From Epithemia pelagica (Eukaryota > Protista > Bacillariophyta), in contig OX337233.1 in NCBI GenBank assembly GCA_946965045.2, positions 3,162,001 to 3,226,000 on the forward strand: a DNA stretch of 64,000 nucleotides, written 5' to 3'. Below the pieces are notes generated by a model. The model had not been told where the DNA came from. It saw only the letters and a list, made by a program, of their open reading frames with translations, and searched no databases. Each line of letters opens with the position of its first letter. Positions within the stretch are counted from its first letter, which is position 1. The position numbers and the translations under genes are program-made. This document shows, in pieces, positions 1 through 64,000 of the stretch.

Positions 1-1
1 G

Positions 2-943
2 AAGGGCAAGTTTGTCGTGCCCCTCGAACAGTCTCACACCGCGTCCGAGCAACTCTACAGCATTAGTCCCTTGACACCCGTGGAAAAGTTGGAATATGCT
101 TTGGACATGGCGCAAGCCTTGGCCTTGTTACACAACAACGAGTTTGGTGTCATTGTGCACGATGATTTGAAGTTGGATCAATTCCTGATTGCCCAACCAT
201 CTTCTTCTCCTGCAAGCACCACCACCCACGGCCGTAGAAGCAGTGGTCCTCGCGTGAAATTAAATGATTTCAATCGTGGCGAAGCCATGATGTACGACTA
301 CCAACATGGCGAATACTGCAAATACCGAAATGGTCGTGGCCGTGGACCGGTACGTTGCATCCTCTGGATCGAATCTGCACTTTTGTGCTGGTTGTGTGTG
401 CGTGTGTGCATGTTTCGACAAGAACTCTCACACCTTGCCTTCTTGTTTCGTTTCTCAGGCGCGATCGCCCGAAGAGTATTTTGACCATCCCCTTGATGAA
501 AAGATTGATATTTACAGCTTGGGTAACACTTTTGTACGTTGTGTCATCATATACGTAGAGACCTCAGGTGTTGGCGGTGGACCCACGTTTCGTTCTCTCT
601 CTCACACATGGTTGTTCTTGTTTTTGGTTGGTTTCGTTCCATGTCGTTGTTGTTGCTGCTGCTGCCAAACCCACAGTTTTCCATCTTGACGGGAGAACAC
701 GTCTTTCCCAATTCGTGCGATACCAGACAGGTTCAAAAGCGCATCAAGGAGGGGGAACGAAGCTTTTTGGATCCCCGATGGACCACGAATGCATCTCATG
801 CCGAAGGTCAATTGGTCCATATCATTCAAAAATGTTGGGAAGCCAATCCGGAGGATCGATATGCAATTCAAGACATTATTGTCATTCTCCAACAAGCTCT
901 GGAACAGCAATTGTACCTGGATCAGCAGAAGAATGCCGTCTAG
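2..943 (+). CDS. Atypical protein-kinase-fold protein, 3' part (5'-truncated by window); exons 2-349, 459-533, 677-943
   Basis: Spliced reading gives HDDLKLDQFL (catalytic loop), KLNDFN (DFG equivalent), RSPEEY, DEKIDIYSLGN, ILTG..F and CWEANPEDR (subdomain XI). GT-AG introns 350-458 and 534-676 join the motifs in phase 0. Confidence 0.85.
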
Positions 944-1756
944 GAAGTTGTCCAAACGAATTTCCATCTTGTTGTAAAACCAGCTCTGCTTATAAAACAG
1001 GACAAGGTCCGAATCGAACCTCGTCTTCTCTCGCACAAGCGCTCGAAACACAATTGCAATTGTTGGATCCAAACATTATTCGCTAGCTATAATTACCATT
1101 TGTACCATCATCATGCATGTTGGCGAGGAGTCTCGCACACACCCAATCTCGTAGCAGTGCGTTCTTTACCTCGTTTGTATGCAGGGGAGACTCATTTTCT
1201 TCCTCACTCGCCAGTCCATCATCCACCATTGAGCATCATTGGCTGTGGTTCAAGTTCTATAGGCGATGGGTCTCCTTGCACCAGCCAACGGGTGTGTGAG
1301 CGTCCTTGTGTTTCGTCTCTTGCATATAAGTTTCGATGAGGTATTTTTTTGGTCGAGTGAAAAGGGTGATCGGGCGCTGACGTTGCGGGTGCGGAGGCTT
1401 AAATAGTCTTGCATTACATGTAATCTTGATCCCGCAGGCAATAACAGTTTTTTGTTGGTGCTTTTTATGATGATGTTACGTTGTGCCCCCAAACAGAAAC
1501 CTTTTGGGGATTTACCGCATGTCCGTCGGTCGCCCGTCATACGATACCATGCCATCACTGTCGCTGTCGCGGCACGATTCTTTGCCCCACTTCTGTCGTC
1601 ACTTCTTCTTTGTGGTGTTCGCTCTTTGTGCATCTCCAGATTCTCAAGACAACAACAGAAAAGAACCAGGCCGTTTTTGTACAAAGGCATTTGGTCTCAA
1701 CTCAAAGTTTCGTTGTCCTCTCGAGGTCTTGATCGAGCGGTGTGCAGGATACGAGC

Positions 1757-2515
1757 ATGTCCAAGTTGTACAAGGGCCCCCAAGGCGATGCCGATGCTTT
1801 GTCACCGGCCTCCAAACCACCCTCGGAAACCGTGCCACCAACGGAAAAGCCAGCAGCAGTGCAAGACTCCAATGTCTTGTCTACCAGCGCCGTCTATGTC
1901 GAGGAAGAACAACTGTCGGGCTTTTTTCGTGGCATTTCGGTGGCGACTCGCAAATTCGTCATGGCGGGCAAAAAGGTCATGGCCGCCAAGGCTCCCGCCT
2001 TGAAATCGGCCGTGCGCGAAATTGGTCAAATTCGACCCCTGGCCTTTGCCAGTGAAGGTGCCGTGGCCGGTGCCTCCATTTTGCCTCGGTCCATTTACTA
2101 CGGCGCCTGGGGCTTGAGTGGCATTGCCATTGCCTCGGACATTTATACCAAACAAGACGATGCCGCGGCGCAGGGAAAATCGTGGGAAACGGCCGTGTAT
2201 TGGACCGCCTTTCATATACCAGCCAGCTTGGTCGTACCGGCCTATATCATTCATCAAATTGTCCACAAGGTCCAACATGCGGTCGACAATCCCAAGGGCT
2301 TTGCCAAACAGTGGTCGCCACGCCTCAAATCCTGGACGCCCGTGGGAGCCGCCTTGTTGAGTATCATTCCAGTCGTGCCGGTTGTGGATACAGCCTTTGA
2401 ATATGCCATGGAACCAACCCTGGGGGCACATTTGGGATTGGAGTTTGAACATCACCACCATGAGGGACCGCACGATCCACACACCAAGACGACGACGACT
2501 GCCGCCCACTCATAG
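1757..2515 (+). CDS. MTFP1: Mitochondrial fission process protein 1 (MTP18)-like, copy 1
   Basis: RPLAFASEG...ASDIYTK...IPASLVVPAYIIHQIV...WTPVGAALLSIIPVVPVVDTAFE parallels the MTP18 pattern (RYxGYANE / D..dK / LASV.IPg..I / l..IP.i..piD). First ATG at 1757. Confidence 0.7.
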   Translation: MSKLYKGPQGDADALSPASKPPSETVPPTEKPAAVQDSNVLSTSAVYVEEEQLSGFFRGISVATRKFVMAGKKVMAAKAPALKSAVREIGQIRPLAFASEGAVAGASILPRSIYYGAWGLSGIAIASDIYTKQDDAAAQGKSWETAVYWTAFHIPASLVVPAYIIHQIVHKVQHAVDNPKGFAKQWSPRLKSWTPVGAALLSIIPVVPVVDTAFEYAMEPTLGAHLGLEFEHHHHEGPHDPHTKTTTTAAHS

Positions 2516-2809
2516 AATTTAGACCTCTGTGTGTGTGTTCCGCCCACATCAGATGCTCGGTGCATACCACAGTGTGTCATACGAACCTTAGTTTTGTCCA
2601 TATTCAACAGATTCTTTCATCCTCTCTTCAAAGAATAGGATACGATAATAGCATTACGGGAGATGAGGTCGTTATATGCGACCTATAAGAGTCCTTAACG
2701 CGACTAGCGCCAATTCTGTGGATCGCAAACGTGCCAAAGTGCGAAAGATTCTTTCAAAGACCAGCAAATAAGAACGACAAAACAATCGAATAGAGATCCA
2801 ACAGTGACC

Positions 2810-3506
2810 ATGGTGCAGGCAAATCCATCTCCCAACAGCACTGTCCAGAAGGAATCCAGTGAGGCGGCAGTCGAACCTGCTTCCAAGAAATCTTCCATCA
2901 CCAACAGCGAACCACACCCATCCGTGGAAGCCAACGACGACGTGTTGCGCCATTTGGTGGACGAAGAACACGTGTCGGGTATCTTTCGAGGCGTGGCGGC
3001 CGCCACACGCAAGTTTGTCTTGGCCAGTAAAAAGGTCGCCGCCGCCAAGGCTCCCGCCGCCAAGGCAGCGGTCCGAGACATTGGTCAAACGCGACCCTTG
3101 GCCTTTGCCAGTGAAGGTGCGGTGGCGGGCGAATCTATTTTGCCACGCGTCTTGTATTACGGCGCTTGGACGTTGAGTGGCATTGCCATTGCGTCCGACA
3201 TTTATACCAAACAAGACGATGCCGCGGCCCAGGGCAAATCGTGGCAAACGGCCTTGTATTGGACAGCCTTTCATATACCGGCCAGTTTGGTCGTTCCGGC
3301 CTATATCATTCATCAAATTGTCCACAAGGTACAACATGCCGTGGAGAATCCGCAAGGATTTGCCAAGAATTGGTCGCCACGGGTCAAATCCGTCACACCA
3401 GTAGCGGCGGCCTTGTTGAGTATCATTCCGGTCGTTCCCGTCGTGGATACGGCCTTTGAATATGCCTTGGAACCAACGCTGGGAGCGCAATTGGGGTTGG
3501 AATTTG

Positions 3507-3538
<32 letters not shown>

Positions 3539-3580
3539 GGAGGAGAAGGAGAGTCGTCTCAAAAGAAACAGGAATCATAA
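2810..3580 (+). CDS. MTFP1: MTP18-like, tandem copy 2, with His10 tail
   Basis: Core nearly identical to copy 1; divergent N-terminus; ATG at 2810, TAA at 3578-3580. Confidence 0.7.
3509..3538 (+). repeat. (CAT)10 microsatellite encoding a poly-His run
   Basis: Directly visible; in frame in MTFP1-like copy 2. Confidence 0.95.
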
Positions 3581-4011
3581 CAGCCATCCAGTACACCACA
3601 GACATCCTCCGCCACGACCATCCGACCCCTTTGGCCATATACAATCATCGAGGGTAGAGACTCGACCAATTCACATAGCCCACGTGAACAGAGAAGCAAC
3701 AAAGACTATACAAGGTGTGAGACATCGATTCGAGTCAAATTGGGGGAATTTTCAAAGAGACTATCTTGGATCGAGTCGGTGTACCATTGCATTCTAGATT
3801 CGAACGAAATAATTACTCCTAGATATACGCCACATTTGTCCATTCATTTACCTCAGGTTTTGTCAGATGGCTTGCTATTTCGCCATTTGTTTGTCATTGG
3901 TGGACTCTTTGCTTTTTTCACTATTCTGTCAAACGCATCCATCCAACAAATCCAAACGAAGAGTTACGGGGCTTCAAATTGTTAGCATACCATAGCAAAC
4001 ATAGCATTGAA

Positions 4012-4039
4012 AAATTTGAAATTTGAAATTTGAAATTTG
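4012..4039. repeat. (AAATTTG)4 tandem heptamer
   Basis: Directly visible, just outside the left TSD of the transposon. Confidence 0.9.
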
Positions 4040-4064
4040 TCGGCAGCAACAAAAGTCCTCCGTG

Positions 4065-4072
4065 CCATTATT
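4065..4072. repeat. Left target-site duplication CCATTATT
   Basis: Identical 8-mer at 10544-10551; each abuts an imperfect inverted terminus. Confidence 0.7.
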
Positions 4073-4379
4073 GGAGGGAGGATAATTTTGTGAGTTCGTT
4101 GTGAGCTCACAAAATTGTCCACAGCCTAGAGGGGAGTTTCTAAGGGTAGTTTCTTTTTTTTGTCCACATTATGTCTCAATACTCACAATAGACCATAGTT
4201 GAATCTAATTTTGATTCTTCGGACATTATTCAGATGTCTCACTGGTACTAAATGGCAAATTTTGTGAGTTCAAGTTGTCGACCGTCTGATTTTTTGGCCA
4301 ATTTTGTGAGCTAAAGAACTCACTGGAACACATAAGAAAAATTTCATTTTGTCCAATGTTGTGAGCTAAAGAACTCACT

Positions 4380-4645
4380 GGAACACAAAAGAAGAAAAAG
4401 TTGTGAGCTCGTCATCTGATATTGTATTGGGTCAAAAAAAGAATTCACCGGAACACAAAAGAAGAAAAAGATGTGAGCTCGTCATCTGATAATGTATTGG
4501 GCCCAATAAAAGAATTCACCGGAACACAAAAGAAGAAAAAGATGTGAGCTCGTCATCTGATTTTTATTGGGCCTAGGTAAGGAACTCCCTGGAGCACAAA
4601 AGAAGAAAAAGATGTGAGCTCGTTATCTGATGTTGTATTGGGCCA
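4380..4645. repeat. ~70-bp subterminal tandem repeat x4
   Basis: Units start GGA(A/G)CACAAAAGAAGAAAAAG at 4380, 4450, 4521, 4591; preceded by a related 55-bp-spaced pair (4306/4361). Confidence 0.95.
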
Positions 4646-5665
4646 GCTACGTACTACTACTCTAACTATCCAGCATACAGCATACACCAAGTTCAATGAC
4701 TAGAAGATACCCCTGAGGCACTAATCCCGACCATTTTTTCCTCTACTTCTCACAATCTGTGAGATTACAGAATAGAAATCTGTTGTGTTTTTTGTGCGAT
4801 TGGTTTTTGTGTGCTGCGTGCTCATTTTTGAATTTATCTTGCAAGAAGCGTCACTAGACCCACCTGATATTGCATTGGGCCTCTTTGTGCTTGCCCCGTC
4901 CCGTAACTAGATACCTGGCATTGTGAGTTTTTCCACTGAATTGGGGGACATATCCGAGGTAACCAATCCCACGGCCAACCCAATTCCCAGTCCCCGCGAG
5001 ACTGTGTAATCCCCCACCCCGTACGTGATTGTACAAGTAGGCCAACAGGCTGAAAAGAGGGCGATCCTTGCCAGACCGGCTGGATATCGTTAGGGGGGCG
5101 AAGTTAAGGTACTCAACAGGTACTACTTCGCGTGCTCCGGCACACCGCTTGTTTCCTAACAAAGCATCTGTTGCTGTCGCCTGCCAAGCGACAAGGCTCT
5201 CTATCTTTGTGCTGTGGCAGGTTGGTCCGTCTTGAGAATCTACACTTTTGCAATCGGACAAGCGTGGAATTCATCAAATTGGAACGATTTCAGTGCAGCC
5301 AGAGTAGCCAGAGTTCATCTTGCTCCTTACAATTCCTCAACTGTCTATGTCTGGAGATTGGGCTAGGGACTGGCAATCCCGGTGTGTGGAGACAAGAACA
5401 GTTACCGTCAGAACTTGCTAGTTCTTGGTTACTTCCGAGTAGCTACCTAGCCTAAAGACTGCAGTGGAAGCGTGTCACACCTAATTAGCTTTGCCAGGCA
5501 AGCCCAGTGACAACTGCTCCCGGTACTGATTACATTCCATTGGTGTTTTGGCATTCTACTGCTGTGGATCACGCGTTTCGTCATTAGTCGTGACATCTCT
5601 ACCCGACTGGTAAGGGAGAGATAACTACAGCAGGGAACTCAGTTGGTTAGTTTTCTGCATTAATC

Positions 5666-8600
5666 ATGTCTTCTTCTAGGAGTAATGCTCAAGACTCGGA
5701 TGACGACAAAACAGACCAGCAGAATGACTCTGCCAACACTGCTAGTTCTACTGGTGTCGACCCTCTCATGACACTTCTCATGCAGAATCTTGCATCATCT
5801 GGAGAACAGTCATCCATCCTTTCCAGGACAATGTTCCAAGGTGTTGTCCAGTCATTATCACTTATAGAGATGGATAGAATTTTGCGACAACGACGTGAAT
5901 TGATGTCTCTTTCGCATATGCTTCCCAATCACCCAAATAGTGGTGTCATCTCTCAGCAAACTCATCCTGTTCGAGTAGGTAATGGAACATCCCTAACGGC
6001 GTCTCCACCAGTACGGGGCAATTTATTTCCAGAGAGTTGCACACCCATGAATGCCAATGACTCTACTCCAGTTTTAGCACCACAAGAAGGAATAGCTACA
6101 GAAGGTGCCTGTCCAGAGACATCCAATATGGATGCGACAAAACATTTTATTAAACATCATCAGCAGAATGTCAAAGATGATACAGCTTCCAAGGCCTTGT
6201 CAGATGTGTATTGGCCAAACGGGAATACTAAGTATCTCTTAGACACCGGCCTTTTGTCCAATGATGGTAAGCCATACTTTGGATACGCATTATGTCATCT
6301 TTATACCAAGACACATTCAAATGGGAATTCAAAACGGTATTTGTATTGTCTTGGTGTGATGGCATGTCAAGATCCAAAATGTAATTTTCTGCAAAGACCA
6401 ATGCAACCAAAATCCAAAAAACTCGGTGCCCCGCCACGTCCTGCAAAGTATGTTTGTCCGATTCATCCTGAGCTACCTCTGAAATGGATTGCATGTACTG
6501 GTGGAATCCAACAGGGAAACTCACGATCACAGAATAAAGAAGATGTCCCATGCATGATTGTTTGTGAGTTCATCAAAGACAAGAAGCAGTGGTTGATTGA
6601 GCATAAAGGGTCACACAATCATCCCAACCCACCAGTAACAAAACCATCTCCCCACGCAGTCGAACAGTTTAATGAAATTGTTACTGCCAACCCTTCCCTT
6701 GGTCCCCAGAAACTCCGAATGGGGTCATTGACAAATGATTCTGTTGTTGCCTTAGATGATGCATTTAGCACAATTAACCGTGTTAAGTACCTTCGGCATA
6801 AGACACTTGGACGTACACCCATCAAAGCACAGGGGATTCATGGCAGCATTGGTTCCTTGCTCCAATTTACAAAGGATTTACCGGAAAAAACTTTTATAGT
6901 AAAAGCCGAGCTTGTGAAGCTAGATGAAGCGATTATAACGTTGCAAAGCAATTACATGAGAGAAATCCTACATGAAGCAAATAGCGGAATGCAATCTGAT
7001 ACTGTTGAAGGAGTCATTGATGATCCTGAATTCACAGGAACAATTGACGTTCATTTTACTTCGGCATATGATTTCATCCTTGAAAGATGGGTGCCAGTTC
7101 TAATCTCATTAATTTTTGGAAGGAGCAAAAAGCATTATGGATCACATTGGAGAAGCCTTTTTCATAGCTATGGAGATTCAATTAACACGTCTTGGCAATC
7201 CTTTGCAGCAATTTTTCCAGGAGTCACTGTAGATTGGTCAGATGCTCTTGGGATGTCTTTTATGGATGAACTCTACGACCATGCCACAATAACACTTGGT
7301 GACAAAGCAATCGACAAAAAAGATTTGTTAGCATTTCTGCGAAAATGCAACGTCCACTTTGAACGGTCTGTAACTCGCATTGAGCGAAATGGTGCTGTGG
7401 TCCCACCTTCAAAAAAGGGTGATTTTCGCAAACTAATCCATACCTTTACCAACGTCAAATCAAAGTTCCATCACTATTGGAATGCGTGTCAGAAAATGAT
7501 GCAACATTTCCCAAAAGCTATGCCGTGGCTTCGTTGGTATTTACATCCGGACAGAGCACAAACATTCTTCCCTGCCTGCCAAAATTTTACATCATCACAG
7601 GCTGACAGATTTTCCAAACTATCGTCGTCAACAAATGCACAAGAAAATGTTGGAAAGCAGTTTCAGGATCTATTTCTAGTAAGAAACCGGAAAATGAGCG
7701 TCAATGAAGCAGTACTTAATGCATGGAAGTTTGTTAACAGGTTCGAGTGCGACAGAAGAAACTCTGCAAGAGGAATGCCTTTACAATATGCGCAATACCC
7801 ACGTTCTTCAACCAAGCGAACAAAAAAGATGTCCAAAAATGATGGAAGAGCACCTGACACCAACAAGTCACTCAATTTGGAAAAAGAATCGAAAGAAGAC
7901 AAGGAAACTCATGTCAATATAAAGGATTTGTCAGATGGCAAACAACCAGAAATCCAGTGTAATATTTTGGACAAAGATAAAATGGAAAACAAAACGAGTT
8001 GCAATGTGCAAACTAACCAAACGAAAGAAAACAAGGAGGTGCATGACAACAAACAACGTCACATCTTCAATGGTCCATGCTGGGGAATGAAGCACAACAG
8101 TGTAATCAATACGTGCGCTCGGGATTGCTGGCTAGTGTTGATTTATGCTCCCTACCATGCGGGGCAATTATTGACTCCTTATCCAGAATTGTCAAATCAT
8201 TCCAGTTTTTTGTCGAATACATTTTCATTGTTGGATCAAAATAGAAGTGAGGAGGCCAAAGTTTTGTGGATGGACTTGTTCAATACATTTGAAATGCAAC
8301 AAGCTTTCGACAGTCGCCAAGATTTTGTGAATTGCCTTGGCAATGTCAATAGATACTATTGTCATTTCCCAAACACTCCAAATCCACTTTTTCAGGAAGA
8401 AGTACAAGGTGTCACAACTGTTCACCCAATGCAGATGAGCCTAACAATGTATGCAGAGCACAAATTTCATTGTTGTCGCCGCGAACGTTGTCGTTATAAT
8501 CAGCATGGAAAAATATCGACGACACACAAAAATGAATTCAATATTCAGCCAGAACATGAGGCAAGCTGGGAGGTAGTGGAAAGGGTGATGGTTGGAGACC

Positions 8601-9499
8601 ATTTGAGAAGTCATTTGAGAAGTGGAAGATGCAAATGTGGAAGTATTGGTTGGGTAGATAGAGCACACACTGTGACTTGGCCACATACAGTGGCCCTGGA
8701 TTTAACTACTGCGACAAGAAAATATCAAGATCTTTTGGTCCTCACACCACAGTTTGAAATAGATGACAAAGAGCTCATACTACGTGGTTGTATCCTTCTG
8801 GATGAGCAACGAGAACACTTCATAACTTTGATTAAGTGTGAAGATGGGTGGATGCAGTATGATGGTCTCAGTAATCCACACAAATTCAAATTGTATTCAT
8901 GCGATGAAACCCAATTGATTATGGAAGGATCACCTAAAACTCTCGTTGTGGGAACATATGAAGTAACAGACAATAATGCAAGCAGTAAAGTACAGGATTT
9001 TGTTGATTGGGAGGAATTGTTTGATGTTGAGAGATCTGATCGCGTACCGCGAGATATAGGAGAATCATTGACAAAACTCTCAAGCGAAATTTTGTCACAA
9101 CAAAGGAAACACAAAATGAAAGGCAAGGACGACAAAAGGAAAAGGAAAGCAGAGAGCAGTGAAGAAAGTGACAACGTAAGTAGGAAAAAACCCAAAAGTG
9201 CATCAAAGCAACGCATTCCACATGGCTTTTCATTACGAGAGAACATACAAAGCCGTGGTCCAAGGCCAACTTGTCAGGGATGTGGCAAAAGAATTGAATA
9301 TGGACAGAATACCATACGTCATAATTGGAAAGAAAAAAAGAACTTTAATTATAACACGATTTCCCAATATCATTGTGAAGCAACATGTTTGCGAAAATTG
9401 AGCAGAGAGCATATGAGGTCATTCATGGAAAAGCGATGGGTTGAAGCAGAAGTGGTGAAAGTTGTTCGTGAGCTGCAACATGATGTCAGTCCAAAGTGA
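5666..9499 (+). CDS. MULE-type DDE transposase with N-terminal GCM zinc finger, USP-like cysteine peptidase and C-terminal PARP-type-like finger (1277 aa)
   Basis: GCM motifs WPNG / YCLGVMAC / LQRP / CP.H..PLKWIAC / HKGSHNHPNP. DDE candidates QSDT, VDWSD, STNAQE with MULE CxxH (CNVH). Peptidase boxes NTCARDCWL and EHFITLIKCEDGWMQYDG. C-terminal CQGC..I..G...H...YHC..C. Confidence 0.85.
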   Translation: MSSSRSNAQDSDDDKTDQQNDSANTASSTGVDPLMTLLMQNLASSGEQSSILSRTMFQGVVQSLSLIEMDRILRQRRELMSLSHMLPNHPNSGVISQQTHPVRVGNGTSLTASPPVRGNLFPESCTPMNANDSTPVLAPQEGIATEGACPETSNMDATKHFIKHHQQNVKDDTASKALSDVYWPNGNTKYLLDTGLLSNDGKPYFGYALCHLYTKTHSNGNSKRYLYCLGVMACQDPKCNFLQRPMQPKSKKLGAPPRPAKYVCPIHPELPLKWIACTGGIQQGNSRSQNKEDVPCMIVCEFIKDKKQWLIEHKGSHNHPNPPVTKPSPHAVEQFNEIVTANPSLGPQKLRMGSLTNDSVVALDDAFSTINRVKYLRHKTLGRTPIKAQGIHGSIGSLLQFTKDLPEKTFIVKAELVKLDEAIITLQSNYMREILHEANSGMQSDTVEGVIDDPEFTGTIDVHFTSAYDFILERWVPVLISLIFGRSKKHYGSHWRSLFHSYGDSINTSWQSFAAIFPGVTVDWSDALGMSFMDELYDHATITLGDKAIDKKDLLAFLRKCNVHFERSVTRIERNGAVVPPSKKGDFRKLIHTFTNVKSKFHHYWNACQKMMQHFPKAMPWLRWYLHPDRAQTFFPACQNFTSSQADRFSKLSSSTNAQENVGKQFQDLFLVRNRKMSVNEAVLNAWKFVNRFECDRRNSARGMPLQYAQYPRSSTKRTKKMSKNDGRAPDTNKSLNLEKESKEDKETHVNIKDLSDGKQPEIQCNILDKDKMENKTSCNVQTNQTKENKEVHDNKQRHIFNGPCWGMKHNSVINTCARDCWLVLIYAPYHAGQLLTPYPELSNHSSFLSNTFSLLDQNRSEEAKVLWMDLFNTFEMQQAFDSRQDFVNCLGNVNRYYCHFPNTPNPLFQEEVQGVTTVHPMQMSLTMYAEHKFHCCRRERCRYNQHGKISTTHKNEFNIQPEHEASWEVVERVMVGDHLRSHLRSGRCKCGSIGWVDRAHTVTWPHTVALDLTTATRKYQDLLVLTPQFEIDDKELILRGCILLDEQREHFITLIKCEDGWMQYDGLSNPHKFKLYSCDETQLIMEGSPKTLVVGTYEVTDNNASSKVQDFVDWEELFDVERSDRVPRDIGESLTKLSSEILSQQRKHKMKGKDDKRKRKAESSEESDNVSRKKPKSASKQRIPHGFSLRENIQSRGPRPTCQGCGKRIEYGQNTIRHNWKEKKNFNYNTISQYHCEATCLRKLSREHMRSFMEKRWVEAEVVKVVRELQHDVSPK

Positions 9500-9544
9500 G
9501 GGAAAGAAACTTCTTACATAGCAATAACACTTACTACATACTAT

Positions 9545-9740
9545 TAGGACATGCATGTGAAATGAAATGATCTTGTACTCCCGTTGTTGTTTCGTGTAGT
9601 ATATTCCAATTTTTCCAATTGGCAACTTAGTTGGAGGCTAGCTAGGACATACATGTGAAAAGAAGTGTTCTTATACCTCCATTGTTGCATCGTGTAGAAA
9701 TTCTAATTTTTGCAATTGGAATCTTAGTGGGAGGCAAGCT
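9545..9740. repeat. ~98-bp imperfect direct repeat x2
   Basis: TAGGACAT(G/A)CATGTGAAA at 9545 and 9643, with similarity through TTAGT(T/G)GGAGGC. Confidence 0.85.
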
Positions 9741-9777
9741 GGGTGATATAACAGTTCTCTCATTTTTGGGAGCGATT

Positions 9778-9793
9778 GGGGGGGGGGGGGGGG
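9778..9793 (+). repeat. G16 homopolymer
   Basis: Directly visible. Confidence 0.9.
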
Positions 9794-10108
9794 TACCTTT
9801 GTTTGTCCGTCGTCCAGGAAAAATAAAATAGACAAAAACAAAATTCTTTTTCCATTCGCGCCGCCTTTGGAACGCATGCCCTCCTTTTCGCGCCAGCCTT
9901 TCTTTTTCAAATCTGATGGGCAGTATTGTATCAGAAAGTAGACTCAAAGACGGTTCCAAGGAAAAAAGGTTGACTCAAATCCCACCAGAAGATGTGGAGA
10001 TATGGTCCTTCCAGTCTGTGTGCTGGATTGTGATGACCAAGTTCTGAATGACCGGACATCATGCCACTGTCACATCATCCCGTGGAGGAGTAGCGTATGG
10101 ATGGTCAA

Positions 10109-10234
10109 CAGGTGGGAGTATCCAAAGGTTTTGTCATAGGGTCATTAGGGATAGGGTATAAATGGCCCACAGGTGGGAGCATCAAAAGGATTTGTCGTAG
10201 GGTCATTAGGGATAGGGTATAAATGGCCCACAGG
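10109..10234. repeat. 61-bp G-rich direct repeat x2
   Basis: CAGG at 10109, 10170, 10231; shared AGGGTCATTAGGGATAGGGTATAAATGGCCCA. Confidence 0.9.
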
Positions 10235-10476
10235 TTAACTGTGGTTCGGGGACCGTTATATCCAATTATTGAATCTAGAAAAATAAAAAAGTTACTGTAA
10301 AAAATCCAAATGATATTTTTTTAAAAATTTGGATATTAGCGTGTAGACAGCAGACGGGAGGTACCCCCGCAATCGGAGGGTAAACTCTCATTTACTCCTA
10401 CAAATCTAGCTTATGACCGTACTAGGGGCTGTTGGGACACCTAGCATACCTATCATGGATAGCATCTATAGCTTCC

Positions 10477-10527
10477 AACTCACAACTCACAACTCTCGTA
10501 GCTCACAACTCACAACTCACAACTCAC
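10477..10527. repeat. (AACTCAC)n heptamer array at the right end of the transposon
   Basis: Five perfect and two degenerate units; reverse complement of the TGTGAG(T/C)T motif that recurs at the left end. Confidence 0.9.
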
Positions 10528-10543
10528 ATTTTTGTATCTCCCC

Positions 10544-10551
10544 CCATTATT
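10544..10551. repeat. Right target-site duplication CCATTATT
   Basis: Matches 4065-4072. Confidence 0.7.
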
Positions 10552-10659
10552 TCACTCCCATCATCATTCGCCACCATGGAGATGCGCAGTGATCCTGAAC
10601 GCGAGTGACTGTAACCAAGCCATGTTCTCTCAATCATAGAAAAGGTACCACTCTTTAAG

Positions 10660-12460
10660 ATGTTACCTCGCAGCAAGCATGCATGGTCTCGATCGACGGT
10701 TGCTTCCTCCTCTCCATCTCGTCGACAACAGCTGCTGCAGCAAGGTCGCCGTGTTGTTCCAAAGAATGCTTCCAGCCATGCCTCGACTGGAAAAGTCAAG
10801 GTGATCCGACTTATTCAGAGTGTTGCGGTCGTACTCATTGTTTTGGCCTTTGCTGTTTGGATCTGGTTGGCGGTTTCCTTTTCTCAAGTCTCCTCGTCCA
10901 CGGTTGTAGACCTTGGTGTCGCACATTCCAATGCTGGTGGCAGCAGGAGCAAAACGGGTTGGACCCATGCCATTCGCCGCAACTGCACGGTCAGCACCAT
11001 TCCAGATTTTACCACGCGATTAACGGAACGACCCTGCAAACCCATTGTTGTCGCCTATGCCGTTTCTCTCATCAAGGTAAGCCCTCCAGTTGGATGTGCA
11101 GTGAAGGTTCTACACACCATGTCTTATACTCTCCTCCTGCATGCATCGCATGATAATAATCCTCCATTACTAAGATTAGTGTGGTGACTTTCAGTCGACA
11201 CCCGAAGGCTTGGTGGATGCGGCCTTGGTGATGCGGCATTCGATTCATCATACCAGTTCCCGGGTGGGTGCTTCGGACTATGACTACAAAATGTATGCCA
11301 TTGTCCATGCCGATGCTCAACCCTGTAGTCATATTCTCCAAGATGCTGGCTTTCACGTGTTGGTGCGACAACGACCCGTAGAACAAAGGGATATTCGAGG
11401 CTCCGTCTTGCGTGAGACGATTCACAAGGAATGGTGCTGTGGTCATGATGAATTCATCAAGCTGTATGCGTATACACTACCGGAACCAGTAGTGGTACAT
11501 GTGGATATTGACTTTGTCTTTCACAAACCAATGGATCATGTCTTTGATGCCTTGTTGTATCATAAGGACTCGGACATTGGAAGGGCCGCCCGGCAATCGA
11601 TTGAACTGGAACGGTCGACCGATGCTTGGCCCGATGAGCCGCAAGCATTCATGACTCGCGATTGGGGACAAGTCTATCCTGGACGACTGGCCGGTTTTCA
11701 AGCGGGCTTTATTGTTCTTCGATCGAATCCCAAAGTAATGGATGAACTGGTGGAAATCATCAAGGAAGGGCACTATGTCGATGGTTTCGGTCGCGACAAT
11801 GGGTGGGGTGGAAAAGGGTATGGTGGCTTTGTCGGTGCCAAGGCCATGCAAGGATTGATCGCGTACTATTACGATGTGGTGGCACCACATACGTGGGTAG
11901 AGTTGAATCAATGCCGATACAATCACATGGGCATGGATGTACGGTTCAACCCCGGTGGACCAGGGTATCGTCCCAAACACAAGGGGAAATGTCGGAATGG
12001 ACAAAACGACTGCGAAGATTGCATGCATACCAACGCGACGCGGTTGGTTTACAACATTCACTACACCCAATGTCGCAAACCGTGGATGTGTATTGGAGTG
12101 GGGGATTCCACACTCCAGGGCAAACGCAAAGTCACGCGCGACGAAAAGAATCTCATCCCACAAGGAAACGTTCATATCGAACACTGCTTTGAACTATTAC
12201 AGATTTGGCACACGTTTCGGACTCGATTGGAAGACGAACTGAACCGAACAATCCTCGAATCCCACCACCACAGCAGCAATGGGAGTGCAATGGAATCGAT
12301 CGTACCTGTCATTGAGAAAGCCCGACGTGGTTCCTTTAAGACAAGCGTGTTTCAAGGCCATTGCTTGCAGAATGGCGAGTACCTTCAATTGGCAGCGGGA
12401 CATAAGCAAACGCTTCGACGGATATCACAACTCTACGAGCAAGGAAGGTCGGATGAGTAG
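10660..12460 (+). CDS. GT8-like glycosyltransferase family A, copy 1; exons 10660-11076, 11180-12460
   Basis: N-terminal TM anchor; EFIKLYAY, VVHVDID (DxD), FQAGFIV, QGLIAYYY, IHYTQCRKPW (GT8 His/KPW). Intron 11077-11179 is at the same position (SLIK|C) as in the paralogs. Confidence 0.8.
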
Positions 12461-12851
12461 GCAGTTGTGTTGGACCGTGACGCACGTGAAAGACCCCCTT
12501 TCCTTCGACAGATCTACAGTGAGCACAGCCCAGAGCAATCCTGGTCTGGAAGTTGAATAATGATCGAAATATGTCAACCCGAAGCTTCAGCAACAACTCA
12601 TAGTAGAAAGCCGAGTTTACCGAAGTTTAAAGTGCTGGAAACGAAAGCCATTTCTGTGGTCGGTTTGGTAGATGCGACGTTACGAGGAATGTCAATGGGT
12701 ATCTATTGTCGCCGGCATCTCATCTATCATCACTGGTCTGGCATGTATCAATCATTCAAACTTGATACCTTGGATCATCAATTCCTTTTTCACCGACACG
12801 AAATGTAACTATGATTGGTCTCCAACTTGGATAACTATCCTCGTGCCATTT

Positions 12852-14408
12852 CTAATGCCCCTTCCACCTGCATTGATGCAACTGGCGCATGTGGGACGAT
12901 GAAAGGCGATGACAAAAATGGGCATGCTGATCGCAATAGGCGTCACCCGGACTGCTCTTGTTCTCACCAACACTGCGGAATGACACGTTGGACGATCGCT
13001 CTAGAATGTAATTGTAATCATTCGAGTTGCGGCATTGGCCTAAATGTCGAGCAGCAACCCCACGCAAAGGCCGCATGAGGGGTAAATATTGAGAATGATT
13101 GTATCCCTCCAAGCGATCGTGCAGAACCTTGGACACATTTGTCTTGTAAACAGATGGGAGTTTTGGTGAATTGCCATGACTTGAATGTCTTGCCATGTGA
13201 TAGTAATTGACCAAGTATCCCCACACCCAATCACTATGCAAACAAAACGACCTGTTGCCCCATTGTTTGACTTGTAAATACGGAGCGGCAACAGAATATT
13301 GATACATCATGTCCAACAAACTCATGCCCTGACGATATACCTCTCGTTCGCCAATGAGGTTTTTTTGCAGTCTCCAACACACCAATGCCTCAAAGTCATC
13401 GTGCTTGGAGAAAGGTGACCGCGATTCTCGAGGATCGGGATATGTCGTATCACTAGCAGAACAATCAAAGGGACGCAACAGATGAACCAAGGTGGAGCGA
13501 GTCAATACCAGACCGAAGCCACCAAACGGTAAGGTGATGAAATGATTCTTATCTGGCACAGACCGTATTAAGCACCCGGCAACAGCGCGAGGCTGGTTCG
13601 ATGGATACAGTTGAGGTAACGTTGATTTCAACGCATCAATGTTGATCCATGTGTCATCGTCGCCCAAAATAAGGTAGTCTGGAAGCAAAGATATATTCAG
13701 ATTCAATGAAGCCGAGAAATCTGCCGAGCTTTGGAGTTGTAGTCTATCTTGCTTGGATGCCGTCTCACTGTTGCGATTGTAGTATTTATGAGCAAAGTTT
13801 CGCAAAGCATTGAGGGGTCGTTTCTGAGCACAGATCCAGCCGGAAGGATTTCTCAGGAGCGGAGCAAAGTCCAGGGTGGCGAACATGTATCGGAGTCTTC
13901 GTAAGACCGGATACGGATGCTTCGAACGGCAACGCTGGACGATTGCTTGCACATGATCCCATGTCAATTGCTTGTAACAATCTTGTTCGACATCGTCGAC
14001 TTCCGTGGCGGCATAAAAATGACGGACATTTTTGCCAAAGGTTTCGTATTGTGCTTGTTGCAAGTCGGCTTGTGTGACACTCCCAATGCTGACCACATCA
14101 ATGATGACGGGTGAAGACGTGGAGAGTTTTGGGTTCTTTGTCTTTGTTGTCGTTTTGTTGTTAAAGGTGGGACTACGGTGGTAGTGTCGCTTCAAGATCC
14201 ACAGATTGGAGAGGTCATCATCACGAGGCAACGAGGGAAGAAGAGCATTCATCACCAACTGGTTCGTCAGCAAAAACAGAAAAACCATTCCCCAGAACAG
14301 CCGAAGGATCATGGGACATTGGGAATGGTTGTAATGGCGGACCATCACTCTGTTGCTTGTTTTTGAAGGAGCGGAAGAGGAATCACCACTTTCTCCTGGT
14401 ACGCCCAT
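12852..14408 (-). CDS. Fringe/GT31-like glycosyltransferase copy 1
   Basis: TM anchor; LPDYLILGDDDTWIN, PFGGFGLVLTR and HSDWVWGY parallel Fringe DDDxYVN / GGAGxxxSR / DDxxxG. First in-frame ATG at 14408. Confidence 0.7.
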   Translation of the reverse strand: MGVPGESGDSSSAPSKTSNRVMVRHYNHSQCPMILRLFWGMVFLFLLTNQLVMNALLPSLPRDDDLSNLWILKRHYHRSPTFNNKTTTKTKNPKLSTSSPVIIDVVSIGSVTQADLQQAQYETFGKNVRHFYAATEVDDVEQDCYKQLTWDHVQAIVQRCRSKHPYPVLRRLRYMFATLDFAPLLRNPSGWICAQKRPLNALRNFAHKYYNRNSETASKQDRLQLQSSADFSASLNLNISLLPDYLILGDDDTWINIDALKSTLPQLYPSNQPRAVAGCLIRSVPDKNHFITLPFGGFGLVLTRSTLVHLLRPFDCSASDTTYPDPRESRSPFSKHDDFEALVCWRLQKNLIGEREVYRQGMSLLDMMYQYSVAAPYLQVKQWGNRSFCLHSDWVWGYLVNYYHMARHSSHGNSPKLPSVYKTNVSKVLHDRLEGYNHSQYLPLMRPLRGVAARHLGQCRNSNDYNYILERSSNVSFRSVGENKSSPGDAYCDQHAHFCHRLSSSHMRQLHQCRWKGH

Positions 14409-14712
14409 GGCCCATGGTGGATAGTGCAAAGAGTCTTATGCGAGTATGGGATAGTGGTAGGGAATCTTGCGGGAGAGAAAAATCCCCCAGGGCCTATCAA
14501 AGAAGTTTTAATGATCGCCTTTCCGTCGCGCATTTATGCTTCCGAATCCGAATCTCTCGCCGAGGATAATAAAGGTGACGATACAATAACGCGATGGTTA
14601 CTCCTACGTACGTCTATAGACTTGACGCTTTTTGCCTATGCCAAAAGAGTCAAGCGGTTTAGTTCCATGTCGTCTTGTCCGATGGATATAACCACACTAC
14701 TATTCGAAAACT

Positions 14713-14791
14713 TCCAGCTGTCAAGATGCCATTTTCGACATCCCTTGCAGATCCAGCTGTCAAGATGCCATTTTCGACATCCCTTGCAGAT
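14713..14791. repeat. Perfect 39-bp tandem duplication spanning the stop codon of GT31-like copy 2
   Basis: TCCAGCTGTCAAGATGCCATTTTCGACATCCCTTGCAGA at 14713 and 14752. Confidence 0.95.
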
Positions 14792-16391
14792 GCAATTCAT
14801 GCAAGTGGCGCATATGTGTCGGTGAAATACGATGACAGAAGTGGGCATGTCGATCGCAATAAACATCGCCTGGACTGCTCTGGTTTCCACCATCACTCAG
14901 TGTCAGGTTGATGGCCCCCTTTTCACTGTCGTCATTGTAATCATTCGAGTTACGGCATTGGCCTAAATACCGAGAAGTTATCCGAGCATTGGGCCGTGGC
15001 AATGTCAAAAACTGAGAGTGATTGTAGCCTTCCATGCGATCGTGCAGCACCGAGCCGACCGTTTTGAAATTTCCCGGGAGTTTGGGTGAAGTGCCATGAC
15101 TGGAATGCCTCGCCATGTGATAATAATTGATCAAGTATCCCCACACCCAGTCACTGTGCAAACAAAAGGACTTGCTTCCCCATTGTTCCACTTGTAAGTA
15201 TGGAGCGGCCACAGAATATTGATACATCATATCCAACAGACTCATGCCCTGACGATAAACGTCTCGTTCGCCTATAAGGTTTTGCTGCAGTCTCCAACAC
15301 ACCAGTGCCTCAAAGTCATCGTGCTTGGAGAAGGGAGGCGTCGATTCGATAGGAGGGTCGTAATGGTTGGTGTTGTTGAAGGTGCAATCAATCGGACGCA
15401 ACAGATGAACCAAGGTGGAGCGAGTCAACACGAGACCAAACCCCCCAAACGGCAGGGTGAAATAATCCACAGCCAAGGGCTTGAACCGTACGAGGCATCC
15501 AGCGATAGCTCGTGGTTCCCGAGAGGGATACAGTTTGGGCAACGATGATTTTAACGCATCAATGTTGATCCATGTGTCATCGTCCCCCAAAATTAGGTAG
15601 TCTGGTAGCAAAGATGCATTAAAACGTAGTGAGGAGGATGAGTGTTGTTGTTGTATTGCCGCTGTTTTCGACCTTTTCTCGTTGTTGTGATAATAGTATT
15701 TACGGACGGCGTTTGTCAGGGCATTAAGAGGCCGTTTCTGTGCACAGATCCAGCCAGAGGGATTCTTTTCGAATGCAGGCATTTTGAAATAGGCATAGTT
15801 GTATCCGAGTTTGATTAAAAGCGCGTGTGATCCGAGTTTGGAATGACAACGCCTGAGGATGTACATAACTTGATATGATGTCAGTCGCTTGTGGCAATCT
15901 TGTTCGACATCGTCGGCTTCGGTGGCGGCATAAAAGTGTCGGACACGTTTCCCAAAGGTCTCGTTTTGTGCCGTTTGCAAGTCGGGTCTCGTGACACTCC
16001 CAATACTGATAAAATCAATGACAACCCCAGTGGATGAAGCAACTGGTGGAGGTTCATTCGTCGATGTTTCGTCCACAACTTTATTGTCTTGTAAGGCGGA
16101 TAAAATTGTTTGTGAATGTTCCATGGACGACGTGACAAAAGTACTGGTATGAACCTGGACGTATCCCTTCAGTTGGAACATGAGCACAAGAAGAATCCCC
16201 AGTCTCCATTGCCACCGGATTTCGAGTCTCAGGAGTAGTGACATGTTGAATGGTTGCCAAGCGCCATGATTATTGCTTGAGTTCACCATCGTGTATCTCG
16301 TATGGCGCATATGGTTCAAGGATCTGAGAACAAAATAAGGACATCGATGACTATGACTGGACCCTAACACTATTGCCGCGAGTGGCCCCAT
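14760..16391 (-). CDS. Fringe/GT31-like glycosyltransferase copy 2
   Basis: Same motifs as copy 1; intact 543-aa ORF. Confidence 0.7.
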   Translation of the reverse strand: MGPLAAIVLGSSHSHRCPYFVLRSLNHMRHTRYTMVNSSNNHGAWQPFNMSLLLRLEIRWQWRLGILLVLMFQLKGYVQVHTSTFVTSSMEHSQTILSALQDNKVVDETSTNEPPPVASSTGVVIDFISIGSVTRPDLQTAQNETFGKRVRHFYAATEADDVEQDCHKRLTSYQVMYILRRCHSKLGSHALLIKLGYNYAYFKMPAFEKNPSGWICAQKRPLNALTNAVRKYYYHNNEKRSKTAAIQQQHSSSSLRFNASLLPDYLILGDDDTWINIDALKSSLPKLYPSREPRAIAGCLVRFKPLAVDYFTLPFGGFGLVLTRSTLVHLLRPIDCTFNNTNHYDPPIESTPPFSKHDDFEALVCWRLQQNLIGERDVYRQGMSLLDMMYQYSVAAPYLQVEQWGSKSFCLHSDWVWGYLINYYHMARHSSHGTSPKLPGNFKTVGSVLHDRMEGYNHSQFLTLPRPNARITSRYLGQCRNSNDYNDDSEKGAINLTLSDGGNQSSPGDVYCDRHAHFCHRISPTHMRHLHELHLQGMSKMAS

Positions 16392-16848
16392 AGAGAGATA
16401 TGTAGAGACGTCCCTTAGATCCCTCTAGCTAGCTAGGTTAGTATTATATTAGGAGTAAAAGTCTGCGGGAGTACGTCTGTTTGACAGGTTTCTGTCTCTT
16501 TGATTCCAAAAGAGACATGTAGAGTCCCAAATACCGGCTTGTTGTTCAGGCCGGTGTATCCACTGATCAGACAAGCATGTCCTATAAATTCAGGTCTAGG
16601 TCAGCATCGTGTTAAATCTAGTCGGCCAATTTCATCATCAGCATCTGTGAGGAAGAGGTTGAAGTTCAGGTCCACTTGTCTGGTAATGTTGTCATAGGTC
16701 AGAAAAACGGCTCTCAGACAATGATTGGATATTCTTGGTCACTGGGAAGCTCGTGCATGATGTTTAGAGTTCTCAGGACTTTCCGCTCGGTCGTCCGGCA
16801 AGAAGAGAGAACCAGACCAATACGCGTACAGTCAGAACTTCCTTCTTC

Positions 16849-18296
16849 TTATTTCTGTAAGGAATGCAAGGAATGCAAATGGCGCATATGAGATGGTGAA
16901 ATGCGATGACAAAAATGGGCATGCTCATCACAATAGGCGTCACCCGGACTGCTATTTGCCGCAACATCAAGTTTCTGCCGGTTGAGCATGTGATTGTAAT
17001 CATTCGAGTTTTGGCATTGGCCTAAATATCGAGCAGATAGACAAGGATGTTTCTTCATCATGCGAAAATATTGAGAGTGATTGTAGCCTTCCATGCGGTT
17101 GTGCAGCACCGAGTGAAGCGAACTGAAATATCCTGGGAGTGACGGTGCATTGTTACGTTTGGAATGCCTTGCCATGTGGTAGTAGTTGATCAAGTATCCC
17201 CAAACCCAGTCGCTGTGGAAGCAAAAGGATCTATTACCCCAATGATCCACTTGTAGATACGGAGCGGCGATAGAATATTGATACATCATATTCAACAGAC
17301 TCACTCCCTGACGATAAACAGCTCGTTCTCCAATGAGGTTTTGCTGCAGTCTCCAACAGACCAACGCCTCAAAGTCATCTTTCTTGGAAAAAGGTGGCCA
17401 AGCTTCGGGAGGCCTCGTTGCGTGGTTTGTGTCCAACGGGCAATCAATGGGACGTTTTAGATTCAACAAAGTGGATCGAGTCAATACCAGACCAAAGCCA
17501 CCAAAAGGGAGGGAAAAATAATCATACTCAAGGGGCTGAAATCGTACTAAACATCCCGCAATAGCTCGAGCCTGGTGCGATGGATACAGTTTAGGCAACA
17601 TTGATTTCAAACCATGAATGTTAATCCACGTGTCATCATCCACCAAAATAAGGTAGTCTGGAAGCAAGGATGCGTTCAACCGGACTGACGAGGAGCTATA
17701 TGATGATTGTTGCGGACGGAGATCCACTGACTGCATTGGTGGCTGCTCATTGTTCTGATAGTAGTATTTATGCACTGCGTTCGTCAAAGCATTGAGCGGA
17801 CGTTTCTGTGCACAGATCCAGCCGGCAGGGTGTTTCCTGTTTTTAAACCAGTGTAGGAGGGCAAACTTTGGCCCAAGTATGTTGATAAGCGAATACTGAT
17901 TCTCGGAATGACAATGCTTGATAATGCTTTGTAGCTGCTCCCATGTCAATTGCTTGTAACAATCTTGTTCGACATCGTCAGCTTCGGTGGCGGCATAAAA
18001 ATGACGGACACTTTGCCCAAACGTCTCTTTTTGAGCCTCTTGTAGGAGACCTTTTGTGACACTCCCAACGCTGACAAAATCAATAACCACCCCATCAGGC
18101 GTCGTTGTGACAGTTGGACCTTGTGTTTCTTATCCAGGACATTTTTGGGGACGTCGAAGGTAGGCAAAGAAGAGGGTTCCACGTTGGGCGTTTGGAATAA
18201 AATACTCTTTTGCAGGAAAATGTAGCCACTTAAATGGGAAAGGGCACCAAGAAGAAAAAAGGTGGTTATCCAGTTCCATCTTCTTTTGAGCATCAT
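16849..18296 (-). pseudogene. Fringe/GT31-like copy 3 with apparent 1-nt frameshift near 18131
   Basis: The TM-anchor frame (MMLKRRWNWITTFFLLG, ATG 18296) differs from the catalytic frame, which has TAA at 18130-18132. One extra base restores LDKETQGPTV...VVIDF. May be an assembly error. Confidence 0.6.
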
Positions 18297-19592
18297 TCCT
18301 CCTAACCATGGTAACTCTGTGGTACGGACCATTGTCGTGTTGTCTTCGACGATTTGTGGCTTTGTGGCTGGACCCGACTTGGGCGCATTGTCCCAACACG
18401 AAGCGGCATCTTTTTAATGGAAACTTGAAACTTGTGACTGCACGAAAATGCTTTGGGTGTGCCCAGTCGCACGGGTACGGGGGTACACGCCCCCTTTTAG
18501 ATATATACTCTACTACTTGTTTCTTGTCTGTCGTGCGTACGTCGTGACGCGGCAGGAGTTCGGGAGCAGATGTTCGGACATTATATGGACGAGCACGCGC
18601 AGCGCGCGCACGCGGCCACGGCCAGCGCGCAACTTTGGTTGGAGCTGGATGTGAGAACATCAGCATCAGAGTCGAGCTCACAATCTTGGGATAGTGAGCA
18701 GAGACACGATCACTGCCGTCTCAAGTGGAGATCATCAGACTAGATAGTTCTAAGGATTCAAAAACTAGCCCCATACCCGCCCTTGGGAGCCATCTTGGTT
18801 CCGGGGCCTTTACGGCACACGCGTCTACTCCTAGCGTGCATGAACTTCTATGTGTGAGACCTGCACGACGACAGAGCGCCACGACAGCTGCAGGATGTGG
18901 TCGCTGGGTCATCCCCTCGAGATCGACGACTATGGAAGGCCTCTTCATCCTGCTCATAGGTTCCTCTTGGGCATCGGGGATACCTGCTCTGTGTTCCAAT
19001 GTCCGTTACACGTTCTCTACGCCATGTGCTAATCCTACCAACAATTAATAGGAGACCATTATATTTTGTTTCGGGAGCAGACGAGTCTATCACAACAAGC
19101 AGGGGGAACATAGGATCGTGTCTTTGTGCCAAACCCATCACGGGAGCTTGGCGATGTGCCCTATATTGGATGTTTGCTGTCATTCACGCTCTTTGCAGGG
19201 AGGATTTTCAAGTGTCCAAAAGTTTTATACTGCAACGGGCAAGAAGGGAAACAGCACTGGCATGGATAAAACTGGATATGCAATCTCTCTTGTCCGGTTC
19301 GACGAGCAATGGGTTGAATGTCATAGACTGTCGGGGATTCTCGAACCTCTAGGTAGCTCTCTCGAGTCGACCAGGTAGATTTGCCGATCTTCGGATTCCC
19401 ACATAGGAATGGTCGTACTTGCGATATTCGAGCGTCTTGGTCGTGACCCTTGTGGCCAACGTGGGTCGTTCCGATAAAGTTTTCTGTCTACCATCATCCC
19501 AGTGCCGGATAGAGTGTGAGGTGTGGTAGGCACGGCACTGCGTTCACAACATGTTCTGTTGTAATAGGTCATACTATATTCAATAAACCTTG

Positions 19593-21275
19593 TTACAAAT
19601 GGTGCGACTGTTGTTGCTGTTGCAATCGATGTAACTTGCGCATATGAGAGGGGGAAATGCGATGACAAAAATGGGCCTCTCGATGGCAATAGGCATCACC
19701 GGGACCAGCACTGGTCGTAGTATTGCGACTGCTGCTGCTCCTGGTCTTGGGAGTCCAACCCACTAGCAAATCTTGAAAATCGGTCGAATGACGGCATTGG
19801 CCCAAAAAGGGTTTTGTCAATCGCTCCTCGGTCCGGGGCAGATTCAAAAATTGCGAATCTTGATATCCTTCCATGCGATCGTGCAAAATGGTAGACCGGG
19901 TGGTCCGATTGTAAATTGCCGGCAGTGGGGGTGTATTCTTGTCCGTTGGATGCTGATAATGACGACTGGAATGGTCGGCCATGTGATAATAATTGAACAG
20001 GTATCCCCAGACCCAATCGCTGTGCAAACAAAAGGATTCTGTTTTGGGCCACTCAAAGACTTGTAAAAAGGGGGAGGCCACGGAATAGTCATACAAAATG
20101 TCCAACAAACTCGCGCCGGGCCGATAAAATTGCAGTTCGCCAATGAGATTTTGTTGCAATCGATAACACACGAGAGCTTCAAATTCGTCTTTCTGATTCT
20201 TGGTGGTAGTGGAAAAGGGCGGTAGGGCTTGCTTGGGTGGTGGATGGGTATAATTGGTATCGGACAAGGAACAGTGAATGGGACGTAGGAGATTGTACAG
20301 GGTCGGCCGTGTCACGACAATGCCATTGCCACCAAAGGGAAAGGTAAAGTCCTGGTGCGCGGGTCCCAATCGGACCAAACAGGCCGCCACGGCTCGTGCT
20401 TCCTGAAAGGGATAGCGTTGCCGCAGGGTGGATTGCACGGCGGGAAGATTGATCCACGTATCGTCGTCCCCCACCATCAAATAATCGGGCAAGGACGACA
20501 CATTCAACTGCAGACTGGACGTTGGCGACTGATGGGAGGATGATTGGGTGTTGTGGACGTCCGAATCGGAAGAAGAATAGTAGTATCGGTAGACCATGTT
20601 TCTCAAGGCTTGCAGGGGTCGTTTTTGAGCACACATCCACGCGGTGGGATGTTTCTTTTTTTCCAACCACTTGACTGCGGCATAGCGATGTTTGAGTAGT
20701 TTGAGAAAGGGATACCACTGTTTGAGATTGCCACATCGTTTGACAATGCGTTCGACATGGGTCCACGTCAAGTGCGTGTGGCAATCGCGTTCGACATCGT
20801 CGGCTTCCGTGGCGGCATAAAAATGACGAGCCTGTCGACCAAAGGTGTCGCGTTGTGCCTGTTGCAAGTCGGCTTGTCTGACACTCCCAATACTCAGGAT
20901 ATCCAGAATCAACGGTGGGTGGTGGTGACGTGTGGTGGTGGTGGTGGTCGTCGTCTGGTTCTTGTTTTGTATTCTCTTGTTGTTGTTGTGGTTGTGGTTG
21001 CGAGGACGGTGGTCCTCCTCCGTGTCATTTCGTTGTACCATCCACAGAGATTTGGACGACTCGAGTTGCCACGACGACGACAACGACGACAACGACGAGG
21101 GATCCTGGACGACGACTGTGTGTGCCAGCAATTGAATCAGTACCACAAAGAAAAGGGCCAATCCCCAAAACCATTGCAAGAGACGAGGACAATGAGTAGT
21201 ATTAGTATTATTGGTGACTGTGGTGGAAGATGGACATGGAGGATGGTATGAGTGGTAATACGAGTGCTTCTTCAT
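19593..21275 (-). CDS. Fringe/GT31-like glycosyltransferase copy 4
   Basis: Intact 560-aa ORF; LPDYLMVGDDDTWIN, PFGGNGIVVTR, HSDWVWGY. Confidence 0.7.
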   Translation of the reverse strand: MKKHSYYHSYHPPCPSSTTVTNNTNTTHCPRLLQWFWGLALFFVVLIQLLAHTVVVQDPSSLSSLSSSWQLESSKSLWMVQRNDTEEDHRPRNHNHNNNKRIQNKNQTTTTTTTTRHHHPPLILDILSIGSVRQADLQQAQRDTFGRQARHFYAATEADDVERDCHTHLTWTHVERIVKRCGNLKQWYPFLKLLKHRYAAVKWLEKKKHPTAWMCAQKRPLQALRNMVYRYYYSSSDSDVHNTQSSSHQSPTSSLQLNVSSLPDYLMVGDDDTWINLPAVQSTLRQRYPFQEARAVAACLVRLGPAHQDFTFPFGGNGIVVTRPTLYNLLRPIHCSLSDTNYTHPPPKQALPPFSTTTKNQKDEFEALVCYRLQQNLIGELQFYRPGASLLDILYDYSVASPFLQVFEWPKTESFCLHSDWVWGYLFNYYHMADHSSRHYQHPTDKNTPPLPAIYNRTTRSTILHDRMEGYQDSQFLNLPRTEERLTKPFLGQCRHSTDFQDLLVGWTPKTRSSSSRNTTTSAGPGDAYCHREAHFCHRISPSHMRKLHRLQQQQQSHHL

Positions 21276-21461
21276 GATGGATTCTTTTGGATGTTGATTC
21301 GTTTGCTTCTCTTCACCCCGTCATGATTCGATTTTTTTCCTCGGAACCAAATTTGTTTGGGTCATTGGTCATTGTGTTCAGAGAGACCCTTTTGCGCCCC
21401 TGCTCGGACGCACGCGAGTCCGTCGTCCGGCATGCGAAGGGATCGTTGTGAAGCGTTCCAT

Positions 21462-21500
<39 letters not shown>
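21462..21500. repeat. (GACA)n microsatellite (~10 units)
   Basis: Directly visible. Confidence 0.95.
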
Positions 21501-22012
21501 GGTATAGAACCAACCAAAGATCCAACGACATGCGGTGCGTCGCATCGCAGCGTTACGACAATCTTGACTTTGGAGTTTTATTGTTTCTTGAATGACTGGG
21601 GGATCGGTAGTATAAACACTGTGGAGGAAACTGTTGTACCATCGGACCACACACGCTCCTTCTGCACGCCCCTTCTTTGGTGCTTCCTCTCCTGCTTCTT
21701 TTTCTCTCGCTGTTTTCGTTCGTGTGGTCTTGCCTCCCGTCGATCGATCGATTCGTTATCCCAGAGTGGTGTTGATTCATTGCTTCGATATATATTCGAG
21801 GTGGAAGTATTAGTGGTGTCACTTTTGGATTGCACAGCCACCCGAACCAAACAAGAAACTCGTTCTGGACACACACAAGAGTCATCATCTCTCTTCATTG
21901 ATAGAGAGCCATTGCAACGAAACCAGTCGAGAAGGGCCACACACCCGTGAATGGAGTTTCTCCCACCACCACCACCACCACAGTGTCTCTCCAGTGTTTC
22001 CAAATTCCGAAT

Positions 22013-25000
22013 ATGACGACATCTTTGACTCCGCAACCACCACGGGTGGAATCCATTCCGGATGCTCCACTGTGGAGTGAAGAAGATGCCCTTGTATGGC
22101 AACAACAAGATGACAACCACGAAGAGTACCATGGGGAGGATCCGTTGAGGACGACAAGTCACCCGGTTTCACAACAACAACAAGAAGAAGAACAGCCACG
22201 AGAAGACCCAGAAACAGACGAAGTACGGACCAATCCCAGTGCCATGCCAGACGACTCTTGGACGACGAATGCTGCTGCTTCACGTCGTCCTTCGACTCCC
22301 ACCAACTCACCACCCCAACGGCAATCCTCCTCGGTTCGTCGACGACGAAGCAGTGCGGCGCGCTGTTCCTCTCTCTATGCCTGGGCCTCGTTGGGAGCGG
22401 CCCTTCTCGCCATTCTCTGTAGCAGTCCCATTCCTCCGACCAGTAGCATCACATTCGACCACAAAGTCATGGAACCACCTATATCATCATCATCTTTATC
22501 ATCCTCATCATCACCCTTGGAGGACTGGACGACGACGACGAAACCATCCCCAACCACAACACCATCCACGGAGGCACCAGTATTGCCCTTTGACTCATCC
22601 TCATCATCATCGTCTCCTGTGCCAAAGACGACCGTACCACAGTGGTCCTCATCGTATTACTACATGGCCACCGTGGCCGATACCATTTCCTCCGTGTGGC
22701 CAAGTTCCTCCCTATTATCCTCGTGGTGGTGGTGGTTGGCTCCCTCCCATCCGTCCCAACCACTAGCAGCAGCAGCACCTCAACAATCACAAGAAAACAA
22801 AGAAGAAGAACAAGATGGTACCAACCAGCCACCGGCCGCCGCAGTACCCAACCACCAGTCTCCCGCAGGGACGACCGAGCCCATTCCATCCTTCCAACAA
22901 CTTCCAACAACAACAACAACGAACACCTCTTGGATGCAACGACTGTTGGCCATGGTACAACCGACCCGCCAGGACTTGCAGCTCCTGATGCTCGCCTATC
23001 CCACAACGGCTGCCGTTGCTCAGAAACCTGCAGTCACCACCGATGCCTCAACACCACCAAAGGAGGAGCATACCACGAAACCAACGGAACCGATCCGTCC
23101 TACTATGAAGCACAAGGACAACCACCCGGCAGGCTCCTGCTCCGCCAAGACTCCCACAACAACAACAACAACAACAGCAACGACTCGGTCGTTTGCGGCA
23201 GCTCCATCCTCTTCTTCTTCTTCTTCTTTTCCCAAGCGATGGTGGCAGTCTTCTCTCGGATGGTTATTGTTTCACCAGGACAACTACCACAACCACAAGC
23301 ATCCACAACAAAAACAACAACAAGAACATTCTTCAAAACAACACCAACAACAACAACCACCACCGCCCCTCGTTGAAACTGCCACTGCACAGGACGCAAA
23401 CAAGAACCACCAAAACAAGGTTGGGACAACGACACGGGACGGAGTTTGGAATGCCGTCGCAAGTTTGTGGGGTGGTGGTACGACGAGCCGTCCCAAACAT
23501 GAGGCGACACACCATTTCCATGCAAATACCGATGGTAGCAAGGACAAGGAGGCCCAAGTCACCACACCCAATCCTAATCGTAGTAAGAATACGACAACGA
23601 CAACCGCCAAGAAGGAACCAGACATGGTGGTGTCATCCACAACAAAGGAGCAGCAACCGTCGACCACGACCGAATCGTTGTCTGCTGGATCGTGGTATAC
23701 CCATTGGTCGTCCGCCGTATCCACCCTCGTGTGGCTTCCAATTGTGGATCCCGTCTTGTTTTCCTCGTCGTCACATGAGGAAAAAGAAGACTGGTGGAAT
23801 CATTTGGCCACCAAAATTTTGACCAGCACACCACGATTGTTGGCCATTGCCAATTTTTTGTTGGCCCTGACCTACATGCTGCATACCGCCGTGGCCGATT
23901 GGTTCTTGGGGGGAGGAGGAGGTCACAGAGCTTCCACCACCACAGCACCACCCCGTCAAGGACCACAATCGCCCCCCGTGGGTGGTGACGGAATGGACGC
24001 CGCCGATCCAATGGGTGCCACCACCACCAACATGAATCAAAACAATGGAGCCCATCATCACATGGCCCTGTTGGAAACGGGACGGGAAAAAATGGGAGGC
24101 TTTTTGGTCTTTAAATTACTCCTGGTATCGGCCGTGATTACACCCGATACCTTGGATTTGCTCATCCTCTTGTCCTGGTATACCCTCTTGGCCTTTTTAC
24201 GCTCCCTCGCGCACTTGTGTGCCAATGCCGTTCAACATGCGTCAGCGGCCGGACAAGAACCGGCCGCCGGTGTGTGGCAATTGCTCGTGTTGATTTGGAT
24301 GAGCAATTGGGTGGCAGCCGCCACCTGTGTCACCCTCTTGTTTACGGAAACCGGTCTCGGTATGGTCTTGCTCTTGACTTGCGATTGTGCCTTGACGGCC
24401 GTCCATGTCTTGGCCTACCTCCTGCAACATGTCCAAGCCACGTGGGAAATTCAACATGCCGCGACACTCCAACAACTCGAAGAAGAATCACAAGATCCAC
24501 AATTCTTCGTTTTGGGACGACGCCACGACCAAGGGCAAACTGCGCAACACCAACAACAAGAAGAAGAAGAACGTCGACAAGACGTGACACGACAAATTCA
24601 ATCCTTGGAGGAACGACACAATCATTGCGTATCACTCTTGGAAGGGACCGTCTTTTGCCTTCAACTCTTGGGAAATTTGATTACCGTGTGTCATTTTCTT
24701 CATATTTGGTCCTGGCACGGTGTCCAATTTACCTTGATTGATGGTGTCTTGGCCTTGCATTTGCATTCCGCCATTAGCAGTGCCTCCCAAAAAATTGCCC
24801 AACGACGCAATTTGAATCGGATTGCCCGTGATTTGGACCATGTCTTTAGCAATGCCACACCGGAGGAATTGCACAAGGCGGCCATGGCCGGTGATGTCTG
24901 TTGTGTTTGTTTGTGTAGCATGACGTGCAGCAACAAGGTGAAAAAGGTGGCCTGTGGACACTTGTATCATACCTCATGTCTCCGCGAAGTTGTGGAACGG

Positions 25001-25834
25001 TCCCGATCCCTCGAAGCCGCACGCTGTCCCCTCTGTCGAGCCTCCCTCTTGGATGGTCAGTATCACACGCACAACCATCACAACAACAACAACAACAACA
25101 ACACTCCTACAATGACGAATACCAACAACAACGAGAACAATGATGAACCAATGAATACTAACAATACTACGAATACGACAAACAACAACAACAACAACAA
25201 CAACAACAATACCATGGGAAACCGTGGAGTGTTGGACGGAGCCATTTTGGCGTCGGGCTTGGACACTAATACGACGGTCCACAACCCTCCTCCTGCTCCC
25301 ACGGACGCACTTCCACAAGCACAGGATCAAGCCCTTTTTCGAATTTCCACCGAAGGCATTGTCCCTTCTTGGATACCCATTCATATTCCATCCTTTTCCT
25401 TTGAAGTGGTACGTCGAGCTCCCTCTCCACCACTGGTAGCGGAACCACCACCAGCACCCGCAACTACGACTGCGGCTGCTGCACCACCATTGTCCAGCAG
25501 CAGGCCCCATAGCCACACTCCCCATGCGACCATCCATGCGACCGAAACAGACAATGACAACACCAATCACCAGAACGTCGACGCCACTGAACCACAGTCC
25601 CCCACCACCACCACAGCGTCGTCCTTGTTTCGTCAATGGTTGGTCGTGGCGGGAGCCCTGTCCATGTCACCGGAAGAAGAATCCGTGGCCTTGGAACAAT
25701 TGGTGGACATGTTTCCCCAATACGATCGTGCCGAATTGCAACGGGCTTTGCGCGAACCGGGTGCTTCCGCCGAACGGGTCGCCGAACGCATCTTGTCGTC
25801 GGCACCACCACCACCACCCGCCACACCATCATAA
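22013..25834 (+). CDS. HRD1/AMFR(gp78)-like multi-pass RING-H2 E3 ubiquitin ligase with C-terminal CUE domain
   Basis: Multiple TM helices; RING C-x2-C...CGHLYHTSC...CPLC; CUE LEQLVDMFPQYDRAELQRAL...AERVAERIL; long low-complexity N-terminus. First ATG at 22013. Confidence 0.85.
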   Translation: MTTSLTPQPPRVESIPDAPLWSEEDALVWQQQDDNHEEYHGEDPLRTTSHPVSQQQQEEEQPREDPETDEVRTNPSAMPDDSWTTNAAASRRPSTPTNSPPQRQSSSVRRRRSSAARCSSLYAWASLGAALLAILCSSPIPPTSSITFDHKVMEPPISSSSLSSSSSPLEDWTTTTKPSPTTTPSTEAPVLPFDSSSSSSSPVPKTTVPQWSSSYYYMATVADTISSVWPSSSLLSSWWWWLAPSHPSQPLAAAAPQQSQENKEEEQDGTNQPPAAAVPNHQSPAGTTEPIPSFQQLPTTTTTNTSWMQRLLAMVQPTRQDLQLLMLAYPTTAAVAQKPAVTTDASTPPKEEHTTKPTEPIRPTMKHKDNHPAGSCSAKTPTTTTTTTATTRSFAAAPSSSSSSSFPKRWWQSSLGWLLFHQDNYHNHKHPQQKQQQEHSSKQHQQQQPPPPLVETATAQDANKNHQNKVGTTTRDGVWNAVASLWGGGTTSRPKHEATHHFHANTDGSKDKEAQVTTPNPNRSKNTTTTTAKKEPDMVVSSTTKEQQPSTTTESLSAGSWYTHWSSAVSTLVWLPIVDPVLFSSSSHEEKEDWWNHLATKILTSTPRLLAIANFLLALTYMLHTAVADWFLGGGGGHRASTTTAPPRQGPQSPPVGGDGMDAADPMGATTTNMNQNNGAHHHMALLETGREKMGGFLVFKLLLVSAVITPDTLDLLILLSWYTLLAFLRSLAHLCANAVQHASAAGQEPAAGVWQLLVLIWMSNWVAAATCVTLLFTETGLGMVLLLTCDCALTAVHVLAYLLQHVQATWEIQHAATLQQLEEESQDPQFFVLGRRHDQGQTAQHQQQEEEERRQDVTRQIQSLEERHNHCVSLLEGTVFCLQLLGNLITVCHFLHIWSWHGVQFTLIDGVLALHLHSAISSASQKIAQRRNLNRIARDLDHVFSNATPEELHKAAMAGDVCCVCLCSMTCSNKVKKVACGHLYHTSCLREVVERSRSLEAARCPLCRASLLDGQYHTHNHHNNNNNNNTPTMTNTNNNENNDEPMNTNNTTNTTNNNNNNNNNNTMGNRGVLDGAILASGLDTNTTVHNPPPAPTDALPQAQDQALFRISTEGIVPSWIPIHIPSFSFEVVRRAPSPPLVAEPPPAPATTTAAAAPPLSSSRPHSHTPHATIHATETDNDNTNHQNVDATEPQSPTTTTASSLFRQWLVVAGALSMSPEEESVALEQLVDMFPQYDRAELQRALREPGASAERVAERILSSAPPPPPATPS

Positions 25835-27070
25835 AATACTTGTTATAGAACGAACGAATGAACGAACGAACGAGAGTGCGTGTCAGTTTCGAATCATGTG
25901 GTTGGTGGGTGTGGAATCCACCCTCACTACACAACAGCCGAGACACTGTCCAACTCTCCATCCAATGGTGGTTCTTTTGCCCTACTCACACACGAATGCT
26001 AGTACTTTTTCATGTTTCTTATAAATTCTCGTTGTCTCGTTTCACGAACTGGAATCGTCTGGAGGCCCAAAAGTGTTTGGCGTAGAAACTGTCCACACAT
26101 ACATACACACTACCAACGCTCTCTCCGCCACCATTTTATACATAGAGAGAGAACCATCACAGAACGGATTCTCCTGTTGTGGAGAATCCAGAGAAGAATG
26201 TAATTGATCAGACTTCCCACCTAGGTAGTAGGTAGATACCAGTACCTAGTATTCCCATACCTGTGTCTTTGGAGATTGTGCTGGTTTCTGCATTGATTGT
26301 GAAGGAGAAAATATCTCAATGCATGGCGATACCGGCGTGGGTGCGTCCACCACCACTATTTGGAGGATCATGATGCAAGGGGTCACCACTGGAGAGATCA
26401 AACCATTCGTCCGAAGTAAGAAAGAGGATAGACGAGTAGGTGGTTGAGATTGGATCTAATAATAACAACATGTCGTCTTTGGATGGCCGCAACGAATTCC
26501 CTAGAAAATCCAAAATTCCGAACCACATGGAGTGGTCGCGTTTGTAGGGGTGTGATTTTGGTGTGACCGCAACACCCTCTAGCCCCAGACACCATCCTGA
26601 AATTTTCATAGACCCAAGCCCCCCAAAAAATAGGCCTGCTATTGCCCTCCTGAACGCATGCCTGCCCAAATTTCCAAAAAGGCTTTTAATTATTTAACAG
26701 TTTGCGCGCCAGCCCCTCACGCCAAGCCCCACCCAACACCCAACACCCAACCAAACAATTCACAGAGTGAGCAGCTGGTATTCCCCCATTTTCGGTGGTT
26801 GTGTTCGCACGGCGAAAAAAGACACAAGAAAAACCCACAACAGGGACACCTACGAAAATTGTTACCGATGGCCAGTTGAACGTGTAGCCCAATAAGTATT
26901 AAGAGCTCTACTTCCAAACATCGCCTAATACGGAGCGGGCCATATCAACAAGAAAAATACTTATTATGGTTCCTGATAGTAACTAGAAAGTTAACGTTTA
27001 TTCTGCCACCTTAACGGACTTACTGTTATGAAGAATATTTAATTTTGGTCTTGCAAAACCTACTTAACAT

Positions 27071-27244
27071 GTTTTCAGTCGTGATACCAGTTGTTTCCGT
27101 TGTTTCCGTTGTTTCCAGTCGTGATACCAGTTGTTTCCGTTGTGTCCAGTTGTTTCCAGTCGTGTTTCCGTTGTTTCCACGCTGTTTCCGTTGTTTCCAG
27201 TCGTGTGCCCGTTGTTTCCAGTCGTGTGCCCGTTGTTTCCGGTC
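27071..27244. repeat. Compound minisatellite built from GTTGTTTCC and AGTCGTG modules (array 1)
   Basis: Directly visible repeated GTTTCCAGTCGTG / GTTGTTTCC. Confidence 0.9.
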
Positions 27245-27850
27245 GCCGTTCGCATGAGACTCCTGGCCCAACGAGATTCAGGACTCCACTCATTTTCCTA
27301 TAGTAAACAATATGCGTAAAACCAACCAAGGCTCACCACTCACTCGATGGTGACGAGACGCTAGAACCTAGCACAACAATCAACCCGCCTCCTCTTTGCA
27401 TACGAACAGCTACTAATAGAGAGCATCAACCTAGTTGTACATGCACGTATGTGTCGTAGGCCATAGCTATCGTTTCCGCCGTCATTCATCTGTCTTCATC
27501 CATCCTCGTTCGCCATCCTCTCTTTTGCCTGCATCGATCCATTTGTCTTTGTCTTTCTTGATTGTCACCATGTCTACCAAGAGACTCAAGATTCCATGGA
27601 CGGTTGCGATGGCGGCTGAGTTGATTGTTGCGTTTGATGTTTGATTGTTTTGTTTTGTTTTGACGAAGAGCTGTTTGTTGCGTTCGCACGCCATTGTCGT
27701 TGATTGTTTTGTGTTCGATGTTGAATGTTGAATGTTGAATGCTCGTCAACGTCCAAGGATCATTCCACCAAAGCCCCCTACCGTGAGGATCCGAGTGCTT
27801 TTCAGCCAGAAAGTTCAGGATCTTTCTTGGGATCTTTCTTCGTGTATCCA

Positions 27851-28035
27851 ATGTTTCCAGTCGTGTATCCGTTGCTTCCAAGATGCTCCCAGAGTTTTCA
27901 GTCGTGTGTCCGATGTTTCCATGTTGTTTCCATTTGATTCCACTTGTTTCCATTGTTTCCAGTCGTGCTCCCACTTGTTTCCGATGTTTCCAGTCACGCT
28001 TCCAGTTTTGGCGATATGTTTCCACTCGTGTTTCT
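27851..28035. repeat. Degenerate second array of the same GTTTCC/AGTCGTG modules
   Basis: Same orientation and modules as 27071-27244, more diverged. Confidence 0.85.
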
Positions 28036-28538
28036 AGAAAAGTCATTAAATATATTGTTTACTCCTGTGTCGTAGAGGACTCTAATTCATGTCCTTGTTT
28101 CTAATGGCAATAAATAATAGAGTGTGTGTGGTTCGCATCTTCAGAAACATATCATCACCACTTATTGGGAAAACTCAATGCTTTTTAAATCCTTATCCTT
28201 ATAATAGGAAACAGTCATTTTGGCCACTGGGAACAATATTCGTAGGTGTCCCAGAAAAGGGAAGCCTTTCGGATATATCGTAGTTCAATGTTCCACAAGT
28301 ACAAAAGAAGCAAAAAGCAAAAAGCAAAAAGGATACCCACCATAACCATACACAGCAACTTCCGGTAATGGACTCAAAACGTACGAAATCTTTCTACTTT
28401 TCAGAGTATCGTCGCGATAAAACACCCGTTTTCATATTGCGTTATCACACACCAATAGCTGTGATATGATCATATTGGATACAGATTCTTTCGATATGAG
28501 GCAAGCATCCCGAGTCACGGATGTCGGGGGACATTGTA

Positions 28539-28821
28539 GATGTCGTTTATGTCTTTTGATGTCGTTTGATGTCGTTTGATGTCGTTTGATGTCGTTTGAT
28601 GTTTTTATCGCCAAAAGAATCTCTACTCTCCAGCAGTTCATATTATTCAACAGAAAAAACACGACTTACTGACGTTAGGCCCATGGCGAAAGACATTTCA
28701 AAAGGCCCATATGAGCACCGCTTGATTTTGACTCAAACCATGTTTCCGCGCGAGCCCGAAACGACATCAAACGACATCAAACGACATCCCTCACGACATC
28801 AAACGACATCCCTCACGACAT
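28539..28821. repeat. Inverted decamer arrays (GATGTCGTTT)n at 28539-28606 and (AAACGACATC)n at 28759-28821
   Basis: Exact reverse-complement units separated by ~150 bp. Confidence 0.9.
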
Positions 28822-29156
28822 TCCCGTTTGTTCCATACTAGAGATTGGAAAACCATCCTCTATGGTTTCATAATACGTATTTTGCATTAATATCGATCCG
28901 TTGTCGAAGAAGTTCTTGGTCTTATCCACTGGGTATTGCTAGCGGATACGGGACTCAAGGGTACTTACCGGAAGTTGCAGTGACAAACACGAACTCAACC
29001 CAGGGAAATTGCAACCAAGCGAAAAAAGATCTTGTTATTGTTCGACGAGAGAGAAAACAGAGCTTCTTATCGCACAAAAAGATTTGATATCGTTTTTGAA
29101 AGAAAAAGAAGAAGAAGAACTGATTGTTTGTGTGGGATTATTGTTGTTTGTTCACC

Positions 29157-32100
29157 ATGAGTGAAGAAGATCCAGACAAGAATGTCGAACTAGAAAAAGA
29201 AGAAGAAGAAGAAGAAGAAGAAGAAGAGGGCATGGAAGTCCAAGAACAGGCAGGTCCTCCTCCCGAAGAAGCACCCGAGACGTTGTCGTCGTCGAAGCAG
29301 CCGCAACAATGGGACAAGACCGAGATTCCTGTAGTTTCCTGGATGCGTCAATTCTCCTTTGTGGGACGCAAAAACTGGCTCTTGATTGTCCGACGACCCA
29401 TTTTGCTCGTCACCATGGTACGTGTTGGTTCGTTCAAAGTTGTTTTGTGAGTTTGTGTACCATCACAGGATGTTTGGCTCACAACTAATGCTATGGTCGT
29501 TTTCTGTGGTTCTTTTTTGTTATCTATTGATTAGCTCTTGAGTTCGGTCTTTTCCGTCTTGTTGGCGTGGAGTCAGGGAAGTGACGACACGGACAAAATG
29601 GATTTTGGTACAGTCCCCGTGGATACCTGTGGAACGGTCAATTACACCTTTTATGCACTCTATGACAATGGCACTCGTCGATCCTGGCAAGATCAAGAAC
29701 AAATTCCCCTTTCCTACAATGATGAATGGCGTGACGGCCAAAATGTGGCCATTATGGGTACGTAATGTGTGAATATCAAAAGGATATACTGTTCTTTTGT
29801 TGTTTTGTGAATATTGATAAGGATGGGAGCGAAGGATCCACCAAAATGACCGATAGTCTCATGGTCTGTTGTCTGTTTGTTACGATATACTGCCATGCTA
29901 CAGGTCTCGGCCCCTTGTTGTTGGCCATTTGTGTCTTTATCTACATGCAAATGGAGATTGAGACCAAAATGTTGGGTGTGCTGCGCGCCTTGGGCGTTCG
30001 AGAAAGTGTTTATTGGGTCAGTTGGTGGATTCCCTTTCTCATGATTTCCTTTGTCAATGCCATTTTGGGTGCCATTACGGCCAAGATTATTGAAAATGTC
30101 CACGTGTGGGCCGCCACCTCGTTTGGTCCCATTTTCGTTTCCCTCTTCTTCTTGAATGTAGCCCTGGTGGGCGGTTCCTTTTTGCTCGTGGCCGTGGCCG
30201 GTGGGACCAGGGCCTTGGCCGCCCTCTTTATCTTGGTCAACCGCCTGGATTCCCTATGCCGTCGTGTCTGGCAAGAGTGTCGTGTTGACCAGTCCAGGTT
30301 CCGTCAATGGTGGATGGAATAATCCACCCAATGGCTTGTTTTGGCTCAATGGCAATACGGTACGCCCTCATTTCTCTACGACGAGTATTCAATATGGATG
30401 TACAGCACACGGAGCATTAGGACTAACACCCTGCCTGTTTCTATCGCTCTTGCTCGTTATTTGTCTCTTTTTTTCAAAATAGTCCTATGCCACGACCAAT
30501 ACTATCCAAGATGAAAATTGGATCATTATTGGATACAATACCTCGTCGTGTCAAAGACCCCTCTTGTCCGAGTCGGAGGCGGAATTTTTGAAAACACCTG
30601 AAGAACGCATGGAAGTGTCGTCCGACGAATACTTTATGGGATGCTACTTCAATGCCGGATATTCCAGTTGGGCCTCCCTGGAGGTACGAACAACAGACCG
30701 CGCTGTTGGAGACTGCTGCTGCTGTGGTGATACTCACCATTGAATGTTTTCGTGATTGTTTTTCTATGATCAGAACGGTGGCTTTCTCAACTTTTTGTTG
30801 CATGCCATCCCGTACACGCAATTCATGTACACATGGGCCAACATTTTGGGATATACCGCCATGCATAATCGTGAATTTGAAATCAAACACATGTCCATGA
30901 GTGCCGAAACCTTGGCCCGTCGGGCCATCGATCCCTTGGACGAGGAGCTGAGTCAAGGAAGTTCCTTGTATTCGCAGGGTCCCATGTTGGATCGGTGGTC
31001 AGGTACCTCCGAGTATGACAGTTCCATCAATAATTGGCTCTTCAATTGTCCGGCCAGCAACCTTTCCGATGCCTTTTGTACGTCGTTAACGACATGCTAC
31101 GGGTCCACCGAAATTGACTCCTCCTTGACCAGTTCGGCCATGATTGGAGTGTTGCTAGCCTTCATGACCATTTATATGCTTCTGGGTGCCTACTGGATTC
31201 AAGTCTTTCCGAGTGGGGTAAGTGTCGATTGTCGATTCATGTGTTTGCAGTGTCTCTTGATAAGTTATTTTTCTATTGTCACCATGTCTAACCATCATCG
31301 CTGTGTGATCATTGAATGGGTATATGGTCGATTTTTCCGTCCTTTCTCAGAATGGAGCGGCTCAACCGTATTATTTCCCCTTTTTGAGCCGCTATTGGTT
31401 TGGTGGCGCACGGCCGAAACGAGATAATGTTCCTCATGGAGGAACCGGTGTGTCCACTTCTACCATTTCCAAGATTTATGGCGAAAACCATGCCGTAGAT
31501 TGTGTGGATGTTTCCTTGGCCGTGGGAGAAGTGACGGCTCTACTTGGTACGTCTCATGGAATCGTCCAATAGGGATGTCGGCGTAGTACTATGATACTCA
31601 CGGAAATTATGACTGTGAGCAGGGCATAATGGAGCTGGCAAAACAACTCTTTCTCATATGCTTTGTTGCGAAACGGAGCCCAGTGATGGATCTGCCTCGA
31701 TTTTCGGACTCTCGGCATCCAAGGACAAGTTTGTGGTCCGACAGCTGGTGGGTGTCTGCAAACAAGACGACTACTTGTACCCCAATTTGTCCGCGCGAGA
31801 ACACCTTGAGTTGTTTGGAGGACTTCGTGGCGTTCCGGATGCCGATCTTGGAGGTATGGTTCAGAAATGGCTCGAAAGTGTCGATCTCGATCTGGTTCAG
31901 AATGGTCATGCTGGTGGCTACTCTGGAGGTATGAAGAGACGCCTCTCTGTCGCTTGTTCGGTACGTACTAATATGCAGAACAGGATGTCCGGTATTTGAT
32001 GCTGTAATGTTGTGTTCTCATTCGATTGCAAATAGACGATTGGTGACAGACCCTTTATTGTTTTGGACGAGCCAACCACAGGAATGGATCCAGTCTCGCG

Positions 32101-35100
32101 TCGCTTTGTTTGGAAGCACATTGACAGCATCAAAGACGGACGAGTTGTCCTCTTGGTAAGTTCGAAGCAAAGCATTCACTTTCTCTGGATAGACCTATTT
32201 GTATCGCTCACTCACGGTGTTCCCTGAATAATTTTTTCAGACAACACATGCAATGGAAGAGGCTGATCTCTTGGCTGACACGGTTGTCATTATGCGCAAG
32301 GGCCAAGTCGCAGCTTGTGGATCCCCACTGCAGCTCAAGACTGAACACGGGTCGTCTCTCCAGTTTTCGCTCTTGGTTGACCAGGAAGATATCGATCGCA
32401 CCATCGAGCTTATTCGCGAACGATTTGCTGGAGTGGAAGAGTGGGTAGACATTCAACCTAGTGGCACTGGAAATGTGACAGTCGCAATCTCCAAGATTCA
32501 AGGGGAAGCCGCCAGCTCCAGGAGTGTGGCGTCTCCCGGAGGAGTCGATGTCGAACGACGCGCTGATTTTGCGTCCTTTTTGGAAAGTGGTGCATCGGGT
32601 GTACGGGAATATGGTTTTTCAAACAGTTCCCTTGAAGAAGTCTTTCTCAAAGTCACGGAAGGTGACGAAGAAGAGTCTCAAGAGACGGATGACGAGCAAA
32701 AAGAAGACTCTGTTGACTTGAAGGCATCAGATACAGAAACAGGAGAGAAGGAAGATGATGCCCTTTCCCTCGTTATTGACGATAATGCGACAGGTGGAAT
32801 TGGATCCTTCGAATCCAAGTTGACCGTGAAGGGTCAGCTTGTAGCTCTCCTCAAGTTCATGGTCATTCGCGATTGGACAGGACGAAGTTCCATCGCTAAC
32901 TGGATCACACATTGTGTACTTTTATGTCTCTCTGTTTTCCTTGCAATCAAAGCAGCAGAGAATACAGAAGCAAGTGCTATTCTTGTGTTGGTTGTGTTCA
33001 CATTGACAGTTACTTTGCTGACAGTGGGAACGCCAATTTACTACGAACGATTCTCCGGTCTTTTCTACTTGACCCGATCCCAGGGACTGCTGAAACCGGC
33101 CTACGTTTCATCCCAAGTCATTTACAGCTACGTTTTGTCCTTCGTTTTCACGTTTGTCGTGTTAAGTCTCGTCTATGCCACATCACTCTTCCGAGACCCT
33201 GAACTCTGTGAAGCCAACTATGAACAACCTTCATCACGATGTAACTGGTCGTACGGTGATCGTCGACAGATCAATTGGCCATCTTCGATCTACTGGTGGA
33301 ATCCTCCTGAATATGAGGGGGAGTATGTAAGACTTTATGCCCGTCGTACTCCTGGTCATTACGGTCTGATTCTGGGCATTATTGCAATTTTTCCATTGAC
33401 CATGCCAGGAAGCTTGTTTTCCAGTACTCATTTCCCTGGATTCAAACTTGCAGTTACAGTGCTGACAGTTCTCGTTTTGGGCATTAGCATTTTGCCGCTG
33501 ATACTATACGATGCTTTCAATGGAAAGGGTGTAGATGAAGAGCAGGAGTGTTTCTGGGATATTTGCAATACAACGTATTACGGCAACGAAACGACCTTGG
33601 ACGGGGAAGAATTTCTGAATTGCATCGGTCTTTGGGTGAATGATGGTCAGTCAGGCGCTTTGTGCATTCCCAAAGCGGCTGGCATTGCACCACAAATTGG
33701 CTTGTTTCAGACACTCTACATGACTTTAATGTCTGACATCACCTTCCATTCGACGCCACCTGAATACGTGGAAGAAAAATTGATCCCAATGTTATCTGGA
33801 GATTACGACTGCAACGGTTCCACCTGTCAGTTCCCGTATGCACGCGAGCAATACAGTGGGTTCATTGGCTATATGGTTCTTGGGGCTGTCCTTTTGACTG
33901 GTTTCGGATTCATGTTGCTATCCGTTCTCTCTTACCCAGGTAAGCGAGTTCAGCAGTTGAAGGCATCCGTGAGCAATTGGTTTGGGAACATGTTGCATCC
34001 TTGTCGACGCAATCGTTCCTCCACCACCACAAGCCCCGATGACACGGACAAAACCGAGAATGTATCAAAGGAGGTACTGGAGGAGACAAAGGCGGTTGAG
34101 GACTTGGTTGGTTCCTTTGTTCTTTCCGAGAATGATGGAACGCAGAATGTGGTGGCCAAGATTGCTGATTATGAAGCCATTCCCCGTGACGACATACCCC
34201 CGGTCGTCTCGTACAAACTGCGTAAAGAATATCGTCTACCCGGTGGTTTTGCCACCAAGTTGGCATTGGAGTCACTCGACTTGCATGTATCCAAAGGCCA
34301 GGTGCTTGGTTTGCTCGGAAAGAACGGCGCCGGTAAGAGTACGGCTCTCAAGATTTTCTCGGGTGGCCACGAAGCGTCTGCGGGTGTTGCCTTGGTCGCC
34401 GGTTATGACATTGGCATGGAACAGATTCAAGCCTTTGAACGATTGGGAAATTGTGCACAATTTGATGTCATTTGGCCTTGGGAAACCATCCAGTCCCATT
34501 TGGAATTTTTCGGTGGACTCAAAGGATTGCCCAAGGACCGTCTGGCCGATATTGCTCGTGCCGTTGCCTCTTCCGTGGGTCTTGGGGCCCCGGAAGTTTA
34601 CACTCGACGTGCGGGAGCTCTTTCGGGTGGTATGCGCAGACGTTTGTCGATTGCGATTTCCTTGATTGGTGCTCCGCGTGTTCTTCTCCTGGACGAGCCC
34701 AGTAAGTGTCATTTCGCTCATGATGTATCGTGTGTATTGTGGTATCTCTGTTGTACTCATGGCCTTTTCCCTTGTGAACAAATTGCAGCCACTGGATTGG
34801 ATCCGTCGACTCGAAACAACATCTGGAACCTCATTGGGTCATTCGCCACGGAAGAACGCGCCAGCATTATCAGTAAGTCTCATCCACTACTGGTATATTC
34901 ACGTCTCCCAATCTTTCTCGTGTGGTTCACGGCTCTCACGGACGGCTCGTTCCATGCCTCTTCTCTTCTTGTTTTTTTTTTTCGACAGCCACACACATGA
35001 TGTTGGAAGCCGATTCCTTGTGCAACCGAATTGCTATCATGGCCCAGGGGAACTTGAAAACCATTGGGAGTCAGCAGTGGCTCAAGGACACGTACGGTTC

Positions 35101-35383
35101 GGGGTATTTGTTGCAACTCAACTTGATTCGAAGTGACGAAGATACACAGAATCAGGCATTGGAGTTTGTCCGCACTCACTTGCACCCCGATGCGGTCATT
35201 TTGTCCCGTCAAGCCAAGACACTCCAAGTGGCCTTGCCCAAGAATGGTGGTGGAAGCGATGTGAGTCTGTCGGATGTCTTTCGTGTCCTTTACAGCGAAA
35301 AACGATACGAAGAGGGTCAAATCAATCAATTCTTGTTTGCGCAGTCCTCGTTGGAAGATGTCTTTGTGGCTCTCGGAGAATGA
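29157..35383 (+). pseudogene. Full-size ABCA-family transporter copy 1 (11 exons), apparent frameshift at ~30239
   Basis: TMD-NBD-TMD-NBD; GHNGAGKTT, YSGGMKRRL, LDEPTTG, GKNGAGKST, LSGGMRRRL, SLEDVF. Introns 29418-29534, 29758-29903, 30360-30482, 30684-30773, 31218-31350, 31547-31622, 31961-32035, 32156-32240, 34702-34788, 34873-34988. Exon 3 changes frame relative to copy 2. Confidence 0.75.
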
Positions 35384-35909
35384 GAGCGGGCTTTGTCCAT
35401 GTGTGTGTGTATGCGTGCTTGAGAGTCATGGGAAGTAGATACGAATGAGTAATGGTAATTCTATTATTATGTGGATGACATGCAATTCTACATAGAAATG
35501 ACATCCAGGACACGCAGCCCAGTCGGCAAATCGAAATACCGACGACGTGCGTTGCTGCAATAGTTGCTTCTTGCGCGAGACAGGGGTTGGAGCAATGCAG
35601 AATCAAGATTACCATTTGAATGTATGTCGCTTTGTGACTTCTTGCGCTTCGTCTTTTAGTAGACTATCTATCAATATCTATTGCGTTGTGATCCGATAGT
35701 GTTGAATGGAAACGATCATTGAATCATCATTTCAGGAGACGGAAGACAAAAAACAACCTGCGGTGATCCAGGTTTGGTGGTGTAACGCCTGATTCAGCTG
35801 AGCTAGTAAGGACCTCCGGCGTCAGCCTTGGCGTTTATTTCTTATCATGTCGGTCCTGTCGGTTGTTCGTTTCCAAAACTCTCATTCTGATATAGCTCCA
35901 GGCTGTTTC

Positions 35910-37718
35910 TTAGCGGGAGTGTGCCCAGGCCCCCGCTAGAGGCATGTCACGATCTTTGAGCTCTATGTCAAAATTAGGCATGTTAGGATTGGGTTCCAAT
36001 TCTCCTTTCTCAACCTTTTCGCAGAATGACTCCCATGACGACGCGTTCGATTCATCGGTGGGTTGGAAAAGCCGCATGACCTGCCCTAGCGAGAACCAGT
36101 CGTGACTCGTTTCCGGCTGTATCAGTGATGACTCGTCACCATTTTCTTCGATACGATGGATCATGTTGTCAACGTCTGGATGTCTCGTTCCATCTTGAGA
36201 TATCGCATTGAATGTTGAAGGATACCGTTCAGCCCGAACAAAATCAAAGTCGATGATACTCCCACAACTTAGCAGATTCGCAAGGCGAATATCCCCATGG
36301 GGTCCGAAATTATCATGAAGACGTCGTAGTTTTCGAATGATTTCCTGAAAAACCTCAGTACTCACATCGTTCTTCCAGTCACTTGAAATCCACTTCATTT
36401 TAACAATCTCCAGTTGATTGTCGTTGGAAATCAAGAGCTCGGCATTCTCATCAAGTAGCATCCGAACCACATCGATATTCGGCTTTCGATGTTGGGCCAT
36501 GTCGTCGTCATAGACCTTGTAAACAAACTCGTCAATCTTACCAACCACCGGGCCCAGGCGGCTGCCATAGTGTTCCAGTCTCGAAGGAAAGCTTTCTTGT
36601 GCCGCTACAAGACCGCGCGCCACCATCACAATCGCTTCCGCACCGCGGCCCACGTAGAGAGGCGACGTTTCCCACACATGTGATTGTTTGGTGAATTCCG
36701 CCGGGACGAGACCATATGCCGACACGGTCCAATGTTCCAGATCGTTGGCCCCGGCAATGTCAATGACAATGCATGGTTTCTGGTGGAGAATGAGAATGTT
36801 GCTCCCGACCATGTCCGCTCGGGCTTTCCGTTCCGTCTCTGGGATACCGCTGGGCTTGTATTGACATGCCGCCAAGACACACGCCCCAAGTGTTTTTTCT
36901 GGATGGACAAACCATGCGCACATGTCGATTTGTTGATCCAGAGATTTCGTATCTTCCACTGGTTTCGATTTAAATTTTTCGGTTTCCCTCTTTCTCTTGC
37001 GAATGATTTCAAACTCTTGAGGAGCACTGTCTGGACGTTCCATGTTGGTCACAAGATGCAGCTGATGCGTGACTCTCAAGCGCATCGGGTCCGTGGTATC
37101 CCGGTCGTGCTGCAGCAAGTCGATGGCCAGTCGAAACAGCTCCGACCCTACCGCTGACTGCGAGGCTTCGTCATCATCCGGGTATGAATTGTGGAACAAG
37201 GAGTGTTTCTTTGTGGAGCCGACCGCCAGGACTTTTTCCAGCTTGGCCACTTGGTCGACGACGCGGTCCTTTTGTTCCAACGGTTCAAACTCTCGAGCGG
37301 CCAGGACAAAGTCCAGATAACACTTGTGGGCAATAAATCCGCCCCGACAGGGATCCTCCGCCACCTGCTTGTTTCGAAATTCGGCACGGAGCGTGGGATC
37401 CTTGGCCACTTCGGAGACACTCTGGACCAAATAGTGCTGTTGGTTCGATTTTTTTTGCGGAGGAGCGATTACCAAAAGAGGGTTGGGGCCCGTTGTATCC
37501 GTCGGGATGGGATCGTACGGCTCGAGTTGTTCGTGGGCTGTGTCATTTGCCGCAAACACCTGGAGCTGTGGAGCATCCATGTTCTTGAGCATGTTCGAGG
37601 AACTGTTCTTGATGGCCTCTTTCAGATCATCCACACAAGCATTATCTTGCAGGTCTGCTTTGCTGACGACCGTCGATTCACCAGCGGTAAGCTTGTACCA
37701 GACACGTACTTTCGACAT
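35910..37718 (-). CDS. Crinkler-like protein 1: ubiquitin-like header + REase-like domain + kinase-like domain
   Basis: Header VRVWYKL...ACVDDLKEAIK...DAPQLQVF...PLLVIAP; QIDM...ACQYKP (PD-(D/E)xK-like, QxK); VYKVY, HGDIRLAN, IIDFDF, RHPD, HDWFSL; basic patch RKRKR. Confidence 0.75.
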   Translation of the reverse strand: MSKVRVWYKLTAGESTVVSKADLQDNACVDDLKEAIKNSSSNMLKNMDAPQLQVFAANDTAHEQLEPYDPIPTDTTGPNPLLVIAPPQKKSNQQHYLVQSVSEVAKDPTLRAEFRNKQVAEDPCRGGFIAHKCYLDFVLAAREFEPLEQKDRVVDQVAKLEKVLAVGSTKKHSLFHNSYPDDDEASQSAVGSELFRLAIDLLQHDRDTTDPMRLRVTHQLHLVTNMERPDSAPQEFEIIRKRKRETEKFKSKPVEDTKSLDQQIDMCAWFVHPEKTLGACVLAACQYKPSGIPETERKARADMVGSNILILHQKPCIVIDIAGANDLEHWTVSAYGLVPAEFTKQSHVWETSPLYVGRGAEAIVMVARGLVAAQESFPSRLEHYGSRLGPVVGKIDEFVYKVYDDDMAQHRKPNIDVVRMLLDENAELLISNDNQLEIVKMKWISSDWKNDVSTEVFQEIIRKLRRLHDNFGPHGDIRLANLLSCGSIIDFDFVRAERYPSTFNAISQDGTRHPDVDNMIHRIEENGDESSLIQPETSHDWFSLGQVMRLFQPTDESNASSWESFCEKVEKGELEPNPNMPNFDIELKDRDMPLAGAWAHSR

Positions 37719-37913
37719 GGTGCTTGGATCTCATGGGACGAAGAACAAGGGAATGGAATTCCCTTGCTCTTTGGGGTTTTCTTGAAGAGGATGCTGAGGA
37801 GTATTCCCCAGAGAGTGAGGGGTGAGTCCAGGTCGCCGTTGGGTGAGGATCTTCGATTTACGCTGGAAAGGCGGCCGCGGAAGGAGTAAGGTACTCTCTA
37901 AGATGACTCTAGG
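37444..37913. repeat. ~470-bp duplicated block (Crinkler header coding + 195 bp upstream), copy A
   Basis: Highly similar to 39391-39860; similarity ends abruptly after the VIAP(P)QKKS codons and after GATGACTCTAGG. Confidence 0.95.
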
Positions 37914-38264
37914 AACCACTCCCCTTCTACCATCGCAGTTTTTGAAGAGCATACCAACCGCAAAAGTAATCGAAAAGAGAAAGCGAGTAAGTCTCCTGTT
38001 CATGATTGCTCAAAGAAACCACAAAAGTGATTGAACACGCAACTATACGGTTGGCCGTTACGACGAAGTATCTGATCGTTATGAAAAGGTGAGGAGACGA
38101 AGCAATGTTGGCGATGAGTTGAGGAATCAGGGAACAGGGAGAATTTTCTTTGAGGAAAAGCAGAAACAAAATGGAATGGGTTAGCCAATAGGTCGGCCGA
38201 GAACCGAGAAAGCGTATTGCTTTCAGTTTTTGATCGGGTTGTTGTGAACATAGACAGGGCTTGT

Positions 38265-39665
38265 TTACCCTACCAACCTCCATGACTGCAGGGCATTTTG
38301 ATAATTCCAAAGGAGACATTTCTCCAAAATCTCAGCAGCTTCCACTTCGTACAAGTTAGCAGAATTTGACCAGCATTCACTAAGGTCGTCGACACCAGGA
38401 ATGGCTGTCACAAGGATAGTGTCCCCGTCCTCAGACTCCTCCGTAACGAGAGTATTTTTGTTATTCTTGGGATAGAATATTTGAACATCAGCCCCCGATA
38501 TCGTCCACCGATCGTTTGGGTATTTGTAGAGAGCCGCGCCTTTTTCAAGCTTGTTTAAAATAGCCTCTGCAATTTCATTCCTGTTAAATACCAACTCCAA
38601 TGGGATAATGTAGTAATGGCATTCGTCAATGATACAGGTGGAAAATTCAGTGTTGGCATTTCGCAAAGGCCTAATCGCAAAGGACTGCACTGTTTTCCGT
38701 CGCTTTCCTCTTCCCCGTCCAGTTCCATCAAAGTTCAGATGGACATCTCTACTCAACGCAAGGCGGTTGAAGTCGGGTGTATCAAGCCATTCATACACTC
38801 CGTGACATTTGGCACTGGGGAAGATGTGAGCTGATTCCGCCTCAGCCAACGTGAAAGAAGCACTGTTCTCAATCCGTTGAAATCGAAAAGTGGTGTCTTT
38901 TATTGATAGAAGGGTGACATCCATTGTGAAGTCGCTTGATCGAGTATCCAATATCATGTCTACAAGAGGCGAACCCGGTTCCGCTTCTCCATTTTGTGGT
39001 TCGGAGTGAGTCTTTAGAACCATGTTTTCGACTGTCACTGGAAAGGGGTCAATTTCTGATAAGGTCAAGTCCCGCACGATGTTCTGTTGGTCGTCCACCA
39101 GCTGTAAATCCCCGTTGTTGCGAAGAATATAAGCCTTCAAGTTGTCCACAAAATAGCCAGCCCGTAAAACCTTGCTAAACACCACAGAAAACTTAATGAT
39201 CGAACGATTGAACGGGTCACTATCACTCGCCTCTGTGACAAAAGCCGTATTTGCATCTAGATCTGGTGGATATAATCCTTTAAGAGAAGACGCCAATTTG
39301 AACAGCTCGTAACGGGCACCAGCGTGGGTTTTTGGTCGAGATATTGCCCCGGAGACCTTGCACCAGCGACTTGGTTGTTGCGAAAGCGGTTTCGATTTTT
39401 TTTGCGGAGCGATTACCAAAAGAGGGTTGGGGCCCGTTGTATCCGTCGGGATGGGATCGTACGGCTCGAGTTGTTCGTGGGTGGTGCCGCCTGCCGCAAA
39501 CACCTGGAGCTGTGCAGCATCAATCTTCTTGAGCATGTTCGAGGAACTGTTCTTGATGGCCTGTTTCAGATCATCCACACAAGCATCCTCTGGCAGGTCT
39601 GCTTTGCTTGACACCGTCGATTCACCAGCGGTAAGCTTGTACCAGACACGTATTACTTTGGACAT
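38265..39665 (-). CDS. Crinkler-like protein 2: ubiquitin-like header + intermediate domain + HNH-like nuclease
   Basis: Same header as protein 1; FQRIE...ESAHIFP...FNRLALSRDVHLNFDG matches the HNH_2-type pattern AHI.P...N.l.L...H..FD; basic patch GRGKRRK. Confidence 0.75.
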   Translation of the reverse strand: MSKVIRVWYKLTAGESTVSSKADLPEDACVDDLKQAIKNSSSNMLKKIDAAQLQVFAAGGTTHEQLEPYDPIPTDTTGPNPLLVIAPQKKSKPLSQQPSRWCKVSGAISRPKTHAGARYELFKLASSLKGLYPPDLDANTAFVTEASDSDPFNRSIIKFSVVFSKVLRAGYFVDNLKAYILRNNGDLQLVDDQQNIVRDLTLSEIDPFPVTVENMVLKTHSEPQNGEAEPGSPLVDMILDTRSSDFTMDVTLLSIKDTTFRFQRIENSASFTLAEAESAHIFPSAKCHGVYEWLDTPDFNRLALSRDVHLNFDGTGRGRGKRRKTVQSFAIRPLRNANTEFSTCIIDECHYYIIPLELVFNRNEIAEAILNKLEKGAALYKYPNDRWTISGADVQIFYPKNNKNTLVTEESEDGDTILVTAIPGVDDLSECWSNSANLYEVEAAEILEKCLLWNYQNALQSWRLVG

Positions 39666-39860
39666 GGTGCTTGGATCTCATGGGACGAAGAACAAGGGAA
39701 TGGAATTCCCTTGCTCTTTGGGAGTTTCTTGAAGAGGATGCTGAGGAGTATTCCCCAGAGAGTGAGGGGTGAGTCCAGGTCGCCGTTGGGTGAGGATCTT
39801 CGATCTGCGCTGGAAAGGCGGCCGCGGAAGGAGTAAGGTACTCTCTAAGATGACTCTAGG
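39391..39860. repeat. ~470-bp duplicated block, copy B
   Basis: See 37444-37913. Confidence 0.95.
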
Positions 39861-40025
39861 CAGTAAACAAAGACCGTGAGACTCCCAAGCAGGAGGGAGT
39901 CGCACATGAGTCGAACTCGCGATGGGTCATTCTCTGTCTTTCATTTCGCATATGTTGGCGTTTCTTGGTCATGGCTTCCTTCGTTCCCCATCCTTTTGTC
40001 GTCGTCCTCCTCCTCTTCTTGGACC

Positions 40026-41964
40026 ATGATAGGGGGACGGTTTCCTCCTCGTCGAGGCCGAAAGTCCTTGAACAGCAATGCTACATCTTCTTCTTCTTCT
40101 TCTTGTTGGAGTACTATTACTACGAGACGACTGTCATCAACTCAAGTGTTGTTGGTCCTGGTGTTGATTCCAGCCCTTCTCTTGACGGTTGTTTCGGTGC
40201 ACCTCCTGGAGGATCCCCCGAATGTCAATCCTCCAATCCAACCAACCACCCCATCACCACACTCCTCGTCGTCATCATCATCATCGTCGTCGTGTGTGTC
40301 CGAGCCTGTGGTGATTTCCAATCATACGATTCGGTTGCACGAACGACCCTGCCAACCCATTACGGTGGCCTATGCCATTTCTCTCATCAAGGTACGTACG
40401 TTCGTACGTATATATAGGTTTGGGTTGGAACGGTCGATGGATGCGGCCGTGTGTGGCACTCTCTCTCATGGGATCTCTCCCCCTCTCCGTTTGCTCCACA
40501 TGTGCATTTCTTGTGGTTGGTTGTTCTTGGTTTGTAATGGGCCTCGTTTGGTTTACACTTATGCTGTGTGCGTGTTTGGTTGGAACAATGGCTTTGTCCG
40601 TTTTGGTTGTGTTCCTTTTGTTGGTTGAATGGTTGGTTGAAATGGTTGTGGATTCTATTATATTATTATTCTAGTGCGGCGACTTTCAATCGACTCCGGA
40701 AGGCTTGGTGGATGCGGCCTTGGTGATGCGACATTCGATTCATCAGACCAGTTCCCGGGTGGGAGCTTCCCTGTACGATTATAAAATATATGCCTTGATT
40801 CATCCCGATGCCGTGCCTTGCAGTTCCGTCTTGAAAGATGCCGGCTTTGAACTGATTGTGAAACCACGACCGGTCGAAGTCTCGGAGATTCGGGGCAGTG
40901 ACTTGCGACGGACCATTCACAAGGAATGGTGTTGTGGACACGATGAATTCATCAAACTCTATGCCTACAATAGCATCCCGGAACCCATTGTCATTCATGT
41001 GGATATTGACTTTATCTTTCACCAACCCATGGATCATGTCTTGGATGCCTTGTTGTATCACAAGGATTCCCCCATTGGTCAAGCGGCTCGTCGCCGCATG
41101 GAACGGGAACGACCCACGGATCCTTGGCCGGACGAACCCCAAGCCGTCCTGACGCGCGATTGGCCGCAAGTGTATCCGGGTCGGATTCCAGGATACCAAG
41201 CGGGCTTTATTGCTTTGCGGCCCAATCCACGCGTCTTTGACGAATTGGTGGAGATTATCAAAGAGGGTCAGTATTCCGAAGGCAATCATCGGGAAAATGG
41301 CTGGGGCGACAAGGGCTATGGGGGTTATGTGGGCGCCCGTGCCATGCAAGGCTTGATTGCCTACTATTACGATCAATGGGCTCCCGATACCTGGGTCGAA
41401 TTGAATCAATGTCGGTACAATCACATGGGCGTGGTCGTCACCTTTAGTCCCGGCACGTTTGGCTTTCGGGCCGGACACCCCCGGGCCGGCAAGTGCCGCA
41501 ATGGCAGAGACGTGTGTGAAGATTGCCCAACGACCAATGTGTCGTCCATTTACAATATTCATTATACGCAATGCAAAAAACCGTGGAATTGCATTGGCAC
41601 GGGCGATTCCACCTTGGGCGCCGTGAGTCGTCAAAAGGTTCCCAAACATGTGCGCAACAAACTCATTCCCGAAGGCTTGGTCCATTTACATCATTGTTTG
41701 GAATTGATGCAGGTTTGGCATTCGATTCGAACCGATTTGGAAGTCCAACTCCACCACGAGTGGATCGGCCGTCACCACGACACGAACCAAACGAATGGAA
41801 CGCACGAACTTGCCCAAGGACAACGGGGAACCTACAAGACCAACGTCTTTCAAGGACATTGTGCCAGCAATGGTGATTATTTAACCCTGGCCAATGGCCA
41901 TGCACCTACCTTGAAGCTCATTGCCGAACTTTACAAACCAAAGGAACAGAAAAATGGTCTGTAA
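40026..41964 (+). CDS. GT8-like family A, copy 2; exons 40026-40391, 40675-41964
   Basis: TM anchor; same motifs and same intron position as copy 1 (intron 40392-40674). Confidence 0.8.
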
Positions 41965-42157
41965 TACTAGAATCCACTCGAACCACGCCGGTGGATGCGT
42001 TGCTTGGGCCGCCGTGTGGGAGGAACCGTTGGAAAAAAGTATCCAATTCTACACTCTACACGAGTTTCGAAACAATCACATGAATCTATATCGGATACGA
42101 TTCACCTTGTTCTAACACATGTATACTATTCGTCACGGGGGGTTCTTTCTCACGTTT

Positions 42158-45100
42158 TCATTCTCCCATGGCCACAAACACGTCTTCCAGGGACGATTGC
42201 GAAAACAAGAATTGGTTAATGTTGCCATATTCAAACCGCTCGGCGCTGTACAGCACACGAAAGATATCCGCCAAGCTCACGTTGGCATGGTGTGGACGAT
42301 TCTCTTCTTCTTTTTGTTCGTGTGGAGAATGATGGCGGTCCGTGTCATTCATGGGTCGTCGGGGCAAGGCAATGTGCAAGGTTTTGGCTTGTCGGGTTTG
42401 AATCACAGCGCCGGGATGCAGCTTGGTGCGGACAAATTCCAAGGCTCGATCTTGAGTTTGCGCATCTCTGTGAGTCAAATTCAACTGCAACAAAAAGCCG
42501 GACCCATAGGTATCCTTGAGCCACTGCTGTGTCCCAATGGTTTTCAATTGACCGTGCGCCATAATGGCAATGCGGTTACAGAGCGTGTCCGCTTCCAACA
42601 TCATGTGAGTGGCTGCAAACACACACACACGCAAGACAGAGCAACGGGGGGTCAGAAAGCAGGACTCGGTGTGATGAATGCAGGAAGCACCCACGACACC
42701 ACTTACTAATGACAATGGCGCGATCTTGGGTACCAAAGGATCCAATCAACTCCCATATCGTGTTTCGAGTGGACGGATCCAATCCGGTGGCTGTTTTTCG
42801 TGATGGAACAGAGAAATGGAAAATTTGACATGAGACACTGGTCGAAAAGTTTTGGATCAAGAAATATTGGTGAGCAGTACTTACTTGGCTCATCAAGGAA
42901 CAGCACGCTTGGTGCACCAATCAGGGAAATAGCAATGGAAAGACGACGGCGCATACCACCCGACAATTGTCCGGCCAGGCGATTGTATACTTCTGGAGCG
43001 CCCAGGCCGACAGAAGAAGCCACGGCAAGAGCAATTTCCGAAAGACGGTCCATGGGCAGCCCTTTGAGACCACCAAAGAATTCCAAATGGACCTTAACAC
43101 TTTCGAAGGGCCAAATGACGTCAAACTGGGCACAGTTTCCCAATCGCTCAAAGGCCTGAATTTGCTCCACACCAATATCGTATCCGGCGACCAAGGCAAT
43201 GCCGGAAGATGCCTCATGTCCTCCCGCGAAAATCTTGAGTGCCGTACTCTTTCCTGCCCCATTCTTTCCCAGCAAGCCCAGAACCTGCCCCTTGGGAACG
43301 TGCAAGTCGAAGGAATCCAAAGCCACCTTTGTAGACAATCCACTGGGTAGTACGTATTCCTTGTGCAACTTGTAAGCCACAACTTGAGGAAGTTCTTCCC
43401 GCGGAATGGCTTCATAGTCATGGATATGAACGGCTGCGTCCTCTGATTCATCTTCGGTGTTAACAAATGACTTGACCAAGTTACGGACCGTATCAGACTC
43501 ATTCGATACTTCTTGAGCTCTGACGGAATTGCCTTCGTTCTTACTGGAAGCGGTTGCGGTCGACATGCATCGAAAGGGGTTCAAAGATTTGCTCACAAAG
43601 TTCCGGAGAGAAGCCTTCCACTTCTGAACTGTCTTTCCAGGATAGGATAGGATTGAAACGAGCACAAACCCAAGAACAGCCAAAGCAATAGCCCCAAGTA
43701 CCATGTAGCCAATGAAGCCTTTGTATAGGTCTTGGGCGTACGGGAACTGACATGTGTTTCCGCTGCAGTCGTAGTCGCCGGTCAGCATTGGAATGAGTTT
43801 GTTTTCAACGTACTCTGGGGGGTCTGAAGTGAAGGTAATTTCAGATATGAGACTCATGTAGAGTCCCTGATACGTGCCCATTTGCGGGAGAAGGCCTGCA
43901 ACCGTTGGGATACAAAAGGCCCCCGATGGCCCCGTGTGTGTATCGAGCCCAACACAGTTCAAGAAGGTTTCGCCGTCTACACTCGATTCATTTCCATAAA
44001 AGGTCGTGTTGCAAATGTCCCACTCGCACTCCTGAAGTCTGTTCGGTTTGCGCGAGCTGAACAGTTCGGACAAAACCCAAGGGATAATGGTAACGATAAG
44101 GACAATGAGAGCCAAGAGTGTGATACCAATTTTGAAACCGGGTAAATGTGAACTGGCAAGCACACTTCCAGGTATCGTTAAGGGAAGTGCGGCCATAATC
44201 CCTACCATAAGACCATAGTGTCCTGGGGTGTGTCGAGCATATAGCTGAACGCTTTGGCCCTCGTATTCGTCACTCCACCACTCTACCAATGGGACCTCTT
44301 CCATTTTGTGCCTGTCTCCGAACTTCCATTTACATTGGTCACCATCGTCTTCCGCATCGCAGACTTCAGACATGCGAAATAGAGGCGTGGCGAAAACGAA
44401 ACTCAGAACCAAAAAGGTGAACAACAGCGAGACACAATACGAGTAAACTGCCTGTGCCGAGATATGTGCCGTCTTGAGCGTTCCTTGAGCTCGAGTCAAA
44501 TAAAAGAGACCGGAATAGCGCTCATGATAAATTGGCGTCATAATCGTCAACAAGGGAAGAAACAAGGTGAAAACAATCAAAATGAGCACACCTCCAAACT
44601 CCAAGTAATGCGTGCTGTTGATTGCAATAATGACCGAAAGAAACAAAAAGACACCGAGTGTCAACCAATTGGACAACGAACTCTTTCCAACCCAATCACG
44701 GATAATCATAAACTTGAGAAACGCCTTCAACTGCCGTTTCACCGTCAATTTGGGTTGAAAGGAACCGATTCCATTCATGGCGTTCTCGTCGATTGTGACG
44801 GCCAACGCATCATTTTGCTCGTCCTCCAGACTTTGTTCTGGATCTGGGCTATCTCCATTGCTGGTCCGCATTGTCTGGGTTTCTTCTTCGTTTTCACCTC
44901 TTGTCACTTTCAAAAAGACCTCTTCGAGCGAACTATTGGAGAAACCATACTCGCGTACACCTGAATCGCTGCTGTCCAAGAACGCAGCGAATTGGACCAA
45001 GGTTTCAACGTCTACCCCATCATCAGAGACATCACCGGGTTTAAGACCCATCGATTCATCACGAACCTTTGTTATGGCAACCGTCACATTTCCAGTGCCT

Positions 45101-48100
45101 CCCTGTTGAACATCGACCCACTCCTCTTGCCCGGCGAATCGTTGATGAATCAATCCAACAGTGCGATCCAAGTCTTCGGGTTCGACAAGCAACGTGAACT
45201 GTAGGGAGGAACCATGCCCTGTCTTCAGTTGAAGTGGGGATCCACTGGCAGCAACATCGCCCTTTCGCATAATAACGACTGTATCTGCAAGCAAGTCGGC
45301 TTCTTCCATGGCGTGTGTAGTCTTGTGCACATAAAGGACGAAAGCAAAAGAGATTGCATGTGAGAAAAATAGAGACAAAGACTCCAGGGATCATATGGGA
45401 ACGTACCAGCAGTACAACCCTGCCTTCTTTAATACTATCGATATGCTTCCAAACAAAACGACGCGAAACTGGATCCATCCCAGTTGTTGGCTCGTCCAAA
45501 ACAATAAATGGCCTTTCTCCAATTGTCTGTCGTTGAGCCAGAAAAAATGAAATACTTGAGCTCTGCTATCATCACGTTGTATAGAAGCACACGAAGGACC
45601 AACTTGCAACACTTACCGAACAAGCCACTGACAGACGCCTCTTCATTCCTCCCGAGAATCCTGAACTATATCCGTCTTGAACGAGGTCAAGATCTACACT
45701 TTCCAGCCATTTTTGTACCATGCTATCGAGATCCGCATCCGCAACCCCACGGAGCCCTGCATAGAGTTCGAGGTGCTCCCGCGCGGAAAGCTTGGGGTAC
45801 AAATAGTCATCCTGCTTACATACACCAATGAGCTGACGAACACTGTACTTGTCCTTCGAGGCAGAAAGCCCAAAGATGGAAGCGGATCCTTCGCTTGGTT
45901 CGGTCTCGCAAAAAAGCATATGGGACAGCGTTGTTTTCCCGGCACCGTTATGTCCTGTTGCATCATCGGAATAGCATCATTTTGAGGTGAGTGATCGCGT
46001 TATCAGACAGCGTGGTTGACTTCTAATTTCAGTTTGCTTACTGAGCAAGGCTGTGACTTCTCCCACAGCCAGAGAAACATCCACACAATTTACGGCATGA
46101 TTGTCTCCGTAACGTTTCGTTATAGAGGCTGTGGAAACTCCCGTTTCACCTTGAGATACCGCGTCTCGAATGGGCCTTGCCCCGCCAAACCACTAACGGC
46201 GAAGGAAAGGAAAGTACAGAGGCTGAGGAGCTCCATTCTGTAAAGAACAAACAAGGGAACAAACAACGACGAATCAAAATAAGAGGCGACTTTGTCGAAA
46301 CGAACGAGCCGTCGGATCAATCGCGTCACCCGTCCGATAGAACTTACCCCTCTGGGGAAAACTTGAATCCAATAAGCCGCGAGGCACGTGTACAGCGTCG
46401 AAAATGCAAGCAAGGTAGCAATCATTGCGCTATTGGAAGTTGATTCTGTTTCTTCAGACCCTTGGCATAAGAAAAGGCCTTCGCAAAACGCTTCGGACAA
46501 ATTTGCTGCCGGACAATTGGTGTACGAAATTTCTTCCACTGGATCCCACTCGGAACTAACCTCGAAAGTACGTACAGTGGTTCCTTGCTCATACAACGAG
46601 GTACCTTGGGCGTTTTCGGGGTCCAAAGGATCAATCGATCGACGAGCTAAAGTTTCGGCACTCATGGACATGTGCTTGAAGCCGAATTCGCGGTCTGGCA
46701 TCCCCGTGTAGCCCAAAAAGTTTCCCCACATGAGTAGAAAAGGTGTGTAAGGGATAGCGGCCAACGCAAACTTGGTGATTCCTTTTTCCTGGATAGAACG
46801 GAAAAGAGAAAGGGAAGAGCACATTGAGTTGGTCAAAAAGAAGCAGATGATGATCGGACACTGTCGAGAACTTACCTTGATAGACACGTAGCTTCCAAAT
46901 CCGGTGGCGAAGTAACATCCCAGAATGTATTCATCGGATGGGACTTCCAGGCGTTCCTCGGGCGTCTTTAGATTCTTGGCCTCGGAGAATGACATGAGCG
47001 GCTGGTCACATGTTTGGCGTTCCAATCCAACAAAAGTTCCATTGTCAAACTCACGACGGACAAAAGCATATGACTACGGACAGACAGAACATTTGAACAA
47101 TAATAATGAGTTGATACGGAACGCGCTCTGAAAGAACACTCAAATCGTTCCGGAACTTACCGTATTGCGGTTGACCCAGAATATTCCCACTGGTGTGCTG
47201 AGATAAGGGCGATTGACAACACCGGCATCGTAGGGAATGTCACTCTTGTTTACAACGACGATGAAGGGGCCCCATGGCGCAACGAGCATGATCATGATAA
47301 AAAGGGCCGCAAGTGATCGTGCGCCACCTGCCACTGCAACGAGGAGAAAGGAACATCCCACCAAGCCAATGTTGAGGAACAAAATCGAAACGAACAAAGG
47401 ACCAAATGATGTGGATTTGAAAACGTGGACATCATCAATGAGCTTGGCCGTCATTGCTCCCAACATTGCATTGACTGTGGAAATGAGAAGAAAGGGTATC
47501 CACCAGCTTGCCCAAAAGACACTTTCTCTCACACCCAGAGTTCGAAGCACTCCGAGCATTTTGGTCTCAATCTCTGGCTGTACAAAGAGATAGGCACAAA
47601 TTGCCAAAACCATTGGGCCCAAGGCTGTGAACAAGATCAAGAGGAGACATGCGATCAGAACGCGGTTGCAAACTTTCACCCACCACCTCATTTCCAAATC
47701 CACTTACCCACAACGGTGACATTGAATCCATCACGCCACGAATCATTGTAGGACATGGGAGTCTTGTCGTCCCAATCCCTTTCCAGGAAGTTTCCTTCTT
47801 CATCGTAGCGTTGAGACTCGTAGTACTCCCAAGTGACTGCTCCACACTCATCCAAGGGAATTTCGGAGAAATTTCCCACTTCACTGCCTCCCTCGTGAGT
47901 TCCCCAAGAAAGCAAAACGGAAATGATCGAACTCATTGTCTGTTTTGTGACAAAACTGTGAGAGACGATGATAAAAGCAGAGGAACACTTTTTGCCGCTT
48001 CGATAGAACACACACACGTACCATAACCGTAAGAAGAATGGGGCGTCGTGTCATCAAGAGGTAGTTTTTGCGAAGGACAAACGAGAGCTGCCGCAACCAT

Positions 48101-48282
48101 GGAACCACAGGGATCTCAATGGTGGTGCGCGACTCAGAATCCTCGTCCACAGGCACCGCTCCCGAGGCGGCATCCATCTTGGAATTCTCGTCCTCTTCCA
48201 ATGCCGTGGACGTATGTTTCACTGGCATCGATGGTGGTGGAGGATTCCCTTCCTCCTCGACAACTGGTGCTGGTTCCATCAT
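42158..48282 (-). pseudogene. Full-size ABCA-family transporter copy 2 (11 exons), in-frame TAG at 46193-46195 and Walker A Gly to Arg
   Basis: Intron positions match copy 1. Exon 6 reads LRR*WFGG versus LSRYWFGG in copy 1. Split codon A|GA gives RHNGAGKTT versus GHNGAGKTT. Confidence 0.75.
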
Positions 48283-49316
48283 GAACGTCTTCTTCAACGG
48301 TGATCACTGGCCTTTGTTTCTGTCGGAATGATTTTTTTAGAGCCAAAGCAATTTGTGAGCAACACTGGAAAATAGAAGTTTTGGATCTCTGTTATCTTTC
48401 TGTTGAAGGCAGTCTCATCGGTGACGCGAGACTGGCATTTTGGTTCGGAACCACCGGAACAAGGATGAACTTGACAATGGGATGGTTGTGTTGGTGTTTG
48501 GTGTCTGTGGGACTTAAATATCAAAAGATGATGCGGTATCTTCACAGTCAGTCGCCCGCCGTGGCACGTGCCTCCCCCCAATCAGTAGCTTTTCTTTGTT
48601 CCGTTAACGGTCCATCCATGAGGTAGCAATTGGGGGATCGAGATCTATTTGGGGGGCCTTTGTTGCGTACTCTTTGGGGGAGCAGAAATGGGCGTGCGAG
48701 TGATAGCTATCCCTACTCCTAGTAGTGGAGTAACCTTAGGTGATGGTTGCTCTAACCGTTGATTCCATACTCGTTGCTTGTATGCGGTAGGGGTACTCGT
48801 TCTGTGATAAATACTCTTTTGTTTCTTAGATTGATACCTAGCTGGAGGAGAAGACAGCAGGCCTCATCGCGAAGTGGCTCTTCGACAGGTGCCTCTCGAC
48901 AGGGGGGATTCCAAAGCGCACTTTAGGAAGAGTTTCGTTTCAACAATAAAGCTCATGTGGAGTACTTTTGTTTGTGTCCTAATACCAACGTTCGTTCGGA
49001 AAACGAAACTTGCGTATAGACGATCCATCACACGGCAGAGACATGGACTACCCATAGATGCTGCTAGTAGAAATAGGTAGGTGGCAAGCGACGATTCCAT
49101 TTTGTCTGGACGCTTTCTCAAATCATTCTCGTCCCTGCTGACTGCTCGCGCAGTCCGCGGACCTAGGACGTTTCACCTGACGCCCACTCGTTCAAGCAAC
49201 AATACAACGAACGAGAAACTGTAGAGAACCGCGCCATCCTCCTCTAATGGATACAGAGTGGTGGTTGATGGCGCGGGAATGTTCGTTTCAAATCCAAAGA
49301 TAAGATCAATGATCCG

Positions 49317-51199
49317 TCATGCATTCGTTGTGGTTGTGTTGGTTGTCGTTTCATTGATCGTGTTGGTGTTGGTGTCGTTGTTACTGCTCTTGTGATTCTT
49401 GACAATCGTGGCCCGATCCGTCCACTTGGCCATGTATCCCAGCGGCGACTCCTTCATGGTATGCAAATGACTGGAATCCCAATGGTCCAAATCCAATTCC
49501 ATCTTTAATTCGGTATTGAGTTGTTGCAATTCTTGAAACCACAATTTATAAAAGGAATGCGTTTTGAGTTTGTGCAAGGATTGTTGCCATGGTTTGCTGG
49601 AACCGGTAAAATGCATATAATCGCGGTAGGGGACAAAACATCGAAAATCGGTTTCATTGGTAAAGGGGGCATGACATCCGGGCATGGTGGCCAAGGGAGG
49701 CGTGGCATTGTGTCGCAAGTCCTCCAAGACATTCCAATTCTCTCCTTGTTTGTGGGGACGACGCATGGTACCATCCTTTGTCATGGTAGTGCTGCTCGCA
49801 TTGCCTGGAACCCAATGTTGCAACTTGTTTTTAATGACAATGGTGACATCCTGTTTGACAAATTTGGCCCAATAATACATCAAGCCTATAGATAGGATAG
49901 AGAAAACGCCGGGCAAAACCAACAGAGAAGCAAACGACAACGTGAGAACGCAGGCAAGTCTTGGTTTTTCGTGTCCTCAAACAAACAAATCATGTACCAA
50001 CCAGCCCAGAAATGGCTCCATGGGCGCAGCACTTTATGATCCGCACTCCATCATCCAACGGTTCACCACACACGAAACGTACCTTGATCGGAATGTCCGG
50101 CATGAAATCGCCACGTGGTTCCATTCTTGAGGACGGCTTCCCAGTAGTCCTGTTCCTTTTGAAAGTGGTAGCCCCATCCAAGTTTCCAATCAAAATGGGG
50201 ATAGGGCAACAATTTGCCCGCTTCATGTTGCGCATGCACCGCCGCTTGCCACGATTCCCAATCTCCGGGCAGCGGTTGGACCAAAAAGACTCCGGTATTG
50301 CAGGGTTCTCCTCGCGTCGCCACCATGACATTGGGACGTAGGATACCCTGAACACTGAGATGAAACCAATAATCCAAATTGACGAGTGGCACAATATCGG
50401 CATCCAAAAACAAGACGCGTTGATACATGGTCATTTGCAACAATCGAAATTTGCTATACACGACTTGGGCAAAGGATTCGTGGGCCGGTTGTTCCAATTC
50501 TTGAATGCGAATGTTGAGGGCCGTCAACCATTCCACGTCTTGTTCGGGCAAGGACGTGCGATTCGATTCGGGAGAAACTTGCGTCCAAATCCACACATCG
50601 GCCGTCGATCCCAAGCGTCGAAGGATGCGCGTGGCAATCAAAATATTGTACAAGAATCCCTTGTAGGCGGGTTGGTCCTCACGAATACCACCCAACACAA
50701 AGGCATAGGCATACGGTGAGGTTGGTGCTGGATATGGAGTGCCATTGAGAATCATCCTGTTGTCGGTGTTGGAAGAGGACGAGGATGTACCCGACACTGG
50801 CTCTGTGATTTGGTCCGTCTCCTTCCGAGGTTCCTCTTGTTGTTGTTCTTGTTGTGAAATGGTAACAACGGTGGATTCGACGTCCTCTTGTTTGGAGGGT
50901 GGAGGAACCAAGCCGTGAGAATCGACCGTACCGTGTTCGGATGGTGGCTTTGGTTTCCGCCGTACTTGGTTGGGACGACTCATGTCGTGGTAATAGTTCA
51001 TCTTTGTTTCGTGCGGATGATGGTTGTCGCCCGCATGACTGCTACTCGACACGAGTCCACTATGAATCCAAAACAGCAGCAACGATTGACACAGGTAGGC
51101 AATCAACAAAATCCATCCGGCCAAGACCCACAGAGGACGACTTTTGGTCCATGAAGTTGTCGCCGCCTTGGTGCTAGTCATGGTGGTTGTTTTTTTCAT
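49317..51199 (-). CDS. GT8-like glycosyltransferase family B, single domain; exons 51199-50083, 49885-49317 (561 aa)
   Basis: TM anchor; KFRLLQMTMYQRVLFLDADI, EPCNTGVF, SDQG|LMYYW, HFTGSSKPW; phase-1 intron 50082-49886. Confidence 0.8.
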
Positions 51200-51925
51200 G
51201 GGTGTTGTTGTCACTTGCTCCGTCTTCTTGTGTTCTTCTTGGTCCCCCTTCTTTCTTCTTTCGACACACTCGACAGGACCTTTGTGAGGAACGGCAGAGA
51301 AAAAGAGAGGGCCTCCACTTCTGTATATATGGTTGCCTGTTGGCTTGTTGTGTTGTTCTTTTGTCACTGTTGTCACACAAAGAGGTCTGACGAAATTTCG
51401 CGAGCAAAATGCCTCCACAAAGCTTACGCTCTAGCTTTCAAATACTATGAGAGAGTGAGGCCTCCAGAGCAAAGAGAAACAATTAAATATAAATGCGATC
51501 CAAAATTGACAAACAAGCTCTGGGAAGTGGTAAGATGAACGTGAGTCGCGACTGGTGACCGTACAACGGACATGGACGAATACTCATCCCACAACGGACA
51601 ACGGACACAATTCTCGATCCGTTGTCAGCGCCGGCCCACAGTCAGACAGCTCGAAGCGCAGGGCGTTGCTCCTTTCCCAACTATTTTTGGTATCGAGTTT
51701 TGCGGTGTGTTTTTGTTTGGTGTTCGTGGTCGTTCTACACACAGAACGACAGAAGGATGTCCTCTAGACATGCAATTCCTAGGATCGTATGTGCCTCATG
51801 ATTTAGTCTCTACTAACGGAAAAACGAACAAAAGGCTACCATAAATTCCAGCTACGAATCCAAAATTGTGTGTGGCGTTGTGTGGTTGTGGTCCACTGTT
51901 CTCTCGTTGTGATTGTTGCTCGCAA

Positions 51926-51926
<1 letters not shown>

Positions 51927-51962
<36 letters not shown>
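51927..51962. repeat. (AC)18 microsatellite
   Basis: Directly visible. Confidence 0.95.
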
Positions 51963-51964
<2 letters not shown>

Positions 51965-52093
51965 CGTGGATTGGTCGACAACCTCTCCGAGGTGGCCTTT
52001 TCCTCGCTCTAGAGGGCATCTGTTTTGGTTTCACCCACGTGGAACCTCTCAAGGATGCACCGTCAGGAACAAAACCAGAATATAGTTGTCGAA

Positions 52094-55000
52094 TTATTGG
52101 GAAACTGCTGCTAGACTGTCCACCAGTGTGATAGTGCTGCTGCTGTTGCTATCATGAGCTATGTTGTGGTTATTGATACTGGTGTCAATGTTGCTTTCCA
52201 GAGTCTTGTTGTCATTGTTGTTGTTGCCGCTGTCTGTGCTGTTGTTGTCAGCAGTCTTGTTGTTGTTGCTGTCTGTGCTGTTGCTGTCAGCAGTCGTCTT
52301 GTCATTTTTGTTGTTACTGCTGTTTGTGCTGTTGCTGGAAAGAGTTTTATTGTCATTGTTGTTGCTGCTGCTGGTTGTGCTGTTGCTGTCAACAGTCGTG
52401 TTGTCATTTTTGTTGTTACTGCTGTTTGTGCTGTTGCTGAAAAGAGTGTTATTGTCATTGTTGTTGCTGCTGCTGCTGTTTGTGCTGTTGCTGTCAACAG
52501 TCTTAGTGTCATTGTTGTTGCGTTCTGCATAACTTTGCACGAGGTTGGCATGGTCACTAAAGGTGGCCTGTTTTCCTAGGGGAGGAGCTTTGAGTTGTGA
52601 CCAAATCTTCTTGTCCCAATCACGCTGAATGTTCAGCCCCATATCCAATTGGTGATTGAGACGTTCCAATTCCTTCAACCACAACCGGTAAAAGCTGTTG
52701 AGTTGCAGTTTGTGCAATCGGTGTGCCCAGGGCTTTTTCGTTCCCATAAAATGTTTAAAGTCGCGGTATGGAGCAAAACAACGAAACCCCTCCTCCTTCT
52801 CGTCCTCCTCCTCCGTGGATTGATCCATGGCAGAAGCAGTACTATTGTCGTGAGTGGTGAGACTTTCATTCTGTCGTCCCCGGGTGGATCGACCAAGACA
52901 CTCTTGGGAAAGGACCAGAGGGGTGGGTGAATTGGATCGCGACTCCAACACGTTCCATTCTTCGCTCTGGAGAATGGGTCGACGCTTCTTCTTCTTCTTA
53001 CGACCACTTGGAATCCAGTGCTGCACACGGTTCTTGATGACAATCGATACATCTTGCTTGACAAACTTGGTCCAATAATACATGAGGCCTGTCATGTATA
53101 TTGGTTTGTAGGAGTCACAACGCAAAAGAAAGCACAAATGAGCATGAATGAGTGTTTTGTGTAAGGTTAGACCATAGTCTCAACGCGCGCACACACACAA
53201 GGCCCACCGTAGGATGGTTGGTGGTTTATTGCTCGTACCTTGATCGGAATGACCGGCATGAAACTTCCATTTGGTACCATTTTTCTGAATGGCTTCCCAC
53301 TGATCGTGATTCTTTTGAAAATTGTAGCCCCATCCCTTTTTCCAATGAAAGTGGGGATAGGGCAATTTCTGGCCGGCCTCATGTTGGGCCTGGACGACTT
53401 GTTGGAGTCGTTCCCAATCGCCGGGCAGGGGTTGGACGATAAACAAGCCGGTATTGCAGGGTTCTCCGCGCGACGCCATAATGAGATTGGGACGAAAGGT
53501 GGCGGTCGGACCCATGGACAAGTGAAACAAGTAATCCAAATTGACCAAGGGCATGATATCGGCATCCAAAAACATGACACGTTCGTATTGCGTCATTTGC
53601 AACAAGCGAAATTTGTCATAGACGACTTGGGCAAAGGACTCGTGGGCCGGTTTTTCCAATTCGTGAATGTGAATCTTCAAGGCCGTCAAGAGTCGCACGT
53701 CTTCTTCCGGCAAGGTGGTTCGATGGGAATCGGGGGATAATTGTGTCCAAATCCAAAAGTCGGCCGTTGAGCCGAGTCGTCGCAACAGATTGGTGGCAAT
53801 GAGAATATCGTACAAAAAGCCCTTGTAGGCGGGTCGATCTTCATGAATACCGCCCAAGACAAAGGCATAGGCATAGGGAGAGGATGGTTGCGTTGTCGTT
53901 GTCGTTTGCGACACGAGCACGTTGTGATCGTGATTGGCATCCGGCCCAATGGTTTCGGCCGCCGCGGCCGTGGTTGTAATGGCATTCGTTGTTGGCCCGT
54001 TGTTCTGGATCAAGGTGGGAAGGACGGATTGATCCCAATGATCCAAGTTGAGGTTAATACCCATTTCCTCATTGAGCGTGACAAGTTCATTCCACCACAG
54101 TCGATACGAGGAAACATGTTGTAAGGTGTGCCAGTGTTGATGCCAGGGCACTTTTTTGGAGCCTCCCAATGGTTTCCAGTGTCGGTAGGGAGCATAGCAA
54201 TAATACTTTTTCGGTTGCGTGGTGCCATTGACTTGCTCCCTGGTACACTCGGACGGCAGTTCCACTAGAGGAGGAGGAGTGGACTCCAAGACATTCCAGT
54301 CTTCCCGTAGTTTCACGGGCCAATTGCCGTTCTCCTTGCTTCCAGGGATCCAGTGTTGGACACGATTTTGAATGACAATGGACACATTTTGCTTGACATA
54401 TTTGGTCCAATAATACAATAATCCTGGAGAAAGCAAGCAAGCAAGCAAGAAAGAAAGACGACAACAACAACAACAACCACAAAATCGTAATTTGGTCCCG
54501 TGTCAGTGACTGATGTATGCGAATGATCCGGAAACAAATCACACCATGAATCATCATCAACGCACACATTCACTCACCTTGATCGGGATGTCGTGCCGCA
54601 AACTTCCATGTGGTACCATTTTTGGCAATGGCCTCCCACTGATCGTGATGCTCCTGGAAATTGTATCCCCACCCCGCCTCGTGTCCATCCAATGCCAATG
54701 ATTGCGGCTTTGCCGCAGCGACCATTTGTTGCAGTCGTTCCCAATCGCCCACTTGAGGGTGCACGACAACGAGGGCCGTGGTACACGGATCACCCCGTGT
54801 CGCAATCAAGACATTAGATTGGAGCGTGCCATTGGCACTGGCCTCCATCAAGTAGTCGAACGGGGCCACGGGCAAGACATGGGCCGCATCCACCAACAGG
54901 ACGCGTTGATACTGCGTCATGCGCCAAATTTGAAACTTGGCCCACCAGTGGTCGTCATCGTTGTCGTCGTTGGACGACGACAGGTCCTCGTCGTCGAGGG

Positions 55001-55667
55001 ACGCGAGGGAAATGTTGAGCGCGTGGACCCATTGAACCTGTTGATGGGTCCAAACCATTGTGGGTCGAGTCCACAACCACACGTCGGCCGTCGATCCCCA
55101 TGTGTGTTTCCACAAGTGTGTGGCAATGAGGATATTCCACAAGAGTCCGGGATCCATCTCGGCAGTGGGTACGACAAAGGCGTAGGCAAACGGCGACGAT
55201 GGTGAGTTGTGGCTGTTGGTGGACGACACAATGGCACTTGTTGTTGTCGTCGTGGTCCTTGTTGTATCTCGTTTCGGAGCGAGCTGTTCCCGTGGTGTGG
55301 CCTGGTCCACGACATTGTGGTTGTTGGAGACGAACGGGTGTGGTTCGGAGCTGTGAAAGGGAGCGGGTGGAGCATGAACTGTGGTGGTCCTTGTGGTTGT
55401 GGTTGTTCGGTGGGGTTGTTGTTCGGGAACCAACCATCCCACCAACAAGACTTGACTGGTGAGATTCCATCCCACGTAGGCATAACAAAATCGATGCAAC
55501 CACCACGCAATGGTGGTTGTTGTCGTTGTCGTTGTCGTTGTTGTTGTCGTCTTTTGTTTCTTCTTTTGAGGGAGGATTCGAGAAGCATGGTACTCGGGTG
55601 AACCACCACGAGTGGTGATTCTATTAGGATTCTTCGTCTTCTTGTGAATGGAGGAACGAGTGGTCAT
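52094..55667 (-). CDS. Tandem two-domain GT8-like family B protein; exons 55667-54578, 54423-53239, 53088-52094 (1089 aa)
   Basis: Both introns fall at DQG|LxYYW and the exon lengths (1090+1185+995 nt) keep frame. Exon 2 carries the C-half of domain 1 fused to the N-half of domain 2. Confidence 0.8.
52200..52530 (-). repeat. Coding ~48-54-bp repeat giving an Asn/Ser/Thr/Asp-rich tail
   Basis: Alternating NNNDNxTLxSNSTNSS / NNKNDxTTxDSNSTxS units. Confidence 0.85.
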
Positions 55668-56180
55668 GTCGTCCTGTCGTGGTGCTAATAACGGGGAGGA
55701 CTCGTCCTCTGAATCGTTGAATCTCTCTCTGGCTCTGGAATAAGAGAGAGAGATGCTGTGGGATTGGTTTTGTTTTTTGGTGTAGAGTTTCTTGGCAGGA
55801 ACAGACGCAATTTTGTGGTGTCAACGCTCCAATCGTTGCCCGGCTTGTTCGTTTGGTCTTGGGCGGTAAAGGACAGTTAAGTTGGTCCCGATCCTACCCA
55901 TGGATCTGTGATGGGATGGTGAAAGGGGGTCGCCTTTTCCCCGATCCGCCAAGCACAAAACCATGACGACGACGCGCACAGAGAATGAATGACCCCTGCG
56001 CTCATTGATCTAGGTATATACTATATACCAGAGAGGACCCAGAAGAGAGAGAGAGAAACGAGTGTCGCCAGGAGAAACCAACCATCCTTGCTGTCCGGCT
56101 GGAACCCAGAATTCGATACGTTATATCCAGAGAGAGAGACAGCGCGAAACAAGAATCGACAGACAGAGAGGGGCGCCACC

Positions 56181-58429
56181 ATGAGTATCCGGTCGGGTCG
56201 TTCCACCGGTTCCGGTCAAACGGACGAAACCTCCAAGCACCAGGCCTTGGATTCGGCCCTCTATCGTCGTCGTCGCCGTCCCGGCCAGGCCGAGATTGTG
56301 GGTGGTGGTGATGGTAATGGAGTAGAGTCCCCCGAAGAAATTCGAGCAAATGACAAGGAAGTGAGCAGTCGTTCGTGTGGACGTTCCAATCGTCGTCGTT
56401 CTTCGGTCGTGGCCATGATTCAATTGAGCAGTGTCCTTCTGGTCTTGGGAGTCGCTCTAGCGGCACGCTATCAACGAACCATTCATCATATGCAACACGA
56501 ACAAGAGCTCTTGGTGCAACAACAACAACCACACTCGGCCATTCCTGGTGGTGTTGCAACCACCACAGTAGCCTCGAGGCAGAGCAACGCCACGACCAAA
56601 TTCTCTTCCTCCGTGTCGTCGTCGTCCATGTCGTCCCCCGCTTGTCGTCAAAAAGACGTCCCGATTACCAATCACACGATTCGGTTGTACGAACGACCCT
56701 GCCAACCCATTCCAGTGGCCTATGCCATTTCTCTCATCAAGGTATGTACGTACGGACGTACGTAGGTCGGTGTTTGTCATGTCTGTTTGTCGTCGTTGTG
56801 GAGTGGTCGATTTGGAACTATACAGAGAGAGAGAGGGTCTGTGATGCTTGTCTCGTGGGGTACATGCGTTGTGCATGGTTCGAATGTTATCTTGTGATGG
56901 TGGTGGCGGTTCTTTGTTTGCGGTTCTCACAAACACACACAAAAGGGACCCCTGTATGGATACTGGAGTGATGTCTGGTAGTGGTGGTGGTGTTTCTCTC
57001 GTTTTATGTTGTTGTTTCACACTTGCCTGTTTTGCGTTTGCTGCCCCACTGATTCCTTCGTATACATTCTCTCTGTCTCTCTCTCTCTTTCTATACTATA
57101 CTATACTAGTGCGGCAATTACCAATCGACGCCCGAGGGGTTGGTCGATGCCGCTCTGGTCTTGCATCATTCCGTTCATCAACAATTCCGGTCGTCCTCCA
57201 GGATGCACCAGTATTACGACTATAAAATGTATGCCTTGGTTCATCCGCAAGCCGTCCCGTGCAGTTCCCTCTTGCAAGAGGCGGGCTTTACCGTCGTCGT
57301 GCAGTCGCCACCCCTTGAGAAATCCGACATTCGGGGTGACTTTTTGCGACAAACCATTCACAAGGAAGTCTGTTGCGGACACGATGAATTCATCAAATTA
57401 TACGCCTATACATTGCCCGAACCCATTGTCGTTCATGTCGATTTGGACTTTATTTTTCATCAACCCATGATGCATGTCTTGGATGCCCTCTTGTATCACA
57501 AGGATTCCGCCATTGGTCAAGAGGCTCGTCGCCAAATTGAACGGGAACGACCCACGGATCCATGGCCGGACGAACCCCAAGCCTTTTGGACGCGCGATTG
57601 GCCGCAAGTGTATCCGGGACGGGTGGCGGCCTACCAAGCCGGTTTCATGGTCCTCCGTCCCAATCCGCAAGTCTTGCACGACATGGTGGAACTTGTCAAG
57701 GAGGGCCATTACGTGGCCGGTCATGGACGGGACAATGGATGGGGCGGCAAGGGCTATGGTGGCTTTGTCGGCGCCAAGGCCATGCAAGGCTTGGTGGCCT
57801 ATTATTACGATCAATTTGCCCCCGATACTTGGGTCGAACTCAATCAATGCCGATTCAATCACATGGGCATTGATACCAAATTCCGTCCCGGTGGATTTGG
57901 CTACAAGGGTTCGGAACATGGCAAGTGTCGCAATCGACAAGACACGTGCGAAGACTGTCAATCCACGAATACCAGTCAGATTTATAGCATTCATTTTACC
58001 AAATGTCGCAAGCCGTGGAATTGCATTGGACAAGGCGATTCCAGTATTCCCCACGAGGCATCGGCCGACGTCAAAAAGGCCTTGCGCAAAACCTTGATCC
58101 CCGAACAATTGATACCCCTTCCCCATTGTTTGGACTTGTTGCAAATTTGGCATTCCGTACGATCCGATTTGGAACACCAATTGCACCACTTGATTCAACA
58201 AACACCCTCCTCCATCCATGTCGATACCACCAACCATAACAACAACGACAACAACAACATGGGCAAGAACCAAACCTTTGCCTTGGATCATGCGCGACGT
58301 GGCTCGTATCGGCCCTCGTATTTTCAGGGCCATTGTTTGGCCAATGGAAAGTACTTGGCCTTGGCCAATGGAGACAAAGAGACCTTGCAACGAATTCCGG
58401 AACTGTACCGCAAACCAAAGCCGGTATGA
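56181..58429 (+). CDS. GT8-like family A, copy 3; exons 56181-56741, 57110-58429
   Basis: TM anchor; same motifs (VHVDLD) and same intron position (56742-57109). Confidence 0.8.
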
Positions 58430-59151
58430 GGTATGAGTAGTAAGACACGAGACCATGGGCATCTCTACAAGCCGTGCTGTGTGTCCTTGTGTTTTGCGCA
58501 AGGCAACAACCCAAACAATCGCGACACGCCCTATTTCCTCTACTCTATGAAAACTCTTGTGCGTGAAGAACTTTTGTAACCATCCAAGCAGCGTTCCAGA
58601 CGACGAGTTGGTCTTTTGAAATCCTATCGCTTTCCAGAGAATGCTCACTAGACAAGCGTAATGCTTCATGGATTGGAAGATTGTCATCCAAATTATAGTA
58701 TTATTCAGTATCGCAAAGAGATGACGGTGTTCAGGGATCCCATGGTCTCGTGGACGACCAATCGAGGGAGAAGCAAAAGAGCACCAGACTGGACGACAGT
58801 CTCTCGGAATGTGGCTCCCAGTACCAAAACCATGCAGGGTAGCATACCTGAACCAACGCAAGAAATCATAACGTCTTCGATCCATTCACCATAATGACAG
58901 ACATGATAGGAATACATAGATTACATAGTTCCGAAGATTGCAGAATAGCCTAATCGCATATCGCAGCTCACCATTTGCGCTGTTAATGGTCTCATAGTCC
59001 CGCCTTAAACTCGGAATCGCATCATCGCGCGGTGATAGAAGCGCGAGCCTCTCATCTCTCATGTTAAAAAAGACCCACCACAAACCACAAACAAAGACCG
59101 CGTCGACGGCCACAACAGCAACAAAAGCATGGTGCTCAACCACCATTCAAC

Positions 59152-60567
59152 ATGGCAACACCTCGGAGACTCAAAACCCAATGGCTATGGAGCCTGGGCT
59201 GTCTCATTCTGGTCGTGTTGCGATTGAAGGAATACGTTCAAGTGCATTCGAGTTCGTTTATCACTTCATCAATAGATTTCTCTTATTTGTCCACCATACC
59301 ACCCTTCAACCAGACCGACCAACGATCGACTGATGAACCGCAAACAGTTTCTCGTTCGACTGAAATTGTAATCGATTTTGTCAGTATTGGCAGTGTCACA
59401 CAATCCGATTTGCAACTGGCACAAAAAGAGACCTTTGGCCAAGGTGTCCGACATTTTTATGCGGCCACCGAAGCCGACGATGTCGAACAAGATTGCCACA
59501 AGCGACTGACATGGCATCAAGTTCGTCAAGTTATCAGTCATTGCCATTACAAACTCCAATCACACCCGCTTTTGATGAAACTCGGAACCCTCTATATTTA
59601 TTTCCGAATATTCAAAGTCAAGAACAATCCCTCCGGCTGGATCTGTGCACAAAAACGACCACTCAATGCCCTGCATAATGCAGTACACAAATACTATTCC
59701 CACAGCAATGAGACGCTCTCGAATAGAGATCAGATCAATCAACAGTTACCAGACTACTTGATTATCGGGGACGACGACACATGGATCAACATTGATGCGT
59801 TGAAATCAAGCTTGCCCAAAATGTATCCTCCCAACGAACCTCGAGCTGTGGCAGGATGTCTTATTCGATTTGAGCCCCGGTATGATTATTTTACCACACC
59901 GTTTGGTGGGTTTGGTCTGGTTCTGACCCGCTCCACCTTGTACAATCTGCTGCGTCCCATTGATTGTTCCTTCCAAGATACAAACCATGCTGATCCACCA
60001 GAGGAATCGAGACCACCCTTCTCCAAGGGCAGCGACTTTGAGGCTCTGGTTTGTTGGAGACTGGAACAAAATCTCATTGGAGAGCAAGCGGTATATCGTC
60101 AGGGCATGAGTTTACTGGATATGATGTATGAATACTCTGTTGCCGCTGCCTATCTACAAGTCGAACAATGGGGGAATAGGTCGTTTTGTTTGCATAGTGA
60201 TTGGGTTTGGGGGTACTTGATCAACTTTTATCACATGGCGAGACATTCAAGTCATGGCAGTCCGCCAGAACTCCCAGGAGGCTTCCAAACGGTCGGGTCG
60301 GTGCTGCACGATCGCATGGAAGGCTACAATCACTCTCAAAAACTGGCAAATGACAGGGTTGCTGCTCGATATTTGGGCCAATGCGGTAACTCGAATGATT
60401 ACAATCGCATTCTAAAGCGGCCGTCATCCAAGCCATCTTTGATCGTTCCGGGTCAGAACAAGAGCAGTCCAGGCGATGTTTATTGTGATGAGCATGCTCA
60501 TTTTTGCCATCGTATTTCACCGTCCCATATGCGTCATTTGCATGAACTGCATTCGCAAGAAAAGTAA
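59152..60567 (+). CDS. Fringe/GT31-like glycosyltransferase copy 5
   Basis: Intact 471-aa ORF with the family motifs. Confidence 0.7.
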   Translation: MATPRRLKTQWLWSLGCLILVVLRLKEYVQVHSSSFITSSIDFSYLSTIPPFNQTDQRSTDEPQTVSRSTEIVIDFVSIGSVTQSDLQLAQKETFGQGVRHFYAATEADDVEQDCHKRLTWHQVRQVISHCHYKLQSHPLLMKLGTLYIYFRIFKVKNNPSGWICAQKRPLNALHNAVHKYYSHSNETLSNRDQINQQLPDYLIIGDDDTWINIDALKSSLPKMYPPNEPRAVAGCLIRFEPRYDYFTTPFGGFGLVLTRSTLYNLLRPIDCSFQDTNHADPPEESRPPFSKGSDFEALVCWRLEQNLIGEQAVYRQGMSLLDMMYEYSVAAAYLQVEQWGNRSFCLHSDWVWGYLINFYHMARHSSHGSPPELPGGFQTVGSVLHDRMEGYNHSQKLANDRVAARYLGQCGNSNDYNRILKRPSSKPSLIVPGQNKSSPGDVYCDEHAHFCHRISPSHMRHLHELHSQEK

Positions 60568-60579
60568 ACTTGTAGCGGT

Positions 60580-60695
60580 GACACCTGCAATATTTCGAGT
60601 GTTGTGGTTCTCATTTGGTGTACCAGAGAGCATATTGGACACCTGCAATATTTCGAGTGTTGTGGTTCTCATTTGGTGTACCAGAGAGCATATTG
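60580..60695. repeat. Perfect 58-bp tandem duplication just after the stop of GT31-like copy 5
   Basis: GACACCTGCAATATTTCG...GCATATTG at 60580 and 60638. Confidence 0.95.
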
Positions 60696-61117
60696 AATGC
60701 AACTTTGTGCACTTTTCAACAAAGCCGATGAAATATCAAATCTGCCGAAGCAACAATCCAGTTCTCTTGTGTCTTCTCCGAAAAGATGACTATTCCAGTT
60801 GAACCGTCTTATCCAGCACCTCCAGGCTGTGTACGATAAACCCAGGACAAGGGAAAAGGATATCGAAAGAACCCAACACTACTCTGTTTTGTTCTGGATC
60901 GCTACTTCCCACGACAGCGAGAATTCATACATTTTTTCGACTCCATACATGAAACACGATTCCTCTCTGGAGAATTCCAGTCATGATTTGTTTGCCGTTT
61001 GAATCAACCTTTGATGCGTGAGCGCCGGTAGTAGTCTTGTCGTTTCGCACTTTGAAACCTTGCGCGTGTGCTTTTGAATCAAAAACAGGGCGACTTGACA
61101 AGTTTGTCTTACTGATC

Positions 61118-61320
61118 TCGAATGATTACAATACGGTGGTCAAGCGGGTGAGGAATTTGACATTGAGCGGTACGGGCGAGAAGAAGAGCAGTCCAGGCGA
61201 TGCGTATTGTGTTCCGCCGCCCGCAACAAGACCAGCGTCGCCAGATGACACCATGCCCCTTTTTTGTCGTCGTATTTCGACGTCCCATTTAGGCTATATT
61301 TGCATCAATTGTGCGTTAGC
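61118..61320 (+). pseudogene. Orphan C-terminal fragment of a GT31-like paralog
   Basis: SNDYN...KKSSPGDAYC...FCRRISTSH matches paralog C-termini, with a ~33-bp insertion after AYC. Confidence 0.7.
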
Positions 61321-61597
61321 GATAAGGAATAGAAAAATATGGCGTTGATGCTTGAGAGAAATGTCGAGAGAGTATTGAACGAACCCTTTGCCATGGTGGC
61401 TGGAAACCACACCTATGGGGCTTGGAACTACCTACCGGCAGGAAAGCGGGAGGACATAGATCAAATATAGATCGCTGAAAGGTCGCGTTGAGGCCTTATA
61501 AAGCGCCCAACGCGATCTTTTTCTTTCTGGGGACTTTCCTCATCTTTTGTCTACTGCAGCAATCATTTTCATTTGGTGCTCCACAACCAGTCTAAAG

Positions 61598-63097
61598 ATG
61601 ATGACAATACTCCAGAGATTCAATGTCCAATGGATATGGAGACTGGGTTGTCTTCTTTTCGTCATGTTGCAATTGAATGATTTGGTCAAAATACATTCGA
61701 GTGATACTTCTATCACTTCTTGGTCGTCCATCGAACTCTCCCTCTTGTCCAACGCTGCCATACAACAAGACCCATCACTACACAACCAGGGCAACACGGA
61801 TCACAATCAATCCATTTCTGTTTCCAATGAGGTTGTCATCGATGAATCAGTTTCGTCTTCCTCTGAAATTGTAATCGATTTTGTCAGTATTGGCTCGATC
61901 AAGAAACGAGACTTGCGCGAGGCCCAGAAAGCAACCTTTGGGAAAAGTGTCCGAAACTTACATGCTGCCACGGAAGTCCACGATGATGTCGAACGATACT
62001 GTTACCGACGCTTGAAACCGCATCAAGTTAGTCACATTGTCAGGCGCTGTCATAATTACAAAAATGGAACATATCATCTTTTAAGAAGACTTGGATATAA
62101 ATATGCCGATGCCGGATTGAGGAGCTTTGCAAAGAATCCCGCCGGCCGGATCTGTGCCCAAAAACGACCTCTCAATGCGCTGCATAATGCAGTACAAAAA
62201 TACTATTATCACAAGAATTCGACGCTCTTGAATAGAGACCAGACCAATCAACTTCGCTCACCCGGATCATCCTCTTCCCTCCGTTTGGATGTTTCGTTGT
62301 TACCAGATTACTTGATTATCGGGGACGATGATACATGGATCCATATTGGTGCGTTGAAATCAAGCTTGCCCAAAATGTATCCTCCCAACGAACCTCGAGC
62401 TGTTGCAGGATGCCTCATTCGATTTGAGCCCCGTTATGCTTATTTTACCATTCCTTTCGGTGGGTTTGGTCTGGTTCTGACCCGTTCCACCTTGTTCAAT
62501 CTCTTGCGTCCCATTGATTGTTTCTTCCAAGATACAAAGCATACTGAGCGTCCTGTCGAATCGAGGCCACCTTTCTCCAAAGACAGCGACTTTGACGCCC
62601 TGGTTTGTTGGAGACTGGAACAAAATCTCATTGGTGAACGAGAGGTTTTTCGTCGGGGCATGAGTTTGCTGGATATGATGTATGAATACTCTGTTGCCGC
62701 ACCCTATTTACAAGTCGAACAATGGGGGAATAATTCGTTTTGTTGGCACAGTGACTGGGTTTGGGGGTACTTGATCAACTACTATCACATGGCGAGACAT
62801 TCAAGTCTCAACAATTCACCAGAACTCCCGGGAAAGTTCAACAAGGTTGGGTCAACTTTGCTCCATGATCGCATGGAAGGCTACAATCATTCCCAATATT
62901 TGCCAGTGCTTTTTGGGCCAATGCCTCAACTCGAATGACTACAGTTTCGATAGAGAGGGATCAACCAACTTAACGGTGAGCAATGGTGGGAAGAAGAGCA
63001 GTCTCGGCGACGCCTATTGTGATGAGCATGCCCATTTTTGTCATCGTATTTCAGCTTCCCATATCACTACTTGCATCAATTGCATCAACAAATGTAG
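61598..63097 (+). pseudogene. Fringe/GT31-like copy 6 with frameshifted C-terminus
   Basis: The main ORF stops at 62938 after a deletion/frameshift near 62909. The homologous LGQCLNSNDY...GDAYCDEHAHFCHRIS continues in another frame, with a second shift near 63063. Confidence 0.65.
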
Positions 63098-63238
63098 CAT
63101 GAACACCATAAAGTTTGGAAGTATGCGGGTTGGTAGTTTCGAGCAATACGGTATTGAACGAAACTATTCAGATCTAAATTTCTTTTATCTCTATGGACTA
63201 TTCTGGTCTATCAGTGAGCATGTATCCTTCATATCTTG

Positions 63239-64000
63239 CTATTGAAGAAGTTCGGGTGCAACAAGTTCGTTGCTCTTCTCGATGGGATCCGACCAGGCGA
63301 CGACGACACGACGGCCTTGATCAAACGTTGGTTGTCTGCCATGGGCGGTACGAAAGTTGTCAATCAAAACCAAATCACCCTTTTGCCAACGATTCAATAC
63401 CATATTCTTGTGGACGGCACGACGGATTTCCTGCACTTCTCCCAAAGAAAAGGGAGTTCCATCGCCAAACGAAATGTCCAGACCCATGCGCTGTCCCAAC
63501 AATCCATATTGAATCACGGATTTGATGGAAATGTAAATGGCACGCAGCAAGAACCGGACATCTCTTGTCAGGGAAAAGGAATAGAACAATTCGGCAGGAA
63601 AGCTCGTCCAGTGAAAGACTTGTGCATGATTGAACCAGATAGGATCTTTGGTTTCGGGATGCAACTGAAAGGGCTCTGCCGTGTATTCACTCACAAAGGT
63701 ATCATTGTTGCGCCCTTCCCATCGAACGGGCATGTTCTCTCGTTGTGCAATTTCTTCGACTTGTCGCTTGTTTGTTGTCCCAAAGACCTCGGGCCAGGAT
63801 TTCATGGCTGCCACATCGTGTGTGAAACGAGCGCCCCGTTTATGATGCGTTCGGCGGTATTGAATCTTTTTGGTGGCCAATTTCTGGCGAAGTTGAGGGG
63901 AAATATCGAGAAAGACTTGACGGAAATCACTCAATGCCGTTTCCCCACCCAATGCCTTGGGAGCTTTCAAGGCACTAAAAAAGACGTTTTTGGGAAGCGA
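63239..64000 (-). CDS. TauD/TfdA (clavaminate-synthase-like) Fe(II)/2-oxoglutarate dioxygenase, 5'-truncated by window
   Basis: PKNVFF...GGETALSDFR, WFNHAQ, FGDGTPF, WQKGDLVLIDNFRTAHGRQP; frame open to the window end. Confidence 0.85.
   Translation of the reverse strand, partial: SLPKNVFFSALKAPKALGGETALSDFRQVFLDISPQLRQKLATKKIQYRRTHHKRGARFTHDVAAMKSWPEVFGTTNKRQVEEIAQRENMPVRWEGRNNDTFVSEYTAEPFQLHPETKDPIWFNHAQVFHWTSFPAELFYSFSLTRDVRFLLRAIYISIKSVIQYGLLGQRMGLDISFGDGTPFSLGEVQEIRRAVHKNMVLNRWQKGDLVLIDNFRTAHGRQPTFDQGRRVVVAWSDPIEKSNELVAPELLQ

Follow-up and report, generated by a model that had tools for sequence, protein, structure and literature searches.

A 64-kb window of a raphid pennate diatom chromosome, the whole stretch of DNA analysed here, carries 11 Golgi-type glycosyltransferase (GT) genes of three families: six of family A (GT31/Fringe-like), three of family B (divergent GT8) and two of family C (a second GT8 subfamily, with three domains in the two genes) (Table 1). 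With modest confidence, we read it as an island built by duplication, whose Golgi glycosyltransferases would cooperate in making a secreted diatom glycan. GT genes are generally quoted as ~1% of eukaryotic genomes. In the window they were ~11 of ~24 genes, a density far above that baseline, although within-family copies are duplicates and not independent events. Eight of the 11 were duplicates within their own family (all-vs-all blastp), and by the identities between copies (45-70% in amino acids) old duplications account for most of the gene count.

Table 1. Features of the window (position 1 is its first nucleotide). Family A spans in brackets are those of the all-vs-all blastp and the alignment of the six copies.
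Feature	Position	Strand	Details
Kinase-like gene, partial	2..1083	+	cut by window start; weak Pkinase match (E=0.004)
B1, divergent GT8	10660..12460	+	exon 1 10660-11076, intron 11077-11179, exon 2 11180-12460; TM anchor 10819-10875
A1, GT31/Fringe-like, intact	12852..14408	-	(12855-14435); TM anchor 14253-14309; identical to database ORF P0005
A2, GT31/Fringe-like, intact	14760..16391	-	(14763-16424); copy taken for structure model
A3, GT31-like, broken	16849..18413	-	(16852-18129); catalytic ORF 18129->16852
A4, GT31-like	19593..21275	-	(19596-21320); strong TM anchor 21108-21164; blastp, alignment
Multi-TM RING-H2 + CUE protein, gp78/Hrd1-like architecture	21947..25834	+	Pfam, hydrophobic segments
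ABCA-1, full-size multi-exon transporter	29322..35389	+	TMD1; NBD1 31619-31996; TMD2+NBD2 32232-34997; R1-like tail 34877-35380
B2, divergent GT8	39906..41964	+	exon 1 ends 40391, intron 40392-40674, exon 2 40675-41964; TM anchor 40146-40202
ABCA-2	42152..48117	-	inverted paralog of ABCA-1, ~66% DNA and ~62% aa identity
C1, GT8, one domain, two exons	49317..51199	-	phase-1 intron ~50082->49886; TM anchor 51071-51127
C2, GT8, two domains, three exons	52094..55667	-	Asn/Ser-rich tail; motifs, blastp, splice junctions
B3, divergent GT8	55989..58429	+	exon 1 ends 56741, intron 56742-57109, exon 2 57110-58429; TM anchor 56406-56462
A5, GT31/Fringe-like, intact	59152..60567	+	(59068-60564); identical to P0067; blastp, alignment
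A6, GT31-like, broken	61547..63242	+	(61502-63242); deletion and frameshift near 62.9 kb
TauD/TfdA-family 2OG dioxygenase, C-terminal part	63242..64000	-	PF02668, E=4.3e-20; N-terminus past window end

The gene families and counts listed in the first-pass annotation were all present and its numbers were right; profiles and predicted folds also agreed with its GT31-like and GT8-like assignments. It had called the three GT families unrelated, but B and C (its 'GT8-A' and 'GT8-B') are both GT8-type, leaving two CAZy-type folds and three subfamilies. It had also given every GT gene an N-terminal TM anchor. Hydrophobic anchors were strong in six of the 11 (B1-3, C1, A1 and A4; KD 1.7-2.8) and merely weak in A2, A3, A5, A6 and C2.

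Family A copies were 45-68% identical in pairwise amino acid comparisons, A4 being the most divergent (45-53% to the other five), and the DDD-T-W motif was invariant in all six. The family profile matched only GT31 structures in the PDB (B3GLCT, E=0.0016; C1GALT1, E=0.0073; CHSY3; Manic Fringe). Foldseek searches with the AF2 model of A2 (pLDDT 79) returned GT31 enzymes as all of the top matches, but with low TM-scores (0.34-0.43). Like known GT31 enzymes (C1GALT1, B3GLCT, B3GALT5/6, B3GNT2, the GT31 domain of chondroitin synthase and Fringe), family A has a DDD after a hydrophobic strand, followed by G-G-x-G, and an N-terminal anchor plus stem; it aligns to B3GLCT. It differs from them in those TM-scores, in a much larger catalytic region (~420 aa), in a conserved Cys/His-rich C-terminal extension and in Pfam, where no direct match was found for the window copies; four remote homologs carried Fringe (PF02434). 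Named relatives were all diatoms or a diatom-bearing dinoflagellate.

Two family A copies were broken, where a single frameshifted GT31 gene had been reported. In A3, the copy with the anchor out of frame, the anchor-like segment was indeed in a different frame (18413->17949) and no in-frame ATG preceded residue 132 of the catalytic ORF; A3 is a probable frameshift pseudogene or assembly error. In A6 the frameshift severs the conserved C-terminus, still readable in another frame (62775-63242). The C-terminus of A6 was also broken on a near-identical second contig, but differently.

The three family B genes, all on the forward strand, each have two exons and a GT..AG intron. The B1 splice junction (SLIK/GT..AG/CGDFQS) agreed with the uninterrupted consensus of homologs in an alignment that included transcript-derived MMETSP proteins. 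The family motifs are H-V-D-I-D-F, present in B1 as HVDIDF, and H-Y-T-x-C-R-K-P-W. No Pfam match was found for family B even at E<=10. For the AF2 model of B2 exon 2 (pLDDT 93.7), however, all 49 Foldseek matches to the PDB at E<=0.001 were GT8, the best being glycogenin (E=4e-6, TM 0.64). Family B resembles GT8 enzymes (glycogenin, XXYLT1/GXYLT, Gat1, plant GAUT/GUX) in its predicted GT-A fold, its DxD and its C-terminal His...KPW; it is unlike them in being invisible to Pfam, in ~170 extra residues and in ten-odd conserved cysteines. B1 is the ortholog of Epithemia clementina ACA910_001066, and its split from B2/B3 is older than its split from Epithemia clementina. In the paralog alignments of families A and B, copies 45-70% identical nevertheless kept every family-invariant residue. 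The numerous invariant cysteines of both families are a hint of a lumenal location.

In family C, the spliced genes run 51199->49320 (C1) and 55667->52097 (C2), and each of the three domains is interrupted by a phase-1 intron after HSDQ/G. C1 carries FLDADI and HF.G..KPW. Domain 1 of C2 is probably non-catalytic, since DAA replaces DxD and the His of H..G..KPW is missing; domain 2 is intact. The family resembles GT8 in its DxD, its C-terminal His...KPW and the match of its sequence profile to glycogenin in the PDB (E=8e-9), and its homologs carried PF01501/PF11051. Unlike typical GT8, the window copies fell just under the PF01501 cut-off (E=1.5e-4 for C1). Named relatives of families B and C were found in diatoms only.

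C2 and B3 stand head to head, divergently transcribed, with 0.3-0.5 kb between their likely start codons. Of ~33 related metagenomic diatom loci with enough upstream sequence, 12 had C immediately 5' of B in the same orientation, and in 10 of those 12 the two formed a single uninterrupted ORF of 877-1052 aa (TM -> GT8-C -> GT8-B). Of eight fusions tested, six had a PF01501 match above cut-off in their N-terminal half. C-type motifs (DxD, H..G..KPW) were present in all 10 fusion ORFs; a simple pattern search detected the B-type H..CRKPW in nine of them and H.D.D[FY] in six. An N-terminal TM was clear in seven of the eight fusion ORFs without a contig-end cut. The family B profile alignment itself includes C-domain extensions. 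Since other diatoms have B and C fused in one protein, the two families probably work jointly on a single glycan. The fusion occurs in an entire clade of diatoms.

LARGE1 (GT8 + GT49) and Klebsiella WbbM (a GT8-type plus a second domain) were among the fold matches of family B, at a sequence identity of only 12-13%. Like them, the C-B fusions pair a GT8 domain with a second GT-A domain in a single chain and are type II or membrane-associated, with both sets of metal-binding motifs behind the TM. Unlike them, both diatom domains are GT8-type and for that reason presumably retaining, and in the window the GT domains lie on separate, divergently transcribed genes. LARGE1 and WbbM are glycan polymerases; the likeness of the diatom fusions to them is one of domain layout.

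Families A and B are adjacent at two places in the window (B1/A1-A4 and B3/A5-A6). One Epithemia clementina contig carries both the B1 ortholog and, three tags away, ACA910_001069, a family A gene sister to all window copies, the distance being given by locus-tag numbers only; the best family C homolog of that species (ACA910_002959) is on another contig. A search of 80 metagenomic loci out to 10 kb from B gave no family A gene; nearly all of these loci belong to other B clades and so weigh little either way. Elsewhere in diatoms B or C-B was flanked by unrelated housekeeping genes; a multi-family GT cluster is therefore not a general diatom feature, and the dense island is, on the loci compared, lineage-specific. 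The C-B fusions and the A-B neighbourhood in Epithemia clementina make cooperation among the window GT genes plausible.

Benthic pennate diatoms are very rich in tandem duplicates, of which thousands have been reported (PMC7335047), and gene arrays alone are for that reason no argument for function. A duplication-prone region could have gathered three GT arrays of separate pathways, whose proximity would have no functional meaning. We regard this as possible though rather doubtful. The predominance of within-family duplicates fits it, as do the two broken family A copies, the solitary B or C-B genes of other diatoms, and further duplications in the same region (the inverted ABCA pair, an MTP18 tandem pair and two Crinkler-N-like paralogs). 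The fusion of C and B in a single protein across an entire clade of diatoms, on the other hand, is hard to square with unrelated pathways, and the repeated B-A adjacency, twice in the window and again by locus tags in Epithemia clementina, also argues against it. Moreover, the age of the duplications and the conservation of the copies indicate that the GT genes were retained and not just recently copied.

The wider proposal of the first-pass annotation, in which the GTs, together with two ABCA transporters, an atypical kinase, an E3 and a TauD-like enzyme, would produce an extracellular polysaccharide, adhesive or glycolipid and move it out of the cell, appears very improbable. Its sole evidence is the interleaving of these genes within 64 kb. 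ABCA proteins are lipid transporters, so a glycolipid route is conceivable. The typing of the transporters was sound: ABCA-1 had two Pfam ABC_tran domains, a weak R1_ABCA1 match and, as best PDB matches, ABCA3 (1.5e-63), ABCA7, ABCA1 and ABCA4. However, the ABCA pair is an old inverted duplication of its own, with B2 simply enclosed between the two copies, and the kinase and TauD genes lie at the very edges of the window, which truncates both. No relative of the ABCA, kinase, RING-CUE or TauD genes was found in the flanks of the 80 related B or C-B loci, which speaks against including them in a biosynthetic cluster. In diatoms, besides, the Golgi assembles EPS, and Golgi vesicles rather than ABC exporters carry it out of the cell (PMC5932028).

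The kinase-like fragment carries HDDLKLDQ, with HDD in the catalytic loop and DFN for DFG, and matched only generic kinases in the PDB (E>=0.1). The RING-CUE ORF has six hydrophobic, predicted TM segments ahead of a RING above cut-off (31.3 bits), with CUE below it (18.7 bits). The window also holds the Crinkler-N-like ORFs, the MTP18 pair and a 1282-aa orphan ORF, all absent from the first-pass annotation. Together with the ABCA pair, RING-CUE E3, kinase and TauD genes, they look like bystanders, physical neighbours only.

Eukaryotic metabolic and glycan gene clusters include the fungal galactosaminogalactan cluster and the plant specialised-metabolism clusters. The island is like them in having non-homologous enzyme genes side by side, plausibly of one pathway. 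It is unlike them in that its members are mostly paralogs and that linkage is conserved only for C-B, as the fusion, and tentatively for A-B.

The cooperating island that we favour would have started as a small neighbourhood of one GT31-like (A) and one divergent GT8 (B) gene, with C alongside, and would have grown by old tandem and segmental duplications. Its products would be Golgi-type enzymes (type II, lumenal and Cys-rich). B and C would be retaining, alpha-type GT-A enzymes acting as a pair, as in the one bifunctional polypeptide of other diatoms, and A an inverting, beta-1,3-type GT-A enzyme that would act on the same acceptor in one more step or in step variants. The three families together may elaborate a secreted glycan in the Golgi, either a wall or mucilage polysaccharide or the O-glycans of secreted glycoproteins. 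The expansion of paralogs, with two A copies decaying, would have diversified linkage or acceptor specificity, in keeping with the birth and death that had been proposed for this locus and that the old paralogs and the two decaying copies bear out.

The 64-kb window had a GC content of 43-52% and no N, and it was tightly packed with long ORFs, some of them split by short GT..AG introns. An all-against-all comparison of stop-to-stop ORFs recovered exactly the glycosyltransferase (GT) families listed in the first-pass annotation: GT31/Fringe-like genes (family A), divergent GT8 genes (family B) and a second GT8 subfamily (family C). The spliced B and C genes were searched one exon at a time. Rfam and tRNA scans of the whole window returned no RNA genes. 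The named diatom relatives were Epithemia clementina, Fistulifera solaris, Seminavis robusta, Amphora, Mayamaea, Phaeodactylum, Thalassiosira, Corethron and Chaetoceros, with one dinoflagellate that carries a diatom endosymbiont, and in trees the window copies clustered with raphid pennate sequences. The window belongs to a raphid pennate diatom chromosome.

Features of the window, in order of position (empty cells, nothing recorded)
Feature	Position (nt)	Strand	Remark
Kinase gene	2-1083		Truncated; HDD and DFN motifs
MTP18-like gene, first	1733-2512	+	
MTP18-like gene, second	2708-3577	+	
Cys/His-rich ORF	5651-9496	+	1282 uninterrupted codons
B1	10660-12460	+	
ORF antisense to B1	11480-12193	-	
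A1	12855-14435	-	All-against-all ORF comparison
A2	14763-16424	-	All-against-all ORF comparison
A3	16852-18129	-	All-against-all ORF comparison
A4	19596-21320	-	All-against-all ORF comparison
RING-CUE gene	21.9-25.8 kb		ORF of 1309 codons
Interval poor in ORFs	~25900-29300		
ABCA-1	29322-35389	+	First arm of inverted duplication
Crinkler-N-like ORF, first	35910-37718	-	602 aa
Crinkler-N-like ORF, second	38265-39665	-	466 aa
B2	39906-41964	+	
ORF antisense to B2	40669-41685	-	
Second ABCA gene	48117-42152	-	Second arm of inverted duplication
C1	51199-49320	-	
C2	55667-52097	-	
First GT8 domain of C2	54576-55667 and start of next exon, ~54421-54190	-	
B3	55989-58429	+	
ORF antisense to B3	57401-58885	-	
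A5	59068-60564	+	All-against-all ORF comparison
A6	61502-63242	+	All-against-all ORF comparison
TauD-like gene	63242-64000	-	Truncated; E=4e-20

The six A copies shared 45-68% identity with one another, and their alignment held about 150 invariant positions, including D-D-D-T-W. The DDD/DxD motif (D270-D271-D272) was invariant in all six and in 41 homologs. No Pfam model, PF02434 and PF01762 included, matched a window A copy directly; the Fringe domain PF02434 was present in four remote homologs. A profile of 41 family A sequences searched against the PDB found B3GLCT (E=0.0016), C1GALT1 (E=0.0073), chondroitin synthase and Manic Fringe, and all five hits listed were GT31 proteins. The best ten Foldseek matches of the structural model (pLDDT 79) were likewise GT31 enzymes, among them C1GalT1 (2.8e-5), B3GalT5, CHSY3, B3GalT6 and B3GNT2, with Manic Fringe at rank 15. 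TM-scores against GT31 structures were low (0.34-0.43) because the diatom domain is far larger than the references, and we accept family A as GT31-like with that caveat. Three homologs from other diatoms (P0034, P0041 and P0055; 630-810 aa) carried a second GT domain, either PF13524 (CgeB-like GT-B) or PF04577 (GT61-type), so the GT31-like family is also found in multi-domain or bifunctional GT proteins.

One A copy had been described as frameshifted, and A3 was indeed damaged: no ATG in frame precedes residue 132 of its catalytic ORF, and the segment resembling an anchor lies in a different frame. The count of one broken copy was too low, since A6 carries a deletion and a frameshift near 62.9 kb that remove the Cys/His-rich C-terminus conserved in the family; its sequence can still be read in a different frame. 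In P0006, the counterpart of A6 on a near-identical second contig (92% identity), the end is broken in a different way, which argues for real decay rather than sequencing error. Five proteins from contigs 818861 and 487552 (P0001, P0002, P0003, P0006 and P0076) were 92-99% identical to A2, A5, A6 and B3, the broken A6 being the most diverged pair (92%). Judging from these identities, the two contigs represent a haplotig, homeolog or re-assembly, and they were not counted as separate support for A-B linkage. The contig of the window has a seventh family A gene beyond the window itself (P0004, sharing 80% identity with A5), so the array reaches past the window coordinates.

Each of the three B genes consists of two exons, the first with a strong hydrophobic anchor. 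Exon 1 ends in A-Y-A-x-S-L-I-K before GT, and exon 2 opens after AG with C-G-D/N-F/Y-Q-S. In the homolog alignment, some of whose proteins derive from transcripts (MMETSP), the consensus runs through these residues without a break, and this confirms the splice junction. No Pfam model matched family B, even at E<=10. A profile of 39 B sequences reached Gat1 in the PDB (6mw5) only at E=0.11, yet precisely at the DxD strand. The AlphaFold2 model of exon 2, built on the 39-sequence alignment, reached a pLDDT of 93.7 and a pTM of 0.92, and every PDB fold match at E<=0.001 was a GT8 protein (49 of 49). Glycogenin was the best (6eql, E=4.4e-6, TM-score on the target 0.64); WbbM, XXYLT1, Gat1 and the GT8 domain of LARGE1 were among the others. 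HVD(I/L)DF was present in all three window copies, and the most conserved stretch of the family was H-[YF]-[TN]-x-C-R-K-P-W. From the modelled fold and from H-V-D-I-D-F and H-Y-T-x-C-R-K-P-W, family B is placed as a divergent GT8. As neither family B nor the window A copies are seen by Pfam-based annotation, GT counts of diatom genomes are probably underestimates.

Long antisense ORFs (238-495 aa) overlay all three B genes and appeared to be conserved among paralogs, even in five metagenomic B loci (L041, L044, L047, L063 and L079). They were rejected as genes, as they had no family matches and the GT8 fold lies on the sense strand; most likely they just reflect the conserved sense frame, and they can mislead annotation based on ORFs.

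In both C genes a phase-1 intron interrupts every catalytic domain after H-S-D-Q|G; the following exon goes on with L-M-Y-Y-W, and the homolog consensus is continuous across the intron site. The window C exons scored just under the PF01501 cut-off (21.9 and 22.4 vs. 24.3 bits). Many C homologs carried PF01501 and/or PF11051, the P. tricornutum relative is named as a GT8, and a 31-homolog C profile matched glycogenin at E=7.7e-9; at the sequence level, then, family C is a GT8 family. The first-pass count of two genes and three domains was right, with one domain in C1 and two in C2. F-L-D-A-D-I and H-F-x-G-x-x-K-P-W were present in C1 and in the second domain of C2. In the first domain of C2, D-A-A replaces the DxD and the His of H..G..KPW is absent, so that it is probably a non-catalytic pseudo-GT domain retained ahead of an intact one.

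Metagenome contigs were scanned with the family B profile, which gave 80 loci, and these were searched with all window proteins. The sole family recurring beside B was C. A C domain lay immediately upstream of B on the same strand in 12 loci, C and B were tail to tail in one further locus, and the end of a C domain was visible in two short ones. Ten loci held C and B within a single uninterrupted ORF of 877-1052 aa. The N-terminal half passed the PF01501 cut-off in six of the eight fusions tested. All ten fusion ORFs kept the C-type DxD and H..G..KPW, and a simple pattern search found the B-type motifs H..CRKPW in nine and H.D.D[FY] in six. A clear N-terminal anchor was present in seven of the eight fusion ORFs uncut by a contig end. 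In the tree, the fused B domains formed one clade with a Corethron sequence, apart from the stand-alone raphid pennate clade that holds B1-B3. In the window C2 and B3 stand head to head, with 0.3-0.5 kb between their likely start codons. The natural fusions (Rosetta-stone evidence) indicate that B and C act together. An hhalign comparison of the B and C profiles was discarded as a measure of relatedness: it merely re-found C-domain extensions within the B alignment and is uninformative on the homology of the two domains.

The first-pass annotation had read the whole region as a biosynthetic gene cluster in which the GT genes belong with the ABCA, kinase, E3 and dioxygenase genes. For the GT core this was partly borne out. 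The non-homologous GT31-like and GT8-like genes are interleaved in the window, where A adjoins B twice. In Epithemia clementina, ACA910_001066 is the ortholog of B1 (branch support 96%) and ACA910_001069 is sister to all window A copies (support 94); the two lie on one contig, three locus tags apart, their proximity being known by locus tags only. This arrangement points to an A-B pair in the ancestor and a later expansion of A in the lineage of the window. The best Epithemia C homolog is on a different contig from these two genes. Within 10 kb of B, none of the 80 metagenomic loci contained a relative of A, ABCA, the kinase, RING-CUE, TauD or Crinkler genes, and the wider membership claimed for ABCA, kinase, E3 and dioxygenase was unsupported. 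The neighbours of B elsewhere were genes for urease accessory proteins, cyclophilin, molybdopterin, tRNA-methyltransferase and serine acetyltransferase. Guilt by association was abandoned: in other diatoms C was the sole recurrent family beside B, and the other neighbours were housekeeping genes only. Nearly all of the 80 loci belong to B clades other than that of the window, and they thus show only that the dense island is no general diatom feature. Benthic pennate diatoms are rich in tandem duplicates; Seminavis has 4594 tandem genes (PMC7335047). Tandem GT arrays and bifunctional GTs have been seen before; the new elements are the lineage-specific island uniting three diatom GT subfamilies, the natural C-B fusion and the pseudo-domain of C2. 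No paper on these families or on the island turned up in our literature search.

The non-GT neighbours were examined individually. The two ABC genes encode ABCA transporters, as first proposed, and full-size ones, each with two nucleotide-binding (ABC_tran) domains; against the PDB they matched ABCA3 at 1.5e-63, ABCA7, ABCA1 and ABCA4 with E-values around 1e-51 to 1e-54 and the next class, ABCB, at 1e-22. They form an old inverted duplication (about 66% DNA identity) that encloses B2 and two Crinkler-N-like ORFs. The 1309-codon ORF had six hydrophobic segments in a simple KD scan and a RING-H2 domain above the cut-off (31.3 bits), and with a CUE domain under its cut-off (18.7 vs. 21.1 bits) the name "ERAD-type E3" (gp78/Hrd1-type) is a fair description of its architecture. 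The atypical kinase of the first-pass annotation is the truncated gene at the start of the window and not the 1282-aa ORF, which had no kinase motif and no Pfam match. A POMK-like O-mannose kinase, by analogy with LARGE and B3GALNT2, was also dismissed: the exon tested (2-352) gave generic kinase matches only (E>=0.1).

Other features of the window are recorded for their own sake. The 1282-aa ORF is Cys/His-rich with a Lys-rich tail, has neither a paralog in the window nor a Pfam match at E<=10, and, judged by eye, may be a protein of the mobile-element or zinc-finger type. The Crinkler-N-like ORFs, in the middle of the inverted duplication of the ABCA genes, are both intact diatom genes; their first 95 residues are 86% identical and their C-termini unrelated, which amounts to CRN-like modularity in a free-living diatom. 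They scored 23.7 and 24.6 bits against the Crinkler header PF20147 (cut-off 24.6). An oomycete origin of the window, which these matches had suggested, was rejected because the named relatives of the GT families pointed to diatoms; the host is thus no oomycete pathogen. The MTP18-like genes (mitochondrial fission process protein, PF10558) are a tandem pair, 76% identical, with no connection to the GT theme. About 3.4 kb between the RING-CUE gene and ABCA-1 held no ORF of at least 200 aa (the longest had 190 aa) and gave neither an Rfam nor a tRNA match, which is unusually empty for so dense a region.

A transmembrane anchor had been claimed for every GT gene, frameshifted off in one GT31 copy. 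The type II topology of Golgi GTs combines a short cytosolic N-terminus, a single signal-anchor, a stem and a catalytic domain in the lumen. Hydrophobic N-terminal anchors were unambiguous in six of the 11 (B1-3, C1, A1 and A4; KD 1.7-2.8) and only weak in the remaining five (A2, A3, A5, A6 and C2). Diatoms assemble their wall and EPS polymers in the Golgi and use vesicles to export them (PMC5932028, PMC4584364), which leaves the ABCA exporters without an obvious role.

The mechanism that we propose builds on what was observed of gene content, of folds and motifs, of the fusions and of the history of duplication; from these we infer localisation, cooperation of A with B and C, and product. The three families would be Cys-rich, anchor-bearing enzymes of the secretory pathway acting on one common secreted glycan. 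B and C, as GT8-type enzymes, would presumably be retaining, and A, as GT31-like, presumably inverting, with a beta-1,3-type linkage. C and B together would make up a two-site unit with an architecture like that of LARGE1 or WbbM, and the A paralogs would supply further or alternative additions. A bolder version makes C-B a LARGE/WbbM-like two-site polymerase of a repeating alpha-linked wall or mucilage backbone common to diatoms, decorated in raphid pennates by the GT31-like array; we think it improbable. It would be encoded by divergent separate genes in the window and by one TM-GT8-GT8 protein elsewhere in diatoms. One candidate for such a backbone is a substituted 3-linked mannan (glucuronomannan), which occurs with diatom silica walls. 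C homologs also touch the alpha-1,3-mannosyltransferase model PF11051.

Two reviews (PMC4584364, PMC5932028) name no enzyme for the assembly of diatom wall polysaccharide, mucilage or glycoprotein O-glycans, polymers that underlie adhesion, gliding, biofilms, sediment stabilisation and a large marine carbon flux. The locus offers named, physically linked candidates for such enzymes. Its two GT8 subfamilies are kept across the named pennate and centric diatoms and joined by natural fusion. The GT31-like family is found, among the named relatives, only in diatoms and in one diatom-bearing dinoflagellate, and it is expanded in the lineage of the window. With homologs in transformable species (family C in P. 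tricornutum, family B in T. pseudonana), these candidates are experimentally approachable.

Follow-up and report, generated by a model that had tools for sequence, protein, structure and literature searches.

Tandem genes of a probable Crinkler-RHS-type modular family in a diatom share one header and carry different C-terminal tips that move between headers

The range 35910-39860 of the 64,000-nucleotide stretch that we analysed (the window) holds two tandem minus-strand genes, which we designated gene A and gene B; it is bounded by the gene A stop codon on one side and by the distal edge of the gene B 5' block on the other. Both are single-exon open reading frames that require no spliced models, and the source assembly annotates genes for the two alike.

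35910-37718, minus strand: gene A, CDS of 602 residues with stop codon; header 1 followed by tip A
37444-37913, minus strand: 5' block of gene A, with the common upstream part at 37719-37913 and the Crinkler-like header at 37446-37718
38265-39665, minus strand: gene B, CDS of 466 residues with stop codon; header 1 followed by tip B
39392-39860, minus strand: 5' block of gene B, with the common upstream or 5'UTR part at 39666-39860 and the header at 39392-39665

The original prediction had described two tandem minus-strand genes with ~470 bp in common, and both the reading frames (602 and 466 residues) and the direct repeats bore this out: 37452-37708 and 39396-39652 are 92% identical, 37707-37913 and 39654-39860 are 98% identical, and together they form one block of ~465 nt that begins ~195 nt 5' of each ATG and comprises that upstream part plus a header of ~91 residues. 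Chance cannot account for a repeat so long and so similar. The gene B header (residues 1-91) is Crinkler-like, is predicted to be ubiquitin-like and closes with PLLVIAP and a QKKS linker. In the nucleotide alignment of the two genes, similarity ends fully a few nt 3' of the codons for PLLVIAP(P)QKKS, which is where complete divergence had been proposed. The only ORF between the genes (37927-38319, 130 codons) is of low complexity and looks like non-coding 3' flank, and within the 64-kb window we found no other fragments of the Crinkler-RHS (CR) type outside 35856-39700.

The proposed Crinkler-like character of the header was supported by matches to Pfam Crinkler (PF20147), with 26.9 bits for header A alone and, for gene B, 24.6 bits, the value of the cut-off itself. 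A word-index search with the header alone returned a single match, its allelic copy (P0001), and was too insensitive, so that an exhaustive search was needed; this identified 75 cluster representatives at E-values of 1e-3 or less, 73 of them fitting the header HMM. PF20147 matched 27 of 37 short members of the header family (E < 0.01; best 3.1e-8), and header relatives scored up to 47.6 bits. In the AlphaFold models the header runs strand-strand-helix-strand...strand (pLDDT 69-84 over residues 1-50 of model B, lower in model A), a predicted topology that fits a beta-grasp-like fold, and the header profile matched only ubiquitin-like domains (MPE1, ISG15, RAD23B) among PDB sequences, weakly at E-values of 0.4-1. 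PLLVIAP forms the last predicted strand. A (P)LIVVAP-type end motif is present in 52 of 78 header-family domains and the breakpoints described below lie in the linker just after it, in keeping with the earlier suggestion that an HVLVxxP-type motif ends the header.

Tip A had been predicted to join an REase-like domain to a kinase-like one, and we assigned two regions to it:

36699-37172, minus strand: putative PD-(D/E)xK (REase)-like region of tip A, residues ~183-340 (motif and predicted topology)
35949-36566, minus strand: protein-kinase-like domain of tip A, residues ~385-590 (motifs, Foldseek and weak Pkinase matches)

The kinase-like part of the prediction held, with a Gly-rich loop, the Lys of YKVY, an HGD...N catalytic loop (intact in gene A) and a DFD motif, the last two invariant in the tip A family alignment. 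Foldseek searches of the PDB with full-length models of genes A and B gave no match at E-values of 0.001 or less; those of the gene A model to kinases had probabilities up to 0.97 but E-values of 0.03-0.2, and Pfam Pkinase reached an E-value of 0.005 in one tip A relative and 0.14 in gene A. The REase-like part stood at the level of motif and topology, with no database match: the region is predicted to run helix-strand-strand-strand-helix-strand, where the second strand has a conserved Asp and the third an xYK motif, it had no Pfam match, and Foldseek with the full-length gene A model returned no REase fold from the PDB (the top match was a mitoribosomal protein with an rmsd of 17-20 Å, followed by kinases). 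At the acidic position of the motif gene A has Gln, versus Glu in 12 of 16 relatives, and because of this the gene A nuclease may be weak or inactive. On motifs and models, tip A would couple a putative PD-(D/E)xK-like nuclease fold to a kinase-like domain. PDB sequence and profile searches with tips A and B found nothing significant, the weak leads being the CDK11 catalytic loop and phage baseplate ORF16.

Tip B likewise contains two regions of interest:

39051-39365, minus strand: N-terminal ferredoxin-like (PII/ABM-like) domain of tip B, residues ~101-205 (Foldseek)
38721-38840, minus strand: putative HNH_2-like beta-beta-alpha-metal core of tip B, residues ~276-315 (family alignment)

The ferredoxin-like domain had Foldseek probabilities up to 1.0 and a TM to target of 0.7, but E-values of 0.03 or more. 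The HNH-like nuclease that had been proposed for tip B found support at the family level: HNH_2 (PF13391) was detected in 9 of 45 family members, below the cut-off (e.g., 17.6 bits vs 21), and among the 45 relatives His280, Asn300 and His309 show little or no variation. Gene B alone matched HNH_2 with an E-value of 0.13 over the same stretch as in its relatives. No HNH structure was found by Foldseek with the full-length gene B model against the PDB, where all matches were ferredoxin-like, and hhalign of the tip B family with P0090, which has a Crinkler header and a bona fide HNH_2, gave no match, a result that is uninformative as the template was a single sequence. Tip B would couple a ferredoxin-like domain to a putative HNH_2-type nuclease core.

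In assembly ERZ21939226, a single genome carries no fewer than five pairings of header and tip: header 1 with tip A and with tip B (the window), header 2 with tip B (P0019, locus L001) and with tip A (P0003, locus L003), and header 3 with tip A (P0002), so that the other combinations anticipated by the original prediction do occur, with their breakpoints at the junction. Header 2 had no Pfam Crinkler match; its homology to header 1 is at 23% identity with a pairwise E-value of 6e-4. The clearest record of exchange is a cassette of tip B:

37914-39391, minus strand: tip-B cassette, made up of the coding sequence of tip B and the following 350 nt of 3' flank

Read from 39391 to 37914, this cassette shares 99.6% identity over 1478 nt with L001, in which a different header precedes it; it starts at the header/tip linker and stops exactly at the start of the gene A 5' block. 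L001 and a further locus, L004, are 99.35% identical over 5075 nt from the junction onward, and the header 2 blocks of L001 and L003 share 97% identity as far as the junction, beyond which L003 continues into tip A. Between two allelic or homeologous copies, identity rises from 94.5% upstream through ~97.5% in the 5' block to 99.5% in the tip-B cassette. A headerless fragment of the tip B family, an orphan tip, lies directly behind the stop codon of the header 2-tip A gene in L003. Every similarity breakpoint lies at the linker between header and tip, within coding sequence and with the reading frame kept, and cassette exchange is therefore recent: tips have moved with their 3' flanks between headers in this genome. 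The ORFs of all six gene copies are intact, with dN/dS of 0.33-0.75 in the computable pairs; three tip-B pairs have zero synonymous differences, so that dN/dS is not computable for them. Elsewhere in the header family we found further tips, namely HNH_2 at 36.5 bits (P0090), AAA/P-loop (P0147) and DUF5898 (P0146), as well as large tips with no known domain (P0084, P0119 and, from Nitzschia sp. Nitz4, P0122).

We think it probable that genes A and B are a tandem pair from a diatom family of CR-type modular effector or toxin-like genes. Each gene would consist of a portable 5' module (~195 nt of upstream sequence and a ubiquitin-like Crinkler header of ~90 residues with PLLVIAP as its last strand), a short Gln/Lys-rich linker, an enzymatic tip and the tip's own 3' flank. 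Cassettes of tip plus 3' flank pass between headers when the linker undergoes non-allelic recombination or gene conversion. Judging from the CR and polymorphic-toxin literature, the tips may act on nucleic acids, mainly DNA, in biological conflict and the header may serve trafficking or regulation; by the same analogy we infer the biological role and the delivery of proteins A and B.

The CR class was set out by Zhang, Burroughs, Vidal, Iyer & Aravind (2016), as related in PMC5289972 and PMC12957317, and has a proposed role in inter-organismal conflict, with REase+kinase making up about one sixth of its tips and HNH nucleases also among them. The recombination point of the class is an HVLVxxP-type motif (PMC5289972), and oomycete Crinklers (CRN) diversify by gene duplication and fragment recombination (PMC3726527, PMC5289972). 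Genes A and B resemble CR effectors in their Crinkler header, predicted to be Ubl, in variable C-termini that are putatively of REase+kinase and HNH type and in their free-living host, and differ from them in their diatom host, in tip families that appear diatom-restricted at the sensitivity used, and in that the majority of tip relatives have non-Ubl headers. All named relatives of the tip families are from diatoms (including Nitzschia and Cylindrotheca), each family being conserved across distant diatoms, and the host is a raphid pennate diatom, Bacillariaceae-like. The original prediction was thus right about a free-living alga, although this setting is less novel than it implied, since CR proteins have already been reported in free-living eukaryotes (PMC5289972 and PMC12957317, citing Zhang et al. 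2016). In the literature searched, with the taxon list of Zhang et al. 2016 outside its scope, we found no diatom-encoded CR members described. Oomycete CRN proteins (Phytophthora CRN8-type kinase tips and the HNH-like tip of Aphanomyces AeCRN13) share with the diatom genes the PF20147 match, tips of kinase and HNH type (putative in the diatom), and a hydrophobic run plus Pro that closes the header and marks the recombination point, and the header carries an LQVFAA strand at the position of the LxLFLAK motif. Unlike them, the diatom genes have no DWL domain before the junction (the ~90-residue header passes directly into the linker with no DWL-sized region), the host has no pathogenic lifestyle, and no sequence link was found between tips A and B and oomycete CRN tips.

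Diatoms rank among the major primary producers, and their molecular weapons against parasites, viruses, bacteria and each other are poorly known. The locus points to an actively recombining Crinkler-type family with predicted nuclease and kinase tips in a raphid pennate diatom, and it offers an unusually clean natural record of diversification, with at least five combinations, base-level linker breakpoints, an orphan tip and a 99.6% identical cassette behind two distinct headers. To CR research this would bring confirmation in a new lineage and no new principle; to the study of diatoms it offers candidate genes for conflict or cell death, now annotated as hypothetical proteins. Bacterial polymorphic toxin loci (Rhs, CDI) have a constant N-terminal part, swappable C-terminal toxin cassettes and displaced orphan tips. 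The headerless tip directly behind a complete gene in L003 is like the last of these, whereas the diatom genes are eukaryotic and single-gene and have no adjacent immunity gene or secretion-system context; the analogy is one of diversification mechanism, with no homology meant. We raise tentatively, and regard as unlikely, the further idea that diatoms run a eukaryotic counterpart of the Rhs/CDI cassette systems, in which a pool of nuclease/kinase tips, silent orphans included, would be reshuffled behind several types of header over population time-scales as a repertoire for kin or strain discrimination or against parasites or viruses. If this were true, the near-identical tip-B cassette at three loci would mark a recent sweep of a favoured tip.

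The same architecture could belong to intracellular immune or cell-death executors of the diatom (e.g., triggered by a virus or parasite), the Ubl header being a regulatory or adaptor module and delivery playing no part, which we hold to be possible, if somewhat doubtful. As the original prediction had stated, neither gene has a hydrophobic N-terminus or signal peptide (maximum 11-aa Kyte-Doolittle hydropathy 0.29 and 0.62), which suits such a role; however, delivered CR effectors likewise have a Ubl header and no true signal peptide (PMC5289972), and the data fit self-acting and delivered proteins alike. Relatives were found in MMETSP and Trinity transcriptomes of related species in unialgal culture, and because of this we consider the family to be transcribed, a point in favour of executors. 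There are also precedents: fungal NLR immune receptors carry Crinkler-type Ubl domains at their N-termini (PMC9815663), and AACRNL is a Crinkler-like protein that acts in its own free-living host (PMC12957317). These place Crinkler-type modules inside non-pathogenic organisms as here, although genes A and B have neither an NLR (NACHT/NB-ARC plus repeats) nor an ADP-ribosyltransferase domain. The absence of an obvious adjacent immunity gene, which had also been noted, is compatible with intracellular executors too: directly downstream of tip B we found no cognate immunity gene, the 350-nt flank holding only a low-complexity ORF that looks non-coding. Against executors, the neighbours compared at four loci are unrelated and include no conserved sensor domain or partner gene. 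Genes of ~415 residues upstream of the CR genes at three loci were considered as a conserved partner or immunity gene and rejected, being unrelated to one another.

It is a good deal less likely that the cassettes of this CR-type family are selfish units of transposon origin, which persist and multiply through nuclease-linked or transposon-linked duplication of their own without benefiting the diatom. An origin of the CR class from transposon components has been proposed (PMC5289972), a Crinkler-like selfish element has been described (PMC12957317), Copia-type elements are present at a distance of 3-5 kb from the CR genes of both L001 and L003, and the tip-B cassette is at least 99.4% identical at its three loci versus 94-97% for the flanks. 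However, the cassettes have no transposase, terminal repeats or target-site duplications beside them, the linker that holds the breakpoints is coding and its frame is preserved, dN/dS is under 1 and the ORFs are unbroken, and both tip families are conserved across distant diatoms. That the genes are ordinary DNA repair or signalling paralogues, with a common N-terminus through local tandem duplication and no toxin-like system, is very improbable: they are adjacent and sit among paralogue arrays and segmental duplications, but tandem duplication explains neither unrelated C-termini joined at one point nor the same tips behind two other headers elsewhere and an orphan tip, and the header matches the Crinkler family.

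The surface-glycan gene cluster that had been proposed around the pair is a weaker point of the original prediction, as neighbouring paralogues match GT8 below threshold. The window as a whole is rich in paralogue arrays and segmental duplications, including an inverted one with an ABC-transporter gene in each arm:

29700-35390: left arm of the inverted segmental duplication; includes the ABC-transporter gene at 32253-35000, plus strand
42150-47760: right arm of the inverted segmental duplication; includes the ABC-transporter gene at 42706-45378, minus strand

The window holds two tandem minus-strand genes, both annotated as genes in the source assembly (ENA ERZ21939226, contig ctg1293l, 482 kb), with a common 5' block and unrelated C-termini that we designated tip A and tip B:

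Gene A: 35910-37718, minus strand, open reading frame of 602 residues
Gene B: 38265-39665, minus strand, open reading frame of 466 residues

The two copies of a ~465-nt direct repeat (37444-37913 and 39392-39860) matched at 98% in the ~195 nt preceding the ATG and at 92% in the first ~91 codons, which encode a header we call H1, and similarity between the genes ended a few bases past the codons for PLLVIAP(P)QKKS. As the reading frames, the repeat and this sharp end of similarity were all recovered, the coordinates and description of the pair in the original prediction were correct, and its statement that there is no signal peptide held as well, a search for a hydrophobic N-terminus in the gene A and gene B proteins having found none. 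The 350 nt separating gene B from the 5' block of gene A contains a single ORF, which looks like non-coding flank. Two possible regulatory elements were noted within the common 5' block (37719-37790 and 39666-39740): an inverted repeat whose 9-nt arms match perfectly across a 3-nt spacer, ~25-45 nt ahead of each ATG, and a short upstream ATG that is out of frame.

The modularity of headers and tips, and the recombination that joins them, is the key result of our analysis. We compared the window pair with four further genes fetched from the same assembly, ERZ21939226, which proved to contain the other header-tip combinations that the original prediction called for, including a second header, H2, with either tip and a third header with tip A:

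P0019: locus L001, ~55 kb from the window pair on the same contig, H2 followed by tip B
P0003: locus L003, on another contig, H2 followed by tip A
P0002: 10 kb beyond P0003, a short third header followed by tip A
L004: locus with the same neighbours as the window locus, H1 followed by tip B and H1 followed by tip A (P0001)

In L004 the window locus has a second copy, allelic or homeologous. H2 was only 23% identical to H1 (pairwise E-value 6e-4), and the third header of P0002 recurred in other diatoms, where four tip-B-family proteins carry it. Of the 52 relatives that had an N-terminal extension, just 8 began with an H1-type header and 2 with H2; the remainder had headers of other types, and at least three of the header classes were shared by tip A and tip B. 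The H1-type header family carries yet other tips elsewhere (HNH_2, AAA/P-loop, DUF5898, and further tips without assignment). All six full genes had intact reading frames (6/6), with dN/dS of 0.33-0.75 for the computable pairs.

Alignment of these loci placed the breakpoints. L001 matched window positions 39391 to 37914 at 99.6% over 1478 nt, a match that started in the first bases past the header linker and ended exactly one base before the 5' block of gene A, and L001 and L004 matched over 5075 nt (99.35%) beginning at the same header/tip junction. L001 and L003 shared their H2 block at 97% identity through the 402 nt that lead to the junction; past this point, L003 continued as a tip A 89.7% identical to that of the window. 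The 5' module (upstream region and header) and the tip cassettes (tip and its 3' flank) thus recombine in the Gln/Lys-rich linker after the last header strand; the resulting genes keep their reading frame, and the exchange is recent. Identity of the window to L004 climbed from 94.5% upstream to ~97.5% in the 5' block and 99.4-99.6% in the tip-B cassette, indicating that this cassette was recently exchanged or homogenised. Directly past the stop of the H2-tip A gene in L003 we found a headerless tip-B-family fragment (11860-12318), comprising at its outer bounds only the first ~150 tip residues and 65% identical to protein P0071; insertion of tip A at the junction, pushing aside an older tip, would leave such a fragment, which resembles the displaced orphan tips of bacterial Rhs/CDI loci.

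The tip-B copies of the window (38268-39391), L004 and L001 differed by 3-6 nucleotides, all nonsynonymous, with synonymous differences at 0 of ~251 sites, a count too small for significance. In L004 (5367-9894) and L001 (11822-15409) tip B is followed by ~4.5 kb of sequence that includes a Cupin_8-like gene and one coding for a 701-residue RsmB-F-like methyltransferase; this segment is missing from the window, where the full 5' block of gene A abuts the tip-B cassette. Copia-type retrotransposon ORFs (RVT_2, gag_pre-integrs, zf-CCHC) lay 3-5 kb downstream of the header-tip genes at both L001 (14958-21470) and L003 (14853-19619), and none were seen within the window.

The proposal that the header is Crinkler-like was borne out by Pfam Crinkler (PF20147, curated cut-off 24.6 bits), which scored 26.9 bits against header A alone, 24.6 against full-length gene B and 23.7 against full-length gene A, and which 27 of 37 short header-family members matched at E < 0.01. 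An exhaustive HMMER search with a 95-residue header query identified 75 cluster representatives (E ≤ 0.001), 73 of which fit an HMM made from eight headers; named relatives were from Nitzschia sp. Nitz4 and Cylindrotheca. Against PDB sequences the header profile matched exclusively ubiquitin-like domains (MPE1, ISG15, RAD23B), at non-significant E-values (0.4-1), and in AlphaFold full-length models the header was predicted as strand-strand-helix-strand, a disordered loop and a last strand formed by PLLVIA. A (P)LIVVAP-type terminal motif, present in 52/78 header-family domains, is the counterpart of HVLVxxP, the junction motif of oomycete headers (PMC5289972); motif names here (HVLVxxP, LxLFLAK, PD-(D/E)xK, HNH) are generic labels taken from the original prediction and that paper. 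The LxLFLAK strand position of oomycete Crinklers (PMC5289972) is taken by LQVFAA, and since the gene A and gene B proteins have no DWL domain, the header is of the Crinkler-RHS (CR) type and not a strict-sense oomycete N-terminus, and the pair departs from the strict oomycete layout. Three proteins from other diatoms or metagenomes (P0117, P0121, P0122) had two or three Crinkler-like headers in tandem before the tip.

Tip A (~510 residues) belongs to a diatom protein family with no fewer than 18 members, and its C-terminal half is, by motif and predicted fold, kinase-like: a Gly-rich loop, a Lys that is conserved and a DFD motif were present in the family alignment, together with an HGD...N catalytic loop that was invariant. 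A weak match to the CDK11 catalytic loop agreed with this, Pkinase E-values were 0.005 (one relative) and 0.14 (gene A), and Foldseek with a tip-A-bearing model returned BMPR2, IRAK4, ACVR2A and other kinases (probability up to 0.97, E-values 0.03-0.2). The N-terminal half, originally called REase-like, has a predicted PD-(D/E)xK pattern (a helix-strand-strand-strand-helix-strand core whose second strand bears a conserved Asp and whose third has an (E)YK motif), but no supporting match in Pfam or Foldseek. As gene A, P0002 and P0003 have Gln at the acidic motif position (36852-36863 in gene A), where 12/16 relatives, including the allelic P0001, have Glu, the predicted nuclease of gene A may be weak or inactive. 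Gene A and P0001 also stop earlier and do not have the basic tail with which most relatives end. Tip B (~375 residues) represents a larger diatom family (61 matches, nearly all of them through tip B). The gene B model (mean pLDDT 82.6) had a ferredoxin-like domain at residues ~101-205 (Foldseek PII-like and ABM-like, probability up to 1.0, E-values ≥ 0.03), followed by a strand-strand-helix core at ~276-315, and across 45 tip-B sequences His280 and Asn300 were invariant and His309 nearly so. With these residues and HNH_2 matches to the ~276-315 stretch in 9/45 members, all below cut-off (gene B E-value 0.13), the proposed HNH-like nuclease is likely but not proven. Named relatives of both tips were all diatoms (Nitzschia, Cylindrotheca fusiformis, Grammatophora, Seminavis robusta, Attheya). 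Judged by these best hits, the source organism would be a raphid pennate diatom near the Bacillariaceae.

The header family, the junction motif and the joining of several tips to one type of header are defining CR features that could be tested, and the pair shows all three; it is a member of this class in which cassette exchange can be traced unusually clearly, and it does not have the bacterial toxin-immunity layout. In this class about one sixth of tips are REase plus kinase, HNH tips are also known, and absence of a signal peptide is typical (PMC5289972). CR proteins are already known from free-living eukaryotes (PMC5289972, PMC12957317), and our literature search, which did not extend to Zhang et al. 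2016, found no report of diatom-encoded members. As proposed for CR proteins (PMC5289972), the tips would be enzymes that act on nucleic acids and are regulated by the kinase, and they would serve in biological conflict. They may be delivered to other cells or may act inside the diatom; fungal NLRs also carry Crinkler domains (PMC9815663), and PMC12957317 describes a Crinkler-like protein that is self-acting.

The neighbours of the pair are eukaryotic (a RING-finger protein, ABC transporters). A large inverted segmental duplication (29700-35390 and 42150-47760, 70-82% identical in pieces) has an ABC-transporter paralogue in each arm (62% amino acid identity to each other) and a 6.8-kb centre containing the pair and a 419-residue gene, a layout also seen in L004. 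For the suggested surface-glycan cluster we found just two things: two of four related ORFs at 50063-55667 had Glyco_transf_8 matches of ~22 bits, below the cut-off of 24.3, and a separate ORF pair 64% identical (40705-41964, adjoining gene B, and 11210-12460) had a DxD-like motif. Six paralogous ORFs of 413-560 residues (12852-21275 and 59152-62938, 44-67% identical to each other) gave no Pfam or PDB-sequence matches. At 28558-28788 a 10-nt unit is repeated in two short arrays that are inverted relative to each other and lie 160-170 nt apart.
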